64,000 nucleotides of DNA, taken from NCBI GenBank assembly GCA_963696295.1, contig CAVOJR010000001.1, forward strand, positions 1,696,001-1,760,000, read 5' to 3'. The notes under the pieces were generated by a model. It saw nothing but the letters and a program-made list of their open reading frames with translations, was not told the DNA's origin and made no database searches. This stretch comes from an uncultured Chlamydiae bacterium. GTDB taxonomy: Bacteria > Chlamydiota > Chlamydiia > Chlamydiales > JAJFMB01. Numbering within the stretch: position 1 is the first letter of the stretch; the number at the start of each line of letters is the position of its first letter. Shown here piece after piece: positions 1 through 64,000 of this stretch. The position numbers were made by a program, and so were the translations under genes.

Positions 1-2
1 CC

Positions 3-437
3 GAGCATATTTACAATAACGTCAGGCAGCTCGAAGGAGCGGTCAACAGATTAAGCGCCCACTGCCGCCTTTTGGAGCTCGATATCACTGAAGAGCTCGT
101 GAAGAAGACGTTGCGGGAAATGCTGCAGCATGCTCCAAAGGAAAGAATTGCTGTGGAAGAGATTTTAAAAAGCGTGGCGACGATATTTCAGGTAAAGGGG
201 GGCGTGAAGGCTCTCAGGGGTTCGGGCCGCAAAAAAGAGGTGGCCCTTCCAAGACAAGTGGCCATGTACCTGGCCAATAAGCTCATCAAAGATTCCCTGC
301 AAATGCTGGGCGCCTCGTTTGGAAAAACCCACTCGACAATTATTCACGCCTGCCGCAGTATTGAGAAAAAAGCGGCGGAAGATGAAAAGCTGCGCCGTCA
401 AATAAGCATGGTAGAAAGAGACATTCATGCCCAATAA
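3..437 (+). CDS. dnaA: Chromosomal replication initiator DnaA, C-terminal part (5' end lies outside the window)
   Basis: The frame is open from the window start: NNVRQLEGAVNRL (domain III end) and VALPRQVAMYL...FGKTHSTIIHA (domain IV DnaA-box-binding HTH). Confidence 0.95.
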   Translation, partial: EHIYNNVRQLEGAVNRLSAHCRLLELDITEELVKKTLREMLQHAPKERIAVEEILKSVATIFQVKGGVKALRGSGRKKEVALPRQVAMYLANKLIKDSLQMLGASFGKTHSTIIHACRSIEKKAAEDEKLRRQISMVERDIHAQ

Positions 438-813
438 GCAGTATAGTTCCCATCCCAGAGATCACATGGCCAATGAAAGAACTTTTCTGGCCTGGATAAG
501 AACCAGCATAGGCATAATGGTATTTGGCTTTGTCGTAGAAAAATTTTCCCTTTTTATGAAGCATGTCGTCCCTTTTTTTGGAAATCCTGCGGAATCACCC
601 CCGCCTCCAAAAGCATTTGTCTCATTTTTCGGGGTCATCCTTGTGATTTTCGGTGTGTTGCTCTGTGTGCTTGCTTTTATCAGGTTTAAAGCAGTTGAGA
701 AACAAATAGAGGATAATACCTATCAACCCTCCATATTGCTGAATGTCATGCTGACATTGTCTGTTTTGCTCATTGGCATTTTTCTAATGATTTATTTAAA
801 GCACAGTATTTAA
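427..813 (+). CDS. YidH/DUF202 family inner membrane protein
   Basis: RDHMANERTFLAWIRTSI signature followed by three hydrophobic helices. Confidence 0.9.
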   Translation: MPNKQYSSHPRDHMANERTFLAWIRTSIGIMVFGFVVEKFSLFMKHVVPFFGNPAESPPPPKAFVSFFGVILVIFGVLLCVLAFIRFKAVEKQIEDNTYQPSILLNVMLTLSVLLIGIFLMIYLKHSI

Positions 814-822
814 TGGCGTTGT

Positions 823-1476
823 TTAAACGCTTTCATAGCAAAAGGCCAGGCCCGATATTGCGCCGGGAAAAGCCTCCATCAGCCCCTCGGCTGCCGGGGC
901 AATCAGCTGGGTTGTGTCGGCAATTAACAATACTGATTTGTCGTCCAGCTTCCTCTTCGGTCTGAATGGGGGAGTTTCGTCATCGTCAAAAGTTAAGGCG
1001 TTTATGAAAGGCACCTCCAGCAGGCGGCTGACTTCCTGAGCCAGCAGCGCATTGTGATCGTAGCCTACGCGAATCATCTGCCGGACGGGGCGGGGGACGG
1101 GCACGATGAGATCCGGGATATCCCAATTCAGATTTGTCCATTGCAACACTAAAAATGCTCCTGCGCCTTTGGCTAAATAGGGTTGCTTTTTGCTGACCAG
1201 GCCGGTGAGAAGCGAAGCGGCGGGGCCGGTGTAGTCAAAGGCCGCTGCCTTGCGGTGGATCATCTGTTTTTGGCTGCGGCACTTCGGACAAATTTTTTGG
1301 TGTTGCGATTCCAGCTCGGAAAAGCATAAGGGGCAGCGATATCCGGGATCCAAAAGTTCTAACTCGGAAAAGCAGGGAGGGCAGAAATAATGCCGCTCTT
1401 CGCTCACTGTTTGCCGGCAATGGAGGCAAAGCGGGGGATAGAGAAAGGAAAGGAGGGGACGCAATAACCTCTTCAT
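823..1476 (-). CDS. ComF family protein (double zinc ribbon plus PRTase-like domain)
   Basis: LYPPLCLHC...CPPC...CPLC...CPKC zinc ribbons, DLIVPVP and RVGYDHNALLA. The PRPP-binding motif is degenerate (LLIADT). Confidence 0.85.
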   Translation of the reverse strand: MKRLLRPLLSFLYPPLCLHCRQTVSEERHYFCPPCFSELELLDPGYRCPLCFSELESQHQKICPKCRSQKQMIHRKAAAFDYTGPAASLLTGLVSKKQPYLAKGAGAFLVLQWTNLNWDIPDLIVPVPRPVRQMIRVGYDHNALLAQEVSRLLEVPFINALTFDDDETPPFRPKRKLDDKSVLLIADTTQLIAPAAEGLMEAFPGAISGLAFCYESV

Positions 1477-1491
1477 AGTGAAGAGAGGATA

Positions 1492-1962
1492 TCAGATATG
1501 GACGCCGAAGTCAGCAAATATCGGGTTTTCCAGACGCTTAAAATCCTCCAGAGAGATTTTGATGACGTCGGTGTGGGTCCCCGCGTTGAAGACAATATTT
1601 TTATCTGTTTGTAAATGGCTGTCGGCATACACCTTCAAACCCTGTAAATGTCCGAAGGGGGGCATGGCCCCGATTTCATAATCGGGAAAGACGGCGCCGA
1701 CAGCTGTTTCATCGGCCAACTCTACCTCTTTGGCTTTCAGTATGTTCTTCAGTTTATCAAAGTCGATCAGATGGTTGGCGGAAAGCACGCATAAGTATAA
1801 TTTCCCATTGGCTTTAACGAGGATGGATTTCACAAATTGCTTACCGGGAACATGTTGGGCATTGGCAACCTCTTGGGCTGTATACGCCGTTTCATGCTGG
1901 CTGTGGGAGTAGTTAACTTTTTGATCCTTCAGATAGCTTAGCAACTTCTTTGAAATAGTCAT
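1492..1962 (-). CDS. YbaK/EbsC family aminoacyl-tRNA deacylase
   Basis: VKSILVK, FPDYEIGAMPPFG and VFNAGTH motifs. Confidence 0.9.
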   Translation of the reverse strand: MTISKKLLSYLKDQKVNYSHSQHETAYTAQEVANAQHVPGKQFVKSILVKANGKLYLCVLSANHLIDFDKLKNILKAKEVELADETAVGAVFPDYEIGAMPPFGHLQGLKVYADSHLQTDKNIVFNAGTHTDVIKISLEDFKRLENPIFADFGVHI

Positions 1963-1995
1963 ACCTTTCCTCCCTTTCTTTTCGATATAGCATAC

Positions 1996-4900
1996 CTATA
2001 TAGAAAAGGGAAACTCTTTCTTTAGAGGTTTTTGCTGCAGCAGAGAAAAAGAGGGTTTATCATAAGGACCTTGCACCATAAAGGTGAAGAGCTCGGTAAA
2101 TTTAAAGATGAGGTTGTATTGTTTCATCCGCAGCTTAACATTGAGGTGGCCGTTAAAATCCATATGAGAGTCGGCATTCGGGAGATAAAACTTCGACGCC
2201 TTCCCTTCGCTATACACCTCCTCAAAGTTTGTGAAGTAGATTTTGCCATCACGGATTTCATAATGGATGGTTCCTTTAGCGGGAGTCAGAGCGGCCATTT
2301 CAAAGCGGCTGCTGATTTCAGCCGGCAGGGTAAAGAGGGTGTTTGGCTGATTTCGTTTTGCGGAATTGGAGAAGGAGAACTTTCCTTTGCCTCTATAGGA
2401 AGAGGGGTTTTGCAGGCTTCCTGCAAAGTTCTGCATTTCCAAGTGTTTGATGACCAAAGGCATCAGCTTATTCGGTTTGAAGTCATTGATTTCCAGAAGA
2501 GGCATGGAAATCCTCCACTCGCCGGCTTTCTCTAAGGTGATTTGCCCGGTTTGAAAGGCGTCTGCTTTTAAGTTTTGCAGGGTAATGCGCTCTTTTTGGT
2601 AGCTGACATCGCATAAAAGACGCTGAAATTTTGTGCCGTTCAGTTCAAAATCGCGCCCTTCCAGGGTTCCCTGAAAATAATTCTCCCTGAATTTCCCTTT
2701 TAAAACAAAATCCCCCGCCTTGCAGTCGGCGCAAAGTTCCTTCAAAGAGGGAGGGATTGCGGAGAATGCCTCGGGAAGGGAGACTTTTACCTCTCCTGTC
2801 AACTCCTCCTCGGGAGTTTGTAAAAGGTCTATGGAAATTCCGGCGAGGCTCCCTTGCGCGGTTCCTTTTGTAAAGTTCACTGTGGCAATCGGCTTTTGTC
2901 CGCTGATGACTAACTTTTCATTGTCGAGTTCCAGGAGGAATGAGTCGATCTCATGCTCTCTTTGATAAAAATGGTATTTTCCTTTTTCCAGACAAAGCTT
3001 AGCGTTGCGGTATTCCTTGGATTTTTGCAGGTTGAGTCGCCCTTTGAGCTCCCCTTCCTGCTTGGCCTCCGCAAGGAGCGAGGCGGCATGAGGCGGGATG
3101 TAATCGGGAAACCACCCTTGCAGCTTTTTTGAGAGCCAGGCTAACTGGCTGTGAGGAACTTGGAAGTCTAACGCCTCTATCTCCAGTTCTTTGTGGTTAA
3201 TATCGAAATCCATTTTCCCGATTTTACACGCGAGTTGCGAAGTATTGGTTTCGAGTCCTTGCAGCGTAATGCCCCGATCGGAACGGATATGGCAGGTGAT
3301 GTTTTCATTATCGGAAAAATCGAGATCCTGAATGCCCCATGAGCGCAAGGAGGCGGTCAAGAGGGTATCCAGCTTCCATCTTGGGATAAGTTTGGAAAAC
3401 TCTATGTTAAACCGGCCGCTCCCGCGAAGGGCTCCTTTTGGTATAAATTTCTCGGCATAAGGCTTGAAAAGAGGAAAATCTTTTAGGTTGGCTAAATCAA
3501 TTTCCAATAGGTTTACTTTGCCTTCGAGATTATTTGACCGTTCGAAATATTCCCCCTCCATGCCCATTAAAAGGGCATCGCCGTAGCGCAAACCGATAAA
3601 GTCGATTTTCCAGCTTTGAGGCAGGCAGGTGAGATCTGCAGAGAGCGAAAGTCCGTCCAGCTGCCCCTGGTCAATGCTCCAGGAGGAATGTTTTTTGCGG
3701 CCATCGAAAGAGCAGGTATGAAACCGGTAATCTCCGATAGAGATATTTTGGCCATCCAGGCGGTAGGTAAAGGCCTCGCTTTGCTTGTCAAAAGCCAAAT
3801 CGAGTTTAAAACGGCCTTGACCGCTGTTGGCATCTTTGAATTTCAGCGTTTGGAGGAGAGTTGGCAAAGAGAATTCCGTTGCCATCTGGAAAGTATCAAT
3901 TTCGGACCAGTCCTTTATGACTAGAGTAAAGGAAGAGGGGTGGATCTCTTTGAATCCGCTCTTTTGAGGATCGAGCTCAATGCTTATGAGGTTTTGATTT
4001 AACGGGGTGGTTTGACCGCATAAGCGGAGGGGTTCTTCCTCTCCGAGGGTTATGTCGAAATGCGCTTTGTTTTCAAAATGGATGGAGCCGCCTGTGATGG
4101 GGTATTCCTGGAACAAAGCGCCTCTGATATTCGATAGATCAAGACTATTTTCATCGGCAGTGAAAGTGTAGTTGAAATCGGCGCTCATACCGCTTAAAGG
4201 CGGACAGGCAATCCCGTTTAAAGCCCCTTGAATTTCCCCGTGCACTTCGAAGTTATCGGGCCAGCTGGTTATTCGTAAAGCGGCAAAGTCATGGCGAAAG
4301 CTTCCTTCCAGGGGAAATTTTTGAAAAAGCAGGGGGTTTTTGAGGTGAGTCAAAAATTGTTGGAGCTCTGCGGCAGACGCCTGTATTGTGTGGGCATTTA
4401 TTACAATGTCATAGGCTTTTTCCTCGTATAAATCATAATCGAAGTCGATCGATCCCCCAAAAGAGATGCCCTGGCATTTTGCCTGGAGATCGTCGAAATG
4501 AATCTTATGCGCTTCAAGATGTGCCGTAGTTGAAATGTCCGTGAATGTCAGGCCGCGGGATTTTTCGAGGCAGGAGGCATTTTCAATCGGCAAGGAGCCG
4601 AAGTGATTATGATGGATAAAATCGAAGTGATGAGCCGCCGCCTTTTTTTGATCTTCAGCTTCGAACAGCAGGTAAGGGGTATCGAGCTTTAAATGATGGA
4701 TGCGGTAGGAAAGATCGAGTCTTTTGCGGTCGAAGGTGCCGTTCAGGTCGCCGTTGCCTTGCAAATGCATAGGCTTGTCCCGGAAGATAAAGGGGGCGAG
4801 GTATTTGTCGATAGGCAGATTTTTGCCGCAAAACCAGCCGTTTTTCAGTTCGAGATCGCTTTTGCCAAGATCAAAGCCAAAGCGGCACTGGTCCGATTGC

Positions 4901-6081
4901 AGGTCGACGCTGCCGTTGACCGTGAAGCTCGAGTCGTTTTTTTTGACCTGCGCCCATGCGTGGATTTCTCCTTCAAGCTCAGGCAGGCAGCTATTTAAGG
5001 GCCGGGCCGGCCCAGAATATTGAAGGGTTAAAAAATGATCCCGGTCGAAAAGCATCTCTCCTTTCAATTTCGCAAATTCAAAGTTTTTAAAACTCATCAA
5101 GAAATTGAGTGTGTCTTGCTGATAGATTCCATCCACTTTAAAAGGCTGCCCCGCGTGATGCAGCCCCTCCAGAGAGAATTGAGAAGTTGTTAAATTGACA
5201 AAAGAAAAGTCGGCGAGGAGGCGGCTTACCGCAAACCCTGAGCCAAAAGAGAGGCTGCCGTGTTCTTTGCAGAGGCATTTGCCAATGATGTTGCGAGATT
5301 CCCCCGTATGAAACTGCAAGTGCACATGGGGCAAAGAGCCTTGGCACCGCAGCTGCTCATTGGCAAAAGTAAAGTCGGACAAGTGAATCTCCCCTTCAGC
5401 TATCCCGCCTTTAAGTTCAAGGGATCCGTTTAGTTTCCCGGTGATTGCTTCCCATTTCCGCGAATTTGGGGAGGTGTAATGAAGGATGGGCGTGATCGCT
5501 TTCGGATTCAAGTCATGAAGGTGCAGATCCGCTTTGACTTCCCCTTCAGGATTTGAGGAGGCAGTTAGGGTCATGTATCCGTTTCCAAAGTCGAGGTTCA
5601 AATGGCCGGAGGAACCCGTTTCGGCCTGCTTTTCCGCTTTGAAATCGAATAGGCAATATTCCTCATGAGGCAAGTGGAGTTTTCCCTTTTCTATTTGTAG
5701 AGACAGATCGAACCAGGAAGCTCTTTTTTTACTGAAGGCCTGTAAAGCCAAGTTGAGTTCTTTGAAAGCCTGGATATATTCCAGTTCGGGTTCGATGATC
5801 TCGATCTGGCAAGCCAGCTGCCTCTTCAGAGCATAGCGGATCACGATCCGGGTAGCTGAAAAAGGTGTTTTGCCCTTTTCGGGTCCTTTAATTTTCCCAA
5901 GGGAGGGGCGATCGATGACGAGAGCGTTATCGGCAAAAGTGAATTTTTGATACTGGAGTTCGCTTCTCAGATAGCGGCGGCAATAGCTTTGCAGGGACCA
6001 TTCCAGAGCGGCTGGGGAGAATTGGTACACGGCTCCAGCTATGAGGCAGAGAAAAGAGAGGAAAAAAAGGCAGCGGCGCAT
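1996..6081 (-). CDS. Large N-terminally anchored hypothetical protein, possibly AsmA/TamB-like
   Basis: 1361-aa ORF with one N-terminal hydrophobic segment, then alternating beta-strand-like Gly/hydrophobic patterns. The family assignment is an inference. Confidence 0.55.
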   Translation of the reverse strand: MRRCLFFLSFLCLIAGAVYQFSPAALEWSLQSYCRRYLRSELQYQKFTFADNALVIDRPSLGKIKGPEKGKTPFSATRIVIRYALKRQLACQIEIIEPELEYIQAFKELNLALQAFSKKRASWFDLSLQIEKGKLHLPHEEYCLFDFKAEKQAETGSSGHLNLDFGNGYMTLTASSNPEGEVKADLHLHDLNPKAITPILHYTSPNSRKWEAITGKLNGSLELKGGIAEGEIHLSDFTFANEQLRCQGSLPHVHLQFHTGESRNIIGKCLCKEHGSLSFGSGFAVSRLLADFSFVNLTTSQFSLEGLHHAGQPFKVDGIYQQDTLNFLMSFKNFEFAKLKGEMLFDRDHFLTLQYSGPARPLNSCLPELEGEIHAWAQVKKNDSSFTVNGSVDLQSDQCRFGFDLGKSDLELKNGWFCGKNLPIDKYLAPFIFRDKPMHLQGNGDLNGTFDRKRLDLSYRIHHLKLDTPYLLFEAEDQKKAAAHHFDFIHHNHFGSLPIENASCLEKSRGLTFTDISTTAHLEAHKIHFDDLQAKCQGISFGGSIDFDYDLYEEKAYDIVINAHTIQASAAELQQFLTHLKNPLLFQKFPLEGSFRHDFAALRITSWPDNFEVHGEIQGALNGIACPPLSGMSADFNYTFTADENSLDLSNIRGALFQEYPITGGSIHFENKAHFDITLGEEEPLRLCGQTTPLNQNLISIELDPQKSGFKEIHPSSFTLVIKDWSEIDTFQMATEFSLPTLLQTLKFKDANSGQGRFKLDLAFDKQSEAFTYRLDGQNISIGDYRFHTCSFDGRKKHSSWSIDQGQLDGLSLSADLTCLPQSWKIDFIGLRYGDALLMGMEGEYFERSNNLEGKVNLLEIDLANLKDFPLFKPYAEKFIPKGALRGSGRFNIEFSKLIPRWKLDTLLTASLRSWGIQDLDFSDNENITCHIRSDRGITLQGLETNTSQLACKIGKMDFDINHKELEIEALDFQVPHSQLAWLSKKLQGWFPDYIPPHAASLLAEAKQEGELKGRLNLQKSKEYRNAKLCLEKGKYHFYQREHEIDSFLLELDNEKLVISGQKPIATVNFTKGTAQGSLAGISIDLLQTPEEELTGEVKVSLPEAFSAIPPSLKELCADCKAGDFVLKGKFRENYFQGTLEGRDFELNGTKFQRLLCDVSYQKERITLQNLKADAFQTGQITLEKAGEWRISMPLLEINDFKPNKLMPLVIKHLEMQNFAGSLQNPSSYRGKGKFSFSNSAKRNQPNTLFTLPAEISSRFEMAALTPAKGTIHYEIRDGKIYFTNFEEVYSEGKASKFYLPNADSHMDFNGHLNVKLRMKQYNLIFKFTELFTFMVQGPYDKPSFSLLQQKPLKKEFPFSI

Positions 6082-6138
6082 CTCTATACACTTTAAGTAA
6101 ACTGTATATTACCTTTTTCTTAAATTTTATACACAAAC

Positions 6139-6176
6139 AAAAGGGTCACAACAATGGTAGCGCATCGTTGTGACCC
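6139..6176 (-). terminator. Rho-independent terminator after oppA
   Basis: GGGTCACAAC (6143-6152) pairs with GTTGTGACCC (6167-6176); the stem is followed on the minus strand by TTTTGTTT. Confidence 0.75.
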
Positions 6177-6189
6177 GGAAATGAACGCC

Positions 6190-7842
6190 TTAATTTATTT
6201 CAGCGTGTTTGAAGTCCAGGTATCCAAACTCGGAGAAAAGGACCTCTTTGAGTTGCTCATTTTTTACATAGTTATAGCACTTGTAGTAGAGCGGAGCCGC
6301 AGGTGTTTCAGTGAGAAGGAGTTGTTCTGCCTGGTCTAATATGTCCATGCAGATCTCGTTTTCATCGATACACTTTGACAGGTTCAGCTGCGCCATGTAC
6401 TGTTGGCTTTCCCAATCAGGATTTTTACATTTGTGATTGAAAATTTCTAAAAAGGTTGTGGGATCTTTAAAGTCTCCGTACCAGCTTTTCATGCTGACAG
6501 AGTAATTACCCTCTTTGAGGCGGTCATTGTAGCCTTTTGATTCGCAAGCTTCGAGGGCGATATCGATGCCGAGAGCCTCTTTCCACTGCTGTTGCACTGC
6601 TTTTGCCACTTTATTGCTAAGCTCATGCGAGGCAAAAGTCAGGGTGATCTTCGGCAGTTGATCGAGCGTGCAGCCCATCTCTACAAGCGCCCCGGAAAGA
6701 AGTTCCTTGGCGGCTTCGATGTTCTGATTATCGAAATACAGCATCGCTTCCAGATCATGGGAGAGGGGGACAAATCCGGCTGCCGGCGTTTTTTCCCCTT
6801 GAGTGATTTGGGCTACAATGTCGCTGCGGTTCAAGCTTAAGCTCAAAGCTTTTCTCACTTTCAGGTTGTCAAAAGGGGCTTTTGAGGTATTGAAAGAGAG
6901 GTAGTGCACTCCGGCTGCCGTCTGGCTTTCAACGGAATCCTCGGTTGAGGCGGGAAGGCTCGACAGGGGCGCGCCTATCCAATCTAATTTTCCGGCTTGA
7001 AACATTTCCCAGGCGTTCTCGTCCTCTAAAACCATTGCGTAGATTTTATCGATACGCACCTGACCGGCATCCCAATAATTCGGGTTTTTGACCGCTTGCA
7101 GTCCGGCCGATTTGACCCAAGACTCGAGCTGGAAGGGTCCATTGGCTATCGGAAGGGTTGAAGGATTCTTCGCCCACTCCTGATGGACAGGACAGAAGAC
7201 ATTAAAAGTGGTCAGTTCCAGGAAGTGGGGAGCGGGTTCATTCAGCTCGACCACCAGAGTTTTGTCATCTTTGGCCGCGATGCCCACTTCTTCCAGGGGA
7301 AGGGTGCCCTCTTTGGCCTCTTTGGCTCCTTTGATCAGAAAAAGCTGGCTGGCCATGGGAGCTGGAAAATCGGGCGCCAAAACGGATTTCCATGAAGCGG
7401 CAAAGTCATGAGCGGTGACAGGGTCCCCATTGGACCAGTTGCAGTCGCGCAAATGGAATGTGTAGATTTTGCCGTTTTCAGACACATTCACTTCCCTGGC
7501 TACTCCGGGAAGGATTTCCCCGTCCTTGCCTTGCACCATGAGTCCTTCGTAAAACATTTTAATAAATGTCGTGTTGGCGATAGACTCGGCCAGTCTCGGA
7601 TCGAGGGTCTGAGGGTCCTCTTTGGTGCTGATGCGAACCGATTTTTCCTTTTCGCTGCTGTCCATGACTTTATCGGAGTCAAGGGCGCAGGATTCCAAAT
7701 CCATTTGGGCGGATTTGTTTTTGAGGGTATAACTATAAGCAGCCACCGGGTCGTCAGCAGGCGGCGGTGATGGTGGTGATGTTTTTTTGCATCCTGTGAG
7801 AATCAAACAGGCGATTGTGATAAAAGGTATGTACTTTGTCAT
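6190..7842 (-). CDS. oppA: Oligopeptide ABC transporter substrate-binding lipoprotein
   Basis: Lipobox LILTGC; DPQTLDPR, YEGL, YTFHLR, WSNGDPVTAHDF and NGPF motifs; RBS AGGAG upstream. Confidence 0.92.
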   Translation of the reverse strand: MTKYIPFITIACLILTGCKKTSPPSPPPADDPVAAYSYTLKNKSAQMDLESCALDSDKVMDSSEKEKSVRISTKEDPQTLDPRLAESIANTTFIKMFYEGLMVQGKDGEILPGVAREVNVSENGKIYTFHLRDCNWSNGDPVTAHDFAASWKSVLAPDFPAPMASQLFLIKGAKEAKEGTLPLEEVGIAAKDDKTLVVELNEPAPHFLELTTFNVFCPVHQEWAKNPSTLPIANGPFQLESWVKSAGLQAVKNPNYWDAGQVRIDKIYAMVLEDENAWEMFQAGKLDWIGAPLSSLPASTEDSVESQTAAGVHYLSFNTSKAPFDNLKVRKALSLSLNRSDIVAQITQGEKTPAAGFVPLSHDLEAMLYFDNQNIEAAKELLSGALVEMGCTLDQLPKITLTFASHELSNKVAKAVQQQWKEALGIDIALEACESKGYNDRLKEGNYSVSMKSWYGDFKDPTTFLEIFNHKCKNPDWESQQYMAQLNLSKCIDENEICMDILDQAEQLLLTETPAAPLYYKCYNYVKNEQLKEVLFSEFGYLDFKHAEIN

Positions 7843-7913
7843 AAGGAGTCCTCCTTGTTAAAATTTTAAGTTTATTAAATCTTAACGAGGAAATTTAAGT
7901 CAACAGAATAGCT

Positions 7914-8732
7914 CTACCAATCCATGTCCTCCTCGTAACCCATTTCAATCAAAGCTGTGCCCAATAGGCTGGTTTTAAAGGCGATTTTAAGCTCTTCATC
8001 AAAATGAGTTTTCCATTCCCCAATTTCCCCTTTTCTAAAGGTAGCGGAGGTTCCGTAGAGATGTTTCACAATTTTTTTGATGGCCAGGTGGTCCAGCTTC
8101 AATCCCAACTTTTTAGATAAGTTTAAGATGAGATCCATCTGCGCTTTATCGGATCCTCCCCCTTTTTCCCCTACGAGGTCTTCAAAGCGCACAATATGGA
8201 CATTCTCACGCTTTACCAATTCAAAATACGCCATGACTTGAGAATTCATGCTTTTTATGCTGTGCATTAACTTTTCTTGGAGAGTCAGTTTTTGATCGGG
8301 ATAGAAATTTTTGAAATAGTTCTCTTTTTCCAGATGATAGGCTAAGGAAACAACCACATCGCGCAGATCCCGGGAATTTGTTATCAACAAAAAATCGGGA
8401 TGGGAATCGGCATATATTCCAAATGGAATGAAATAATCGGCCGTGTGAGAATAGGTAAAGCGCTGGGTTCTATCTAACGTATTTAAGTACCTTATAAATC
8501 GGTTAATAAGCTTTGTGGTAAAGAAATTTTCATCACCTTTTCCGGAGCGTGGAATTTTAAACATATCCCCGATATAGACAAAATGTCTTTGGGTTAAAGC
8601 GGCTAACAGATCCTTTGTCATGTGGGTACCTGTTTTCATCATAGTGACGAGAGCAAAGTTGTTGTATACTTTCTCTTCTTCCGCAGAAATAAAAGAAATA
8701 AATAAAACTGATAACAGAAATATTTTTAGCAT
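7914..8732 (-). CDS. Sulfotransferase domain protein with signal peptide
   Basis: 5'-PSB-like KTGTH, 3'-PB RDLRDVVVS, VRFEDL and the C-terminal FRKGEIGEWKTHF motif. The likely start is MLKIFLL at 8732. Confidence 0.8.
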   Translation of the reverse strand: MLKIFLLSVLFISFISAEEEKVYNNFALVTMMKTGTHMTKDLLAALTQRHFVYIGDMFKIPRSGKGDENFFTTKLINRFIRYLNTLDRTQRFTYSHTADYFIPFGIYADSHPDFLLITNSRDLRDVVVSLAYHLEKENYFKNFYPDQKLTLQEKLMHSIKSMNSQVMAYFELVKRENVHIVRFEDLVGEKGGGSDKAQMDLILNLSKKLGLKLDHLAIKKIVKHLYGTSATFRKGEIGEWKTHFDEELKIAFKTSLLGTALIEMGYEEDMDW

Positions 8733-8853
8733 ATTCTTACCTTTTTCGGATGAATATAAGCAATTCCTGATAAAATTGGAAATTGAAAAAAACCGTTGGA
8801 CAAAATTCTGCACGGGAATATGATTTGCCCTTCATTTCTTCTTTGAGGCGCTT

Positions 8854-10038
8854 ATGTTGAAAAACTTGTTTATTTTCCTGCTCCTTTTTTCGTCCAGTGG
8901 CATTTCGGGCTGCGACCGGCGAAATCCCGAATTTTGCTCGTCGTCCATAGCTAGCGCTATGAACTCCTCACAATCTTCGGGATTTCTTGGTCTCGCTCCG
9001 AAATACCAAGTTGACGAAAATAAACCAATAGCCCTTCTTTCGGCTACTGGTTTAATTTCGTCCAGTGGCATTTCGGGCTGCGACCGGCGAAATCCCGAAT
9101 TTTGCTCGTCGTCCATAGCTAGCGCTATGAACTCCTCACAATCTTCGGGATTTCTTGGTCTCGCTCCGAAATACCAAGTTGACGAAAATAAACCAATAGC
9201 CCTTCTTTCCGAAGAGGAGCTTCCTTTCGCCGCTCCTTACACGTTTATGAAATTGGCTGATTTTGTTTATAACGAAGAGGAGCCTTTTGAACCGGCTCAA
9301 GTTTTTGAAGGCGCGGTGGTGTATGCCGTTTCTACGCAACTATCCTCATTCTTTACCATGATCCACACCCATATCAAAAACCGTTACATTCTCATCACGC
9401 ATGGCGCCGATCCATTCGTTCCCGGCAGGTATGTCAAATATTTAAACAGCTGCAAAATCATCGCGTGGCTTGGCCGAAATCCTTCAGTAAAACCAAATAA
9501 GAAGTTTCATCCGATTCCCATAGGGATTAATGCCAGGACTCAAGGCGCGGCTGAATGGGCTAAGCCTATTTATGACCGGCTCTTAGAATGCGACTGTGAA
9601 AAAGAACACCTTCTTTATCTGAACTTTGATCTGAAAACCAACAAATCGGCAAGAGGAGAGGTGTACGATTTATTCCATTCCAAACCCTACTGCTTTTGCT
9701 CTGAGAAGAAGCCGATGGAAGAGTATCTGCTCGATCTTAAAAAATCCCACTTTGTCCTCTCTCCAACCGGCAACGGGCTGGACTGTTTCAGGACCTGGGA
9801 AGCGATGCTGATGGGTTCCATACCCATTGTTCAAACCTCAAAGTTAGATCCCTTATTGGAAGATCTTCCCGTATTGATCGTTGATGACTGGAAAATCATC
9901 AATCAAAAATATCTCAAAGCCAAAAAAATAGAATTTGAAAAAAAGAGATATTCCCTTGAGAAGATTTATATTTCTTACTGGAAAGAATATATCCATCGTC
10001 TATTGAAAGAGGCCGGAATCGAAAATGATAAAAGCTGA
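8854..10038 (+). CDS. Exostosin/GT47-like glycosyltransferase-related protein, with two palindromic element copies inserted at the signal peptide
   Basis: C-terminal FVLSPTGNGLDCFRTWEAMLMGSIPIV motif; paralogous to 26069..27109; duplicated 51-aa segment near the N-terminus. Confidence 0.7.
   Translation: MLKNLFIFLLLFSSSGISGCDRRNPEFCSSSIASAMNSSQSSGFLGLAPKYQVDENKPIALLSATGLISSSGISGCDRRNPEFCSSSIASAMNSSQSSGFLGLAPKYQVDENKPIALLSEEELPFAAPYTFMKLADFVYNEEEPFEPAQVFEGAVVYAVSTQLSSFFTMIHTHIKNRYILITHGADPFVPGRYVKYLNSCKIIAWLGRNPSVKPNKKFHPIPIGINARTQGAAEWAKPIYDRLLECDCEKEHLLYLNFDLKTNKSARGEVYDLFHSKPYCFCSEKKPMEEYLLDLKKSHFVLSPTGNGLDCFRTWEAMLMGSIPIVQTSKLDPLLEDLPVLIVDDWKIINQKYLKAKKIEFEKKRYSLEKIYISYWKEYIHRLLKEAGIENDKS
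8888..9209. repeat. Two identical 154-bp direct repeats (8888-9041 and 9056-9209, period 168), each a long imperfect palindrome
   Basis: Identity read directly. The complete hairpin is 9044-9199, with arms CTACTGGTTTAATTTCGTC/GACGAAAATAAACCAATAG, GAAATCCCGAA/TTCGGGATTTC and CATAGC/GCTATG. Confidence 0.95.
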
Positions 10039-12619
10039 TTTGCCTGAAGAGATTCAGGTTTATTGTCACTTTTCCGAAGAGCAAAAGAGGGAAGATTTGT
10101 ACGCGGTTTTGCTCAACGACAACTGGCTGGCCGCTAACGGGGATTTGGCGGGAAAGCTGATCAGGAAATTGCAGGAAACGAAACTCCCCTATGAAAAAGC
10201 CCTTGAGATCAGCCATAAAGCCGCTCAGATTCTGGGCGCTGAACCCCCTGCGCAGCTTGTTATAAAAAATGGGCAAAAGGTAAAAGAGTTTCCTGTCAAT
10301 AAACTGGTTTTGGCTTCACTTGGGGTTGCTTTTCTCTGCTTTGAGGTAGAAGAGGGGGTCTTTCAGGCGATGACTGATGGGGTTATTTCGAATATTAGCT
10401 TACACGGTCTGCGCGACCTTATTTTATTGGCGAAGTTAGCGGAAATGCAAGGTCTTGCCAATAAGGCCGCAAACTATTTTCAGGAGCAAACGGGGCTTAG
10501 CCTCCATGTTAAAGACTTAGACTCAACCGAAGTGACGATCAATAAGGCTTCTTCTCAGGTTTATTTGGAGCGCCTGCCTGCCGCGTGGGACATTCATCTC
10601 GCTCCCAAGTACAACTCAGAAGGCGAGGCGTTTATTACTATTGCCGAGCGGTACAAAGAGAGAGTTAAGTCGGCGAATTTCGGCGGGATAGGGGACGCTT
10701 GTATTCAAAGATTGATACAAGCCTGTGCGAATCTTTGCGAGTTAACAATCTGTTCCCCCGGACTGGAGGAGCTTGATGTGAGCGGCCTTCAAATCCTTTC
10801 CATTCTCAAACTCAACGGGTGTTCCGGGCTGAAAAAGCTGACCTTAGGAACTAATCTTACCCATCTCGAACTTAAGGACTGTTATGCACATGGATGCCTC
10901 GATTTCAGCTCTTTGACAAACCTTGTTTACCTGGATCTTAGCGGCTGCTGGCAGTATAAAACAATCGGCTTGCGCGCGCTTGTGAATCTGACCACGCTGA
11001 AATTGAGATGTTGCTGGGGGCTGATAGAACTGCCCGATTTGAATTATCTAACCAGGCTTACCGCGCTTGATCTCAGCCGGTGCACCAATCTGGGAGAAAT
11101 TAAGATCCGGAAGCTGATTCATCTGATCCACTTAAACCTTAGCGGATGCAAGAAGGCAACCGATTTCTCCGATGTGAGCTTTCTGACAAAACTTGTCAGC
11201 CTCGATATGAGCCAATGCTGGGATATGAAGGTTTTGCCTGATTTAAGCGCCCTTATACACCTTGTCACCCTCAATCTCAACGGGTGCTGGCATGTGCAGA
11301 AAGTCTGTCTCTCGCTCAAAAAGCTCACCACGCTGACTCTCAATATGTGCGACGCTGTCGATGAGGTGGCTTTAAGCAGCTCGAATATCGACCGTCTTGA
11401 TCTGAGCAGCTGTAAAAAAGTAAAAAAACTCCGTTTAGATAATGAGAGCCTGACCTCTCTGCAGGTTGCCAGGTGCACTGCCTTTGATGAGCTTTATTTA
11501 AATGATCTCAAAAACATCGAGAACGTCGAAATTTTGGAAGAAACGAGCGAAGAGGAAAAGGGGAGGTTTCTCGCAAAGTTTCCCCCGAGGGTGGGCAGGA
11601 TGGCCACCCTGAAGGAAATCGATAAAGTTTTGAAGAGAGAGGATTTTGACAAAGCCGCGGCTCTATTTTTTTCATTGAAATCCAGGGGGGATTTTGCGGA
11701 GATTTTACGGTTAGCCGTCGAGAAATTTTACAACCTCGCCGCCTGGCTTGTAGAGAGGCATCCCGAAGAGTTAGAGCAGGCCTTGGAATTAATCCCCGGT
11801 GTGAGGTCATTGAGTATTTTGCCGTTTTTAGCTCCGGATGAGGTGAAATCAACCCTCTTGGGCGTAAAAGAAGAAGAGCGGAAAAAATGGTTGCAGGAAC
11901 CGCTTACCTATACACAATTTTCAGGGAGTGTTCTTGAGGTGTTAAAAGAGGTCAAGAGAGGCAATCTCGACGGGACAGGAGAAATCAATCCGGTCATTCA
12001 GGGAGAGTTTTTAAAAATTGTTTCATTTAAGGCCTTTGCCGCTCTCGCTTTAGATCCGAGCTTAAAAGAGATCGCCTTTGCTTATCTTCCCCTTCTCAAT
12101 GAGAGCCGCCTTGCCGCGGCCGTGCCCGCCCTTACGGAAGCGCGTCTGATGGAATTCCTGCGCCTTCAGCCGTTCCAGTGCCACGCCAGTTATCTCGCTT
12201 ATGCGACACATGCCCAGAAGGAGATCTACCTGGAAGCGATGCCGGAATTTCTTAAGACCCCTTCTTTGGGATTAAGATCCTGGGTTTTTCAAACCAGGCT
12301 GAGCCTCGGCCTTATAAGATCAAAATTGCTGCGCCACAGTCCGCCCCTTTTGCAAAAAATAAATGAAAAAATGGAGGCTTATAACCTCACGCTTAATCAA
12401 ATCGAAGCGGGTTTAAGCCAAGAGGGTCAAGAAGAGGAGTTACTGGATGTGATCACGAAGGAGCCGCTGACCGATCCCTATCAGGACCGGCAGGGCCGCA
12501 TATTAAATAAATCGACCTGGGAGATGCTGATAGCCAACCGGCAAAGAAATCCCTTTGACCGCTCCTGGCTGACGCTAGCGCACATTTCGCCCGCATTAAA
12601 AGAGGAAGGGAAGAAATAG
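10025..12619 (+). CDS. Leucine-rich repeat protein with C-terminal U-box-like domain (candidate host-targeted E3 ligase)
   Basis: About 10 LxxLxLxxC repeats; C-terminal LLDVITKEPLTDPY...GRILNKSTW...NPFDR; N-terminal KEFPVNKLVLAS resembles a BTB motif. Confidence 0.75.
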   Translation: MIKADLPEEIQVYCHFSEEQKREDLYAVLLNDNWLAANGDLAGKLIRKLQETKLPYEKALEISHKAAQILGAEPPAQLVIKNGQKVKEFPVNKLVLASLGVAFLCFEVEEGVFQAMTDGVISNISLHGLRDLILLAKLAEMQGLANKAANYFQEQTGLSLHVKDLDSTEVTINKASSQVYLERLPAAWDIHLAPKYNSEGEAFITIAERYKERVKSANFGGIGDACIQRLIQACANLCELTICSPGLEELDVSGLQILSILKLNGCSGLKKLTLGTNLTHLELKDCYAHGCLDFSSLTNLVYLDLSGCWQYKTIGLRALVNLTTLKLRCCWGLIELPDLNYLTRLTALDLSRCTNLGEIKIRKLIHLIHLNLSGCKKATDFSDVSFLTKLVSLDMSQCWDMKVLPDLSALIHLVTLNLNGCWHVQKVCLSLKKLTTLTLNMCDAVDEVALSSSNIDRLDLSSCKKVKKLRLDNESLTSLQVARCTAFDELYLNDLKNIENVEILEETSEEEKGRFLAKFPPRVGRMATLKEIDKVLKREDFDKAAALFFSLKSRGDFAEILRLAVEKFYNLAAWLVERHPEELEQALELIPGVRSLSILPFLAPDEVKSTLLGVKEEERKKWLQEPLTYTQFSGSVLEVLKEVKRGNLDGTGEINPVIQGEFLKIVSFKAFAALALDPSLKEIAFAYLPLLNESRLAAAVPALTEARLMEFLRLQPFQCHASYLAYATHAQKEIYLEAMPEFLKTPSLGLRSWVFQTRLSLGLIRSKLLRHSPPLLQKINEKMEAYNLTLNQIEAGLSQEGQEEELLDVITKEPLTDPYQDRQGRILNKSTWEMLIANRQRNPFDRSWLTLAHISPALKEEGKK

Positions 12620-12685
12620 AATTCTATTGATTTTACCAATTAAAATTTGTTAATTTAATCCCTGATCAATTACAAGCGAAAACGT

Positions 12686-14218
12686 ATGCTTAGAAGATTT
12701 TTAGACTGGCAATTGGCGCTCACTGAGAAGGGAAAACCGCTTCACAAGCTGCAACCCCTGATTTCCGCGGGCGACACATTTCTCTACGAAGCTCCCCACA
12801 ATACCGCTAAAGGCCCCCATATCCGCGATGCGATCGATGTGAAGCGGTGGATGCTGATTGTGGTTGCGGCGCTTCTGCCCTGTTTGTTCATGGCCATCTG
12901 GAATACCGGCCTGCAGGCTTATGTTTACGGCAGCGGCGACTACAAGCTGATGAACGAGTTTTTGCTCGCCTCAAAATCGCTGCCCGATTATTTGGCCTTC
13001 GCTGGGAAGGAGGGGAGAGCGTGGGAAATTCTGAAGGAGGGGGCCTATATTGTGCTGCCTCTTCTCGCTTTGACCTATGCCGTCGGGGGATTTTGGGAGG
13101 CGCTTTTCGCGGTCCTCCGCAAGCATGAGATCTCCGAAGGATTCCTGGTGACCGGCATTCTTTATGTCTTCATACTGCCTCCGACAATCCCCTACTGGAT
13201 GGCCGCCGTCGGCGTGTCGCTGGGGGTCATTTTCGGCAAAGAGCTCTTCGGCGGCTCCGGCATGAATATCGTCAACCCGGCTCTGATCTGCCGCGCTTTT
13301 CTCTTCTTCGGGTTTCCGGGCAGAATGTCGGGAAGCATTTGGGTAGGGGATGACGCCGGAAAAGTGCGCGCGAGCCTCGCAAAAATGAATCAGGATGCCG
13401 GCCTGTCTGGGGTGGATGGCTACACGCAGGCAACCAAATTGTCCCAATTTAATATCACGCATGAGATCAAGCGGATTCACGTCGACGCGATAGCGACAAA
13501 TGATTTGGGTAAAAACGTCGATACCTATGCCGCTATCGAAAAGAGCTTCGGCCATTGGAACGCTCTAGGAAAACAGGAGGCGACCCTTGGCGAATTATCC
13601 CCGGAACAGCTGAAAGCCTTTGTCACTCAGCCGCTTTCTGAAGGGGGCTTGGGATTAAATCAGGGCCTTTACGACGATGCCTACCATTTTTCCGCTCTGA
13701 ATTTCGGCTTGGGAGACAATCACGATTTCGGCTTCTTTATGGGAAATAAATTGGGCTGCATCGGCGAGACCTCCATTTTAGCCTGCCTGCTCGGCGCTCT
13801 ATTCCTCATCTATACCGGCGTCGGCTCCTGGAGGACGATGGTGGCGATGGGTTTAGGGGCTTATTTGACGGCTCTTGTCTTTGAATGGGGCTCCAAGTGG
13901 ATCGGCCCCGATGCGGGCGCCTGGAATGCCGCGCAATTTGCCTTTCCCGCCTACAAACACATGCTCCTTGGCGGATTGGCTTTCGGCCTGGTTTTCATGG
14001 CGACCGATCCCGTGACTTCGCCCAGCATGAAGTTCGCAAAATGGCTTTACGGCCTTTTATGCGGCTTCCTGGCGATCATCATCCGGGTGTTAAACCCCGC
14101 CTATCCGGAAGGGGTCATGCTGGCCATACTCGTCGGCAATGTCTTTGCTCCGCTGTTTGACTATTATGTTTCGCAATACGCGAGAAAGAGGAGGGTCCAA
14201 AGTGGCGCCAGAGCCTAA
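12686..14218 (+). CDS. nqrB: Na+-translocating NADH:quinone reductase subunit B
   Basis: PHIRDAIDVKRWM, SEGFLVTG, VDGYTQAT (FMN-Thr), FMATDPV and PAYPEGVMLAIL motifs. Confidence 0.97.
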   Translation: MLRRFLDWQLALTEKGKPLHKLQPLISAGDTFLYEAPHNTAKGPHIRDAIDVKRWMLIVVAALLPCLFMAIWNTGLQAYVYGSGDYKLMNEFLLASKSLPDYLAFAGKEGRAWEILKEGAYIVLPLLALTYAVGGFWEALFAVLRKHEISEGFLVTGILYVFILPPTIPYWMAAVGVSLGVIFGKELFGGSGMNIVNPALICRAFLFFGFPGRMSGSIWVGDDAGKVRASLAKMNQDAGLSGVDGYTQATKLSQFNITHEIKRIHVDAIATNDLGKNVDTYAAIEKSFGHWNALGKQEATLGELSPEQLKAFVTQPLSEGGLGLNQGLYDDAYHFSALNFGLGDNHDFGFFMGNKLGCIGETSILACLLGALFLIYTGVGSWRTMVAMGLGAYLTALVFEWGSKWIGPDAGAWNAAQFAFPAYKHMLLGGLAFGLVFMATDPVTSPSMKFAKWLYGLLCGFLAIIIRVLNPAYPEGVMLAILVGNVFAPLFDYYVSQYARKRRVQSGARA

Positions 14219-15113
14219 GAAACAGCCGACTAATGCGGGCACCATCCTTTTCATGGTGATCCTGAGCTTTATTTGCGCGCTTATTTTATCGGTGCTCGCC
14301 TCGCTGCTCGCCAAACCGCAAGAGATTGCGCTGGAGCTGGACCGCAGCAAACAGATGATGATCGCTGCGAAAATGTACGATTTCGGCGGCTATTTTTTGA
14401 TGAAAAAGGGAGAGGAATATATCCCCGCCAAATTCACCGCGGAGGGCGTTTTGGTGCCGGGCAGCGATAGAGATATTCCGACCACCTCCCAGATCATCGA
14501 AGTCAAGGATGCCCGCCTGATCCCTTTTCTCGTCAATAAGAAGGGGGAATCGACCACTTTCGAAAAAGCCGGCATGAATCTCGACGATTATATTGCCGAT
14601 TTCAAAAAGACCGGCTACTACAGACAGCCCTGGATGTTGATTTATAAAATCCTCCCCAATTCAGAAAAAGGGAAAGAGGAAAAACCGGCGGGCTATGTGA
14701 TTCCGGTCAACGGTTTTGGACTTTGGGATGCCATCTACGGTTATATCGCCATTCAAAACAACGGCAATACCGTGATGGGCATTTCCTGGTATGATCAAAA
14801 AGAGACCCCCGGCCTTGGAGCGAATATCGCTGAGCCTGAGTGGCAAAGCCTCTTTCCCGGCAAACAGATCTTTCAGGAGGGGCCAGGCGGCAAAACAGAT
14901 TTTAAGACAGCGCCTCTCGGAATCACTGTGGTGAAGGGAAAAGTGGCGGACGTTTTTGGGGATACCCCCAAAGCCAAGAGCGCCGTCGACGGGATGGCAG
15001 GGGCGACCTTGACAGGCAATGGCGTGACGGCGGCCTATCAGGAATCTCTTTCCCCTTACCGGGCCTTTCTGATAAAAGTACATGAAGAGAGCAACAAAGA
15101 GGGAGCCTCATGA
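14202..15113 (+). CDS. nqrC: Na+-NQR subunit C
   Basis: [19 protein letters not shown] and [10 protein letters not shown] motifs. GTG start at 14202 follows a GAGGAGG RBS. Confidence 0.95.
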
Positions 15114-15742
15114 GCCAGCAAAAAATAACACCTGCATCCTATTTCACCACGCAGCTTTGGAGCAGCAACCAGATTCTCGTGGCCGTGTTAGGGATTTGTT
15201 CCGCGTTAGGTGTGACGAACCGCCTCTCGGTGGCGCTGACGATGGGGCTTTCGGTGACTTTTGTGACCGCCTGCTCCTCCTTTTTTGTCTCCTATTTGCG
15301 CAATATCACCCCAGATAGCGTGCGGATGATCACTCAGCTCGCCATAATCTCGGTTTTCGTGATCATCATCGATCAGCTTCTGCGCGCCTATTTCTTCAGC
15401 CTCTCCAAAGTGTTAAGCGTCTTTGTGGGGCTGATCATCACCAACTGCCTGGTCATGGGGCGGGCCGAGGGGATGGCGAAAAATGTCGAGCCGTGGCCGG
15501 CCTTCATGGATGGCCTGGGTGCCGGGCTTGGCTACGCCATTGTGATCTGCATCGTCGGGGCGATAAGGGAGATTTTTGGCTTTGGCCAGCTTTTCGGCTT
15601 TCAGGTCATCCCTCAATCGTTTTACGCCTCAGCCGCTCATCCGAACGCGTATGAGAACTTCGTTTTGATGGTCAGCCCCCCCGCCGCCTTTTTTATTATC
15701 GGGTTGATGATCGGGGCTTTTAATCTTTTTAATAAGAAGTGA
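15110..15742 (+). CDS. nqrD: Na+-NQR subunit D
   Basis: [10 protein letters not shown] and [15 protein letters not shown] motifs. Confidence 0.96.
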
Positions 15743-15751
15743 GGGTCTATT

Positions 15752-16507
15752 ATGTGGATGGGCAATTACGAGCTGATCAACCTCTTCGGAATGGTTTTTC
15801 AATCGATTTTCATCGAAAATTTCCTTTTAGCCAATTTTCTGGGGATGTGCACCTTTTTGGCCTGTTCGACCAAATTGAAAACAGCAAACGGCCTAGGAGT
15901 TGCCGTGGTCTTTGTATTAACCTGCGCCGGTATTCTCAACTGGCTGGTGTTTAAATTCATAACGGGGGAGAACGCCCTCTCCTGGCTGAGTTATTTTGGA
16001 TTGGACACGACGGGAATCAATCTCAATTTCCTCCAGTTTTTGCTCTTCATCGCCGTGATAGCGGCCTTTACCCAAATGATAGAAATTGTGATCGAGCGGA
16101 TTGCCCCCTCTCTATACCTCACGCTCGGCCTTTATTTGCCGCTGATCGCCGTTAACTGCGCTATATTGGGCGCCTGCCTCTTTGCCGTGACGCGGGACTA
16201 CCCCTTCTGGCCCAATTTGTTCTATGTCTTTGGCTCAGGCATGGGGTGGTGGCTTGCGATTGCTTTGATGGCGGCTATCCGGGAAAAGCTGGCCGTATCC
16301 AACGTAGTGCCCCCTTTGCGCGGAATGGGGATCACCTTTATCATGGCCGGCTTGATGGCGATGGCTTTTCAAGGCTTTGTGGGCATCCGGCTGGCTGATC
16401 CGACAGGAGGCGTACCCGTCGACGAACATCCGATTCCGGAGCCGCTAGCTTATACCCAAACAACCTCAAAATTTGGGATTTCGGCGTTGCCGAAAACAAA
16501 ATTTTGA
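15752..16507 (+). CDS. nqrE: Na+-NQR subunit E; the last ~18 codons derive from a palindromic element
   Basis: FLGMCTFLACS, LPLIAVNCAILG and AIREKL motifs. Confidence 0.96.
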   Translation: MWMGNYELINLFGMVFQSIFIENFLLANFLGMCTFLACSTKLKTANGLGVAVVFVLTCAGILNWLVFKFITGENALSWLSYFGLDTTGINLNFLQFLLFIAVIAAFTQMIEIVIERIAPSLYLTLGLYLPLIAVNCAILGACLFAVTRDYPFWPNLFYVFGSGMGWWLAIALMAAIREKLAVSNVVPPLRGMGITFIMAGLMAMAFQGFVGIRLADPTGGVPVDEHPIPEPLAYTQTTSKFGISALPKTKF

Positions 16508-16514
16508 GGTTGTT
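16451..16514. repeat. Short palindromic element related to the hemD element; supplies the nqrE stop codon
   Basis: Perfect 16-bp inverted repeat AACAACCTCAAAATTT (16459-16474)/AAATTTTGAGGTTGTT (16499-16514); inner TTTCGGC/GCCGAAA; starts TATACCCAAACAAC, as at 54879. Confidence 0.88.
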
Positions 16515-16515
16515 C

Positions 16516-17301
16516 ATGATAAATAGAGTTCTCTTAATTCTTTTAGCTCCTTTTTTCCTTTATTGCGAGCCTATCAAAAGGATACAAATTTTTGGGGAGA
16601 GGTGTTCCGGAACAAACTATTTGGAAAGTTTATTAAAGGCCAATTGCAAAAATATTGATGAAGATTATTTTTTTTATGGCTGGAAGCATTTTCCCTGCTG
16701 GTTTGACTATCCCTTTAATCCGAAGTTCTATCCGGTCCCAAAGCGCAATTATACTCTCGAAAATAACAGGAATTGCCTTTTTATTATTATTTTTCGCGAC
16801 CCCTACGATTGGCTGAGAAGCCTTCACCTCACTCCCTTTCATGCCACGGATAATTTAAAAAATATTCCCTTTGGCGACTTCATCCGCACAAAATGGACTG
16901 TCGATGCCGCTCAGATGCGGGAATGGGGGAATTTTGAGATCAATCCGGCCAACGGTTTGCCCTTCAAAAACGTGATGAAGCTAAGGAAAGCTCGTATCCT
17001 CAATATGTTGCGGATAAAAGATTTGGTGCATAATTTCTATATGATCAATTATGAAACCCTCAGCAAATCTCCGGAGGAGGTCCTGCGTGAAATCAGTCAC
17101 CTTTTCGGGGTGGAATTGCAGGAAGAATTTACGCCGATTCTGCAATCTAAAAAAGGTTTTAAAAAAAACACTGAGATTTATCAAGGTTCCCATTATCCGG
17201 CGATCAGCGCGGAAGATCTGGCCTTTATCAATCAGCAATTGGATTGGAGCGTTGAGGAGCAAATCGGTTACGGAGAGATGCAGGAAGTACCTGGGAAGTA
17301 G
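16516..17301 (+). CDS. Sulfotransferase-like P-loop protein with signal peptide
   Basis: IFGERCSGTNYLE (PSB-like), IFRDPYDWLRS and INYETL motifs; ATG at 16516. Confidence 0.65.
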   Translation: MINRVLLILLAPFFLYCEPIKRIQIFGERCSGTNYLESLLKANCKNIDEDYFFYGWKHFPCWFDYPFNPKFYPVPKRNYTLENNRNCLFIIIFRDPYDWLRSLHLTPFHATDNLKNIPFGDFIRTKWTVDAAQMREWGNFEINPANGLPFKNVMKLRKARILNMLRIKDLVHNFYMINYETLSKSPEEVLREISHLFGVELQEEFTPILQSKKGFKKNTEIYQGSHYPAISAEDLAFINQQLDWSVEEQIGYGEMQEVPGK

Positions 17302-17573
17302 GATTTTTTGATACTGTGATAGGGGTTTTTCTTGTAGTTGCTTGAGGCTTTACTTGCGCTGTGAAAATTTGTTCGATGGAATGGGTTTCCGTTGGGTCAA
17401 TATGCATAGCGTCTTCAACGGGTGAAATGGGCACCTCGTTTATTCTTTGATTATATTTATCGTAAGGATTGTGTCCTTTAATTTCTACCATAACTAACTC
17501 CATGTATATTTATATAATAATACAAGCCAGCTATATAAACAACTATTTTGAAATCTGTAAGGATATGATTAAT

Positions 17574-19097
17574 TTATGGAACCCAAAGCTCTTTGGTGAA
17601 GGGGCGGTTTTCCGGGATCACGTGGATGAAGCGGTCAACCGGCACATTCCTGATGCTCCCTTGTTCCGAGATTAATCCCTCCTGCTTCCACACCCGGATC
17701 AGCTGAGCTTTATGTTCCTCGCTTTGAACCACAACCCCCCGGATATAACGCGGAGGGATGTGATAGGGGATCATCACTTCATTGGTTGAAGAGGTGGTCC
17801 GGCCCGCAAAGGAGATCAGGTTTTCATTAGCATTTGATCTTTTGCCGTAATTATCCTTGTGATTCGCATAGGAATCGGGAGTAACCGCCTCAAAATCGAT
17901 CAAAAATTGGATCGGTCCTCTAAAGGGATAATTACTAATGGGAGTTTTGGACAGGTTGTTGTTAATAGCCCTGGTAAACACACTCAAGGCACCCCCCGAA
18001 TCCAGGTCTTCGCCGCAGGAGCCTCCCATTTGCCCAAGCCCCCCTTGCAAACGTTTCTCGGTGCTATAAAAGCCGTTTTGGAGCAAAACAGCCGCGTTTT
18101 TCCAGACATTTGTTATATCAGACTCCAATCCTCCCACTCCGACCATCAGACCCCAGCCTCCGTTTTTCCTCATTTGTTCGCCGTAATCGGGGATTTTCCA
18201 CGCCGATACCCCCGGCAATATCTCCTCTTTTCTCATCAGGGTTCTTTCCGGGCAGACCTCTGGAGAAAAGGCTTTTTGCATCTGCTCGAGTCTCATTTTT
18301 TCATCAAATGACTCCTCCGGATCGGTAAGAATGTCGCTTAGGCCCAAGTTATTTAAGATAAATTCTAGCCTTTCGACGATCTCTTCCTGGCTCAAGTTGG
18401 CGCTGTCATCGATCTCAATATTGACAAAGCCTTTTAATGACTCCACATCAGTGGGGAGCCCGATGGTCGCTATTCCGATCCCTTTAAAGGCGATTTCCAT
18501 GTCTTTGCTTCCATAAACTTCCATTCCGTTTTGCGAGGTAAAGTTGTTTTCCTGATCGGGCCCTTTAAAAACATGCCTCCCGTAGCGCACTTCGCAATCT
18601 TTGGGCAATTGCGGCGTGTTATTGATCGTAAAATCAAAACAGCGGGTAGGTCTTCCTTCAACCTTGCGGAATGAGGAGCGGATGACGCCGTCTCTTAACA
18701 CATCATGATCCAGGGGGCCGGTAAACTTTCCAAAAGTTGAGGAGTTTTCCAAAACCTTATAAATCTTTTTCGAGGGTCCCTTTTCTTCAGCCAGAATGGC
18801 TTTGCTGATGACAATGGTGTAGTGTTTATCTTGTTTGGATTGAGAAGCCTGTCTTTCGTCTAAAATGCGAAAAGATTTATCCTTATCGTGATATTCCAGT
18901 TGATAGATGGAACGGGAAGCCGAGCACTGGATGAATGTGGTGATCACTCTATTAAGCTGCGCGTTCGATTGAGCGGAGGTATCTCCGGTCACGGTAACTT
19001 GCCAGCGCTCTCCTTTGACGTTTTCGAGAAACCCTTTTTGAACGATACCCCCTTCTAAATTTGCTTCTGCCGGAACAAAATGATAAATGGGGTTCAT
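17574..19097 (-). CDS. Hypothetical protein, candidate effector with an ART-like C-terminal domain
   Basis: 507-aa ORF with RBS (GGAG) and no signal peptide. C-terminal GFYSTEKR...SGGALSVFTR...NEVMIPYHIPPRYIRGVVV; the fold is an inference. Confidence 0.55.
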   Translation of the reverse strand: MNPIYHFVPAEANLEGGIVQKGFLENVKGERWQVTVTGDTSAQSNAQLNRVITTFIQCSASRSIYQLEYHDKDKSFRILDERQASQSKQDKHYTIVISKAILAEEKGPSKKIYKVLENSSTFGKFTGPLDHDVLRDGVIRSSFRKVEGRPTRCFDFTINNTPQLPKDCEVRYGRHVFKGPDQENNFTSQNGMEVYGSKDMEIAFKGIGIATIGLPTDVESLKGFVNIEIDDSANLSQEEIVERLEFILNNLGLSDILTDPEESFDEKMRLEQMQKAFSPEVCPERTLMRKEEILPGVSAWKIPDYGEQMRKNGGWGLMVGVGGLESDITNVWKNAAVLLQNGFYSTEKRLQGGLGQMGGSCGEDLDSGGALSVFTRAINNNLSKTPISNYPFRGPIQFLIDFEAVTPDSYANHKDNYGKRSNANENLISFAGRTTSSTNEVMIPYHIPPRYIRGVVVQSEEHKAQLIRVWKQEGLISEQGSIRNVPVDRFIHVIPENRPFTKELWVP

Positions 19098-19106
19098 ATT
19101 TACTCC

Positions 19107-19445
19107 CTATTTTGCGAAATAAGAATTTAAGTAAAATTCCTGCAGCTCCTCATCGCTTCCAAAGGAGGGGGAACCCCAGGCATAGGGTTTTACTTTCTCA
19201 TTATAAATGGGTAAGGTTAAGATACATAGAGTAACTACTCCCTCAGGTGTTTCGATAGCTATTTCTGCGGGCGCTTCTTCGCGAAGGGGGGTGAGGAGGC
19301 GATCAAAAAAGAGCACTTTGCCTCTGGAGGTATCCTCCCATTCGGCCCGGTCAGAAAAAAAGCGGGGCCGGATGGCAATTCTGCCAAAATGTTTGTCGTT
19401 TGTGTCGACAAAATAAACCTTGTTATAAGATGTAATTAAGTTCAT
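19107..19445 (-). CDS. Small hypothetical protein
   Basis: 112-aa ORF co-oriented with and tightly packed between its neighbours. Confidence 0.65.
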   Translation of the reverse strand: MNLITSYNKVYFVDTNDKHFGRIAIRPRFFSDRAEWEDTSRGKVLFFDRLLTPLREEAPAEIAIETPEGVVTLCILTLPIYNEKVKPYAWGSPSFGSDEELQEFYLNSYFAK

Positions 19446-19461
19446 AAAAACAACTTTTTAT

Positions 19462-22400
19462 TTAATTATAGTTTGATTTGGATAATTTATCCAGATAAAC
19501 GTAGATCACCGGGGTGAGCAGGAGGGTGACCGCCTGGGAGAAGAGCATGCCGCCGATGATCACCATGCCTAAGGGGCGCAGCGAATCGGCGCCGGCCCCG
19601 AGGCCAAAGGCGATCGGGATGGCGCCGAAGATGGCAGCCATGGTGGTCATCATAATGGGTCTGAAGCGGGCGAGGCAGGCGTTGGTAATGGCCTTCTCAG
19701 GGCTATTGGCCACTTTCATAAATTCATCAGAGATTGGGCCGGTTGCGGCTTTGCCGGCCGAATCCAGTGATGAATTTATGAAAATGGCCGAGCTCTCTTT
19801 GCTTTCCAGGGCGAAATCCACCAGCATAATTCCGTTTTTTTTCACAATGCCGATCAGAAGGATCAGACCTAAAAAAGCGTAGAGCGAAAAGGGGTGGCCG
19901 GTCAGATAGAGCGTCAGCAGTCCCCCCAAGATGGCCGGCGGCAGGGTGGAGAGGATGGTCAGGGGGTGGATAAAGCTTTCATAAAGAATGCCCAGCACCA
20001 GATAGATCGCCAGGATGGAGAGGATGAGGAGGAATCCGGTGCTCCTGATCGTTTCCTGAAAGGTTTTGGCTGCCCCGAGAAACTGTCCTTTCACATGGGG
20101 CGAGAGATGCTCTTGCGCGAGATTTTCCAGTGTGCTCATCGCCTCGCTTAAGGGAATGCCGGGCGCTACATTGAAGTTTATGGTCACGGAGGGGAGCTGG
20201 GCAATGTGGTTGACGCTGGAGGGACCTAAGTTTTCTGCCCATTTAGCGACGGCGTGCAAAGGGGTGAGTTTGTCGGTGTGGCCCGCGCGCAGGAAGATGG
20301 AGTTGAGCGATTCCGGTTTTCCCTGGTATTTGCGCTGCAGTTCCAGGATGACATCGTATTGGTCGATCGGCGTTTCGATGCGCGAGACGCGGTTTCCCGA
20401 ATAGGCGAGCAGCAGGGATTGCTCGATGCTTTCGGCCGTGATGCCAAGCGCTGCGGCCTGATCGCGGAGGATCTGAATATTCAATTGGGGCATTTTCATC
20501 TCTAAATCGCTCGTAACACCCTGGAAAACAGGCAGCGGCTGGATAATCGAGAGCAATTTTTCGGCGGAGGCGTAGAGTTCGGCGGTGTCCAGGCTTTGCA
20601 GGGTATATTGAAAGGCCCCTTTAGTCTGTGTGCCAACGGATAAATCGATGAGGGGGATATTTTTGAAAAAGGTATTGACGCCAGGGATATCGGCCATTTT
20701 CTGGTAGAGCTTTTGGATCAGCTCTTGGCTCGATATCCTTTCTTTCTTAGGTTTTAAGCGGATAAAATTCACTCCCTCCCTCGTTTGGGGGTAGGCGGCG
20801 ATAGAGACGAAGCTTTTGATATTGGGATCTTTTTGCAGCACCTGTATCACTTCATCCTGATAATGGGCCATCAAATCGGACGAAGTGCCTTGCGCCGCCT
20901 GGTTGTAGGCGATAATAAAACCTCCATCTTCATCGGGAATAAAATCTTTAGGCAGGATTTTAAAGAAAAAGAGGCTTAAGAGAATGCTCAATAATCCGAA
21001 AGCAAGGGTCGTTTTGCGATATTTTAAAACTGCTTCCAGGCAAGGTTTATATAAGGCGATCAGGCCGCCCGATTCATTTGCAGGTTTGCGCGGCCGCAGG
21101 AATCTTGAGCAGAGCATCGGCGTGAGCGTCAGAGAGAGGAAGCCCGATATCAAAGTGAGGATCGCGAGGGTGACGGCGAACTCCTGAAATATTTTTCCAA
21201 GCAGCCCCTGCATAAATAGAAGGGGAATAAAAACGGCGGCCAGGGAAAGGGTCATCGAGAGGATGGTGAAACAGATCTGCCTGGAGCCGTTCAGGGAGGC
21301 GTTCCAGGGGGTTTCTCCCTGTTCTACCCTTTTGACGATATTCTCCAGGACGACGATCGCATCGTCGACGATAAAGCCGATGGCCAGGGTCAGAGCTAAA
21401 AGCGACAGACTGTCCAGACTATAGTTTAACAGGTACATGGCGATAAAGGTCCCTACAATGGAGAGGGGCAGTACGAGGGCCGGGATGATCGTATCGCGCA
21501 CGTTGCCAAGATAGAAGAAAATCACCAGGACCACCAAAAGCAGAGCTAAACCCAAAGTCAGCTGCACGTCGAAGACCGATTCCTCAATCGAAAAGGATTG
21601 GTCGAATAGGCTTTCCACTCTGATGGCAGCGGGCAGCGGAGCGGTCAATTCCGGCAGGATTTTTTTGATCGCCCGGGCTACGGCTACGGTGTTGGCGTTA
21701 GGCTGCCTTTGAATGGCGAGCACGACGGCCGGTTCCTTTCTTTCCGCATTGACATACTTTAACGACATCCGGTCGTCTTTGAGGCCGTCGATGGCTTGGC
21801 CAACGTCGCGGATGCGCACCGGAGCTCCCTCTTTGTAGGCGATGATGAGAGGCTGAAACATTTCGGCGTTCGTGAGGCGCCCTTTGGTGGCGAGCGTGGC
21901 CGAGCGGTTTACCCCGTCAAGGCGGCCTGTGGGGAGGTTCGGGTTTCCCTCTTGCAGTGCTGAGGCGATCTCCTGCAAGGTGATGCCGAGAACGGCCAGG
22001 CGGTTTGGATCGACTTGGACGCGCATCGCATAAGGGGAGCCATAGGTGATCACCTTCGCCACCCCTTCCACCATCGAGAGGCGCTGACCGATATAGGTGT
22101 TGGCGTAGGTGTAAAGCTCTGACAGCGGGAGCGTGTCCGATGAGAGGGCTAAATACATGATGGGCGCCATGCCCGGGTTTACTTTTCTGAAAGTGGGGGT
22201 GTTGGGGAGGTCGGGAGGCAGGTTGGAAAGGGCCCGGCTGATGGCCGCTTCGACGTCCAAAGCAGCCGAATCGATATCTTTATCGACCGAGAAGTGCAAA
22301 ACGATGCTGGTTTGCCCTAAGGTATTGCTCGAGGCGATATTGGTGATGCCGGAAATAGTCATGAACTCTTTTTCCAGCGGCGTGGCGACAGAGTTGGCCA

Positions 22401-22575
22401 TCGTTTCGGGGCTGGCTCCCGGAAAGGCCGCTTTGACGCTGATGACGGGAAAATTGATGTCGGGCAGGTTGCTGACAGGCAGCTGAAAATAGCAAAGCCC
22501 CCCTAAAAAAAGGATGGCGAGCATCAAGAGGGTCGTCATCACCGGGCGTTGGATAAAGGGAGCGGACAGATTCAT
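19462..22575 (-). CDS. RND efflux permease (MdtB/MdtC-like, AcrB family) with a palindromic in-frame insert
   Basis: FIQRPVMTTLL, GFIVDDAIVVLENI, GIVKKNGIMLVDFA and RFRPIMMTT motifs. Confidence 0.95.
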   Translation of the reverse strand: MNLSAPFIQRPVMTTLLMLAILFLGGLCYFQLPVSNLPDINFPVISVKAAFPGASPETMANSVATPLEKEFMTISGITNIASSNTLGQTSIVLHFSVDKDIDSAALDVEAAISRALSNLPPDLPNTPTFRKVNPGMAPIMYLALSSDTLPLSELYTYANTYIGQRLSMVEGVAKVITYGSPYAMRVQVDPNRLAVLGITLQEIASALQEGNPNLPTGRLDGVNRSATLATKGRLTNAEMFQPLIIAYKEGAPVRIRDVGQAIDGLKDDRMSLKYVNAERKEPAVVLAIQRQPNANTVAVARAIKKILPELTAPLPAAIRVESLFDQSFSIEESVFDVQLTLGLALLLVVLVIFFYLGNVRDTIIPALVLPLSIVGTFIAMYLLNYSLDSLSLLALTLAIGFIVDDAIVVLENIVKRVEQGETPWNASLNGSRQICFTILSMTLSLAAVFIPLLFMQGLLGKIFQEFAVTLAILTLISGFLSLTLTPMLCSRFLRPRKPANESGGLIALYKPCLEAVLKYRKTTLAFGLLSILLSLFFFKILPKDFIPDEDGGFIIAYNQAAQGTSSDLMAHYQDEVIQVLQKDPNIKSFVSIAAYPQTREGVNFIRLKPKKERISSQELIQKLYQKMADIPGVNTFFKNIPLIDLSVGTQTKGAFQYTLQSLDTAELYASAEKLLSIIQPLPVFQGVTSDLEMKMPQLNIQILRDQAAALGITAESIEQSLLLAYSGNRVSRIETPIDQYDVILELQRKYQGKPESLNSIFLRAGHTDKLTPLHAVAKWAENLGPSSVNHIAQLPSVTINFNVAPGIPLSEAMSTLENLAQEHLSPHVKGQFLGAAKTFQETIRSTGFLLILSILAIYLVLGILYESFIHPLTILSTLPPAILGGLLTLYLTGHPFSLYAFLGLILLIGIVKKNGIMLVDFALESKESSAIFINSSLDSAGKAATGPISDEFMKVANSPEKAITNACLARFRPIMMTTMAAIFGAIPIAFGLGAGADSLRPLGMVIIGGMLFSQAVTLLLTPVIYVYLDKLSKSNYN
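19703..19789. repeat. Palindromic element inserted in frame in the RND permease
   Basis: 22-bp arms GGCCACTTTCATAAATTCATCA (19708-19729)/TGATGAATTTATGAAAATGGCC (19768-19789) with 1 mismatch; inner GATTGGGCCGG/CCGGCCGAATC. Confidence 0.92.
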
Positions 22576-23678
22576 GATTTGATCAATACCTTTTTGCCCG
22601 GTTTTAAGTTCAGGTGGCCGCTAACAACCACCTGCTCTCCCTCTTCAAGCCCTTTTTCGACGACATAAGCTGCGCCCACTCTTTCGCCTAAAATTACCGG
22701 TCTTTGAGCGGCAGTCATTTCATTGTCGACCACATAGAGAAAGGGGCCCGCTTGCCCCTGCTGGACGCTGGATTCGGGAACGAGCAATGCGTTTTCCAGC
22801 TCCTTTATGCACATCCGGATACGCACAAATTCTCCCGGCCAGAGCAGATGCTCCTGATTATCCACGATCCCTTTCAGGAGAATGGTGCCGGTGCGTTGAT
22901 CGATATGATTGTCGACAAAGGAGAGATGGCCGATATAGTTGTCATCCTGAAAGGCATCCCCTTTTTCATGCGGCAGGATCACCTCCATTTTCAAGTCAGT
23001 GGCGCATTTGATCCGCTGCATATTTTGCAGATCTTTTTGGGGAATGGTAAAAGCGACGCAAAGGGGGGACATCTGGCGAAGAATTGTCAGCGGTACCGGG
23101 TGATTGGCCATCACCAGGTTGCCTGGATCGACGGGGATATTGCTGATGCGCCCGTCCATGGGGGCAAATATGAGGCAGTGTTCCAGATCGATTTTTGCGA
23201 GCGAGAGTTCCGCCTGACAGTTTAATACTTCGGCTTTGGCTGTTTCCATCTCTTTTTGGTACTCGTCAAAGGAGAGCTTTGAGACAAACTCTTTTTTCAC
23301 GAGATCGGTAAACCGTTCGACCCTTTTCTTGGCGAATTCATAAGCGGCTCTATCTTTGATCAAGTGGGCTAGCGCCTTGTCATAGGCGGCCTTATACGAT
23401 TTCTGATCGATGGTGAAAAGCAGGTCCCCTTTTTTTACCATCTGCCCCGGTTCGACATGGCTTGCCAGCAGCGTGCCGCTGACTTGGGGCCGGATTTCCA
23501 CAAAGGTGGGCGCGTCGACATTCCCTATCGTTTCAAGATAGACCGGCACCCTTTGCCGTTTGACCGTTTCCACCGCAACAGCAGCGGGGCGGTCGATCGC
23601 TTTAGGACGCTCCTCTTTGGAGCAGCCGCTCAAAAGGAGGATCCATAGGAGGTTATAACGTACCAGTCGCATAGGCAA
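22572..23678 (-). CDS. RND periplasmic adaptor (membrane fusion protein), lipoprotein
   Basis: LLLSGC lipobox; VEIRPQVSG, VKKGDLLFTID, IFAPMDGRI and LWPGEFV motifs. Confidence 0.95.
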   Translation of the reverse strand: MPMRLVRYNLLWILLLSGCSKEERPKAIDRPAAVAVETVKRQRVPVYLETIGNVDAPTFVEIRPQVSGTLLASHVEPGQMVKKGDLLFTIDQKSYKAAYDKALAHLIKDRAAYEFAKKRVERFTDLVKKEFVSKLSFDEYQKEMETAKAEVLNCQAELSLAKIDLEHCLIFAPMDGRISNIPVDPGNLVMANHPVPLTILRQMSPLCVAFTIPQKDLQNMQRIKCATDLKMEVILPHEKGDAFQDDNYIGHLSFVDNHIDQRTGTILLKGIVDNQEHLLWPGEFVRIRMCIKELENALLVPESSVQQGQAGPFLYVVDNEMTAAQRPVILGERVGAAYVVEKGLEEGEQVVVSGHLNLKPGKKVLIKS

Positions 23679-25137
23679 TTCCAGCTATTGAAGTGACCCA
23701 TTCCGTCCGGGCTTGAATTTTATGGGCCCGGGCGCGGCTTAAGGCTTTTTGCGCGGAGAGCAGATCTAAAATAGAACTGGTCCCCTCTTTATAGCCGCCC
23801 AGAGCCGACTCATAGGTCTCTTCGGTAAATTTTAAAAATTCTTCGCTGTATTTGTAGGTTTTTACAGCTGTTTTGAAAGAGTAGTAGCTTTTCCATACTT
23901 CCAAAAGAACATCCGATTCTTTTGACTGCAAATTGGCAAAAGCCTGTAAGACTTTCGCTTTGGCCGCCCTTTTGCGGTTGGCATAATAGTAGCCTTGAAA
24001 AAGGGGTATTTCGACCGAAAGAGCGCCGCTATAAACAGTCCCGCTGGAGATTCCCCTCGTCAGGCCGTCGACCCTTTCAATATCGGCGTTAGCCGTGACG
24101 AAAGGCAGGCCGTCGGCTTCGGCAAAGGCCAGATCGGCTCGCTTTTTGTTGTATTCCGCCAGAAGGGCTGCCAAATCGGGGCGGCGCTGTTTGGCCATCT
24201 CCATCAAGTTTTCGACACAATCCACCTGGTCGGATGGCATCTTGTCAGGCAGGCTGGCGACGCTCAAAGGGGTGTTGGCAGGGAGTCCCAGAGCGTTGGC
24301 CAAATTTCCAAGTTCGATATTCACATAACCGAGCGTTTCTTCCATAATCAATTGGATATTAACCAGAAGAGATTGCGCCTGGAGCACATCCAGATGGGTT
24401 CTGACCCCCGCGTCAAAGAGCTCCTTGGCCGCTTTCAGATTCATTTCAGCGTCTTCCAGATCATCTTTTTGCGCCTCCAGATGCGCTTTGACATTCAGAT
24501 AAGCGTAGTAGGCGTTCAGCACATGGATCATCACATGCTGGATATGGCGGTTGTGGTTCCAATTGGCTATTTGCAGCGCCTGCCTCGCCGATTCGATCGA
24601 GGCGCATCGCGCTCCAAAGTCAAAGAGGAGGTAGCTTGCCGACAGATCGCTGACAATGAGCTGGCTGAAGTCGGCATTCCCTCCGATAAATTCCCCGATG
24701 GCAATTCCGGTGGAAGGATCGATCAGTTCATTTTGATCTTCGGGAGCCGGATCTGCGACAACCACGAGACCGCTATCGATGTTTTTATTGTTGCCGCTGA
24801 AGTTTTGATAAGTTATCGCGTACCCTGCTTCGGCTTCGATGTGAGGATAGAGGGTGCTTTTGGCGGCCTGAAGCTGGTAGGCGGCGGCTTTGGCCGCTTC
24901 CCAGGTCGCGCGGGTCTCAGGATTATTCCTAAGGGCGATATCGATCAGTTCCATGGCTGAAAGCTGTTCCTTACTGGGGAGACTGGGGCAGAGTCCTTCG
25001 ATCAAAGGCTTGCAGGGTGGCTGCCAGCAACAACTGGGAGCTTTGGCAATCGGTTCGATATATTTTGGGTTTGCGGTACAGCAGCCTGAACAGACAGACA
25101 AGATGAGCAAGCGGATTAAGCGATGCTCCCGATTCAC
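23653..25137 (-). CDS. TolC family outer membrane efflux protein
   Basis: LIDIALRNNP, YLLFDFG, RRPDL and ILDLLSAQ motifs; first gene of the OMF-MFP-RND operon. Confidence 0.9.
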   Translation of the reverse strand: MNREHRLIRLLILSVCSGCCTANPKYIEPIAKAPSCCWQPPCKPLIEGLCPSLPSKEQLSAMELIDIALRNNPETRATWEAAKAAAYQLQAAKSTLYPHIEAEAGYAITYQNFSGNNKNIDSGLVVVADPAPEDQNELIDPSTGIAIGEFIGGNADFSQLIVSDLSASYLLFDFGARCASIESARQALQIANWNHNRHIQHVMIHVLNAYYAYLNVKAHLEAQKDDLEDAEMNLKAAKELFDAGVRTHLDVLQAQSLLVNIQLIMEETLGYVNIELGNLANALGLPANTPLSVASLPDKMPSDQVDCVENLMEMAKQRRPDLAALLAEYNKKRADLAFAEADGLPFVTANADIERVDGLTRGISSGTVYSGALSVEIPLFQGYYYANRKRAAKAKVLQAFANLQSKESDVLLEVWKSYYSFKTAVKTYKYSEEFLKFTEETYESALGGYKEGTSSILDLLSAQKALSRARAHKIQARTEWVTSIAGIAYATGTL

Positions 25138-25170
25138 CCCATTTTCCTTGGTAGTTTTTTTCCCTTTCTA

Positions 25171-26013
25171 TCATTTTCTGCTATTATTAAAAATAATGTT
25201 TTTCATTTCAGGGTTAAAATATAAAACGGCGGTTGAAACCGAGGAAGGGTTATGCAGCAGCAAGTCGCATTTTGCCAGAAGCATGGCTTCAACGATAACA
25301 TCTTCCCCAAGCTGGGCTTTGCTAGGCGCCTCCTCATCAGAATGATTTCCGTTGTGAAGCCCTTTCCCATTTAAGGATCTGAAACAGGGATAATAATAAA
25401 CAGGATAGGGTTGGAGAAGCTGAATCATAGTATCAAGCAAAATCTGCTCGTCCGAGGCAATAAAAAATTGTGTTTCTTTGCCAGCGTACTGTAAAGCTGT
25501 TTCAGCGATTTCTTCCAATTTAGGCGGGTTTTTTTTTTGGTACCGGTCTGTGCCGCGAAGATGGATGCCGATAATTTTCTTCCCGATCAAATTTTCAGTA
25601 TAAAAATCATCAATTTTTTTCTGGACGGCCGGCTTTATTCTTATATAAGTGGAGATGACTTGATGTGCTTTGTCTCTTGTTTCTTGATCGAACCGTGTAA
25701 AATAGAAACACCCGCTTTTCACATATCTATGTATGGGACTATCAGGATCATAGTCATAGGCGGAAACTGGTTCAAAATAATATTCCCACACATTGGTGCT
25801 TCCATTAAAGCCCTCTTCCTGATAATAGAGTGAGTTTTGATGCCAATAGACCACCGGAATTTTATTCTGTTTTTCACTTTCCAGCAGGGCATTCAACACC
25901 CCAAAAAAACAGGAAAACAGCCCCTCTCTTGGCAAGTGGCCAATATTAAAAATATCTGCAGCATTAAGCCGGCTGAATAATAAGAAAAAACAGATAATTA
26001 TACGGGTTTTCAT
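25171..26013 (-). CDS. NodZ-like fucosyltransferase (GT23-like) with signal peptide
   Basis: GLFSCF, NVWEYYFEP, IGIHLRGTD, FFIASD and EAMLLAKCD..L...SSVS motifs. Confidence 0.8.
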   Translation of the reverse strand: MKTRIIICFFLLFSRLNAADIFNIGHLPREGLFSCFFGVLNALLESEKQNKIPVVYWHQNSLYYQEEGFNGSTNVWEYYFEPVSAYDYDPDSPIHRYVKSGCFYFTRFDQETRDKAHQVISTYIRIKPAVQKKIDDFYTENLIGKKIIGIHLRGTDRYQKKNPPKLEEIAETALQYAGKETQFFIASDEQILLDTMIQLLQPYPVYYYPCFRSLNGKGLHNGNHSDEEAPSKAQLGEDVIVEAMLLAKCDLLLHNPSSVSTAVLYFNPEMKNIIFNNSRK

Positions 26014-26068
26014 TTTCCCCTCCTTTACTCCGCTTTATTCTTGACCAAAATTTACCCAATCACTAATC

Positions 26069-27109
26069 ATGTTGTCGATGAAAAAAATTCTATTTTTATT
26101 ATTACTCCTAAATCAGGTTCATGGGGAATGGGAAAAGACCCATTTTCTTTGGCATTTTGCTATTGCCGGTTCCTGCGATGTCATGCCCGAGAGGAATCCC
26201 TTTGATTATTTCAATTACCAGAGCATCATCCTTGTCAGAAGGAAGCCGGTTTTCCTTCCCGAACGCTATTTTGGGATCAAGAAAGGAGATACGGTGTGGT
26301 TGCAGAGCCGTTTTTTGGCCCAATTTTGCAGCCAGGTTCTTCCTAAGATCGCTGATCCCTTTGTGCTTGTCATGAGCGACGGAGATGAAAACTTTCCTTC
26401 GGATATCCACCTGTCGGAAGCTGAACTGGAACAGCTTTTAGATGATGACAGAATCATCGCGGTATTTTCCCAGAATTGCGACTATCAGGGAACGAGCCCT
26501 AAAGTTTATCAGATGCCGATAGGCATCGATTTTCACACGATTGCTTATATAGGAACGGGGCGATGGGGCGTCAAAAAGAGCTCCCCTGGCGAGCAGGAGA
26601 GATTTTTAAAACATCTGATACGAAAATTGCCGCCTACCCCCGCGCGTAAAAAAAGAGCTTTTGTAGACTTTCAGCATCGCGATACCATGAATAACCGCTA
26701 CAAAGAGGGTAAGTATCCCGAAAACAGGCAGCAAATATTTCAGCAGCTGCTAAGAGGCGGGTTGATCGATTATTCCCCTAAGCAGATGAACAGAAATGAG
26801 CTTTGGAAAACTAAAGGACAATACGCCTTCTCAATAAGCCCTCATGGGGGAGGCCTCGATTGCCATCGAACCTGGGAAGATTTGGCTCTGGGATGCATCG
26901 TCATTGTCAAAACCTCTCCATTAGATCCCATGTATGAAGGGCTTCCCGTAGTGATTGTCGATGACTGGGCTGAAGTGACTGCCGCTAACATGGATATTTG
27001 GCTGGAACAATTTGGGGATGCGCTGAGTAATCCCTCATATCGCGAGAGAATCACAACCGCCTATTGGTGGAGTAAAATCCAGGCCGTCGCAGAGCCTTAT
27101 AAAGGATGA
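26069..27109 (+). CDS. Exostosin/GT47-like glycosyltransferase-related protein with signal peptide
   Basis: ISPHGGGLDCHRTWEDLALGCIVIV...LPVVIVDDW, shared with 8854..10038. Confidence 0.7.
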   Translation: MLSMKKILFLLLLLNQVHGEWEKTHFLWHFAIAGSCDVMPERNPFDYFNYQSIILVRRKPVFLPERYFGIKKGDTVWLQSRFLAQFCSQVLPKIADPFVLVMSDGDENFPSDIHLSEAELEQLLDDDRIIAVFSQNCDYQGTSPKVYQMPIGIDFHTIAYIGTGRWGVKKSSPGEQERFLKHLIRKLPPTPARKKRAFVDFQHRDTMNNRYKEGKYPENRQQIFQQLLRGGLIDYSPKQMNRNELWKTKGQYAFSISPHGGGLDCHRTWEDLALGCIVIVKTSPLDPMYEGLPVVIVDDWAEVTAANMDIWLEQFGDALSNPSYRERITTAYWWSKIQAVAEPYKG

Positions 27110-28113
27110 AGATGAAAAACATACTCCTCATATTGAGTTTATGCTTGTGCTTTCTGAGTGAGGCTTTTGCTGAAAGAGGGATTGTGGTTGCTGTCAATGA
27201 CTTTTATGCAAAAAAGTATTTTATTGCCAGCCTTGAGCATTTGAGAAATCATATTAAATGCGATTTGCCGATAGAAATTTGGCATTCAGGCGATGAATTA
27301 TCTGAAGAAATAAAGCAAATATTGAAGGAATATCCCAATGTGTCATTTTGCGATATAGCCATCGAACTTAAGGTTGACAAACACCTTTATAGAGGCTGGC
27401 ATATTAAGCCTTGGATTATCTGGCTGTCGCGATTTGAAGAAGTTCTCTTGATGGATGCCGATGTTTTTTTTCTTGAAAATCCTGAGAGTTTATTTCATCA
27501 CCCGGGATATATCGGTACGGGCGCTTATTTCTTTTGCGATTATAAAATATTGATGCCCACTGCCAATTACCCCGTGGATAAGTATCTAGACCGAAGAAAG
27601 TTTATTTCCTCCCTTATTCCAAATCCAAGCAACTGTGTTCCAAATGACATGAAAGAGATGTGGTCTGATGAAATTCCGACTCTCAAAAACCCTTTTGTGG
27701 CAGATCTGGGGGAGTCGGGTTGTATCGCCATCAATAAGAATATCCATGAGTTAAGTCTTAAAGAAACGATTCAACTGAATGAAAACCGCCAAGTTACCTA
27801 TAAGTATGTGCATGGAGATAAAGAGACCTTTTGGATGGGGTGTGAAATAGCCGGCTTGCCCTATCATATGAATGATCAGAGAGCGTATGAACTTATTTCT
27901 GGAATTTTCAAACTGCATATCACTCAATTTGTCGGAAATAAACTCTTCTATATTCAGAAACAACCCTATCGATTATTCCTTAGTTTTTCCAGAATTATCA
28001 ATAATGAAGGGTGTAACAGACTTGTAACCGCTGAGGAAATTACTAAGATTAAACAATGTTTAGAATCTATACAGAAAGTGAAAAATTCAGCCCTTAAAGG
28101 AAACAATCGCTAA
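27106..28113 (+). CDS. GT71 (MNN1/MNN2-like) alpha-mannosyltransferase-like protein with signal peptide
   Basis: RGIVV, LPIEIW, K.....SRFEEVLLMDAD (DxD), ESG.I.INK and GDKETFW motifs. Confidence 0.8.
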   Translation: MKMKNILLILSLCLCFLSEAFAERGIVVAVNDFYAKKYFIASLEHLRNHIKCDLPIEIWHSGDELSEEIKQILKEYPNVSFCDIAIELKVDKHLYRGWHIKPWIIWLSRFEEVLLMDADVFFLENPESLFHHPGYIGTGAYFFCDYKILMPTANYPVDKYLDRRKFISSLIPNPSNCVPNDMKEMWSDEIPTLKNPFVADLGESGCIAINKNIHELSLKETIQLNENRQVTYKYVHGDKETFWMGCEIAGLPYHMNDQRAYELISGIFKLHITQFVGNKLFYIQKQPYRLFLSFSRIINNEGCNRLVTAEEITKIKQCLESIQKVKNSALKGNNR

Positions 28114-28495
28114 TTGATCTGCTGAGGAAACAAAGCGTCCTTAAAGGAAACTAAGCTGAGTATCTGGCAGAGGAATTTCGTGAGCGTGAAAAAAGGAAAC
28201 AATCGCTAATTGATCTGCTGAGGAAACAAAGCGTCCTTAAAGGAAACTAAGCTGAGTATCTGGCAGAGGAATTTCGTGAGCGTGAAAAAAGGGGACAATC
28301 GCTAATTGATCTGCTGAGGAAACAAAGCGTCCTTAAAGGAAACTAAGCTGAGTATCTGGCAGAGGAATTTCGTGAGCGTGAAAAAAGGAAACAATCGCTA
28401 ATTGATCTGCTGAGGAAACAAAGCGTCCTTAAAGGAAACTAAGCTGAGTATCTGGCAGAGGAATTTCGTGAGCGTGAAAAAAGGAGACAATCGCT
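28096..28495. repeat. Tandem array of 96-bp units (4 full plus a partial unit) overlapping both flanking stop codons
   Basis: AATCGC recurs at 28105, 28201, 28297, 28393 and 28489. Units differ only at GG[AA/GG/AG]AC. Confidence 0.97.
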
Positions 28496-28911
28496 TTTTG
28501 GGATAATTGATCTGCCATCTCATTTTCCCGGTGGCCGGAATGCCCTTTTATCCAGGCCCACTCCACCTGATGCCGGCTGACCAATTGGTCCAGCCCCTTC
28601 CAGAGATCGATATTTTTGACCAAAGACTTATCCTTGGTTCTCCATTTATTTCGTTTCCACCCCTCTAGCCATTGCGTTATCCCGTCTTTGAGGTAGGTGG
28701 AATCGGTCGTGATGCGTACTTTACAGGGGTGTTTGAGGATTTTGAGGCCTTCGATCGCCGCCGTCATTTCCATCCGGTTATTCGTCGTGTAGGCTTCATG
28801 GCCGGAAAGGGTTTTTTCCCGGTTGCCGGAGCGGAGCACAACCCCCCAGCCTCCCGGTCCCGGATTTCCCCAGCACCCTCCATCTGTAAACATTTCGACG
28901 AGAGTATTCAT
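28429..28911 (-). CDS. rnhA: Ribonuclease HI
   Basis: TDGGCWGNPGPGGWG, TTNNRME, TDSTY, KNIDLW and WIKGHSGHRENEMAD motifs. Confidence 0.95.
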   Translation of the reverse strand: MNTLVEMFTDGGCWGNPGPGGWGVVLRSGNREKTLSGHEAYTTNNRMEMTAAIEGLKILKHPCKVRITTDSTYLKDGITQWLEGWKRNKWRTKDKSLVKNIDLWKGLDQLVSRHQVEWAWIKGHSGHRENEMADQLSQKAIVSFFHAHEIPLPDTQLSFL

Positions 28912-29981
28912 AAAGGCAGCAAAAGAAAACCGTGATTTGCCCCTTGATATTTTCCCCGGCCGATGATCGCGCCCAGATCATTGATATCTGCCAGAAAATC
29001 CAAGGACTCCCAGGTATGACCCTGATCATCCACGAGGTTTGTTATCGTGGAAAGGTCGAGAAGGGCACCATTATCCCAAATGGCCGGTTTATCTTTTTTA
29101 TCTCCGGACAAAAATTTGCCGACGATCTGTCCATGGTTGTTCAGAGCTTTGGGCACAAAATTGTCTATGGACACCAAGTCTGCCGAGGGGTCGAAAAGAA
29201 ATCCTTGCGTGTCATTTTTGAGCGTGTTGAAATAAATGCCCGTCACTTGTCCCTGGTCGTTTATATCTGTGCCGAAAGATTCGGAGGGAAAAGGAAGTAG
29301 GCGGGCCGTATTCTCTGTCAAATCGTAAATCGCGGCGGCGAGCTTTTTCCTTTTCTTGAATCGGGTTGTTATTTCCCCATCGAAGAATACACCTAGAATT
29401 TGTGATTGGTTATTGATTTTGAGGCCGGCGCTAAATTGGGGGTTTTCAATCATTTTGAAAACGCCCTGGTCATAAATCCACACCTTGTGAGAGGTTTCTC
29501 CAAGTGATGGCTTTTCGCCTGTTTGAAGTAACTCCTGGTTCATGATCAGGACCTGTTGATGATCATTGGCATCCCAAGCGACACATCTTTTTAAGATATT
29601 GAAAGGAGCCGATTTTTGTGAAGCCGGGTACCCCAAGCTTTTTGCGTTAGAGGGGGGCGCCCATTTAAACACAATTTCCTGATCAATTTCCCACATGCCG
29701 TCGACAACTCGGGTCAGCATGCTGCCGAAAATTTGCCCCTGGTTATTGATGACCGGGTTGCTCAAGGTGCGGGCTTGCAGGGGGGTTAACTTGTGCGTGT
29801 CCCAAACAAAAAGGTGTCTTTTTTCATTTGCCGTATATAATCCGCAAACCTGCCCCTGGTTGTTGATGCTGGTAGCGTCGCTTTCCTTATAATTCAGCAA
29901 TCCCAAGTCGATCAATTGGTATTGGGCGGCTTCAAGGCTGAAGAACAAAGCAAAAATGAGTGTTAAGGTAAATTTTTTCAT
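28908..29981 (-). CDS. Secreted HAF-repeat (beta-propeller-like) protein
   Basis: Signal peptide; repeated INNxGQxxG units; terminal HGFLL. Confidence 0.8.
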   Translation of the reverse strand: MKKFTLTLIFALFFSLEAAQYQLIDLGLLNYKESDATSINNQGQVCGLYTANEKRHLFVWDTHKLTPLQARTLSNPVINNQGQIFGSMLTRVVDGMWEIDQEIVFKWAPPSNAKSLGYPASQKSAPFNILKRCVAWDANDHQQVLIMNQELLQTGEKPSLGETSHKVWIYDQGVFKMIENPQFSAGLKINNQSQILGVFFDGEITTRFKKRKKLAAAIYDLTENTARLLPFPSESFGTDINDQGQVTGIYFNTLKNDTQGFLFDPSADLVSIDNFVPKALNNHGQIVGKFLSGDKKDKPAIWDNGALLDLSTITNLVDDQGHTWESLDFLADINDLGAIIGRGKYQGANHGFLLLPL

Positions 29982-30007
29982 AACAGGCCTCTTCTAAAAT
30001 GTGGAAT

Positions 30008-30036
30008 ATTTTAACAAAGAGGAACCCTTTGGTCAA
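30008..30036 (-). promoter_or_regulatory. Sigma70(sigma66)-type promoter for the HAF-repeat gene and rnhA
   Basis: Minus strand TTGACC-N17-TAAAAT, just upstream of the start at 29981. Confidence 0.6.
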
Positions 30037-30082
30037 TAGTTAAGTCATTGCTATTAAAACCGCCTCTTGGCATTCTGAAAGT

Positions 30083-30574
30083 ATGATCGAAAGATATTTT
30101 GAAGAGAAATACATCCATCGCATTTTTGTGATCTTCCTCATACTCAAGGGTATTCTTGCCTTGATAGAGGTGATTGGCGGCATTGTGATCTTTTTCATTC
30201 CTCAAAGCGCCATTATCGATTATGTGCAGAAGGTTTCCGCCTGCGAGTTTGTCACAGATCACAGCGGTGATTCTATCACCAATTATTTTAGTCGCTGGGC
30301 AGGGGAATTTTCCGTAAGCTCGCTGAACTTTGCCGTGTTTTATCTCTTAAGCCATGGGTTGATAAAACTCTGGTTGATTGCAGGGCTGCTCAAAAATAAG
30401 CTCTGGTATTATCCTGCCTCCATGGCCATCTTCAGCTTTTTTGCCCTCTATCAGTTTTACCGCTATACCTACACGCATTCCATCACGCTGATTTTCATCA
30501 CAATACTTGATATCCTGGTCTTGGGCCTGATCTGGCACGAATACCGATATTTGAGAAGCAGACAGAAATTATGA
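30083..30574 (+). CDS. DUF2127 family membrane protein
   Basis: LKGILALIEVIGG, YLLSHGLIKL and LIWHEYR motifs. Confidence 0.85.
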   Translation: MIERYFEEKYIHRIFVIFLILKGILALIEVIGGIVIFFIPQSAIIDYVQKVSACEFVTDHSGDSITNYFSRWAGEFSVSSLNFAVFYLLSHGLIKLWLIAGLLKNKLWYYPASMAIFSFFALYQFYRYTYTHSITLIFITILDILVLGLIWHEYRYLRSRQKL

Positions 30575-31414
30575 TGTTTTTTTAATCAAGAAGAGAATGC
30601 GCGCCAGCGTATCGAGGTAGATAGCCGTGCGGGATTCCGCTGTTTCTGCCGCCAAAAGATCTAATTCGAACTCCGGCAACACCCCGTTTGCAACCAGGAA
30701 TTGATATATGCCATAGGGCTGGGAGCTGGTTAATAAGACAGGGTATTGAGGCGGCGCGGGGTGAAGGGCTTTCCAGGCGATGAGTGTATCTTCAGTAGTA
30801 GCCCGGGCTGCGCCCTCTTTTTTTGGAGCTTTTATGATCTCTAGCTGAAAGGTCAGATTAGGGTGGATCCGGCGAAATTCGGCGACCCTTTTATTGGCGA
30901 TGAACTCCATCATCTCCCTTTCATCATTAGCGGCACATCCCATCTTTTCAAGCGCTTCGATTTCATCTTTATCCAGCGTGCGCTCACCCGAAAGAATGGA
31001 GAGAATGTCAGCCCTGATGCTGCCCTTGGCTATCCTTTCTAATAAGCTGTTCAATCGTTTTTCAAAGACGGCCAGCTTGGAGCCGAACACTAAAGCAAAG
31101 GAGATGCGCGCATATTTCGGTTCAATGGTTTTTTTTAATTGCAAATCGGCAGCATATTGAAGCATGAGGGGCTGGATCGCCTTAAACTCTGGCGAATCGA
31201 CCGTTAAAGCCCGCTCGCCGGTGCGCAGCCACTCTTTTTGGGTGATCTCGACTATCTGATCAAGCGGCAGGGTTTCGGGAATATGAGTTAATCGAAGAAC
31301 CTTGGCCAGAGTTTCGGACGGCTTTTGCGCAACCCAAAAGATGGCGATGGGGGAATATATCTCCTTGCGGGAGTAGTACTGTTCCATCACAATCGTGGGT
31401 TGAGATATAGGCAT
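30569..31414 (-). CDS. Hypothetical protein, possibly YdcF/DUF218-like fold
   Basis: 281-aa ORF with LSGER, TTEDT, SSQPY and LDTLAR motifs. The family is uncertain. Confidence 0.55.
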   Translation of the reverse strand: MPISQPTIVMEQYYSRKEIYSPIAIFWVAQKPSETLAKVLRLTHIPETLPLDQIVEITQKEWLRTGERALTVDSPEFKAIQPLMLQYAADLQLKKTIEPKYARISFALVFGSKLAVFEKRLNSLLERIAKGSIRADILSILSGERTLDKDEIEALEKMGCAANDEREMMEFIANKRVAEFRRIHPNLTFQLEIIKAPKKEGAARATTEDTLIAWKALHPAPPQYPVLLTSSQPYGIYQFLVANGVLPEFELDLLAAETAESRTAIYLDTLARILFLIKKTS

Positions 31415-31446
31415 GGGGCAATTTTAGAGAAGCTGGGCATTTATTT

Positions 31447-33276
31447 TCAAACTTTATAAATATTGACGTCTTCTTTAAGGTGTTGGGCAATCTCAGCCAA
31501 TTGATGGATGAATGCGGTCGATTCATTGACTCCGCCCGCCAGGGTGGCTGTGGCCTGATTGATTTCTTTCATGCTTTCGACGATCTGTTCGATGCCGACG
31601 GCCTCTTGACGGATGGCCGCTTCAATCTGCTGGCTTGAGATAGAGGTTTCATCAATCATTTTGCTCAATGTTTGTATCACATCGCCTGTCTTCTCAACCA
31701 GTCTGGTGCCTGAATTGAGGGTCTTCGTGCCTTCTTCTGTCACTTCCACGGCCTTTTCTGTGGTGAAGCGGATATCTTCGAGGATTTTTTGCACCTGATC
31801 GGTCGATTGCTCCGATTGTTCCGCGAGGTTTCTGACTTCGGTCGCGACAGCCGCAAACCCCTTGCCCGCTTCTCCAGCTTTAGAGGCTTCAATCGCCGCA
31901 TTTAGCGCCAGCATTTTGAGCTGCTGGGCGAGGGTGTTCACGACGGCGGTGATTTCCCCGATCTGCTGGGTGTGATTGCTCAAATCGAAGATGGTTTGCT
32001 GGATTGTTTTCACCTTCTCTTCTGATACTTTCATCCCTTCAATACTTTCCCGCACCAGATCGGCGCCGAGTTTTCCCTGTTCCCGCGTGCTTCGCGCCGA
32101 TTCGCGCAAGGCTTGGGCTTTGGCCATGATCTGTTTAGAGCTTTTATCGATTTCTTCCAAAGAGGCGCTGATTTCATTAATGGCCGAAGCCGATGAGGTG
32201 ATGCTTTGAGACTCTTCATTGGCCGATGCTTTGATTTTATCGATCATGGTGATGAGATTGCCGCTGACCTCAGTAATATTTTTAGTGATGTTGGCCAAAC
32301 TATTTGTCATGGCATTCAAATCGCTTCCCAAATCCTGCATGACATCATTTTCCCCGATGACCAGGCGCTCCCGCAAATCTCCCGCGGCTACCTTGCTGCT
32401 CTGGTTGCGGAACTTCTTTGACGACTCCACCATGCGGTCAAATAATTGACGGGTTTCATTGCCGCTTTGCCGCATTTTTTCTTCATCATCCTTAATCGAA
32501 TTTTGCATGATTTTCAGCGAAGCCAATAATTTACCCGTTTCATCCTTTGAGGTTGTTTCGATATTTAAGTTGCGTTCTCCTTCTGAAATTTTTTTAGCAA
32601 TGTCGATCGCCTTATTCAGAGGCCCTAAAATCGAGCGCGCCGTGATAAGCGGCACGGCTAAGGATAAAAGGAGTACCAGGGCGAGGAGTCCATAGGCGAG
32701 ATTGTGCAGAACGTTGACAGCGTGATTGAGAGCTTCAGTGCTCTCACTGATTCTTTTGGCTTTAAGATTATAGATCCCTCCATCTCTTTCCCCGGTGATT
32801 TTCGATTTGGGACCATCAAAGATATCGAGCATTTCTTCGTCCATCGGCCTAATTTTCACCAGTTCCTGGACTATATTGGCCAAATTACTGGTTTGCCAGG
32901 GCATATTGAGTATTTCCAGTTGCGCACTATGAAGAGGGCCGTACAGATTTTTTGCCCGGGCCCAAAGTTGCAGCATCTCTTTGTCCTGGGAGCCGCTCAG
33001 GATCGTATCCATCGTTTGGATCGTATTTTTAATGGATTCCCACTTTTGGGCAAAGCGGGTCTTGGCTTCCGGATCTCCCGTCAGGGCCCAGTAATCGACT
33101 ATTTCCCGGCTTTCCAAAATTTCTGTGTCTAATATGCTCGGTATGTTGACTTGATTTATTTTTTGGTTAAGCTGTGTAATTTTATGGGTGTTTATCAAAA
33201 AAAAGATCATCATAATGAGCAAGGGGAGGCAAAGGGTCATGAAACCCAGAAATAACCGCCCGCGGATTGTTACCAT
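31447..33276 (-). CDS. Methyl-accepting chemotaxis protein (2 TM, HAMP, signalling domain)
   Basis: MLALNAAIEASKAGEAGKGFAAVATEVRNLAEQS hairpin tip; HAMP motif DETGKL. Confidence 0.93.
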   Translation of the reverse strand: MVTIRGRLFLGFMTLCLPLLIMMIFFLINTHKITQLNQKINQVNIPSILDTEILESREIVDYWALTGDPEAKTRFAQKWESIKNTIQTMDTILSGSQDKEMLQLWARAKNLYGPLHSAQLEILNMPWQTSNLANIVQELVKIRPMDEEMLDIFDGPKSKITGERDGGIYNLKAKRISESTEALNHAVNVLHNLAYGLLALVLLLSLAVPLITARSILGPLNKAIDIAKKISEGERNLNIETTSKDETGKLLASLKIMQNSIKDDEEKMRQSGNETRQLFDRMVESSKKFRNQSSKVAAGDLRERLVIGENDVMQDLGSDLNAMTNSLANITKNITEVSGNLITMIDKIKASANEESQSITSSASAINEISASLEEIDKSSKQIMAKAQALRESARSTREQGKLGADLVRESIEGMKVSEEKVKTIQQTIFDLSNHTQQIGEITAVVNTLAQQLKMLALNAAIEASKAGEAGKGFAAVATEVRNLAEQSEQSTDQVQKILEDIRFTTEKAVEVTEEGTKTLNSGTRLVEKTGDVIQTLSKMIDETSISSQQIEAAIRQEAVGIEQIVESMKEINQATATLAGGVNESTAFIHQLAEIAQHLKEDVNIYKV

Positions 33277-33291
33277 AAAAAAACTCCTAGT

Positions 33292-34722
33292 TTAAAATGC
33301 GCGAAGAACCGGATGCCTCGCTGCGCGAGCTTCGTCCAGCCGGCTGACCGGTAGGGTGTGGGGCGCTGTTTTTACAATTTCAGGATCGCGCTGAATCTCT
33401 TCGATGATTTGGCCTAATATGTCGACAAAACGGTCCAGGGTGGCTTTCGATTCCGACTCGGTCGGCTCGATCAGCATGCACTCCTTGACAATCAGCGGAA
33501 AGTAGATCGTCGGGGCGTGTACGCCGAAGTCGAGCAGCCTTTTGGCGATATCCAGGGCTTTTACCCCCTTATCCAGGTAGTTGTCTGCCTGAATCACAAA
33601 CTCGTGCATGCAGTGCTGGTGATAGGGAACAGTGAAAAATTGGGAGAGCTTTTCTTTAAGATAGTTTGCGTTGAGGACCGAAATTTCGGCTATGCGTCGC
33701 AATCCGAAATGCCCATGCAGTTTGATGTAGAGGTAGGCGCGCAAATAGATGGCGAAGTTGCCGTGAAAAGAGGAGACTTGGCCGACGCTTAAATAATTGA
33801 GCCAAATAACTTTGTAGTTTTCTCCCTCTTTTTCAATGCCGGGGGTCGGCAGAAAAGGCTTGAGAATCTCCTTGCAAAGCACCGGGCCCGAGCCGGGTCC
33901 CCCTCCTCCGTGAGGCGTGGAAAAGGTTTTATGGAGATTGAGATGCATCACATCGAATCCCATATCCCCGGGCCGCACGATATTGAGGATGGGATTCAGG
34001 TTAGCGCCATCGTAGTAGAGCAGGCCGCCCGCGGCATGCACAATATCGGCTACGGTTGTGATGAGAGGGCTGAAAAGGCCAAGAGTATTAGGGTTGGTGA
34101 GCATCAATCCAGCGGTACGGTCGGAGAGCTGGGAGCGGAGGTGATCCAAATCCATGTCGCCCAAGGCATTGGAGCGGATAGGAATAACCGTGAAGCCGGC
34201 CATGGCGGCGCTGGCTGGGTTTGTGCCGTGGGCATTATCGGGGATTAAGATTTCGGTTCGTTTAAAATCTTGCCGCTGCTTGTGGTAGGCGTCGATCAGG
34301 CGGAGGCCGACAAACTCCCCTTGCGCGCCCGCATTGGGGGTTAGAGTGCCCGCATCCATGCCTGTGAGGTGGCAGAGGGTGTGGATCAATTCGTAAATGA
34401 GGGCGAGGTTGCCCTGCACGGTTTCTTCCGGAGCGAAGGGATGAGTGCGGGTAAAGCCGGGAAGTGTGGCGCACCACTCATTGACCCGCGGATTGAGTTT
34501 CATGGTGCAGCTGCCAAGGGGGTAGAAGTTTGTGTCGATGCACATGTTTTTTTGGGAAAGTCTGGTGAAATGGCGGGTCAGATCGATTTCGGAAACTTCG
34601 GGTAAAAGAAGCGGGTCTTCGCGAAGCAGCTGCGCCGGAGGATAATAATCGAGAAATTCGGGAGCTTCATGCGGCAGGCTGCAGGCGTGCTGCCCTTTTT
34701 GCGACTGATCAAATATGCTCAT
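33292..34722 (-). CDS. gcvPB: Glycine dehydrogenase subunit 2
   Basis: YPLGSCTMK and HLNLHKTFSTPHGGGGPG (PLP Lys) motifs. Confidence 0.97.
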   Translation of the reverse strand: MSIFDQSQKGQHACSLPHEAPEFLDYYPPAQLLREDPLLLPEVSEIDLTRHFTRLSQKNMCIDTNFYPLGSCTMKLNPRVNEWCATLPGFTRTHPFAPEETVQGNLALIYELIHTLCHLTGMDAGTLTPNAGAQGEFVGLRLIDAYHKQRQDFKRTEILIPDNAHGTNPASAAMAGFTVIPIRSNALGDMDLDHLRSQLSDRTAGLMLTNPNTLGLFSPLITTVADIVHAAGGLLYYDGANLNPILNIVRPGDMGFDVMHLNLHKTFSTPHGGGGPGSGPVLCKEILKPFLPTPGIEKEGENYKVIWLNYLSVGQVSSFHGNFAIYLRAYLYIKLHGHFGLRRIAEISVLNANYLKEKLSQFFTVPYHQHCMHEFVIQADNYLDKGVKALDIAKRLLDFGVHAPTIYFPLIVKECMLIEPTESESKATLDRFVDILGQIIEEIQRDPEIVKTAPHTLPVSRLDEARAARHPVLRAF

Positions 34723-36034
34723 GCACCACCTTTACAAATTCATCCAGCTGGGATTGGCTCTTGGTCTCCGTTACGGCGATGAGGAACCGGTTTTGCCAGT
34801 AAGGAAAAAAGCGTCCAAGATCGAGGCCGGGTTCAATTTGGAGAGTGCGGAATTTTTGCTGCAGCGTGTGGATGGGGCAGGGGAGGCGGATCGCGAATTC
34901 ATTGAAAAAGGGAGCGGAGGAGAGGGACAATCCGAGGCGGTCTTTGAGGTAGGCCGCCCTCTGATAGTTTGTGAGAGCCAGTTTTCGAATCCCCTCCTTG
35001 CCATACCAGAGCATGGCGATGAGGCTTGCCAGGGCTGCCAAGGCCTGATTGGTGCAAATATTCGAGGTGGCTTTTTCGCGGCGGATGTGCTGTTCGCGAG
35101 CTTGCAAGGTCAAGACAAACCCTTTTCTTCCTTGCGAATCAACGGTTTCCCCGACAATCCGGCCCGGCAGCTGCCTCACGAGCTCCAGACGGCACGCGAT
35201 ATAGCCGACATAGGGTCCGCCGTATTGCAGGGGCAGGCCAAAGGGCTGGCAGTCGCCTACGGCAATGTCGGCGCCGATTTCGCGGGCAGAGGCGTAAAGA
35301 CCGTATACTAAAGGGTTTGCACAAATAATCGTGAGAGCTTCATGTTTTTTGGCTGCTTGACTGACCGGCTTGATCTCATCGATGAGGCCAAAAAAGTTGG
35401 GGTATTGCAGCAAAATGGCGACCGTCTCATCGTTGATAAGCGAGAGCGTCCCTGGGAGATCGAGAGATCCGTCATCAAGAAATGGCGCTTCGACGATCTC
35501 CACCTCCTGATTCGCCAGGTACTGGTCTACCACCTGCCGGTAGTGGGGATGGAGCGATTTGCCGATGATGATCCGCTTTTTCTTTTTGTTGATGCGAAGA
35601 GCCATGAGGAGGGCTTCGGCGCAGGCGGAGGATCCGTCATAAAGTGAAGCGTTGGCGGCGTCAAGTCCAGTTAGGGCGCAGATAGCCGACTGAAATTCGA
35701 AAATGGTTTGCAGCAGGCCCTGAGAGGCTTCCGGTTGATAGGGGGTATAGGCAGTCAGAAACTCGGAGCGGCTGCAGATGGCGCTGACAAGGGCCGGTAC
35801 ATGATGTTCATAGGCTCCAGCGCCGAGATAATTCGTGAAATTGGGGAAGGTGTTTTTCTGAGCCAGGCTTTCCATATGGCGCATCCCTTCAAATTCGGAT
35901 AAGCCATCATTTTGGGTGGGTTTTGGCAAAAAAAGATGCCTCGGAACTGCGTGGAAAAGCTCTTCGATGGAGCCCGTTCCGATTACTTTCAGCATCTCTT
36001 CAATTTGCGGTGTCTGGTTTGAAATAAAATCCAC
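34709..36034 (-). CDS. gcvPA: Glycine dehydrogenase subunit 1
   Basis: TAYTPYQPEASQG, NASLYDG and REQHIRREKATSNICTNQ motifs. Confidence 0.97.
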   Translation of the reverse strand: MDFISNQTPQIEEMLKVIGTGSIEELFHAVPRHLFLPKPTQNDGLSEFEGMRHMESLAQKNTFPNFTNYLGAGAYEHHVPALVSAICSRSEFLTAYTPYQPEASQGLLQTIFEFQSAICALTGLDAANASLYDGSSACAEALLMALRINKKKKRIIIGKSLHPHYRQVVDQYLANQEVEIVEAPFLDDGSLDLPGTLSLINDETVAILLQYPNFFGLIDEIKPVSQAAKKHEALTIICANPLVYGLYASAREIGADIAVGDCQPFGLPLQYGGPYVGYIACRLELVRQLPGRIVGETVDSQGRKGFVLTLQAREQHIRREKATSNICTNQALAALASLIAMLWYGKEGIRKLALTNYQRAAYLKDRLGLSLSSAPFFNEFAIRLPCPIHTLQQKFRTLQIEPGLDLGRFFPYWQNRFLIAVTETKSQSQLDEFVKVVHEHI

Positions 36035-36390
36035 TATAGCATCGCCTTGTAATCATCTTCATCCATGAGGTCTTCCAGCTCATCCGGATCGACCAACTTG
36101 ATTTTGTAGAGCCATCCCTTTTTCATCGGAGACTGGTTGACCAGTTCAGAATTCAGGTTTAATTGTTCATTGACGGCAACTATGACTCCCGAAACAGGGG
36201 AATAGATATCAGCCGCCGCTTTGGTGGACTCCAGGATGACAGCTTCTTCTCCGGCATCAACGGTTTTACCCACTTCGGGCAGTTCGACATAGACAATTTC
36301 GCCCAGTTCATTTTGGGCATAATCTGTAACGCCCACGGTACCGATCTCTCCATCGACGTCGATCCATTCATGTGTTTCAGAATATTTCAT
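36034..36390 (-). CDS. gcvH: Glycine cleavage system H protein
   Basis: HEWI, GEIVYVELP and ESTKAA (lipoyl Lys). Start MKYSETHEW follows GGAG. Confidence 0.95.
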   Translation of the reverse strand: MKYSETHEWIDVDGEIGTVGVTDYAQNELGEIVYVELPEVGKTVDAGEEAVILESTKAAADIYSPVSGVIVAVNEQLNLNSELVNQSPMKKGWLYKIKLVDPDELEDLMDEDDYKAML

Positions 36391-36447
36391 AGACAGCTCC
36401 TTTTTTTTGATCATAAACATCAAGGCTAACTCTTGCAATTTCTTTTT

Positions 36448-37029
36448 TTAAACGAGGTCGCAAGCTTCGGGAGGCATCCAGCGGGCATCTTTCCCTTCCC
36501 ACTTGACATTGCAGCCGATGGGATTAGTCAGGGGCTCTGAAATTGTTTTTCCCGCCAGATGCTCCTCCAAAGCCCTCTCAAGGTCATTCACCTTCATTTT
36601 CGAGGTGTCTCTCGGAGAATCGACGCCGCGCCCTGTGTAAATCAGATGGCGGTTTTTATCAAAAATAAAGAAGTGGGGCGTGCGCAGGGCTCCATAAGCT
36701 CTGGCAATGTCTTGGGATTGATCATACAAATAGACCCAAGGGAACTTCTTTTCGTTCATTCTTTCAACCATATGCGCAAAGGAATCCGTGGGATAAGTCT
36801 TTTCGCTATTGGAATTAATAGCAATGAAGGCGACTCCCTGCGGGAGAAATTTTTCAGCTGTTTGACGGGTCACCTCATCGGAACCTATCACATAGGGGCA
36901 ATGATTGCAGGTGAAGAAAATGACCAACGTATCGTATTTGTCAAAGTCCTTCAAGGCGTACTTCTTTCCATCGGTTGCCGGCAAATGAAACGGCGGGGCT
37001 TTATGTCCAAGCTGCAAAGTGAAAGTCAT
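36448..37029 (-). CDS. AhpC/TSA thioredoxin-family protein
   Basis: [19 protein letters not shown] and IGCNVKW motifs. Confidence 0.9.
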
Positions 37030-37030
37030 T

Positions 37031-37672
37031 TTATTCCTGAGATAGAATTACTTGATATCCTTGGGCTAAAATTTTCCAGCCTCTGTTTAAGAGATATTCT
37101 ATCACCAATTTCCCTTTTCCACCATAAGGCAGGTCGCAATCATCAACCATAACAATGGATTTTGAAACTAACCAGGGGTAGGCAGCAATAATTTCCTTTA
37201 AATGATGTTCCTGGGAAGGGGTTGGGTCATTAAGATCAAAATCGAAGGAATCTAAATAAAGAAAATCGATAGTTTTGTTAAAATCCTGTAAGAAAGGGAC
37301 TGAATCGCTGTGAATCAAGTTTACAAGTGGATTAAGGTCCTTTAAAGCTTCCGAAACATTTAAAAGATGTTGCGCATTGATATCCACAGAGTAAAACTCT
37401 CCGCCAAATAATTTTATCCATTCAGCAAAAATAATTGTTGAGCATCCATTGCTTGCGCATTCTCTAAGCCCATCTCTTGCTGTACCTGTTTCAACTACCA
37501 TAGAAACATTTCGATCTCTCATAAGTTGTAAAGCATAAGTAAAGGTTTTATACCGAAAATTGTCAGGATAAATTTTCCCTCGAAGAATATCTTCAGCAAA
37601 ATCACAATTTTGACAAGTGGCAAATGCAAAGGAAATATAGACTACGCTGAATAGGAATAAAACTTTAAACAT
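37031..37672 (-). CDS. Class I SAM-dependent methyltransferase (Methyltransf_24-like) with signal peptide
   Basis: [19 protein letters not shown] and VMVDD...GGKG motifs; AT-rich. Confidence 0.8.
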
Positions 37673-37855
37673 GAGAAATCCTTTTTAAAAAATGGGTTCG
37701 ACTTCATTAGTCTACACGTAAGAATTAGCAGTTATCAAATTTCACTTCAAGAAAATTTTGGGTAGTGCACCTCTATCGTTTATCCTAGACATAAGCGCAT
37801 GTTGCCCCCGGGAAATTAAACTTTTGCCGCAAACGATCGAGTTCATTGAGAATCA

Positions 37856-38689
37856 TTATGTTTTTATTGATAACAACGAGTTAATGAAGAAAAAATCCCT
37901 ATCACAGGCGACAATAATCATGGTGATCACACATAAAATAACTGTCGCGATGCATTTCGTAAATTGCTCTGTTCTAAGGGTCATACAGGACAGATTGAGA
38001 ACTCCATGGAATAGTACAATCACGGGAATGCTGCGGCCTGTCTTGTAATAAACCCAGTTCATCAAGAAGGCAACTGCGAACGCACTCACGAAATAATTAA
38101 GCACGTAAACTTTCCCCAAATTCCAAAGTTCATTGTGATAATATCCTTTGAGAAAAAACACCGGTAGATGCCACACAGACCAAAGAAGGCCAAATAGCAT
38201 TGATGTATTAAAGAGATTGAAATTGGCCCTCAGACTGTCTACGCCGTATCCTCGCCAGCCAAGTTCTTCGATAAGCGGGGCTAAAAACAATGGAATCGCT
38301 ATGCCAAAAAAAGCCCATCCTTTCATCACGCTCATCTCTTTTGTAAGGAAGAATTGCTCGGCAGTGCAGCCGAAAAACAATGAGACCAAAGTTGCCAGGC
38401 AAATGACGCAAGGCATTAACAAAAGAATGAATAGTAAGTAGGGCGCGCTGATTTTAAAAAGCAGTAAACGGTGCCAAAAGTCCGCTATAAGTATTCCATT
38501 GCTAGTCGTATAAATCATCACCAAAGCAGTTATGCATGGCACACTTAGCCCAAAAAGAAGAAGAGGTAACTTAAATTTCTCCAATCTTTTTTGAGAGCTT
38601 ACATAAACTGCGAAAGGACAACAAGCTAATGCTAAGAATATCACAATCGAGTAAAACCACACGGGATGGTAGATAGATGAAGGCAACAT
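37856..38689 (-). CDS. CPBP/CAAX family intramembrane metalloprotease
   Basis: EELGWRGY, WSVWHLP and FHGVLN motifs. Confidence 0.92.
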   Translation of the reverse strand: MLPSSIYHPVWFYSIVIFLALACCPFAVYVSSQKRLEKFKLPLLLFGLSVPCITALVMIYTTSNGILIADFWHRLLLFKISAPYLLFILLLMPCVICLATLVSLFFGCTAEQFFLTKEMSVMKGWAFFGIAIPLFLAPLIEELGWRGYGVDSLRANFNLFNTSMLFGLLWSVWHLPVFFLKGYYHNELWNLGKVYVLNYFVSAFAVAFLMNWVYYKTGRSIPVIVLFHGVLNLSCMTLRTEQFTKCIATVILCVITMIIVACDRDFFFINSLLSIKT

Positions 38690-38691
38690 GA

Positions 38692-39315
38692 TTAATCCTT
38701 ATTTGTAAATAAATTCCTGAAGGATCCTTTAGGAGCATTTAATTGATTTTCGATCAGACATGGAATGGCTTGCACGCGGCGATGCAGGTCTTCCGGACTC
38801 CAAGGATGGCAACCTGTATCTGTGACAAATTGAATCCCGGCTAACAGAATTTCTGCACACTCCAATGGATGCTCCACGTGAAATATCCCTTCTTCACACC
38901 CTTGAGAGATCACACGGGCATACAGCGGCGCCAGCCTGATAAGAGTGACAGCCAAAAGACGCGCATGCATCCCCCTATTATCAAGTCGATGTAAACAATC
39001 CATGATGTCTATTGAAGGTGAGGCGATTCTTCCAGAGCTTATCAATACCCGCATTTTATCCAACGCGTTCCCTTTGGTTTCATCTAATGAGATCTCTACA
39101 ATGCCCACATACTCAGCCGCCATGTCTTCCACCACCGCGTCCAACAATTCTTCTTTGGATTTGAAATAATGATAGGTTGTTCCCTTAGCAATCTGCAGCT
39201 TAGTCATCACATCCTGCATGGTGGTGTTTTCGTAGCCTTGGCTGAGAAAAAGGCTTCGGCTCGCTGAAACAATCTCACGACGCCTCTCTTCTGGTTTTTT
39301 AACGATTCTGACCAT
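38692..39315 (-). CDS. TetR/AcrR family transcriptional regulator
   Basis: GYENTTMQDV...IAKGTTYHYFKSKEELL HTH. Confidence 0.95.
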   Translation of the reverse strand: MVRIVKKPEERRREIVSASRSLFLSQGYENTTMQDVMTKLQIAKGTTYHYFKSKEELLDAVVEDMAAEYVGIVEISLDETKGNALDKMRVLISSGRIASPSIDIMDCLHRLDNRGMHARLLAVTLIRLAPLYARVISQGCEEGIFHVEHPLECAEILLAGIQFVTDTGCHPWSPEDLHRRVQAIPCLIENQLNAPKGSFRNLFTNKD

Positions 39316-39338
39316 AGCACTCCTTTGGGAAAATCTGG

Positions 39339-39367
39339 ATTATACACAACGACTGACCGTCGGTCAA
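39339..39367 (-). promoter_or_regulatory. Promoter of the tetR-CPBP operon with an overlapping palindromic operator
   Basis: Minus strand TTGACC-N17-TATAAT. The palindrome TGACCG-T-CGGTCA (39354-39366) overlaps the -35 box. Confidence 0.8.
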
Positions 39368-39440
39368 TAGTTTTTGCTGTCTGCAGTTGAAAAAGATCTC
39401 TCAATTTGCCTATGATAGCTTCAAATTTTAAAAGGCTGTC

Positions 39441-40586
39441 ATGATTTTATTTGACCAACCCTTATCCCGATTTCCTTTAACTTCTGTTTCAGACTACCGC
39501 CGGATGGCAAAAAAACGATTGCCGGGGCAACTTTTCGACTTTCTCGACGGCGGGGCATTTGACGAGGTGACAATTGGAAAAAACAGCGAAGATTTCCAAG
39601 CGATACAATTTAGAAGGCGGGTATTGAAAGACGTCTCGAACATTAATACGACCACTGAAATTTTGGGGCAAAAAATTGATTTTCCTTTGATTCTCGCTCC
39701 GGTGGGATTTGCAGGTGTTTATGCACGGAGAGGGGAGGTGCAGGCGGCAAAGGCTGCAGCAAAGGCCAACATTCCTTTTAGTCTTTCAACGGTAAGTATA
39801 TGCTCTATTGAAGAAGTTTCCCAAAACTCTCCGACGCCTTTCTGGTTTCAATTTTACATGTTCAAAGATCGCGAGCACTCTTTAGATCTTTTGCAAAGGG
39901 CCCATGGTTGTCCTGTTTTGCTGATGACGGTCGACCTTCCTATTGCAGGAGCGCGCTATCGATATCATCGAAGTCGAAAGAACTATCGTATTATGAATTT
40001 CCTGGATACCATTATTCATCCTAAATGGTGGCTTGATGTTTGTTTGCGCGGCAATCCGCTTACGATTGGCAATATGCCCGGTTCTGCACCGGCCTTAAAC
40101 GATCTGTTAAATATGCGTAAATGGATGGGGAATCAGCTTAGTCAAAGCGTGTCCTGGAAAGATTTTGAGTGGGTTCGAGAGCATTGGAAGGGTAAAATTC
40201 TTATCAAAGGAATTTTAGACCCGGAAGATGCTGTGATAGCTGCAAAAGTGGGAGCGGATGGAATTGTGGTATCGAACCATGGTGGAAGACATCTTGACGG
40301 CACCTTATCAACGATTGCTGCTTTGCCTTCAATCTGTGATGCTGTAAAAGGCCAGCTGAAGATTCTAGTGGATGGCGGTATCACAAGCGGGGTCGATATG
40401 GTTAAAGCTTTGGCTGTTGGTGCAGATGCGTGTATGATTGGGAAACCTTGGGTTTATGGGTTAGCAGCCCGTGGTGAAGAGGGGGTTTTCGAAATTTTAG
40501 AAATTTTAAAAAAAGAGCTGCAAATAGTGATGACACATCTTGGAATCTCATCGATCGACGAGATTAGCCGTGATATCATTTATTAG
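39441..40586 (+). CDS. lldD: FMN-dependent L-lactate/alpha-hydroxy acid dehydrogenase
   Basis: ILAPVG, WFQFY, TVD, IKGIL, VSNHGGRHLD and VDGGI motifs. Confidence 0.88.
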   Translation: MILFDQPLSRFPLTSVSDYRRMAKKRLPGQLFDFLDGGAFDEVTIGKNSEDFQAIQFRRRVLKDVSNINTTTEILGQKIDFPLILAPVGFAGVYARRGEVQAAKAAAKANIPFSLSTVSICSIEEVSQNSPTPFWFQFYMFKDREHSLDLLQRAHGCPVLLMTVDLPIAGARYRYHRSRKNYRIMNFLDTIIHPKWWLDVCLRGNPLTIGNMPGSAPALNDLLNMRKWMGNQLSQSVSWKDFEWVREHWKGKILIKGILDPEDAVIAAKVGADGIVVSNHGGRHLDGTLSTIAALPSICDAVKGQLKILVDGGITSGVDMVKALAVGADACMIGKPWVYGLAARGEEGVFEILEILKKELQIVMTHLGISSIDEISRDIIY

Positions 40587-40844
40587 ATTAGATAAAGTCA
40601 TTAACATATGTTTGCAAATTTGTTCCATGAGGGAGAAAATGCTTATTTCCTTCATAAGTCAATCGTTTATTATGCGATTAAGCCTACCCTCTCTATTTGG
40701 GCACTTTAATGGGGAAAGAGGCTGCTCGCCTCTCTCCCCTTACCCCTCTCTCTCGGCAAGGGTATCCCTTGCAACCCAACTATCGTATTCAATTGACTTA
40801 TTCCACTGAATGGATGAAAGTTATGAATTTTATAACATTGGTGC

Positions 40845-40940
40845 ATGGACAGTAAAGATCGACTATTCGAGATAGCTGACAGGCAACAAGGTTTTTTTAT
40901 CTCCTGTTATAAAAACGGCAGGGGAACCACCTTTGTATGA
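40845..40940 (+). pseudogene. Truncated type IV TA AbiEi-like antitoxin N-terminus
   Basis: Translates MDSKDRLFEIADRQQGFFIS, resembling the AbiEi N-terminal 'L.EIA..QQGYFT' motif. It then runs into the gcvT 3'-end copy and stops after 31 codons. Confidence 0.55.
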
Positions 40941-41138
40941 TACCCAATTTATACCATTAGGCCCAATATTAGTTGGTAACTTTTCTTTCTGGCTTTTCCT
41001 TGTCGTGTCGCATTTCACTCAAAAGGATATATCCTGGAAAAGGTAGGAAAATCAATAGTATGCCATGAAACAACTTGTCTTTACGATTATACACCCTTGA
41101 TATACAATCATGGGCTTAGCATATTTGTTAATGAAACC

Positions 41139-43028
41139 ATGACACGCAAAGCAATCATTACTCCGCTAGACATTCTTACTAGGCTTTCTTGGGGTGAAAC
41201 AGATGATCTTGAATTCAAGTCAGCTAAAGGAGGTATGCCAGAAAACCTGTGGGAAACCTATAGTGCTATGGCAAATACCCTTGGCGGCGTTATTCTGTTA
41301 GGTGTTAAAGATGATGGCACAGTAATTGGAATTGCCGATATCAACAAAACCAAGAAGCAAATTTGTGATCTTCTTAACAACCGTCAAAAAGTGAATGTTA
41401 ATCTTATTCACGAAGGGGATATCCAAGTGGTTCCACACACTGATGGAAACATGCTTGCCATCCGTATTCGTCGCGCTGATCGTCGTGAAAGACCTATTTA
41501 TGTCGGGCAAAACCCACTTACTGGTACATATCGCCGCAATCATGAAGGTGATTACCGCTGTACAGAACAAGAAGTTAGACGCATGCTAGCTGATAGTGCT
41601 GAAGAACCTGCTGATAGTCGCATACTTGAAAATTTCACCTTAAACGACCTTGACTTATCAAGCCTTCATCAATATCGTAATCGCTTAGCCTCTCGCCAGC
41701 CTGCACATCCTTGGCTAGATGAAAACGATTTGGGTTTTTTAAAAAAGCTAGGTGGGTGGCGCTCTTGTCGTAAAAACAATATGGAGGGTCTAACAGTAGC
41801 TGGGCTTCTCATGTTCGGAAGAGATGAAACAATTCGAGAGGAAATACCACAATACCAGGTTGATTTCCGCGAGAGGCTATCTCTCGATCCAGAGATCCGC
41901 TGGACAGACCGTCTAACATTAGATGGAACTTGGCCGGGCAACCTCTATCAGTTTTATCATAGAGTCATTCAAAAGCTATCTTCAGACCTTAAACTTCCGT
42001 TTGAATTGGATAGCGATATGGTTAGAAAAGGAGAATCTGTAGTTCATGTTGCCATTAGAGAAGCCTTAATCAATGCGCTCATTCATGCGGATTACCAAGG
42101 ACAGGGCGGCATTGTCATAGAGAAATATCCTGATCGCTTCGAATTCTCAAATCCTGGATCTCTCCTCATTTCGTTCGATCAAATTCTTCAAGGTGGTATT
42201 AGCGAATGCAGAAATAAATCTTTGCAGCAAATATTTACCCTCATTGGAGCTGCGGAGAGAGCTGGATCCGGTATTGACAAAATTCGAACTGGCTGGGAAT
42301 CACAGCACTGGCGTTTACCAAGCGTCAGGGAACGCACACGCCCTGATCGAGTGATTTGGGTTCTTCCCATGGTAAGTCTGATTCCAGAAGAATCACTAGA
42401 TCGTCTCAAAAAACAATTTAGTTCTAAATTTTCTAAATTAGATCAATTCGAAGTCCAGGCTCTCGTAACTGCTGACATCGAAAAATATGTTAATAATGCC
42501 AGAATGCGCCAGATTACCGGTCTCCATCCTGCCGAAGTGACTAGCCTGCTACAAGGCTTGGTAAGCCGCGGTTTCCTTTGTCAAAATGGCCAATGCCGCT
42601 GGACTAATTATCAGCTCCCTCGGAGAATAGATTCCCTACATAACGAGGGTTACTCCCTACATAACGCGAGTCACTCCCTACATAACGCGAGTCACTCCCT
42701 ACATAACGCGAGTCACTCCCTACATAACGCGAGTCACTCCCTACATAACGATGATTACTCCCAAGAAACTGAACAATGGACAAATCTCGAAAATCTTGCA
42801 TTGCCTGCTATAAAAAGTAGACGACTACCTCCCCAAGAGATGGAAAAATTAATATTAAGACTCTGTAAAGATCAATGGCTAACAAGGCATCAGATTTGCA
42901 TACTCCTAAATCGAAATCCCGATGGGATTCTTTCAAGGTTTCTAACACCAATGGTTGAACATAAGCTCCTTATGCTGCGTTACCCAGACAAACCTAACCG
43001 AACCGATCAAGCCTATAGATCAGCGTAA
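41139..43028 (+). CDS. AlbA_2 (Schlafen-like) + HATPase_c_4 + wHTH protein ('RecG-like/ATP-binding regulator' class)
   Basis: ETDDLEFKSA, SAMANTLGGVILLGVKDDG, AIREALINALIHADY, NPG, CRN and ERAGSGI motifs. The start may extend to 41097. Confidence 0.88.
   Translation: MTRKAIITPLDILTRLSWGETDDLEFKSAKGGMPENLWETYSAMANTLGGVILLGVKDDGTVIGIADINKTKKQICDLLNNRQKVNVNLIHEGDIQVVPHTDGNMLAIRIRRADRRERPIYVGQNPLTGTYRRNHEGDYRCTEQEVRRMLADSAEEPADSRILENFTLNDLDLSSLHQYRNRLASRQPAHPWLDENDLGFLKKLGGWRSCRKNNMEGLTVAGLLMFGRDETIREEIPQYQVDFRERLSLDPEIRWTDRLTLDGTWPGNLYQFYHRVIQKLSSDLKLPFELDSDMVRKGESVVHVAIREALINALIHADYQGQGGIVIEKYPDRFEFSNPGSLLISFDQILQGGISECRNKSLQQIFTLIGAAERAGSGIDKIRTGWESQHWRLPSVRERTRPDRVIWVLPMVSLIPEESLDRLKKQFSSKFSKLDQFEVQALVTADIEKYVNNARMRQITGLHPAEVTSLLQGLVSRGFLCQNGQCRWTNYQLPRRIDSLHNEGYSLHNASHSLHNASHSLHNASHSLHNASHSLHNDDYSQETEQWTNLENLALPAIKSRRLPPQEMEKLILRLCKDQWLTRHQICILLNRNPDGILSRFLTPMVEHKLLMLRYPDKPNRTDQAYRSA
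42633..42762 (+). repeat. 21-bp coding tandem repeat, about 6 copies (SLHNASH)
   Basis: TCCCTACATAACG at 42633, 42654, 42675, 42696, 42717 and 42738. Confidence 0.97.
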
Positions 43029-43139
43029 AAATTTAAATCCATATTTGGTTCAATTTATCCAATTTTATATATAAAATGTTTAATATTTTGTGTTTTAAAT
43101 TAATGGATTAGTCTGACCTGATAGGTGAATTTTTATCTC

Positions 43140-44165
43140 TCATAAAAACGGCAGGGGAACCACCTTTGCAGGTATTTGTTTGTTGCGGATCAGCACGGTG
43201 ACTTCAGAGTTCAATTTTAAAGGCTTATCAGCCAGGATGATCGCAATCCCCTTCTCAAGGGTGGGAGAAAAGGTTCCGGATGTGACCGTGCCTATTTTTG
43301 CGCCCTGATCATAAACTTCATGGTCGGCCCTCGCGATCGCTTCCAGGACAATGCCCCATTCGCTGCGCGGATTTTTAAGGGCGAGCAGGGCATCTTTACC
43401 AAGGAAGGATTTGTCGAATTTGACGGTCCAGGCGGCGACGCTTTCGGTCGGGGCGATCGAATCGCTGAGTTCATGCCCATAAAGAGCGTACCCCTTTTCC
43501 AGGCGGAGAGCATCCCGTGCGCCAAGTCCGGCCGGAGTGATGCCGAGGCCGATGAAGGCGTCCCAAAGCTCCACGATTTTTTCCTGCGGGGCGTAAATTT
43601 CACACCCCTTCTCTCCCGTGTAACCGGTGCCGGCGACGATCAGATTGTCCAGGGATAAAAAGCGCATCGGTTTTAAGCCGCCCACTTCCGGAATCACTTT
43701 TTCGACTAAGGGCAGGGCGGCTGGCCCTTGAATGGCTATAATGCCTTCCCCCTCGAAACAGTCTTCGATAACGACATCGAAAGGGGCGCTCTCTTGTAAC
43801 AGATGGGAGTAATCTTTTTGCCGGTTTGAGGCGTTGCAGATGACAAAAAAGTGCTCCTGGTCGATTTTATAGACGATCAGATCATCGATTGAAGTGCCGT
43901 CGGCGCGGCACCAGACGGTGTAGGTGGCCGACCCATTTTTTTTGCCGGCGATCTGATTGGTCGAGAGGTAGTCGAGAAACTTTTCACTCTCTTGGCCGCT
44001 GATTTTAATCCGGCCCATGTGGGAAACGTCGAATATTCCGGCCTTATGTCTCACGTTCCGGCTCTCCTGCAGGATGCCGGTATACTGCAAGGGCATCTCC
44101 CAGCCGGCAAAATCGACTATTTTTGCTCCTAAGAGAACATGCCGGTCAAAGAGGGCCGTTCTCAC
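43140..44165 (-). CDS. gcvT: Glycine cleavage system aminomethyltransferase T
   Basis: FAGWEMP, FDVSHMG, TGYTGE.G.E and GLGARDALRLE motifs. The GTG start overlaps the upstream TGA. Confidence 0.96.
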   Translation of the reverse strand: MRTALFDRHVLLGAKIVDFAGWEMPLQYTGILQESRNVRHKAGIFDVSHMGRIKISGQESEKFLDYLSTNQIAGKKNGSATYTVWCRADGTSIDDLIVYKIDQEHFFVICNASNRQKDYSHLLQESAPFDVVIEDCFEGEGIIAIQGPAALPLVEKVIPEVGGLKPMRFLSLDNLIVAGTGYTGEKGCEIYAPQEKIVELWDAFIGLGITPAGLGARDALRLEKGYALYGHELSDSIAPTESVAAWTVKFDKSFLGKDALLALKNPRSEWGIVLEAIARADHEVYDQGAKIGTVTSGTFSPTLEKGIAIILADKPLKLNSEVTVLIRNKQIPAKVVPLPFL

Positions 44166-44797
44166 GGAATCAGCCTCACGCTGCTCCAAAGAGAGGGGCC
44201 TTGTTCGATCGGGTAATCTTGGCTGGAGGCGGAAAAGTGCTGGGGGTTCGCGCCGTAAGAGTTGACGCGGTAGGTCATGCCGAGGCGGTTGAATTGCTCC
44301 GGTTCATAACCGTGCAGGCATTGCTTCGGTATGATAAAGTCCAGAGCGTAGCCCTTCTTGAAGAGCTCCGAACGCACGATCAGCTCTTTTGGAGAACAGA
44401 GCTCATGGGCGTCTTCTGTGCGGAAACGGGTGATTTCACCGGCCTGAATCTCCTCGTCAGTAGGGGAGGGAAGGCAGAAAAAGTGGTGGCAGAAGCGGGT
44501 ATTGAAGCTCGCGCTTTTCATGTCTCTCGTATCGATGAACACCTCAAAGCTGTCCCCTTTTTGGATGCTCGGGTAAACCGAACGGATGAAGGGGCGTCTG
44601 GAAAGGAGATGGAAATGGATCCCCTCCTCATTCCAGCCCATAGATACTTCGGCAAAAGGGATCTCATTGCAAAGAGCTGAAGTGTCGGGCAGCAGATATT
44701 TCGCCGGATCGCCCATCTCTTTTGTCAGATGATGGGCGTCGGCACGTAGTTGAAAAAAACTGATCGGAGACAGATTGATTTGGATATCTTCTATCAT
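44162..44797 (-). CDS. Conserved hypothetical protein (DOMON/CBM9-like)
   Basis: GWNEEGI, DSFEVFIDTRD...RFCHHF and LHGYEP motifs; coupled to its neighbours. Confidence 0.6.
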   Translation of the reverse strand: MIEDIQINLSPISFFQLRADAHHLTKEMGDPAKYLLPDTSALCNEIPFAEVSMGWNEEGIHFHLLSRRPFIRSVYPSIQKGDSFEVFIDTRDMKSASFNTRFCHHFFCLPSPTDEEIQAGEITRFRTEDAHELCSPKELIVRSELFKKGYALDFIIPKQCLHGYEPEQFNRLGMTYRVNSYGANPQHFSASSQDYPIEQGPSLWSSVRLIP

Positions 44798-47094
44798 TGC
44801 TGTTCTAATCGATCCATATAGCTTAGCGAAATGGCATTTTTAGCTTTAAAGGTATTCAGGAGTTGTTCCGCGAGTTCCTGCATCGCGTCGTTTCCGAGCA
44901 ATTGGCGGCTGCCTGCGATTTGCGCGGCTTTCGGCTTAGGTGATTCCACGCCCTTTTCCTTCAGGAAAAAGAAGAAAAGCTCGCCGTTTGGCAAGGTGTT
45001 GACCTGAGACCAGGATTTTTCACCCATGGCGAAGGTCTCTTGCTTGTTGATCGGATCGGAGCTCTTGCGTTCAGTGACAAAGGGCTTCTTTTCCAGTCTC
45101 CACTGATCTTTCAAGGTATTAGCTTCACTGGAGGCTACCAGGTTTTTTTCGCTATCCGGAAAGTTTTTCAGCCGATCCTCCGAGCTTCTCATATAGCTGT
45201 AGAAGCGAAGAGAGGAGAGAAGATCGTTATTGAGCTGGCTTGGGGAGATTTTCCCTTGCGCTTCCTTTTTAATCGCCTGTAAAACAGGTCCATACACATC
45301 CTCGGCAACCAGATCTTTCAAGTCAGCAAAAGGTTTCTCGTATTGATCTTTTTGGCTCTGATAGGCCTTTTGCAGCTGCTTATCAACCAGTCCATCTAAG
45401 ATTCCTTCCTTGTTTGCTTCGGCGAAAGTCAAAATTTCCATATTCGGAGCGCGCTCCAATACGGTGATCCGGTAGAAATTTTTTCCGTTAGAGGAGAATT
45501 GGGCCAGTTTGGGGCTTTGTTCCTTTAATGGGGCCTGATCGAGCAGGCGGATCAGTTCTTCCCGGTTATCCAGTCCTTTAAAAGGGGAGGCTCCTCCTTT
45601 GAAGCTCAAGGCCGCAGAAATTTGCTTAGGCTCAATTTTATCCAGCGCCTGGGCAATCCATTCCGGATGAGCATCGGCCATTTTTCCTCTGGAATAAGCG
45701 TTGACGCGTAATTTGGTGCGGTTGTCGAGTTGATCCAAGGCTTGAAAGCGCTCTTCTTCCGTTTGGGCTTTTTTCACTCCCAGGTCGGGGAACTCTTTCG
45801 TTAAGGCCGCCCAGTTGTTATCGCTGACTTGCCATTGCCACATCTCTTTGACGCTGATTTTGTTCTGAAGATCGTTTTTATCGATTTCGGCAATCTCCAG
45901 CACATATTGTTTTTTCACCAGTTCCGGCGCGCTTTTGAGCACATCGGCGGGTGATTGAAAAAGGGTTGGCAAACCGAGGAGATCCTCTTTTTTGCTCTTT
46001 GACACCGCGCTGAGATACGTTTCAAACTTTTGCAGGTCTTTGAAACTGCCGATGCGCAAAGGCTCGGGGAGGGTATAGAGGTCTCCGCGGACCGATTGAT
46101 TGGCGTATTCATTGAATTTTTCAAAGGTGAAAGGAGAGACAAAGACCGAGCTGCCCATATCTTCAAAGAGGCGGCGGAACAGCAAAACATTGCGCCAGAT
46201 TTTTACGGCGCTTGTGCGGTCGAGGCCGGAGCGGCGGAGCTGTTCGCTTAGGTATTCCCCGCTGTTTGCCAACCCGACGTTGACGTGGCTGCTGATTTGG
46301 CGATAGCTCTCTTCGGCATTCTGCATCAGATCGGCGAGCGCTTCGTTGTCAGATACGCGGTAGCCCCGCTCTTCGGCGATGGCGGCGCTATTCAAAATAA
46401 ATTGCGCTACAATTCTCAAGAAGCGGGAGCCGAACCAATCCTCTAAAGTATAATGGTTGAAGAGGAAGAGATCGGTGCGTTCCAGTTGCTGGTCGGGATG
46501 GACGAAACTGTATTGCTGCTCCTGGTATTGTAAAATTTGCTTCAGAGCCGGAGCCGGAAAGCTGCGCTCGTCCAAAAAAAGATTGATGCGTTGGGCGATA
46601 GCGTCGGGATCTGTCGCGCTTTTGGCCTGCTGCAGTTTATGAAAGTGGGCTCTTTTGGCCGGAATGAAGTATTCCCAGGCCGTTTCGGCGCTGATAAACT
46701 GCGCCTCGGGATGCTTATAAAGAGTGTATTTTTTTTCCTTTTCCAGGCGTTGGTCCCAATCGTTTTTGAGTTCGGGGGCATACGCTTCTGCCAGGATTTT
46801 AGCCAATCCCGTTTCGAGAATATCTTTTTTGACGACGCCGTCGTTTAAGAAATTCGGTCCCCACATGCCTCCGAAGAGCATTTTATCTTCATTGTCGGTG
46901 CTTAAGAATTGTGTGAGGGCTTCAACTTCGGAGCGTTTGATTTTCTTGCCGTTAACCGCGGTGAAAGCCACGGGGTCTTCGGCGGCTTGTTGCGGCAGCG
47001 TACTGTAGGTGCCAAAAAACGAGAAGGAACAAACGATCACAATAGTGATGGCGATATAAAAGTAACGTTGGTATTTTCTAAAGAAATGTAACAT
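44794..47094 (-). CDS. Conserved chlamydial membrane-anchored protein (SurA-N/PpiD-like)
   Basis: MLHFFRKYQR + TM + VNG start typical of PpiD-like proteins; located next to the gcv and lipoate ligase genes. Confidence 0.6.
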   Translation of the reverse strand: MLHFFRKYQRYFYIAITIVIVCSFSFFGTYSTLPQQAAEDPVAFTAVNGKKIKRSEVEALTQFLSTDNEDKMLFGGMWGPNFLNDGVVKKDILETGLAKILAEAYAPELKNDWDQRLEKEKKYTLYKHPEAQFISAETAWEYFIPAKRAHFHKLQQAKSATDPDAIAQRINLFLDERSFPAPALKQILQYQEQQYSFVHPDQQLERTDLFLFNHYTLEDWFGSRFLRIVAQFILNSAAIAEERGYRVSDNEALADLMQNAEESYRQISSHVNVGLANSGEYLSEQLRRSGLDRTSAVKIWRNVLLFRRLFEDMGSSVFVSPFTFEKFNEYANQSVRGDLYTLPEPLRIGSFKDLQKFETYLSAVSKSKKEDLLGLPTLFQSPADVLKSAPELVKKQYVLEIAEIDKNDLQNKISVKEMWQWQVSDNNWAALTKEFPDLGVKKAQTEEERFQALDQLDNRTKLRVNAYSRGKMADAHPEWIAQALDKIEPKQISAALSFKGGASPFKGLDNREELIRLLDQAPLKEQSPKLAQFSSNGKNFYRITVLERAPNMEILTFAEANKEGILDGLVDKQLQKAYQSQKDQYEKPFADLKDLVAEDVYGPVLQAIKKEAQGKISPSQLNNDLLSSLRFYSYMRSSEDRLKNFPDSEKNLVASSEANTLKDQWRLEKKPFVTERKSSDPINKQETFAMGEKSWSQVNTLPNGELFFFFLKEKGVESPKPKAAQIAGSRQLLGNDAMQELAEQLLNTFKAKNAISLSYMDRLEQQ

Positions 47095-47186
47095 TATCTC
47101 TCCCTTTAAGCAAAGTAGCTATGCTAACAAAAAATATCCTTTAGGACAAAGGCTTTTCGTAAAAGTTCTTGCGACATTGATAATTT

Positions 47187-47597
47187 TTAGGGACGTACGT
47201 TTTTCCCGAATCGCGCAATGGGCACAATTTTAATGCCGCCTCTCGGAGAAAAATCACCTTTGACCTCCAGCCACTTCGGCTGTAAAACAGCAGCGAGGTC
47301 CTCGCAGATTTTGTTGATCACAAACTCATGGAAGATGCCGACGTTGCGGTAGGCGCCCAGATATAATTTTAACGCTTTCGACTCCACGAGCCACTTGTCC
47401 GGAAGATAATGAATCGTGATTTGAGCGAAATCGGGCTGGGAGGTGATGGGGCAGATGCAGGTAAATTCCTGGCAGAAGAGATTGACTTCATAGTCGGCAT
47501 CGGGAAAGCGGTTGGGAATCACTTCCAGCCGGGCTTCATCGGGGTGGCTGGGCTGAGGGGTTTTTTCTCCTAAAATACTTAATTTTAAATCCTGCAT
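47187..47597 (-). CDS. queF: NADPH-dependent preQ0 reductase
   Basis: EFTCICPITSQPDFA, VESKALKLY, FHE and PRGGI motifs. Confidence 0.95.
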   Translation of the reverse strand: MQDLKLSILGEKTPQPSHPDEARLEVIPNRFPDADYEVNLFCQEFTCICPITSQPDFAQITIHYLPDKWLVESKALKLYLGAYRNVGIFHEFVINKICEDLAAVLQPKWLEVKGDFSPRGGIKIVPIARFGKNVRP

Positions 47598-48262
47598 TTT
47601 TCACCTATTTCTGCTATAAAGAGGGTTTTTAGCTTGTCCCGCATCTCGTTGACCGGGGTTCCAGAGGGAGCTAGAGAGCAGCTGTTCTGCTGCATGCTTT
47701 GTATCACTTGAGGGTCTTTTACAACATCCTCGAGAATCTCTTTCGAGGGGGGCACGAGGGCGATGCTGCCCTGATGGAGAAAACCGAATTTTGTGCAGCG
47801 CTCCGCCGCTCCGCCGATCTTTTGTCCGTTGATCAGGAGGTCGTAAATGGTCGGCTTGGCCATGCAGAAGGGGGAGGCGCCGGTTTCGCCTGTCAGGAGC
47901 TCTGTTTTTTGCCCCTGCAAAATTTGGCTGACCGCCGTGTTGACAAAGAGGTAGTTATCCAGTGGATTGCGGGAATAGGCGGGATGGGCGGAGGGGATTA
48001 ACAGGGAGAAAGTAAAGTCCCAGAGGTGGAAAATAATGCCTCCGCCGGTGGGTCTTTTGGCCAGTTGCAGTCCTCTTTTTTTTACCCCTTCTTCGTTCAA
48101 ATGGGCGAAGGGCTGAATAAAGTAGCCGTAAGTCGCCGCTTCGGGCTCAAACTGGTAGAGATGCAAAACAGGTTCCTGGGAATGCTCCAGATTTTTTAAG
48201 AGCTCGCTGTCGATTTCCATATTTTTCCAGGCGGGCGCCCGGCCGGTGTCTACAATTTTCAT
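47585..48262 (-). CDS. Lipoate-protein ligase A family protein
   Basis: NMEID, RPTGGGIIFH, KIGGAA and LHQGSI motifs. Confidence 0.9.
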   Translation of the reverse strand: MKIVDTGRAPAWKNMEIDSELLKNLEHSQEPVLHLYQFEPEAATYGYFIQPFAHLNEEGVKKRGLQLAKRPTGGGIIFHLWDFTFSLLIPSAHPAYSRNPLDNYLFVNTAVSQILQGQKTELLTGETGASPFCMAKPTIYDLLINGQKIGGAAERCTKFGFLHQGSIALVPPSKEILEDVVKDPQVIQSMQQNSCSLAPSGTPVNEMRDKLKTLFIAEIGEKCRI

Positions 48263-48897
48263 CGGTATACTATCGGATGCCTTTCGTCGGTCAGCCGGTC
48301 GCCGAAATTGTAGCCGAATTCTTTCAAATAATTTATATGTGCATCTTTATCCTGGTAGATATAAAGAGCCCGTTCATGCGTGTAGGCGATCAGCAGGAAA
48401 GCCTGATCTTTAAGCGCGTCCATCTGGTCCCAGGGAAGAGAGTAGTTTGAGTGGAAGAAAGTGGCGTCGCCGCCTTTTGTCGGGAAAAATTCATTGGGGA
48501 TGACCGTCTCAGCATCGACCAGGCAGATCAGCACGCCGCACATGATCCCCTGGATGCAGCTGATCTGTTCCAAAGAATTTTTTGCAGGGTAGGGAAGGGG
48601 AGGCAGGAGGTATTGGTCGTAGCCGAGGCGCAAAGGTTTATAATCGAGGAGCTCGGAGGCGATTCCGGCCATTTTGCGGTGGTTCAGGATTTTGTATAAG
48701 CGGTCGCTTCCTCTCCACAGATCGCGCCCTTTCAGGAAAAGCTCCTGAGGCGTCTTAAACGGAGTTTTTTTGGCCAGGGTCAGGTTTATTTCGAGGTTGA
48801 TCGCCTGGGTTTCTTCAGGAGTGAACAGCTCCTCGAACTGAATATACCCATTGGTTTGGAAAAAGGATTGATGCGCCAAATCTACAGTAATTTTCAT
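48259..48897 (-). CDS. Hypothetical protein with a PhyH-like N-terminus
   Basis: FFQTNGYIQFEELF and GRDLWR motifs; catalytic residues are not evident. Confidence 0.55.
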   Translation of the reverse strand: MKITVDLAHQSFFQTNGYIQFEELFTPEETQAINLEINLTLAKKTPFKTPQELFLKGRDLWRGSDRLYKILNHRKMAGIASELLDYKPLRLGYDQYLLPPLPYPAKNSLEQISCIQGIMCGVLICLVDAETVIPNEFFPTKGGDATFFHSNYSLPWDQMDALKDQAFLLIAYTHERALYIYQDKDAHINYLKEFGYNFGDRLTDERHPIVYR

Positions 48898-48935
48898 GGG
48901 GTCTATTGTAAAGGAAGGAAGGAAAATAGGAAAGA

Positions 48936-49571
48936 TTAATCTCTAAAAGTTAAAGCCAGGAGATTGCTGCAGCTATGAAAAAGAATCGGAAGGGCAATAT
49001 TCGAGGTCTCCTCCATCAGGTAGCCGCAGGCCATGCCGAAAAGGGCGGAATCAGCCACGATGAGGTAATTGCTCAAAGATTGCGAAGCCCTATAATGGAG
49101 AGCCCCGAACAGGAGGCCCTGCAGGGCGATCCGGGCGGCTTTCGTCCCGTTTTTGGGCAGCAGGGAGCGGAGGACATCCATGATAAATCCCCTGAAAAGA
49201 ATCTCTTCAGTAACCGGCCCAAATAGACCAAAATAAAAGTAGAGAGCCGATTTTGAAAACTTCTCAATAATTTTTTGATGATCGGTTTGCCCTTTCAGGT
49301 CATGCGCGTTGTTTATTTGCCGGGCAAAAATGAGCGTCATTATAATTGCCTCAGCCACTATTTTTTTTGTGAGGCCAAAGGCGCAGATTGTCTTAATTAA
49401 ATATTTTATTTGCTGTTTTGGGTTGAAGTGGAACCAGCTTCTGTCACTCTCACTATAGCTGTAAAAGGCGATGGGGAGGGCATAGCCGGCGGCCGCGCCA
49501 TAGAGGCCGGCGCAGCGTCCTCCGAAATAACCGGTCACTATTGAGCTGAAGATAATCTTTTGAGTATACAT
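48936..49571 (-). CDS. CPBP/CAAX family intramembrane protease
   Basis: PVTEEILFRG, FGALH and FHSCSN motifs. Confidence 0.88.
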   Translation of the reverse strand: MYTQKIIFSSIVTGYFGGRCAGLYGAAAGYALPIAFYSYSESDRSWFHFNPKQQIKYLIKTICAFGLTKKIVAEAIIMTLIFARQINNAHDLKGQTDHQKIIEKFSKSALYFYFGLFGPVTEEILFRGFIMDVLRSLLPKNGTKAARIALQGLLFGALHYRASQSLSNYLIVADSALFGMACGYLMEETSNIALPILFHSCSNLLALTFRD

Positions 49572-49668
49572 GATGGAAATTTTACCTGATTGCCAAATTC
49601 CTGTGGACGGAAACTTTTAAAAAGTTTAATCTCTGTTAATTTCAAAAAACCATTCGTCGAGTAATTGT

Positions 49669-50847
49669 ATGAAAAAAATTATTTTCTTTTTTGTTTCTTT
49701 GTTTTCCATCGCTTCCGCTGAGACGCCGCCGGTCGATATCAGTTTTCTGGTCGCCGACCTCAAATACAATGAAGAACAGGGGGTCAAAATTTGCGAGATC
49801 CAACAAGCCTGCATATCGTTATTCAAAGGGTATGATTACATCTACAAAGGCGATGGATTGATCGCCGAAAATTTTGCCGATGTCATGTCCCAATTCGGCA
49901 ACTCCTTTTGGTTTGTCTCCAACGAAATTAACTATCAGCCGATGAAGCAAAAACTCTTGTCGCACGGGTGGAACGCGATGTTTAACCGGAATCTGCTGTT
50001 TAAGAATGCCGACTTCCTCAAAATCGCCTCTCAACCCGTTTATGAACCGCACAATCTTTTGAGCTATCCCGCCATTGTCTACATGCGGCCCTCCTCTATT
50101 TCCAATTTTGATGAGTTCTCCCATACCTATCCAGGGGTTGTGGTCATCGACCGGGCAAGTGTGGATTACTGGAAAAATAAATACAAGATGAGCACCCTCT
50201 TTTTACATCATCCCGACCTTGAGAAGGTGAAACCGAAATGGGGTCTCTATCCGAAAAAATACAATAAAGCCCTAGTGGAGAAAATCCAAAAAGAGATTAA
50301 CAGCGAAACGCTCGTCATCAAACCAAAGAGCAACGCCGAAGGTAGAGGAGTGATTATTGTTGGCAAGGATAAACTGGGAGAGACTTTAAAAGCCATTTTT
50401 ACCCCCCAGAACCAGGCCTTAAAAAATCTGGATGCGGGCTATAGCTATTGGTATTACGATAAATCGGACACATTCCTCGTCGAAGAATTTGTTTCCTCAG
50501 ATCCGATTCCCGTGCCGGAGTTTGACAACCGCTTATTTAATTGCACCATGCGGGTGGTTTTCGCTCTGATTTACCACGAAAAAGCCCTGCAGCTCCATTT
50601 TTTGGGCGAGTATTGGATCGTCCCCAATAAATCTGTAGATCAAAAAGGGACGCTGAACGATAAGAACAAAGCTTCCATGGAACATCCTCATATTACCGCC
50701 ATTGATCCCCAGACGAGATTTAAAGTTAAAGAGCTGTTAACTAAACCTTTCTTGCTTATGTATAAGCGGATGCTGAAGTTCGATGAAGCCTCTTTGGAAG
50801 AAGGAATTGATTCTGCCCTAGTCACCGGATTGGATAGAGAAATATGA
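49669..50847 (+). CDS. ATP-grasp-like protein (apparently circularly permuted) with signal peptide
   Basis: NKYKM, LVIKPKSNAEGRGVII, FLVEEFV and TMRV motifs; N-terminal DLKY...KICEIQ. Confidence 0.7.
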   Translation: MKKIIFFFVSLFSIASAETPPVDISFLVADLKYNEEQGVKICEIQQACISLFKGYDYIYKGDGLIAENFADVMSQFGNSFWFVSNEINYQPMKQKLLSHGWNAMFNRNLLFKNADFLKIASQPVYEPHNLLSYPAIVYMRPSSISNFDEFSHTYPGVVVIDRASVDYWKNKYKMSTLFLHHPDLEKVKPKWGLYPKKYNKALVEKIQKEINSETLVIKPKSNAEGRGVIIVGKDKLGETLKAIFTPQNQALKNLDAGYSYWYYDKSDTFLVEEFVSSDPIPVPEFDNRLFNCTMRVVFALIYHEKALQLHFLGEYWIVPNKSVDQKGTLNDKNKASMEHPHITAIDPQTRFKVKELLTKPFLLMYKRMLKFDEASLEEGIDSALVTGLDREI

Positions 50848-51965
50848 AAAAGATACTGATTCTATGCCTTTTTGCCGCCAAAGTTTTTGGGGTGAATCTT
50901 CCCGCGGATATCAGCTTTTTTGTGGCTGATCTGAAATACAATAAACGGCAGGGGGCCAAGATCTGCGAGGTGCAGCATGGCAGCCTTTCCCTGTTCAAAG
51001 GCTTTGACTTTATTTATCAAAGAAAAGGAGTGGTGGCCGAAGGGCTTTGCGAAGTGCTTTCCCGCTATAATAACTGTTTTTGGTTTGTGGAAAATGCCAT
51101 TACCTACACCCCCATGAAAGCCCATTTTATCGACCGCAGATGGAGAGTATCCGCTACTCTTCAGGATCTTTATAATGATAAAATATTTCATAAGCTCGCG
51201 AAGAAGGAAGTCAAAAACCCCCATGATACCCGCCAATATCCTGTCGTCGTTTATGCGAGACTATTACATTCTCTCCTCGTTAATGATTTTAAATACCGCT
51301 TCCCGGGAGCGCTTTTAATAGATGCCGGCAGCGCCGATTATCTCGGCGACAAGTATAAAGTCAGTTGTTTATTTCAGGGCGATGAGAGGTTAGAGAGGGT
51401 CAAACCGAAGTGGAAGCTGTATAAAAAACACTATACACCCCATTTGGCGGAGCAAATTATCCGCGATATAGAGAGCGATCTTCTGGTTATCAAACCAAGG
51501 CATGCCGCTGAAGGAGATGGCGTGATCATCATTCCCAAGGAGCAGCTGGACGACACATTGAAATTGATATTTACCGAAAGCGAAACTTTGGCGGAGGAAG
51601 AGGATAGAGGATATCATTACTGGAATAAAGATAACTCGGATTCCTTTTTGGTTGAAGAGTATATCGAATCCGATCCTATTTATCCGCCCCATATGGGCAA
51701 TCTCCCTTTTAACGCGACCATGCGGTTAGTTTTTGTGCTCGCTTACCATGAAGAAAAAGTTCGGCTGCACTATTTGGGCGCCTATTGGATCATACCTGAA
51801 AAATCGCTGCATGACGCAGGAACCCTGCATGAGAAGTGCAAGGCTTATGTGCTTGGCACGGATTACTACAGCAAAGTCTCAAAAGAGACGCTGGATATCG
51901 TGGAGAAGGAGTTGAAGGAGCCTCTAATTCTCATGTACAAGAGGATGATTGGTATAAATTTGTAA
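50844..51965 (+). CDS. Tandem paralogue of the preceding ATP-grasp-like protein
   Basis: DKYKV, LVIKPRHAAEGDGVII, FLVEEYI and TMRL motifs; same N-terminal motif. Confidence 0.7.
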   Translation: MKKILILCLFAAKVFGVNLPADISFFVADLKYNKRQGAKICEVQHGSLSLFKGFDFIYQRKGVVAEGLCEVLSRYNNCFWFVENAITYTPMKAHFIDRRWRVSATLQDLYNDKIFHKLAKKEVKNPHDTRQYPVVVYARLLHSLLVNDFKYRFPGALLIDAGSADYLGDKYKVSCLFQGDERLERVKPKWKLYKKHYTPHLAEQIIRDIESDLLVIKPRHAAEGDGVIIIPKEQLDDTLKLIFTESETLAEEEDRGYHYWNKDNSDSFLVEEYIESDPIYPPHMGNLPFNATMRLVFVLAYHEEKVRLHYLGAYWIIPEKSLHDAGTLHEKCKAYVLGTDYYSKVSKETLDIVEKELKEPLILMYKRMIGINL

Positions 51966-51996
51966 ATAATTTAGATTATCCGCTACACTATGTATC

Positions 51997-52710
51997 ATGC
52001 ATCCTGTTGAATCTTTACTTCAGAACGCCACGGAAATTGAATCGAAGCTCGGCTATTTTTTTAAAAAGCGGGAGCTTTTGGCGTTGGCGTTTGTCCACCG
52101 TTCCTTCGTGAATGAACATCGGGAAGTTAACGATCACAATGAACGGCTGGAGTTTTTAGGGGACTCCGTTTTGGGGCTGATCATTGCGGAGTATCTGTTT
52201 ATTGAACTTCCCGATACCCCCGAAGGGCAGCTCTCCTACCTTCGCTCCCGTCTTGTAGAAGCCTCTACTTGCGTGTCCTATGTGCAAAAACTCGATATAG
52301 AGCGCTATCTGCTTCTCGGCAAAGGGGAGAAATTAAACTACGGGAGAGGGCGCACCACGATCTTGGCCGATCTCTTCGAAGCTGTCATCGGCGCCATTTA
52401 TCTCGATGGCGGGATTGAAGCGGCCAAAACGTTTTTGTTCAGCAATTTTTTGCATGAAATCAAAGAAATCTTAGAGCATCCCCTCCACAATTGGAAGGCC
52501 ATTTTGCAGGATTGGTGTCAAAAAAAATTTGGCCACCCGCCCGATTATAAAGTGATTGATGAAACAGGACCCGATCACAGCAAGTTATTTCAAGTCATTG
52601 TCTCCATCAATCAGCGCGAGCTTGGCCGGGGAGAGGGCGCCTCAAAAAAAGAAGCACAGCAGGCGGCCGCCGAAGACGCCTTAAGCCGGCTCGACTGGCA
52701 GGGAGAGTAA
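51997..52710 (+). CDS. rnc: Ribonuclease III
   Basis: HNERLEFLGDSVLG and ADLFEAVIGAIYLDGG motifs; C-terminal dsRBD. Confidence 0.98.
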   Translation: MHPVESLLQNATEIESKLGYFFKKRELLALAFVHRSFVNEHREVNDHNERLEFLGDSVLGLIIAEYLFIELPDTPEGQLSYLRSRLVEASTCVSYVQKLDIERYLLLGKGEKLNYGRGRTTILADLFEAVIGAIYLDGGIEAAKTFLFSNFLHEIKEILEHPLHNWKAILQDWCQKKFGHPPDYKVIDETGPDHSKLFQVIVSINQRELGRGEGASKKEAQQAAAEDALSRLDWQGE

Positions 52711-54078
52711 ATGGTCGCGAAAGCAAAAACAATATGGTATTGCGCAGAATGCGGGCACAAACAGATGAAATGGGCCGGCCAATGCACCCAGTGCCAAAAA
52801 TGGAATACCTTGCACGAAGAGGTGGAGCTGCCTGAAGTGACGCGCTATGCGACTGTGCAGCAGATCCAAAGCAAGCCCTACCGCCTCAAGGAAATTGCCC
52901 ACAAAGAAACTCCGCGCGTCATGACTTTGATCCATGAGTTTGACCGTCTGGTGGGCGGCGGGATAGTGCCGGGGTCTTTGATGCTGGTGGGGGGCGAGCC
53001 CGGCATCGGCAAATCCACTCTCATGCTGCAGCTCTCCGATGCTTTGGCGAGGCAGGGTTTGGTCGTTCTCTACATTTCCGGGGAGGAGTCGATCGAGCAG
53101 ACTTCGATGCGGGCCAAAAGATTATCCATTGAAACAGACAATTTACTTTTGCTGGCTGAGACAAATATGGGCCGGATCAAAAAGCACATAGAGCAGATCA
53201 ACCCCGATATGCTCATTGTGGACTCGATCCAGCTCGTCTATAAAGATGAAATTGCCTCCGCGCCGGGATCGGTCACGCAAGTGAGGGAAAATGCCGCCGA
53301 ACTGATGCATATGGCCAAGAGTTTTAACATCGCCACCTTTTTGATCGGCCATGTGACGAAATCGGGCGAAATTGCCGGACCCCGCGTTTTAGAGCATATA
53401 GTCGACACAGTGCTCTATTTTGAAGGGGATAAGCAGCACAACTACCGCATGATCAGGGTGGTCAAAAACCGGTTCGGCCCCACCGACGAGATCGCCGTTT
53501 TTCAAATGCAGCAAAAAGGGCTCGTGGAAGTGCCTAATCCTTCCCAGATTTTTTTAGAGGAGCGGACGAAAAAGTCGATCGGATCGACCATTATCGCCAC
53601 TATCGAAGGCTCCCGCCCCATCCTCGTGGAAGCTCAAGCCTTGGTGACCGATACGGCCTACAGCACTCCGTCGCGCCGCACTACCGGAATCGATCAGAAC
53701 AGGCTGGCATTGCTTCTGGCTGTGCTGGAAAAGCGCCTCCGCTACCAGCTGTGGCGCTGCGATGTTTTTGTCTCCATTGCCGGGGGTTTGAGGATAAATG
53801 AGCCAAGCGTCGATTTGGGGGTTCTGTTAGCCGTGGCCTCCTCCTTTCGCAATCGCATGGTGGATCCCGATACGGTGGTGATCGGGGAAGTGGGCTTAGG
53901 AGGCGAGGTGCGCAGTGTTGCGCGCATCGACCAGCGGATTAAAGAGGCGAAACTGATGGGATTTGCCCGCTGCCTTATTCCTAAACGCAATGTCAAAGGC
54001 ATATCTGATGAAGTGCGTGAAAATGTCGAGCTGATCGGCGTTGAAGTCGTAGAAGAGGCGATAAATTATATCAAATGA
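52711..54078 (+). CDS. radA: DNA repair protein RadA/Sms
   Basis: C4 zinc finger, GGEPGIGKST and KNRFG motifs. Confidence 0.98.
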   Translation: MVAKAKTIWYCAECGHKQMKWAGQCTQCQKWNTLHEEVELPEVTRYATVQQIQSKPYRLKEIAHKETPRVMTLIHEFDRLVGGGIVPGSLMLVGGEPGIGKSTLMLQLSDALARQGLVVLYISGEESIEQTSMRAKRLSIETDNLLLLAETNMGRIKKHIEQINPDMLIVDSIQLVYKDEIASAPGSVTQVRENAAELMHMAKSFNIATFLIGHVTKSGEIAGPRVLEHIVDTVLYFEGDKQHNYRMIRVVKNRFGPTDEIAVFQMQQKGLVEVPNPSQIFLEERTKKSIGSTIIATIEGSRPILVEAQALVTDTAYSTPSRRTTGIDQNRLALLLAVLEKRLRYQLWRCDVFVSIAGGLRINEPSVDLGVLLAVASSFRNRMVDPDTVVIGEVGLGGEVRSVARIDQRIKEAKLMGFARCLIPKRNVKGISDEVRENVELIGVEVVEEAINYIK

Positions 54079-54716
54079 ACATCATTGTCGGCGCGAGAGC
54101 CTCGCCGCTCTCCAAAGCGCAAGTTTGCGAAGTCCTGTCAGAGCTAAAGCGCTACCATCCTTTGGTGGAATTTACTCCCCTTTTCACGGAAACGGTGGGC
54201 GATAAAGAACAAAAGACCTCTTTGCGCAACTTAGAAAAAACCGATTTTTTTACACGGGAAGTGGATCAGCTTCTGCTGCAGAAAAAGTGCCGCATCGCCA
54301 TCCATTCGGCGAAAGACTTGCCCGAACCCCTGCCAAATGGGATAGCCCTGATCGCTTTGACTAAAGGGGTGGATTCCTCGGATGCACTTGTTTTAAGGGA
54401 AGGGGAAACCCTGCAAAAAAACGCCCGCATCGCCACATCATCGCTCCGCCGGGAAGCTATGGTGAGAGAGCTTTGCCAGGATCTCGCCTTCGTCGATATT
54501 CGGGGGACGATCGAAAAGCGGCTGCAAAGTCTGGAAAAAAGGGAAGTAGATGGCGTAGTGATTGCCGAGGCGGCTTTGATCCGCTTGGGGCTGACGCACC
54601 TCAACCGGTTAAGGCTCCCCGGCGATACCGCGGAATTTCAGGGGCGTCTGGCTGTCACCGCCCGCGCGGGCGACCTGGAAATGCAGGAGTTATTCAACCC
54701 TCTCAATGCCCTATGA
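54075..54716 (+). CDS. hemC: Hydroxymethylbilane synthase, short form
   Basis: GARASPLSKAQ, AIHSAKDLP, TSSLRR and DIRGTIEKRL motifs. Confidence 0.9.
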   Translation: MNIIVGARASPLSKAQVCEVLSELKRYHPLVEFTPLFTETVGDKEQKTSLRNLEKTDFFTREVDQLLLQKKCRIAIHSAKDLPEPLPNGIALIALTKGVDSSDALVLREGETLQKNARIATSSLRREAMVRELCQDLAFVDIRGTIEKRLQSLEKREVDGVVIAEAALIRLGLTHLNRLRLPGDTAEFQGRLAVTARAGDLEMQELFNPLNAL

Positions 54717-55438
54717 GAACCCTGTATCTCGGCCTCCGCCCCAAAGAGGGGATGATTCACTTTCCTTTGATTCAAATCGTTCCAAGGCCCCTGCCGGATG
54801 AGGTTTTTGACAATTTTCCCTTCTTTACTCATCTCTTATTCACCAGCCAAAGCGCGGTGGATATTTGTTTGTCTGACCTATACCCAAACAACTTGAAGAG
54901 TTGGGAATTGGGCAAGGAGGTTCCTTCAAATTTTTGTCCGGAACGAGTGACCAGCACGAGTGAGGACGAAAAATTGAAGGTTAAACCGACGAAGCCCAAA
55001 ACTAACTCTTCAAGTTGTCTCGCCGGCAAGCTGTGTCTGGCCGTGGGAGAGGCTACAAAAAGAAGGATTGAGGAACAGGGCTACAGCGTCCTGGCCGCCC
55101 CCAAAGAGGAGACGGCTGAGGGGCTGATATCCGCGCTCGATCAGCTGGAGCTGAAAGACGCCTTTTTCTTTTGGCCCCACTCCGCTCTGTCGCGTCCGCT
55201 CTTGACCGACTATTTCGCTGAGCGCAAAGTGCGTTTTTGCGCCTGCGCCGTCTATGACACGAAATTCCAGCTGCCCGGTCCATTGCCTCCCTTGGAGGAG
55301 ATCGATGAAATTATCTTTACCAGCCCCTCAACCGTGCATGCTTTTCTCCATTATTTTGGTAAATTGCCAAAGGGGAAAAAATTGACCCCTATCGGTCCTG
55401 TTACCAAAAAAACTTTGATGCAAAGCCAAGAAATCTGA
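54713..55438 (+). CDS. hemD: Uroporphyrinogen-III synthase with a ~47-aa palindromic-element insert
   Basis: [35 protein letters not shown] and IGPVT motifs. The ATG overlaps the hemC TGA. Confidence 0.88.
54879..55019. repeat. Palindromic element inserted in frame in hemD
   Basis: Perfect 15-bp arms ACAACTTGAAGAGTT (54888-54902)/AACTCTTCAAGTTGT (55004-55018); inner stems TTGGGC/GCCCAA, CCTTCAA/TTGAAGG and GTCC/GGAC. Confidence 0.93.
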
Positions 55439-55473
55439 TATGTTTGAAACAAAATCTTACCCGGGAGGAGAGA

Positions 55474-56097
55474 ATGTCGCAACAAACAAAAGAGCGTTAT
55501 GTATTGCCAGCACTGCCGTATGATGAGGGCGCCTTAGAGCCTGTTATTTCCGGTCAAATTATGTCTTTACATTACCATAAGCATCATGCCACCTATGTGA
55601 ATAAGTTGAATGAGGCCCTGGAGAAATACGCCGAAGCTGAAGAGAAAAACAATCTGGCGGCGATGGTCGCCCTGCAGCCGGCGATCAGATTCAACGGCGG
55701 CGGCCACATCAACCATTCAATTTTTTGGACCAATCTCGCTCCCAAGAGCCAAGGGGGAGGAAAGCCTCCGGAAGGGGAGCTTGCTAAAGCCCTGGATTCC
55801 ACTTTTGGATCATTAAAAGATTTTATAGCTAGAATGAACAACACCACCGTGGCGATTCAAGGCTCCGGCTGGGGCTGGCTCGGGTATAATAAAGCCGAAA
55901 AGCGCCTGGAAATCGCGACCTGCAATAACCAGGACCCGCTCTCTTCCACCGGTTTGATCCCGCTGCTTGGCATTGACGTGTGGGAACACGCCTATTATCT
56001 GCAGTATCTCAACGCCCGGGCTGACTACCTGAAATCGATTTGGGACGTCGTTAACTGGAAAAACGTTGCCGAAAGATATCAGGCTGCCAAATCGTAA
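55474..56097 (+). CDS. sodA: Mn/Fe superoxide dismutase (Mn-type signature)
   Basis: [27 protein letters not shown] and DVWEHAYY motifs; GGAGGAG RBS before ATG 55474. Confidence 0.93.
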
Positions 56098-56103
56098 TTG
56101 CAT

Positions 56104-56140
56104 TCTCGTCTTTGCTAATCAAATCAAAGACGAGATGTTT
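56104..56140 (+). terminator. Hairpin after sod, probable terminator
   Basis: TCTCGTCTTTG/CAAAGACGAGA 11-bp stem with only a weak T tail (TGTTT). Confidence 0.55.
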
Positions 56141-56198
56141 ACAAATATTGCTATCTCTATTATTATCGTTATATTATTTACCTTAATCAGGAAATCTA

Positions 56199-57053
56199 AT
56201 GCGTTTTTTTTCTAGGGATAAGCCTAAAATAAAAATTGAGACTACCAAAAAAGACAGCTACAGCGGCTGGCTGAAATGCACCCACTGCCACGAATTAATC
56301 CACACCAACGAACTCAAACACAACGATAACTGCTGCCCGAAGTGCGATTACCACTACCGCCTGTCGGTTGATGAAAGAGTGGCTGATCTCATTGATCCTG
56401 ATACGTTTAAAGAATTATTTAATCATTTAATTCCTGTAGATGCCTTGAGTTTTGTCGATGAGGAGCCCTATCCCGAAAGGCTGGCCAAGGCGCGGGAAAA
56501 ATCGGAAAGGGAAGAAGCGATCCTGGTCGGGACCGGCGAAGTCCACGGAATACCTGTGGCGCTTGGGGTGATGGACTTTAGCTTTATGGGCGGGTCGATG
56601 GGCTCGGTGGTGGGGGAGAAACTGACCCTCCTGATCGAGCACGCCATCGAAAACCGCCTGCCGGTGGTGGTGGTCTCCACTTCGGGCGGAGCGCGGATGC
56701 AGGAGTCGACGCTTTCTTTGATGCAGATGGCCAAAGTGTCCGCTGCGCTCGCTAAACTGCATGAGGCGAAGCTCCCCTATATCTCGATATTGACCAACCC
56801 GACCTCCGGCGGGGTAACGGCCTCCTTTGCCTCATTGGGTGATATCATTTTTGCCGAACCGAACGCACTGATTTGCTTTGCCGGCCCCCGTGTCATCGAG
56901 CAAACCATCGGACACACCTTGCCGGAAGGGGCTCAAAAGTCGGAATTTCTCTTGAAACATGGGATGATAGACTGTATTGTATCACGGCGTGAAATGAAGG
57001 AAAAGCTCGCTTTGGTTTGCGGCTTTTTGACTAAACACAAGGCATCAAAATGA
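56199..57053 (+). CDS. accD: Acetyl-CoA carboxylase carboxyltransferase beta subunit
   Basis: C4 zinc finger; [21 protein letters not shown] and [10 protein letters not shown] motifs. Confidence 0.98.
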
Positions 57054-57493
57054 AATATCTCGAAATTCCTACAACGACTGAAGATGAAGAATCCCTGCCG
57101 GCCTACACCTCATCCGGGGCAGCCGGAGCCGACGTCCGTGCGGCCATTAAAGAAAACCTTGTCATTAAAGCTGGCGAATCGGCGCTTATCCCGACAGGTT
57201 TAAAATTGGCTATTCCTGAGGGATTTGAAGTGCAGGTCAGACCGCGCAGCGGGCTTGCCCTAAAAAATCAGATTACCGTGCTCAACACTCCCGGAACCAT
57301 CGATTCCGATTACCGCGGCGAGGTGGGAATTATCCTGATCAATCACGGCAAAAAGGACTTTTTGGTGACGCCCGGCATGCGGATCGCGCAGTTTGTAGTG
57401 GCTCCTGTGGTGCAGGCGAATTTTATTCTTTGCGAAGAGTTAACGGCAACGAGCCGGAGCGAAGGGGGATTTGGACATTCCGGCACCCACTAA
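57050..57493 (+). CDS. dut: dUTP diphosphatase
   Basis: [21 protein letters not shown] and [10 protein letters not shown] motifs. Confidence 0.98.
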
Positions 57494-57498
57494 TATTT

Positions 57499-57948
57499 AT
57501 GATTAAAATTGCAAATTACATAGATCGGCGCAATGTGGTATTTCTTGATGTGGAAACGCGGGAAGAAGCTTTAAAAAAGCTGGTTGACACATTGGAATCG
57601 AATAACCAGCTGACCGATAAAGAGGAGTTTTACCGGGCGGTTTGCGAGCGGGAAAAAATCGTCTCCACGGGCATAGGGATGGGGGTGGCTATTCCTCATG
57701 CCAAGCTCTCTTCCTATAATGATTTTTTTATCGGTATCGGCATTCTCAAAAAGGGTGTGAATTGGGACGCTATAGACGGCGCTCCGGTCAGGCTCATCTT
57801 TTTGATCGGGGGTCCGGACGACAAGCAGACGGAGTATCTGCAGATATTGTCCGGCTTAACGCATGCTGTGAAGGACGAGGAGCGGCGGAAAAAGATCCTC
57901 AGCCTGGAGTTCGTCGACGAGATATTGCGCCTCTTCAAGGAATTTTAA
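57499..57948 (+). CDS. ptsN: PTS IIA (Ntr-type) protein
   Basis: REKIVSTGIGMGVAIPHA and WDAIDGAPVRLIF motifs. Confidence 0.9.
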   Translation: MIKIANYIDRRNVVFLDVETREEALKKLVDTLESNNQLTDKEEFYRAVCEREKIVSTGIGMGVAIPHAKLSSYNDFFIGIGILKKGVNWDAIDGAPVRLIFLIGGPDDKQTEYLQILSGLTHAVKDEERRKKILSLEFVDEILRLFKEF

Positions 57949-59393
57949 AACAGATCATTCATAGTTAATTGTTTTTGGACTGTGCCTAAATAGTAGCTGT
58001 TTTCTTCAGCGCCATATGGGGTAATCAGTGTGGTAAAAAGAGTTTTACCGGTCCCCGTCTCGCGCTGAAATACTCTTTGTTTTCGCTCAAGGGCTTCCTG
58101 ATCTTTTTTGGTTAACACATACACATCATTGCTGAATTTTATTTCACATAAATTTATACAGTTATCAGCCCGGTCAATCACCAAATCAATTTGCGCGCCT
58201 TCATTTTCTTTGTCCCTGCGAGCGGACCATTGGGTTTCAATGGTGCTGACACCGGAAATTCCCAGGGCTTCTTTAATTTTTGAAACATGCTTTAAGCATA
58301 TGTTTTCGAAGGCGTAACCGGCCCAAATCAACCATTGTGGAGAGGATTGATTTTTCATCCAGTAGTCAGGGTCGCCCTTTCCCAGTATGCTGCTCCGCAT
58401 ACTTTCTATCCAGGTAATATAAAAAAATGAATACTCATCTGTTAAACGCCACCGGCGCTCCTTAACGCTTTTACCATATTCGGGAAAGCTCATGATGAAC
58501 CCGCTTTCTTCCAGTTCTTCCAGTAATTCAGCAGAGTGGCCTCCTACAGAAAGACCCGCCTTGTTAAAAAGCTCTGATTGCGTTAAGCCATATCGATTTT
58601 GAGCCAAAACTTTGACGATTTTTGTGTGCTTTTCCGCATGGTCGAATAAAGATTTAAAAAGTTTAGGGAATTCCTGAAAAAGAAATCCTTGTGACTTAAA
58701 ACAAAAATCATTCAGCATTTGCGCTGCAGACATTCCCGGTTTGACAAAATTCAAATATTTTGGAATACCCCCAATCGACATGTAAAGGCTTATAAGCTGT
58801 TTCCGATCGAGCCTGATCCCTTTTGCGATTAAAAGATTTTCAACTTCGGTCAGTGTAAACGGCTCCAGACGCATTTGTGCACTCAAGCGGCCGTAAAGCC
58901 CACCTTTATCGTTAATCACATGGTGAATCATCCATGAGGCAGCCGAGCCGCAAACAATCAGTTTTACATTTCTCATTCGTGAAATATGCCTATTCCAAAA
59001 ATAGTCCAAGGCTCGCAGAAAACCCGATCTTGGAGAGGCAAGCCAGGGAAGCTCGTCGAAGAAAAGGATCACTTTTTGTGTCACAGGGATTTTTGAAAGG
59101 GCGTTCTTCAAGAGGTTTAAAGCTTCTCCCCAATCTTTTGGCTGTATGCCTGCTTCTTCATCGGGGAAAAGGGTGGTAAATTCACGATAAAAATTGCCAA
59201 GCTGTTCTGATTTAGGGGCTTTTTTGCTGCCTGTTATCTCAAAATAAACGCCCTTATCCCTAAAAAATTCATTTATCAAATATGTTTTACCTACCCGGCG
59301 TCTCCCATAAATTGCCAGAAACTCGGGTTTGTCCGATTCATAAAGCTCTTTTAAAAGCTTTTTTTCATTCTCTCTTCCAAAAAAGAAATCCAT
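57945..59393 (-). CDS. AAA ATPase-wHTH-PD-(D/E)XK protein (archaeal-type ATPase/DUF234-like)
   Basis: FFGRENE; Walker A YGRRRVGKT; Walker B FFDELPW; C-terminal QIDLVID...LCEIKFS. Confidence 0.88.
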   Translation of the reverse strand: MDFFFGRENEKKLLKELYESDKPEFLAIYGRRRVGKTYLINEFFRDKGVYFEITGSKKAPKSEQLGNFYREFTTLFPDEEAGIQPKDWGEALNLLKNALSKIPVTQKVILFFDELPWLASPRSGFLRALDYFWNRHISRMRNVKLIVCGSAASWMIHHVINDKGGLYGRLSAQMRLEPFTLTEVENLLIAKGIRLDRKQLISLYMSIGGIPKYLNFVKPGMSAAQMLNDFCFKSQGFLFQEFPKLFKSLFDHAEKHTKIVKVLAQNRYGLTQSELFNKAGLSVGGHSAELLEELEESGFIMSFPEYGKSVKERRWRLTDEYSFFYITWIESMRSSILGKGDPDYWMKNQSSPQWLIWAGYAFENICLKHVSKIKEALGISGVSTIETQWSARRDKENEGAQIDLVIDRADNCINLCEIKFSNDVYVLTKKDQEALERKQRVFQRETGTGKTLFTTLITPYGAEENSYYLGTVQKQLTMNDLF

Positions 59394-59451
59394 TTATGCC
59401 TCATGCGCCTTCAATCTTAGTATAATCATTATGAAAGATCTTTGTAAACAA

Positions 59452-59576
59452 GATTTTGCCCATTTGACCTGTCAAACGGGCAAAATCCTTTGATTTTCGA
59501 TACATTTTGCCCAGTTGACTTATCAAACTGGCAAAATCCTCTGTTTTTCGATACATTTTGCCCAATTGAGGTGTCA
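59452..59576. repeat. 51-bp tandem palindromic repeats (about 2.4 copies) upstream of the ATPase gene
   Basis: ATTTTGCCCA at 59453, 59504 and 59555. Unit 1 is GATTTTGCCC-A-TTTGAC-CT-GTCAAA-C-GGGCAAAATC. Confidence 0.9.
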
Positions 59577-59657
59577 TATGACCGGAATAAATATCGGGTT
59601 GTATTTTAAAGAGTAAACTTTTATTCTCTACACTTTAATCAAGCAGGAGAATTTGTA

Positions 59658-60344
59658 ATGGATCTTGAAATTAAAGACGTAGCCGATCTGCTTAATGTCT
59701 CGGAAACCACCGTGCGCGGCTGGCTGGATGAGGGCAAAATCCCCGCTTATCGCATGCAGGATCAATACCGTTTCAGCCGGTTTGAAATTGAGGACTGGGT
59801 GCTTAAACATCAGCTGGATAAAAACGGCGCCTTCGACGAGGAGACCGCTGATCCGCATAAGGGTGGCACCAAGCAATTCAGCCTCTATCGCGCCATTCAT
59901 AAAGGGAGCCTGATCCATGGAATGCCCGGAAAGAGCAAAGAGGAGATCATCAAAAAGACGGCTCAGATGATGGCTAAGGATCTGGAGCTCGACGCCGAAG
60001 TCGTGGCCGATCTTTTGATCGACCGGGAAAAACAGCAGCCTACCGCCTTAAATAACGGCATCGCCGTTCCCCACACAAGAGATTTGCTGCTCAACGCTCA
60101 CTACGATGTCGTGACCATTGTCTTTCCCGAGCAGCCCATACCGTATGGGGCTTTGGATGGGAAGCCCGTCCACACCTTATTTTTCCTGTTTGCCTCAGAG
60201 GATACAAAGCACCTACATCTTTTAGCCAAGATCGCCCACTTGAGCAGCCAGCCCGATTCCTACAATTTCCTGCTGTCCAAGCCGAATAAAGTGAGCCTGC
60301 TCAGCTACATCAAAGATTGGGAAGGGCGCATTTCATCAAGGTAG
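59658..60344 (+). CDS. ptsN: HTH (excisionase-like)-PTS IIA fusion protein
   Basis: DVADLLNVSETTVRGW HTH, followed by REKQQPTALNNGIAVPH and LDGKPVHTLFFLFA. Confidence 0.88.
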   Translation: MDLEIKDVADLLNVSETTVRGWLDEGKIPAYRMQDQYRFSRFEIEDWVLKHQLDKNGAFDEETADPHKGGTKQFSLYRAIHKGSLIHGMPGKSKEEIIKKTAQMMAKDLELDAEVVADLLIDREKQQPTALNNGIAVPHTRDLLLNAHYDVVTIVFPEQPIPYGALDGKPVHTLFFLFASEDTKHLHLLAKIAHLSSQPDSYNFLLSKPNKVSLLSYIKDWEGRISSR

Positions 60345-60415
60345 CGTCTGATCAAGTATGATCTTGCCTGCGACCGGAGCCGCTATTATTCGAGAGGAAT
60401 TCTCATATTTGTAGT

Positions 60416-60814
60416 TTATTTGCTGTAGGCCAATATGAGCGCTTTGGCCATGTTCGAGACGGCGGGCAGAGGCTCGTTCTTCAAGATATTAGCCAGTCGC
60501 AACCCCTCTTCCACTTTGCCGAGCATGAAAAACGCCTTGGTGAGATTGAGCAGCGTCGGGGTGTGGTCCCCCTCGATCTGCAGCGCCTTGTCAAGGGGCT
60601 TCAACGCTTTGGACGGCTTGCCAAGCTCTATGTAGAGCGCGCCAAGCGTCTGATGATCGTAGGCGCTGTCGGGATTGAGAACCGTCAGCGCTTCAAAGAA
60701 GGGAAGGGCGATATCGTATTTGCCCTGCCTGATATAAGAATATCCCGTATACCGCAAATCCTCGATTTGCTCTGCAGTCCAACCCAGTTTTTCCAACCAA
60801 TTGATCTGGCTCAT
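60416..60814 (-). CDS. TPR protein (SycD/LcrH-like, conserved in chlamydiae)
   Basis: GYSYIRQGKYDIAL.FFEAL TPR pattern; conserved position divergent from rsmH. Confidence 0.8.
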   Translation of the reverse strand: MSQINWLEKLGWTAEQIEDLRYTGYSYIRQGKYDIALPFFEALTVLNPDSAYDHQTLGALYIELGKPSKALKPLDKALQIEGDHTPTLLNLTKAFFMLGKVEEGLRLANILKNEPLPAVSNMAKALILAYSK

Positions 60815-60816
60815 AG

Positions 60817-61266
60817 CTATCCTTGTAAAAATTGACCCACTCTGCCGATGATAAATCCTAACCAGTCATTCAACTTGTTGATCTGCTTGAAACAGGAGTT
60901 GATCGCCTCTTTTTCCCGGGCTTCTTCCGGGGTGTTGGTCTCAACGGAGTTAAGCAATTGCTCATCCCTTTCGTGATCTTCCTGAGATCCTAAAGAAGGA
61001 ACTATGCGCGAAAAACTGAATGAAGCGCGCCGTCTTGCGCGATAGAGCTTCGGAGGGAAAAAATAAGCCCATGGAGTAAGGACGGGGACAACCCCGATCA
61101 GCAAATCGAGCTCATTTAATTTGGGAAATGTATCAATAAGCTGCGTTTGCGGCGGTATGGAACTCGCTTCCTGCAGGCGATATTGCGAGTTGATCTCCTC
61201 GATCATCTTAGTCCTGACCGCATAGAGGCGATAAACGTCAAAATCCAGATTATCTATTGTAGCCAT
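60817..61266 (-). CDS. Conserved chlamydial hypothetical protein (CT273/DUF5399-like)
   Basis: WAYFFPP, FSFSRIVPSLG and GQFLQG motifs; synteny with the TPR gene and rsmH. Confidence 0.7.
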   Translation of the reverse strand: MATIDNLDFDVYRLYAVRTKMIEEINSQYRLQEASSIPPQTQLIDTFPKLNELDLLIGVVPVLTPWAYFFPPKLYRARRRASFSFSRIVPSLGSQEDHERDEQLLNSVETNTPEEAREKEAINSCFKQINKLNDWLGFIIGRVGQFLQG

Positions 61267-61397
61267 ATTATCTCCTGCCTTTCCACTATTATTTTAGCAG
61301 TAAACTTAAATTAAAGTAAATATAACATGTCTTAATCATAAATTTATTATTTGAAAGGGATTGTTTTTTATCCTGGAAAGCTGTATAGTTTTGAGGC

Positions 61398-62315
61398 ATG
61401 AACATCCCACACATTTCAGTTTTGCTCGATGAAGTCTGCGGAATTTTTTCCGGCGTGCGTTTAAAAACCTTTATCGATGGCACTTTGGGCGCCGGCGGCC
61501 ATACCGAAGCGCTTTTGCGCGCCCACCCGGAAATGGAAAAATCGGTCGGCTTTGATCAGGATCCGGAGGCATTAAGAATCGCTAAAGAAAGATTAGCGCC
61601 CTGGAGCCAAAAAACAATTTTTATTCCTGACAATTTTGTCCATTTGGAAAAGGCGGGGCTCAAGGGCGCCGACGGAATTCTGCTCGACTTGGGGGTTTCC
61701 TCCATGCAGTTTGATCAAGCGGAAAAGGGCTTTAGTTTTATGCATGAAGGGCCGCTGGATATGCGCATGAATCCGCACAATCCTCTGACTGCAGAAGAAA
61801 TCATAAACTATTGGCCAGAAGAGCGGCTTGGCCGAATTTTTCGCGACTATGGGGAAGAGAAATTTTGGCGGAGAGCGGCAAGAGCCGTGGTGGACGCGAG
61901 GAGCAGAAAACCGATCAAAACCACAAGAGAGCTCGCCTCCCTGCTGGATTACGCTTTGCCGCAAAAGAAAAAGGGGATCCATCCTGTCACGCAGATTTTT
62001 CAGGCGCTGCGCATTTGCGTGAATGGGGAATTGGATGTGCTTGAGGCGATTATTCCAAAAGCCATTCAGCTCTTAAATCCCAAAGGGCGTCTGGCGATCA
62101 TCAGCTTTCACAGCCTGGAAGACCGCATTGTGAAAAATGCTTTTCGCCATGCGGCAAGCGATAAATGGAGCACTTCGGGAATTGGCGGTCTGTTTTTGGA
62201 TAAGACCCCTGAGGTAGAGCTGATCACCCGAAAACCGATCGTTCCTTCCGATATGGAAATTGGGCGCAATCCAAGAAGCAGAAGCGCTAAAATGCGGGTG
62301 GTGGAAAAGCTATGA
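61398..62315 (+). CDS. rsmH: 16S rRNA m4C1402 methyltransferase
   Basis: HISVLLDE, DGTLGAGGH, DLGVSSMQ, PLDMRM, SFHSLEDRIVK and NPRSRSAK motifs. Confidence 0.98.
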   Translation: MNIPHISVLLDEVCGIFSGVRLKTFIDGTLGAGGHTEALLRAHPEMEKSVGFDQDPEALRIAKERLAPWSQKTIFIPDNFVHLEKAGLKGADGILLDLGVSSMQFDQAEKGFSFMHEGPLDMRMNPHNPLTAEEIINYWPEERLGRIFRDYGEEKFWRRAARAVVDARSRKPIKTTRELASLLDYALPQKKKGIHPVTQIFQALRICVNGELDVLEAIIPKAIQLLNPKGRLAIISFHSLEDRIVKNAFRHAASDKWSTSGIGGLFLDKTPEVELITRKPIVPSDMEIGRNPRSRSAKMRVVEKL

Positions 62316-62608
62316 TCATTCGATTGCTGATCTGCATTTTTTGCGCCGGATTAACCCTTTATGCCTATATCGACAAACAAAACTCTTTGACGGAGCTGCG
62401 CATAGCCATTCCCTCCCTCGATAAACAGGTCAAGCAAATCCGCGTGGAAAACAAGCGGCTGCAGTATGAGATTGAGCGTCTGGAGAGTCCCGATCACCTG
62501 TTAAGCCTGGCCGATCAACCCGAATACAGCCATCTCCGCTTTCCCTATAATGAAGAGGTCATTATCCTGGAAAATGAGGCGCCCTCGCAACCCAGGATCT
62601 TTTTCTAG
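62312..62608 (+). CDS. ftsL: Cell division protein FtsL-like
   Basis: TM followed by a coiled coil (ENKRLQYEIERLESP), directly after rsmH. Confidence 0.75.
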   Translation: MIIRLLICIFCAGLTLYAYIDKQNSLTELRIAIPSLDKQVKQIRVENKRLQYEIERLESPDHLLSLADQPEYSHLRFPYNEEVIILENEAPSQPRIFF

Positions 62609-62681
62609 TGTAAGCGATTTTCCTTTTTTCATATCTATTGTTGTGTTATGAGTTATAGTCCGTTCAATGATTGGAGGATCC

Positions 62682-63329
62682 ATGTTAAAACAAGCTGTGC
62701 TGATTTTGTGTCTTTTTTGCTTTTCTCTAGAGGGAGTAAATAATGCCAATAAATGTTCTCCACCCTTCAAACAGCCTCCAAGATTATCCCGTCTGTGTTG
62801 CGATGGCGGGGCTATCGGAGCCGTTGTAGTGGGAGCGGGCGCAGGGGCTTTGGCCGGCTGGGCCGCGAGTTCCAAGGGGCATCGGCATTGCAATGTGATT
62901 GATCCTTTCAAAAGAGATGAAGCGGATAAATTGGAGGTCGAGCTTGAATTGACTGTGAAACCCGACTCCGATTTCCCTTTGGATGAAACAAGATCGGTGA
63001 TGATAAAACCCTTTATCACTCTGCCAAATGGAGAGGTTTTCCTCGGTGATATCGATAACAGCGATATTATGAAAGACACGTTTCAGAAAAGCTTTACCCT
63101 GAAGAGCATTAGTAGACCCTATGTAGGGAATTATCAATTAGGCTGCGTGCTGGAGTTTTCAGAGAATACAAACGTGGTAAAGGATTTCATGCATATTTCC
63201 CTGAAAGGTAAAGTGAAGACCCGCTCAGGCACCACAACAGTGCTCGGAGAGTTTACTCCCTGGTCCTTTAATGATATTGGTCAAAATATCGAAGTGATTG
63301 CCGAATACACCTATCATCCGAAGCTTTAA
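62682..63329 (+). CDS. Hypothetical exported protein with a glycine-zipper segment
   Basis: GGAGG RBS before MLKQAV; signal peptide; GAIGAVVVGAGAGALAGWAAS. Confidence 0.65.
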   Translation: MLKQAVLILCLFCFSLEGVNNANKCSPPFKQPPRLSRLCCDGGAIGAVVVGAGAGALAGWAASSKGHRHCNVIDPFKRDEADKLEVELELTVKPDSDFPLDETRSVMIKPFITLPNGEVFLGDIDNSDIMKDTFQKSFTLKSISRPYVGNYQLGCVLEFSENTNVVKDFMHISLKGKVKTRSGTTTVLGEFTPWSFNDIGQNIEVIAEYTYHPKL

Positions 63330-63341
63330 AGATGATTATTA

Positions 63342-64000
63342 ATGGATCGAAAACGGCTCATCATATTAGCGCTTTTTATATTCAGCCTCTTTTCGATTCT
63401 GATTGCCCAGTTTTACCGGATACAATTGGTACAGGGAGAAAAATGGGCGTCGCAGGCTAAGCGGCAGCACTTCTTCACCGTCACCGATCCTTTCATGAGG
63501 GGCAGTTTTTTTGCCAATGTCAGCTTGCAGCCCGGGACACCCCCGACACCAAAGCCCCTGGTGGTCGATATTCAGAAATTCCACCTTTTTATCGATCCGG
63601 AATCAATTCCCGAAAACAAACGGGATGAAGCCGCGCGGCATATCGTCTCTTTGCTTAAAGGGATTTCCTTTGAGGAGATCAGAGCCCATTTCGATGTCAA
63701 AAGCCGCTCCAGAAGACTGGTCATGTGGCTGGACAGGGGGCAGATGGAAGCGGTGCAAAGCTGGTGGCAAAGCTATAGCCGTTTGAACCGCCTCGCAAGA
63801 AACGCCCTTTTCTTTGTCAGCGACTACCAACGCTCCTACCCTTTCGGCAAATTGCTCGGACAGGTATTACATACCGTTCAACATCAAAGGGATGAAGTGA
63901 CAAAGCAAGCTATTCCAACCGGCGGATTGGAGTTATCGATGCACCCCTTTTTAGTAGGAAAGCAGGGACAGCGCAGCTTGATGCGCTCTCCGCGCAACAG
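63342..64000 (+). CDS. ftsI: Penicillin-binding protein 3/FtsI, N-terminal part (runs off the window)
   Basis: Manual translation gives MDRKRLIILALFIFSLFSILIAQFYRIQLVQG...PFMRGSFF...YQRSYPFGKLLGQVL...TGGLELS. Confidence 0.9.
   Translation, partial: MDRKRLIILALFIFSLFSILIAQFYRIQLVQGEKWASQAKRQHFFTVTDPFMRGSFFANVSLQPGTPPTPKPLVVDIQKFHLFIDPESIPENKRDEAARHIVSLLKGISFEEIRAHFDVKSRSRRLVMWLDRGQMEAVQSWWQSYSRLNRLARNALFFVSDYQRSYPFGKLLGQVLHTVQHQRDEVTKQAIPTGGLELSMHPFLVGKQGQRSLMRSPRN

Follow-up and report, generated by a model that had tools for sequence, protein, structure and literature searches.

Genes of this member of the Chlamydiota carry copies of three MITE families (A, B and C), which are likely moved in trans by transposases without a recognisable gene here and are predicted to be translated as an extra peptide of the host protein. 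The window, meaning the whole stretch of 64,000 nucleotides that was analysed, contains five such segments, all of which could be assigned to a family: two B copies in a GT-like gene, a short and a long form of A (A2 and A1) in nqrE and hemD, respectively, and a short derivative of C in an RND permease gene. A sequence-only reading had described five hairpin-forming segments of at least three sequence types, lying within open frames and each coinciding with a peptide foreign to its protein family. The open reading frames and alignments bear this out, with the places right and the bounds slightly refined for the B and RND copies. Folded as single-stranded DNA, the segments gave z = -5.07 (8890-9035), -8.32 (16451-16514), -7.63 (19695-19800) and -8.82 (54879-55019), and none of 200 shuffles per segment folded as well in any case.

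The elements combine the characteristics of MITEs: small size, no internal transposase gene, terminal inverted repeats, target duplications (A and B) and many dispersed copies. Across families the units measure 64-173 bp, too small for an open reading frame of transposase size. Family A units are 160-164 bp long, with a 26-bp inverted repeat (TATACCCAAACAACTTGAAGAGTTGG, beginning TATACCCAAACAAC) at both ends and a TA duplication, and family B units comprise 160 bp, with inverted repeats GGCTAYTGGTTTAATTTCGTCC and GGACGAAAATAAACCAATAGCC, plus an 8-bp target duplication (for example AATTTTGG, ATAATGCT or CTTCTTTC). Family C has few copies, which share a central core with B and differ in their arms (GGCCACTTTCATAAATTCATCA arms); a target duplication was looked for at these copies and none was recognised. 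The 3.43-Mb source genome holds 88 A/B loci (nhmmer, E ≤ 1e-3), of which 41 reach 100 bp or more, and about eight family C sites, in line with the earlier expectation of many copies genome-wide, and the A terminus TATACCCAAACAAC has 83 matches at up to one mismatch. Real transposition with TA duplication is shown by two nested insertions, one at C1:2884433, where an A1 copy sits in the TA of a second A1 copy whose model positions 118-119 occur on both sides, and one at C1:487835, where the A1 copy sits in the TA of a B copy. Copies decay via deletions and truncated ends. The arms of the A-type elements covary, with 96.3% of cells paired and double changes in 16 of 29 pairs, a level reached in none of 500 shuffles.

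The RXYLT1_C/GT-like gene (8854-10038, + strand; open reading frame and Pfam) carries two B copies in tandem on the same strand. Copy 1 (8886..9033; nhmmer model positions 13-160, 168.6 bits) is truncated at its 5' end, where about 12-14 nt are missing from the start of the left inverted repeat, and lies in frame just behind the signal-peptide core. It is followed by the 8-bp target duplication CTTCTTTC (9034..9041), the full-length 160-bp copy 2 (9042..9201; GGCTACTGGTTTAATTTCGTCC...AAACCAATAGCC; model positions 1-160, 184.6 bits) and a second CTTCTTTC octamer on its 3' side (9202..9209). Copy 2 is also in frame and, together with the duplication, adds 56 codons. Positions 8888-9041 and 9056-9209 are 100% identical over 154 nt, giving a period of 168 bp. 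In alignments, the B inserts are missing from 10 of 10 GT-like orthologues and from two paralogues, and the native signal peptide is retained upstream of the inserts.

The NqrE (Rnf-Nqr) gene (15752-16507, +; open reading frame and Pfam) ends within an A2 copy at 16451..16514 (+; nhmmer 64.2 bits and alignment of the NqrE tail), whose right inverted repeat breaks off after GTTGTT. This copy encodes the final 18 NqrE residues and the TGA stop (16505-16507), replacing the native tail. Similarly, an 82-bp palindrome of family C with 22-nt arms (95% complementary) lies at 19708..19789 (-) in the gene for an RND/AcrB-type permease (ACR_tran; 19462-22575, -; open reading frame and Pfam), where it is in frame and adds about 26 residues, including ..SSAIFINSSLDSAGKAATGPISDEFMKVA.., with ..ESKESSAIFINSS.. 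as the predicted host-element junction peptide; the insert is missing from 10 of 10 aligned orthologues and one paralogue. The HemD (HEM4) gene (54473-55438, +; open reading frame and Pfam), which probably starts at the ATG at 54713, contains a 141-bp A1 copy (54879..55019, +; nhmmer 148.8 bits) from which 23 nt in the interior and 9 nt at the end of the right inverted repeat are missing. It adds 47 codons in frame, and none of the 11 aligned orthologues has it. Contigs of sequencing runs X3 and X4 contain the left arm of the element with other flanks, and no empty-site allele was seen among the short contigs from sequencing runs. The shared terminus proposed for hemD and nqrE, TATACCCAAACAAC, proved to be that of family A. 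A second one, CCAATAGCCCT, proposed for the GT-like and RND copies, does occur in both genes, but was rejected as a terminus and is probably coincidental, because in the RND gene it runs over the host codons for N-S-P(-E-K), residues that have aligned counterparts in the orthologues. An RNase III gene is also present in the window.

The units themselves are compatible with residence in coding sequence. Unit plus duplication amounts to 162 bp in family A and 168 bp in family B, both whole numbers of codons, and three of the six frames of A1 are free of stops (shuffle P = 0.0015), as are two frames in each of B and C. All five intragenic A1 copies would be read in one frame (...NSSSC), which is hydrophilic (GRAVY -0.94), and they keep a length divisible by three even where internal stretches of 18 and 23 nt have been lost. 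In a set of 41 A-type copies of full length, which come from about 15 assemblies and are not independent because they share descent, length minus two is divisible by three in 37, and the mean number of open frames is 1.8 versus 0.29 in shuffles, counts likewise non-independent through shared descent. Hairpin repeat families rich in stops (self-BLAST groups 3, 4, 8 and 13, with ~0 open frames) have no intragenic copies.

Flank-based frame tests were used to class the copies, and a crude gene finder, which missed hemD and nqrC, was set aside for this purpose. Outside the window, five further in-frame hosts were identified in the source genome: a carB-like gene, an NRPS thioesterase, an RHS-repeat protein and two unnamed open reading frames of 561 and 621 codons. 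The carB-like insert lies between CPSase_L_D2 and D3, where 10 matches from nine genomes have a 3-aa gap versus 54 aa in the source genome; its open reading frame of 938 codons may be decaying, those of relatives remaining open for 980-1155. The NRPS copy lies within an open reading frame of 5223 codons and breaks into the thioesterase domain at profile position ~94 of 226. In another genome (G009), a 164-bp A1-type copy occupies a Glyphos_transf gene in the same frame as the A1 copies of the source genome. The predicted extra length per host protein ranges from 18 to 112 amino acids. Genic loci nevertheless account for only ~12 of ~96, although a rough estimate puts the coding fraction at 0.88, which indicates depletion from genes; for the large A1 copies the genic share is 5 of 18. 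Thirteen loci are open into a long downstream open reading frame with fewer than 50 codons upstream. Many or most of these are probably insertions into 5' leaders and not coding, so that being 'in frame' has little meaning there.

These observations suggest the following course of events. An insertion in the right phase and orientation would add 54-56 residues and leave the frame unbroken, selection would then purge most genic insertions, and the survivors would be those whose hydrophilic peptide falls into a loop, a domain boundary, a C-terminal tail or the region behind a signal peptide; placement in loops is suggested by alignments and Pfam boundaries. In nqrE, the variable tail would have been replaced because the element arrived in a frame bearing a stop. 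Host genes in decay would provide another explanation, in which the elements are disruptive, a stop has yet to be acquired and no working fusion protein results. The shortened carB-like frame and the interrupted thioesterase domain fit such decay. However, both flanks of the inserts retain a strong coding signal and conserved residues, the operon contexts of hemD, nqrE and the RND gene are intact, and neutral decay would not preserve the single frame and 3n lengths of the five intragenic A1 copies, making this explanation unlikely. It is equally improbable that the elements have been co-opted, their hairpins or peptides having a putative host role as mRNA processing sites, terminators, 5' promoters or lipobox/linker modules. 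The 13 loci directly 5' of long open reading frames would agree with such a role, as would the B-encoded ..SSGISGC.. placed directly behind the GT-like signal-peptide core, the nqrE stop codon supplied by an element and the RNase III encoded within the window, but the host genes are unrelated and have no common theme, copies decay by deletion and end truncation, and orthologues manage without the inserts. That the peptides are old lineage-specific protein segments with secondary DNA similarity, or the hairpins assembly artefacts, has no supporting point that we found and is extremely improbable: the elements are multi-copy, the same DNA of 141-164 bp recurring with differing flanks at dozens of unrelated places, most of them between genes, the nearest orthologues of the same family are without the inserts, and the right hemD junction is spanned without differences by a 151-nt contig of sequencing run X1, possibly the source sample itself.

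The enzyme that moves the elements was sought in the window, the source genome and related genomes. As the sequence-only reading had stated, the window is free of transposases, with none found among its 57 open reading frames compared with Pfam (seven at E ≤ 1e-3 and 50 at E ≤ 1e-8). In the source genome, DDE_3/IS630 (PF13358) has no match and no transposase enclosed by a pair of A or B termini was found. Nor was a related autonomous insertion sequence with the same ends found among 88 genome-contig stretches. As neither the window nor the genome yielded a matching transposase, mobilisation in trans, as proposed earlier, is the natural inference. Comparison of 20 long repeated open reading frames of the source genome with Pfam identified IS3-like, IS5-like, PDDEXK_2 and TnpB genes, and the multi-copy insertion sequences have other ends; the IS5-like unit, for example, was ruled out as a parent by its GGACTGTGTTGCAAAACT ends and 7-bp duplication. 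IS630 was likewise rejected, as seven loci in three A-rich relatives (G345, G340 and G013) are without the A terminus at up to three mismatches and have inverted repeats of their own that differ. Inverted A termini also bound a 5.8-kb segment (C1:2424682-2430468), whose genes are of the TPR, PI-PLC-X and LRR kinds and do not include a transposase, and a 2.03-kb unit flanked by terminal inverted repeats in another genome (G403:C73), considered as an autonomous relative, is an IS110-family element inserted in a MITE arm. An HUH or RAYT transposase flanked by the same hairpins had been suggested as a target for the search, and the elements might then be REP/REPIN-like hairpins moved as single-stranded DNA by a Y1, RAYT-type enzyme. 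The sole Y1_Tnp seen adjoins TnpB in the source genome with an A1 fragment ~100 bp away, and the covariation of the A-type arms would also be in keeping with such movement. However, that gene belongs to an IS605-type unit (present twice) without flanking element hairpins, mirrored end changes are also expected of inverted repeats bound by a transposase, and the TA or 8-bp duplications and long terminal inverted repeats (22-26 bp) are marks of DDE-type transposition, for which reason a mechanism of the HUH/RAYT type is not favoured and is considered very unlikely.

Among known systems, the behaviour of the elements most resembles that of the Rickettsia palindromic elements (RPE), described by Ogata et al. 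(2000, 2002; as summarised in the review PMC10969869) as ~150-bp palindromic repeats of several families in an obligate intracellular host, a sizeable share of which, nearly half, lie in frame in unrelated metabolic genes with a conserved peptide per family. Both are palindromic units in frame in unrelated genes with a family-specific predicted peptide and, on that account of RPE, no transposase is known for either. In contrast to RPE, the present elements occur in Chlamydiota, the likeness being drawn from behaviour, and have clear terminal inverted repeats with TA or 8-bp duplications, making them formally MITEs; their genic share (~12 of 96 loci; 5 of 18 large A1 copies) is also lower than the nearly half given for RPE (PMC10969869). 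ERIC, BOX and QMITE1 are open-frame MITEs that are at times fused in frame to host genes (PMC10969869), as sporadic cases, whereas here several subfamilies have net lengths of 3n and frames free of stops, and one frame is used in every genic A1 copy. REP sequences associated with RAYT are hairpins of 20-40 nt without duplication, unlike the present units of 64-173 bp with duplications. IS630/Tc1-mariner-derived MITEs, such as RUP of Streptococcus pneumoniae, have a TA duplication, measure near 100-170 bp and are moved by a transposase in trans. Family A shares their TA duplication, terminal inverted repeats and size range, but the source genome has no IS630-type transposase and the IS630 ends in the three A-rich relatives differ. 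Correia elements (CREE) of Neisseria, which have a TA duplication and 26-bp repeats and are palindromic only at their ends, not over the whole unit, have to our knowledge no identified parent transposase. They resemble the present elements as MITEs of about 100-200 bp with long inverted repeats starting TATA, often just 5' of genes, but are mostly intergenic or disruptive and are not known to be suited to residence in frame. PMC10969869 reviews how large and how numerous they are, the promoters they carry and their cleavage by RNase III.

Going by the same review (PMC10969869), the presence of palindromic mobile DNA in frame within housekeeping genes has so far been regarded mainly as a peculiarity of Rickettsia. 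Similar behaviour is now found in a second, unrelated obligate intracellular lineage, with a readable transposon anatomy and an order-wide distribution. Whether selection only filters such elements or they are adapted to being translatable, and which enzyme moves them, can now be tested. The elements also bear on the annotation of chlamydial genomes and MAGs, in which they lengthen predicted proteins, make false N-terminal extensions and replace stop codons. No account of such elements in Chlamydiae was found in the literature that was searched, Rfam gave no matches in the window, and an element copy with its flanks had no match among plasmids (blastn).

The A-type elements may, more tentatively, belong to an order-wide superfamily in environmental chlamydiae, comprising TA-duplicating hairpin transposons shaped for life inside genes, as hinted at by 3n net lengths (162 and 171 bp) in separate subfamilies, several stop-free frames and one hydrophilic frame conserved across genera. 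If so, they would represent an independent counterpart, bearing terminal inverted repeats, of the 'protein-coding palindromes' of Rickettsia, and gene-dense intracellular genomes would be a habitat in which translatable selfish DNA survives. The sequence-only reading had regarded the elements as the lineage's own, but 51 of the order's 401 genomes that were compared have the A terminus, and carriers of this terminus are labelled Chlamydiae, Chlamydiia or Rhabdochlamydia. The source genome also encodes the chlamydial histone-like protein Hc2 (PF07382).

The genome under study comprises a 3.30-Mb chromosome (contig C1, of which the window covers 1696001-1760000) and a 135-kb second contig, with a GC content of 47%, and encodes the chlamydial histone-like protein Hc2. 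The five segments that a sequence-only reading had described as hairpin-forming and as lying within open frames were found at their places in the window, and both descriptions held. As single-stranded DNA, the segments fold more stably than shuffled sequences (z = -5.07, -8.32, -7.63 and -8.82, with 0/200 shuffles as stable in each case), and their host ORFs match the Pfam families RXYLT1_C (the GT-like gene, 8854-10038), Rnf-Nqr (NqrE, 15752-16507), ACR_tran (an RND permease, 19462-22575, minus strand) and HEM4 (HemD, 54473-55438, probable start 54713). None of the 57 ORFs scanned in the window contains a transposase domain, in agreement with the same reading.

The claim that these segments encode extra peptides atypical of the protein families was borne out by orthologous loci in 40 genomes that belong to the same order, through gaps in HemD, the RND permease and the GT-like protein. 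All 11 HemD orthologues, the same-family one included, show a gap of ~45 residues. The RND permease carries ~26 extra residues that are missing in 10/10 orthologues and in one paralogue of the same genome. They are flanked by the conserved motifs ..KKNGIM.VDFA.. and ..RFRPI.MTT..; in terms of AcrB topology, we take this site to be the cytoplasmic loop joining TM10 to TM11. In ten orthologues and two paralogues of the GT-like protein, a hydrophobic signal sequence leads directly into the catalytic domain, while the protein studied here keeps a similar start (MLKNLFIFLLL..) followed by 2 x 56 predicted element-encoded residues. As this native-like signal start precedes them, the elements lie inside the coding sequence and not in a leader. 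Homology of NqrE stops at ..EPLA, and the element supplies the predicted final 18 residues and the TGA stop; 11 orthologues have variable tails of similar length.

Comparison of the elements with the whole genome (BLAST and nhmmer), as the sequence-only reading had proposed, showed all five to be multi-copy and to represent three hairpin MITE families: A (hemD and nqrE copies), B (both GT-like gene copies) and C (RND copy). Families A and B occupy 88 loci (nhmmer, E<=1e-3), 41 of them at least 100 bp long, and family C only ~8 sites. The full unit of family A, TATACCCAAACAACTTGAAGAGTTGG ... CCAACTCTTCAAGTTGTTTGGGTATA, measures 164 bp counting one TA per side, with a mean pairwise identity of 95% among nine copies. 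This family takes three forms, A1 (hemD type), A2 (nqrE type, short, 64-72 bp) and A3 (164 bp), of which A2 and A3 have their outer 14 nt in common and diverge beyond. Deletions of 23 internal nt and of the final 9 nt at the right end have cut the hemD copy to 141 bp, equal to 47 codons. Family B has a 160-bp unit (GGCTAYTGGTTTAATTTCGTCC...GGACGAAAATAAACCAATAGCC), while family C has GGCCACTTTCATAAATTCATCA arms and, in its 168-bp full form (C1:750052-750219), a central core, TCGTCGTCCATAGCTA.CGCTATGGACTCCTCA, common to family B. Partial and nested A1 copies cluster at C1:2629574-2629849, where three ~45-bp terminal fragments stand in tandem beside one full copy, and at C1:2884245-2884640, where one copy lies within another. 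The genome also holds at least four more hairpin MITE-like families (for example, C1:113071-113246, 2328220-2328398, 378301-378465 and 1449280-1449450), each of ~165-175 bp, almost without stop-free frames and without intragenic copies; the likeness in unit length among unrelated families is striking.

The elements have transposed. Two nested insertions carry TA on both sides, identifying TA as the target of family A: at C1:2884433 one A1 copy lies in another, with the outer copy's TA (model positions 118-119) on each side, and at C1:487835 an A1 copy splits a B copy at ...GACGAAAA-TA-AACCAATAG..., again with TA on each side. Family B is flanked by 8-bp duplications (AATTTTGG at 3164024, ATAATGCT at 2231917 and CTTCTTTC in the GT-like gene), and element-duplication-element-duplication arrays occur at two loci, namely the GT-like gene (period 168 bp, identity 154/154 nt) and C1:393854-394147, where the octamer gtgattgc appears three times. 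No target duplication was recognisable for family C.

Several properties are signs that the elements are compatible with coding sequence. Unit and duplication together give whole codon numbers in A1 and A3 (160+2 = 162 bp) and in B (160+8 = 168 bp). In counts that are not independent, since copies share descent, A1 and A3 have 3/6 stop-free frames each (shuffle means 0.29, P=0.0015, and 0.21, respectively) and B and C two each; all five intragenic A1 copies share orientation and phase, with the target TA forming the second and third positions of a Leu or Ile codon; both genic C copies use one common frame (..FINSSLD...DEFMKVA); and hairpin families with ~0 stop-free frames (self-BLAST groups 3, 4, 8 and 13 of this genome) have no intragenic copies. 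These counts also fit a pure selective filter. The predicted peptide of intragenic A1 is the most hydrophilic among its three open frames (GRAVY -0.94). In one in-frame A1 copy (C1:1687592-1687755), the two termini carry mirrored changes (TATACCCGAAC... / ...GTTCGGGTATA; A>G / T>C), so that the arms stay complementary.

Further genic copies were identified by requiring at least 50 codons with a positive coding score on both flanks, hosts then being named by Pfam. In a carB-like ORF the element forms residues 340-394, immediately after CPSase_L_D2, at a site where ten matches from nine genomes have a 3-residue gap. Other hosts are a 5223-codon NRPS (element in the thioesterase domain), a 561-codon ORF, a 621-codon ORF (element after the signal peptide), an RHS-repeat protein (family C) and, as a weak case, a CoiA-like ORF. 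Genic copies account for ~12 of ~96 loci (5/18 large A1 copies) against a crudely estimated coding fraction of 0.88, indicating strong depletion from genes. At another 13 loci, including the first GT-like copy and the nqrE copy, the frame runs on into a long ORF downstream and extends over fewer than 50 codons upstream; those whose Pfam domains and start codons allowed comparison, such as the ones at KdsA-like, MFS and NfeD genes, look like leader insertions.

Of 401 genomes sampled across the order, 51 contain the exact 14-mer A terminus, which is multi-copy in genomes of several families; a reversed control pattern gave 0-1 matches per genome. The two other genomes of the same family as the studied one had none. 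In contigs representing one genome per species, a 26-letter degenerate terminus matched 88 stretches; nearly all carry the label Chlamydiae, Chlamydiia, Chlamydiales, Rhabdochlamydia or Parachlamydiales or come from MAGs, the exceptions being a few Verrucomicrobia, one Burkholderiales and one Acidobacteria. Among 41 full-length A-type copies from ~15 assemblies, most measure 164 or 173 bp, length minus 2 is divisible by 3 in 37, 25 have an open A1 frame, and open frames average 1.8 per copy versus 0.29 in shuffles. Genome G009 belongs to another family of the order and has a 164-bp copy inside a Glyphos_transf gene, in the same frame as A1. The B-encoded peptide was confined to the studied genome among 41 searched. 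In the 41-copy alignment, 97.4% of cells in the 25-bp terminal stem are paired and 16/29 pairs of the whole structure show changes on both sides, values reached by 0/500 shuffles; sliding the partner by 1-3 columns reduced pairing to 32-48%. Such covariation alone is no proof of hairpin function, because mirrored ends are also expected of transposase-binding repeats.

The search for a mobiliser gave no DDE_3 match in the genome and no transposase enclosed by A or B termini. Its repeated insertion sequences (IS3-like, IS5-like, PDDEXK_2, IS605-type and a 2.3-kb four-copy unit) all have ends that differ from A and B, and IS630 copies of three A-rich relatives lack the A terminus. The one 2-kb unit with perfect A termini, in another genome (G403:C73), was rejected as a parent: it is an IS110-family element (locus L218, G403:C73:400-3200, at 396-2425; DEDD_Tnp_IS110 and Transposase_20, 495 codons) that sits within the left inverted repeat of an A-type MITE, an arrangement suggesting that hairpin ends may themselves be a target for IS110-family recombinases. 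At C1:2424682-2430468, inverted A-type termini bound 5.8 kb with TPR, PI-PLC-X-like and LRR genes and no transposase, either a composite unit or a chance arrangement. The 2.3-kb repeat (C1:1915-4215, 1896128-1898422, 3015931-3018231 and 3053756-3056109; at least 99.5% identity) has a 503-codon ORF without a Pfam match, whose NCBIfam similarity to TnpB-type RNA-guided nucleases is weak and falls below the cut-off. An IS605-type unit (C1:3089769-3091554; TnpB of 373-380 codons and Y1_Tnp of 143 codons; two genome copies) has a truncated A1 copy at a distance of ~100 bp and adjoins the Hc2 gene.

The finding is real, and the interpretation of the elements in the sequence-only reading, as palindromic elements inserting in frame like those of Rickettsia (RPEs), is essentially right. 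The system is of a kind known from Rickettsia; this instance is new, comes from a new phylum for the kind and shows clear MITE anatomy. Full-text searches brought up no description of MITEs or RPE-like elements in Chlamydiae, as judged by titles and the starts of abstracts; a 2024 review, a passage of which presents RPEs as an extreme case of in-frame MITE insertion, contains 'chlamyd' 0 times (PMC10969869).

Other repeats also occur in the window. A tandem repeat with a 96-bp period (28000-28575; ~five units, inner copies 99% identical) spans the gap between a mannosyltransferase-like ORF (27106-28113) and an RNase H gene (28429-28911). Near the 3' end of a Schlafen AlbA_2/HATPase_c_4 ORF (41097-43028) is a 21-bp (7-codon) tandem repeat of six to eight copies (42612-42779). 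This gene, with an FMN-dependent dehydrogenase gene on one side and gcvT on the other, is flanked by 32-nt direct repeats (40904-40935 and 43137-43168, 94% identical), which could mark a small inserted cassette. Finally, two 51-bp tandem units (59453-59554, 88% identical), each with a short palindrome (ATTTTGCCC.TTTGAC..GTCAAAC.GGCAAAAT), occupy the spacer ahead of an HTH_17/PTS_EIIA_2 gene.

Follow-up and report, generated by a model that had tools for sequence, protein, structure and literature searches.

Among the described systems closest to the element reported here is ERIC, which is filed as MITEEc1 in the IS630 family, and the link between ERIC and IS630 is already in print at the family level in the parts of the literature cited (PMC8613203, PMC11434687). 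In-frame insertion of MITEs is known from both ERIC and the Rickettsia palindromic elements (RPEs) in the passages cited (PMC2229807, PMC2759123, PMC10969869, PMC3184786). The RPEs are hairpin repeats of about 150 nt that lie in frame in conserved housekeeping genes, and in the tested case, Gmk, the protein is active with an altered substrate affinity (excerpts of PMC2229807, PMC10969869). A third system is RUP of Streptococcus pneumoniae, a MITE tied to IS630-Spn1 by the similarity of its ends and by its TA targets (excerpts of PMC2229807, PMC3049150). Other MITEs are described in passages of PMC3049150 and PMC9769881. As far as the cited section of a 2007 review goes, the mobilisation of bacterial MITEs by transposases was without experimental support (PMC2229807).

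The element described here lies in hemD of an uncultured chlamydial bacterium. Judged from its sequence, it is likely to be a non-autonomous, IS630-family MITE that is related to ERIC and moved in trans by an IS630 transposase. The window, i.e., the whole stretch of 64,000 nucleotides that was analysed, is part of a 3.43-Mb chlamydial genome in two contigs. Our literature search found no description of the family in chlamydiae, and an earlier one may exist.

The chlamydial family resembles ERIC (IRU, RU-1) in its TA-bounded ends of the TATACCC type, in a hairpin that takes up the whole length of the element, in the lack of transposase coding capacity and, according to the ERIC accounts cited, in occasional in-frame fusions. 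It differs in being 164 nt long, compared to 127 bp for ERIC, in having perfect 26-nt arms that both look like the right end of an IS, whereas the two ends of ERIC differ, and in a net length that is a multiple of three. The likeness to the RPEs is one of behaviour; the host phylum is another one, the ends match an IS630 clade, and several frames on both strands are used. RUP, as described in the passages cited, has stop codons in six of six frames, stays intergenic and has its partner in the same genome; no partner was found in ours. The chlamydial family is therefore an IS630-type MITE that behaves as an RPE does and is related to ERIC, without belonging to it in the strict sense.

The hemD Insert and Its Host Gene

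The preliminary description of this locus placed an insert at 54879..55019. The start is right; however, the element stops at 55018, and 55019 is host sequence (Table 1). It is also right that the insert encodes 46 residues between the FTS..AV and AVG..T motifs. The insert is absent from 29 of 29 genome orthologues of HemD. The span from the FTS threonine to the AVG glycine is 69 residues here versus 20-32 in 87 of 88 database homologues, which are the ones having both anchor columns, and subtracting the 46 element residues leaves 23. At the site of the insert, the 87 have a short loop.

Table 1. Positions in the window of the two elements, the arms of the hemD copy and the genes concerned.
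Feature	Position	Strand	Evidence
In-frame MITE copy of subfamily A (140 nt; HemD residues 57-102)	54879..55018	+	Alignment with 8 other A copies
Left 26-nt terminal arm, starts TATACCC, resembles IS630 right ends	54879..54904	+	Agrees at 23/26 nt with the right ends of the L296 and L297 IS630s
Right terminal arm remnant, 17/26 nt	55002..55018	+	Base-pairs with positions 10-26 of the left arm
hemD, uroporphyrinogen-III synthase, 241 aa	54713..55438	+	Pfam HEM4, E=5.8e-29
hemC, operon partner upstream of hemD	54075..54716	+	Pfam Porphobil_deam, E=1.4e-50
nqrE, 251 aa, with the element in place of a C-terminal tail that is not conserved	15752..16507	+	Pfam Rnf-Nqr
Subfamily B MITE copy, 64 nt, interior collapsed, right tip missing	16451..16514	+	Alignment with 6 other B copies

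A database gene call (P0010) starts inside the insert and has a 154-aa product, which could mean that hemD is disrupted or mis-assembled and that its open frame is incidental, but this is very unlikely. All seven invariant and 11 near-invariant columns of the HemD alignment are present here, on both sides of the insert. This hemD is the only match in a genome-wide search for HemD domains, and its ATG overlaps the stop codon of hemC. A 151-nt contig of public run X1 spans the right junction of the insert with zero differences. Four DNA runs of low, partial cover contain no joint that skips the insert, a result that carries no weight. The P0010 call is also a caution that gene callers can shorten genes that bear such inserts.

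A single-sequence prediction of the HemD structure had a mean pLDDT of 41, and an alignment-based model was used instead. With the insert included, its core has a pLDDT of about 86-98 per block and the insert one of 43-51, and the insert forms a low-confidence loop between the helix of residues 46-56 and the strand of residues 107-110. The HemD model matched solved HemD structures (best E=1.9e-8), and a HemD profile search of the PDB found matches as well; a phmmer search of the PDB with one HemD orthologue found none.

The hemD copy matches the covariance model of the family with E=1.6e-12 and folds with z = -11.3 on the + strand, where 0 of 200 shuffles are as good. Compared to the full subfamily A element, it is short of 15 nt at the apex and of the 9 nt at the tip of the right arm. 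The A-copy alignment shows two private substitutions, both synonymous and neither compensated, which are too few to test.

A Family of 164-nt Elements

Searches with blastn (two seeds, E up to 0.01) found 55 loci in this genome, and the exact 14-nt end motifs occur 53 times versus 0 for a reversed control pattern. Intact copies measure 164 nt from TA to TA, have 26-nt inverted arms and contain no transposase gene; the ends are TATA-bounded, and the body is a long stem-loop. There are two subfamilies, A and B, with unlike interiors, the copy in hemD belonging to the first and that in nqrE to the second. Four of the six frames of subfamily A are free of stop codons. Rfam has no family close to threshold for the element (best E=2.8).

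The spread of the family across the order is patchy. Among 301 order-level genomes, 33 have at least one exact end and 11 at least three, compared to one match of the control pattern in each of four genomes; the two genomes of the same family as the host have no exact ends. Full-length copies bounded by exact ends were found at 101 loci; 38 measure 164 nt, and the range of 158-178 nt was set by the search pattern. By record title, most of the 101 are chlamydial or unclassified, seven are from Vibrionaceae, three from Rickettsiales and two from Legionellales. The host of the hemD copy, which the names of its HemD homologues place in the chlamydiae, is not one of the ERIC hosts, Enterobacteriaceae and Vibrionaceae. 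The exact-end filter undercounts the family because copies with other arms exist. Most of the lone or weak ends that were inspected (17 here and 20 stretches in five other genomes) are collapsed or mutated copies, and no inward-pointing transposase was recognised at them, judged from ORF starts only.

Two tandem arrays of partial subfamily A units, of 41-45 nt and 117 nt, are present at C1:2629574-2629849 and 2884269-2884640 (C1 being a contig of this genome). Each unit restarts at an internal TA-containing site, which suggests local re-insertion or slippage.

The window also contains other repeats. A second, unrelated hairpin family has two in-frame copies, with an offset of 168 nt, where ORF 8854-10038 begins (8888-9041 and 9056-9209); blastn finds 36 matches to it in the genome, some of them counted on both strands. 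About four near-perfect copies of a 96-nt tandem repeat lie across the ends of two convergent genes (28000-28575), and a 21-nt tandem repeat lies within ORF 41097-43028 (42612-42779). Two intergenic 51-nt direct repeats at 59453-59554, each an imperfect palindrome, are accompanied by a partial third, and this repeat has no further copy in the genome.

Insertion in Frame

This genome has 29 copies with two ends. Eleven of them are inside ORFs of 150 codons or more, where they keep the frame open and have a net length divisible by three. Two further copies that were flagged as genic break the frame, and each is 1-2 codons after a GTG or TTG; these two are probably upstream of the true start. Among the remaining 16, the net length is divisible by three in eight. 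The copies inside long ORFs are stop-free multiples of three, and the reading frame matters as a filter on copies in genes. One full insertion amounts to a net 162 nt, or 54 codons.

A TA stands at either end of intact copies, and when the element is taken out in silico together with one TA, the 11 long ORFs are continuous. No natural empty allele of any insertion site was seen, and therefore the case for a TA duplication is indirect.

The host genes include carB, an NRPS thioesterase region and genes for a CoiA-like protein, an MFS transporter, NfeD and a Cu/Zn SOD. Insertion in frame is confirmed against orthologues for hemD and carB only, four carB orthologues being without the insert; the MFS case is unconfirmed, since the orthologue matches are distant (23-30% identity) and mostly begin after the insert. 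Five N-terminal copies (C1:1037214, 1369051, 2212470, 2845891 and 3077630) are within putative signal-peptide coding regions, and removing the element with one TA leaves a sequence that by eye looks like a signal peptide. The same peptide is present in six proteins from other contigs. Family copies are also seen in long open frames of other genomes, at 901-1064 of L052 and at 901-1076 of L114 and L048.

The Copy in nqrE and the Compensated Differences

The nqrE copy matches the covariance model with E=7e-8 and folds with z = -7.3 on the + strand, again with 0 of 200 shuffles as good. It supplies the final 18 codons and the TGA stop of nqrE; the tails of five NqrE orthologues (243-245 aa) are unrelated. 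A GAGG contributed by this copy is 6 nt before the ATG of the next gene at 16516 (16505-16518) and is a possible ribosome-binding site for it. That gene has a weak sulfotransferase-like match.

The preliminary description had compared the first 35 nt of the hemD insert to 16451-16485, and a recount confirms its 29 identities. The two copies differ at positions 15, 17, 20, 22, 29 and 32. The report that five of the six differences are compensated holds as well: positions 15, 17, 20 and 22 are Watson-Crick paired in both stems and 32 is paired in both predicted folds, leaving position 29, which is unpaired in the hemD fold. The shared sequence is indeed read in different frames (YPNN in hemD, YTQT in nqrE).

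It had been concluded from this that selection acts on the DNA or RNA structure and not on the peptide. The constraint is one on nucleic acid, but selection at the hemD and nqrE loci does not follow. The compensated letters are marks of subfamily A versus B that are common to other copies in the genome; as standing differences they count as one event. Because hemD has an A copy and nqrE a B copy, the compensated sites record one old subfamily split and not selection at these genes.

It is improbable that hemD and nqrE keep the hairpin because it acts as an RNA structure, for instance as a target of RNase III or RNase E through which the stability of the haem-operon mRNA is tuned. The mRNA strand of the hemD copy does fold better than its complement (-67.4 versus -53 kcal/mol), the stop codon and possible ribosome-binding site in nqrE would fit such a role, and ERIC transcripts affect mRNA stability in Yersinia according to the passage cited (PMC2229807). 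However, the compensated sites are older than both insertions, the stem of the hemD copy is eroded and not refined, and every orthologue examined is without the insert. Family-wide, G.T and A.C oppositions are balanced (100 versus 112; 15 versus 16 elements, with 13 ties), and so there is no sign that the RNA strand is under selection. No promoter-like or terminator-like site was found in 54700-55200.

Arms and Interior

Covariation is real across the family. In a set of 42 representatives that share less than 90% identity, Watson-Crick pairs make up 88.5% of the cells at arm positions 15-26 versus 63.0% with swapped arms (maximum 70.2% in 2000 swaps). In a 35-row alignment, 9 of 11 arm pairs change on both sides, in 58 cells versus 18.9 +/- 3.7 in shuffles that take no account of relatedness, and slid registers score far lower than the true one. 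The signal that the preliminary description drew from two copies is thus kept in the larger alignments. The arm positions that covary are those at which IS630 ends vary, and the matching arms are best explained as putative transposase-binding ends, not as a structure that hemD needs. One copy (C1:1687592) has a private change in both arms at once, as one-step copying of one arm onto the other would produce.

Binding of a transposase would account for the arms; it does not account for the interior of 110 nt, which is a rod hairpin. Stripped of the arms, the interior has a fold with z below -3 in 42 of the 44 representatives. On the MAFFT alignment, RNAalifold found the outer 25 pairs and no others, and therefore the covariance model has no interior pairs; the column-wise counts of covariation are for the arms. 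In contrast to the balance of G.T and A.C oppositions, the motif-oriented strand is the better-folding one in 59 of 72 copies, redundant ones included.

The full-length rod might itself be selected for mobility, for instance if single-stranded or cruciform DNA folds back to join the ends or serves as a copying intermediate. This would add to the IS630-type MITE explanation and not replace it, and we regard it as rather unlikely. The interior is a centre-symmetric hairpin in 42 of 44 representatives even though their median pairwise identity is 0.61, and copy lengths cluster at 163-166 and 173-176 nt. The positions of internal loops recur across the subfamilies, where pure arm copying would erase them, and paired changes are mostly from one Watson-Crick pair to another. 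Palindromes can, however, persist by template switching without selection, and many copies have collapsed interiors.

A Possible IS630 Partner

No IS630 transposase was found in this 97%-complete genome with Pfam DDE_3 and two IS630 proteins as queries. Such transposases are present in 34 of 251 order-level genomes, and the family is IS630 (NF033545, 220 bits); the right ends there are similar to the element arms. From 80 metagenome IS630 loci, 47 right-end candidates were obtained, of which 44 score at least 19/26 against a set of 74 element arms; background 26-mers that start with TATA reach 19/26 in 1 of 502 cases. The best right end agrees with the hemD arm itself at 23/26. No IS end carries the exact 14-nt terminus of the element (best 24/26). 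The IS ends share with the element arms a variability at positions 15, 20, 22, 24 and some others.

Related IS630s, with about 43% protein identity, are found on Vibrio and enterobacterial plasmids, and five of the seven loci fetched gave usable right ends. The plasmid right end agrees at 23/26 with a Vibrio ERIC-type end and at 21/26 with one from E. coli. When each arm was assigned to the nearer set of IS ends, the chlamydial set was nearer for 53 of 53 non-proteobacterial arms, and the set from Vibrio, Enterobacter and Salmonella plasmids was nearer for 10 of 12 arms from Vibrionaceae. This comparison left out six loci from Rickettsiales, Legionellales and other Gammaproteobacteria and one from Burkholderiales, and kin are not independent in it. 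In these alignments, the element arms follow the IS630 of the host group. The arms match IS630 ends and follow the host in this way; therefore, we call the family an IS630-type MITE related to ERIC.

Like RUP, which tends to sit in or beside IS elements in the accounts cited, family copies abut IS630 ends at L231, L303 and L270 and interrupt a transposase at L216. The MITE at L231 is A-like in its interior (81/114). Its arm agrees at 25/26 with the left end of the abutting IS630 but at only 17/26 with ours. In five genomes of Vibrionaceae, Legionellales and Rickettsiales that have elements, only two IS630 fragments were found.

At C1:3090899, a Y1 transposase gene is followed by a family copy some 100 nt further downstream, and REPINs typically have long hairpins, so that a hairpin that is REPIN-like or derived from IS605, with a tyrosine transposase of the HUH (Y1) type to move it, might be considered. 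This is hardly credible. The gene sits in a 1638-bp element that has its own end hairpin and is present twice, the second copy having no such neighbour; its score places it in IS200/IS605 (146.5 bits), and against RAYT it reaches only 24.1 where the cut-off is 80. One genome (G234) has 18 element ends and no Y1 match. Membership among the REPIN/RAYT systems was rejected since the neighbouring gene is an IS200/IS605 one with its own ends. Its two 1638-bp copies, at C1 near 3090900 and 781400, are 97.6% identical.

The relationship to ERIC is strongest at the ends and through a Vibrio copy (L137), which was found with the family end pattern and matches a 127-bp E. coli element at 76%. A covariance model built from non-Vibrionaceae copies only matches the 127-bp E. 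coli element L147 at its exact bounds, weakly (E=0.021), and misses a second E. coli ERIC, L148. The latter has an exact 30-nt stretch in common with the ERIC consensus in the table cited, as compared by eye (PMC2759123 Table 1a). A larger idea, which is speculative and rather doubtful, would be that ERIC and the chlamydial family are one cross-phylum lineage of hairpin MITEs, in which the rod body works in transposition and both arms are re-tuned to the host's IS630 of one clade.

How the Insert May Have Arisen

Our explanation of the hemD insert as an IS630-type MITE starts from what is observed, namely the family, its anatomy, the in-frame position and the match of the arms to IS630 ends. 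An IS630 transposase, supplied in trans, would bind the two 26-nt arms and insert the MITE at a TA, which is presumably duplicated. The enzyme may since have been lost from this genome or may have been brought by a passing element. A 164-nt subfamily A copy would have entered the CTA codon of Leu56 of hemD, in a variable surface loop after the FTS helix, where its stop-free frame and the surface position would let it persist; the loop is presumably neutral for HemD. The copy would then have lost its 15 apical nt and its right tip, leaving the frame open and the element probably immobilised. Both arms would change together because both must suit one transposase, and copying of one arm onto the other may be a second reason.

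Conclusions

Compensated changes between two copies of a repeat can come from subfamily arms, and this should serve as a caution. We name one particular IS630 clade, and its ends track the element arms from host group to host group. Since the 2007 review discussed above found no experimental support for MITE mobilisation, the IS630/MITE pairs make this question testable. Of the new leads, the most useful are the arms that match the host group and the loci at which an IS and a MITE are paired. If there is a cross-phylum lineage, the IS and MITE of L231, and the Vibrio plasmid IS630s with the Vibrio ERIC end that their right end resembles, would be enzyme-substrate pairs for a first study of ERIC-type movement.

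The findings extend ERIC-type MITEs, and in-frame insertion in the style of Rickettsia, to environmental chlamydiae, where loops have been added to HemD, CarB and other proteins. Were the cross-phylum lineage true, chlamydial core enzymes would repeatedly receive loops of 54 residues from the family, owing to its net length of 162 nt.
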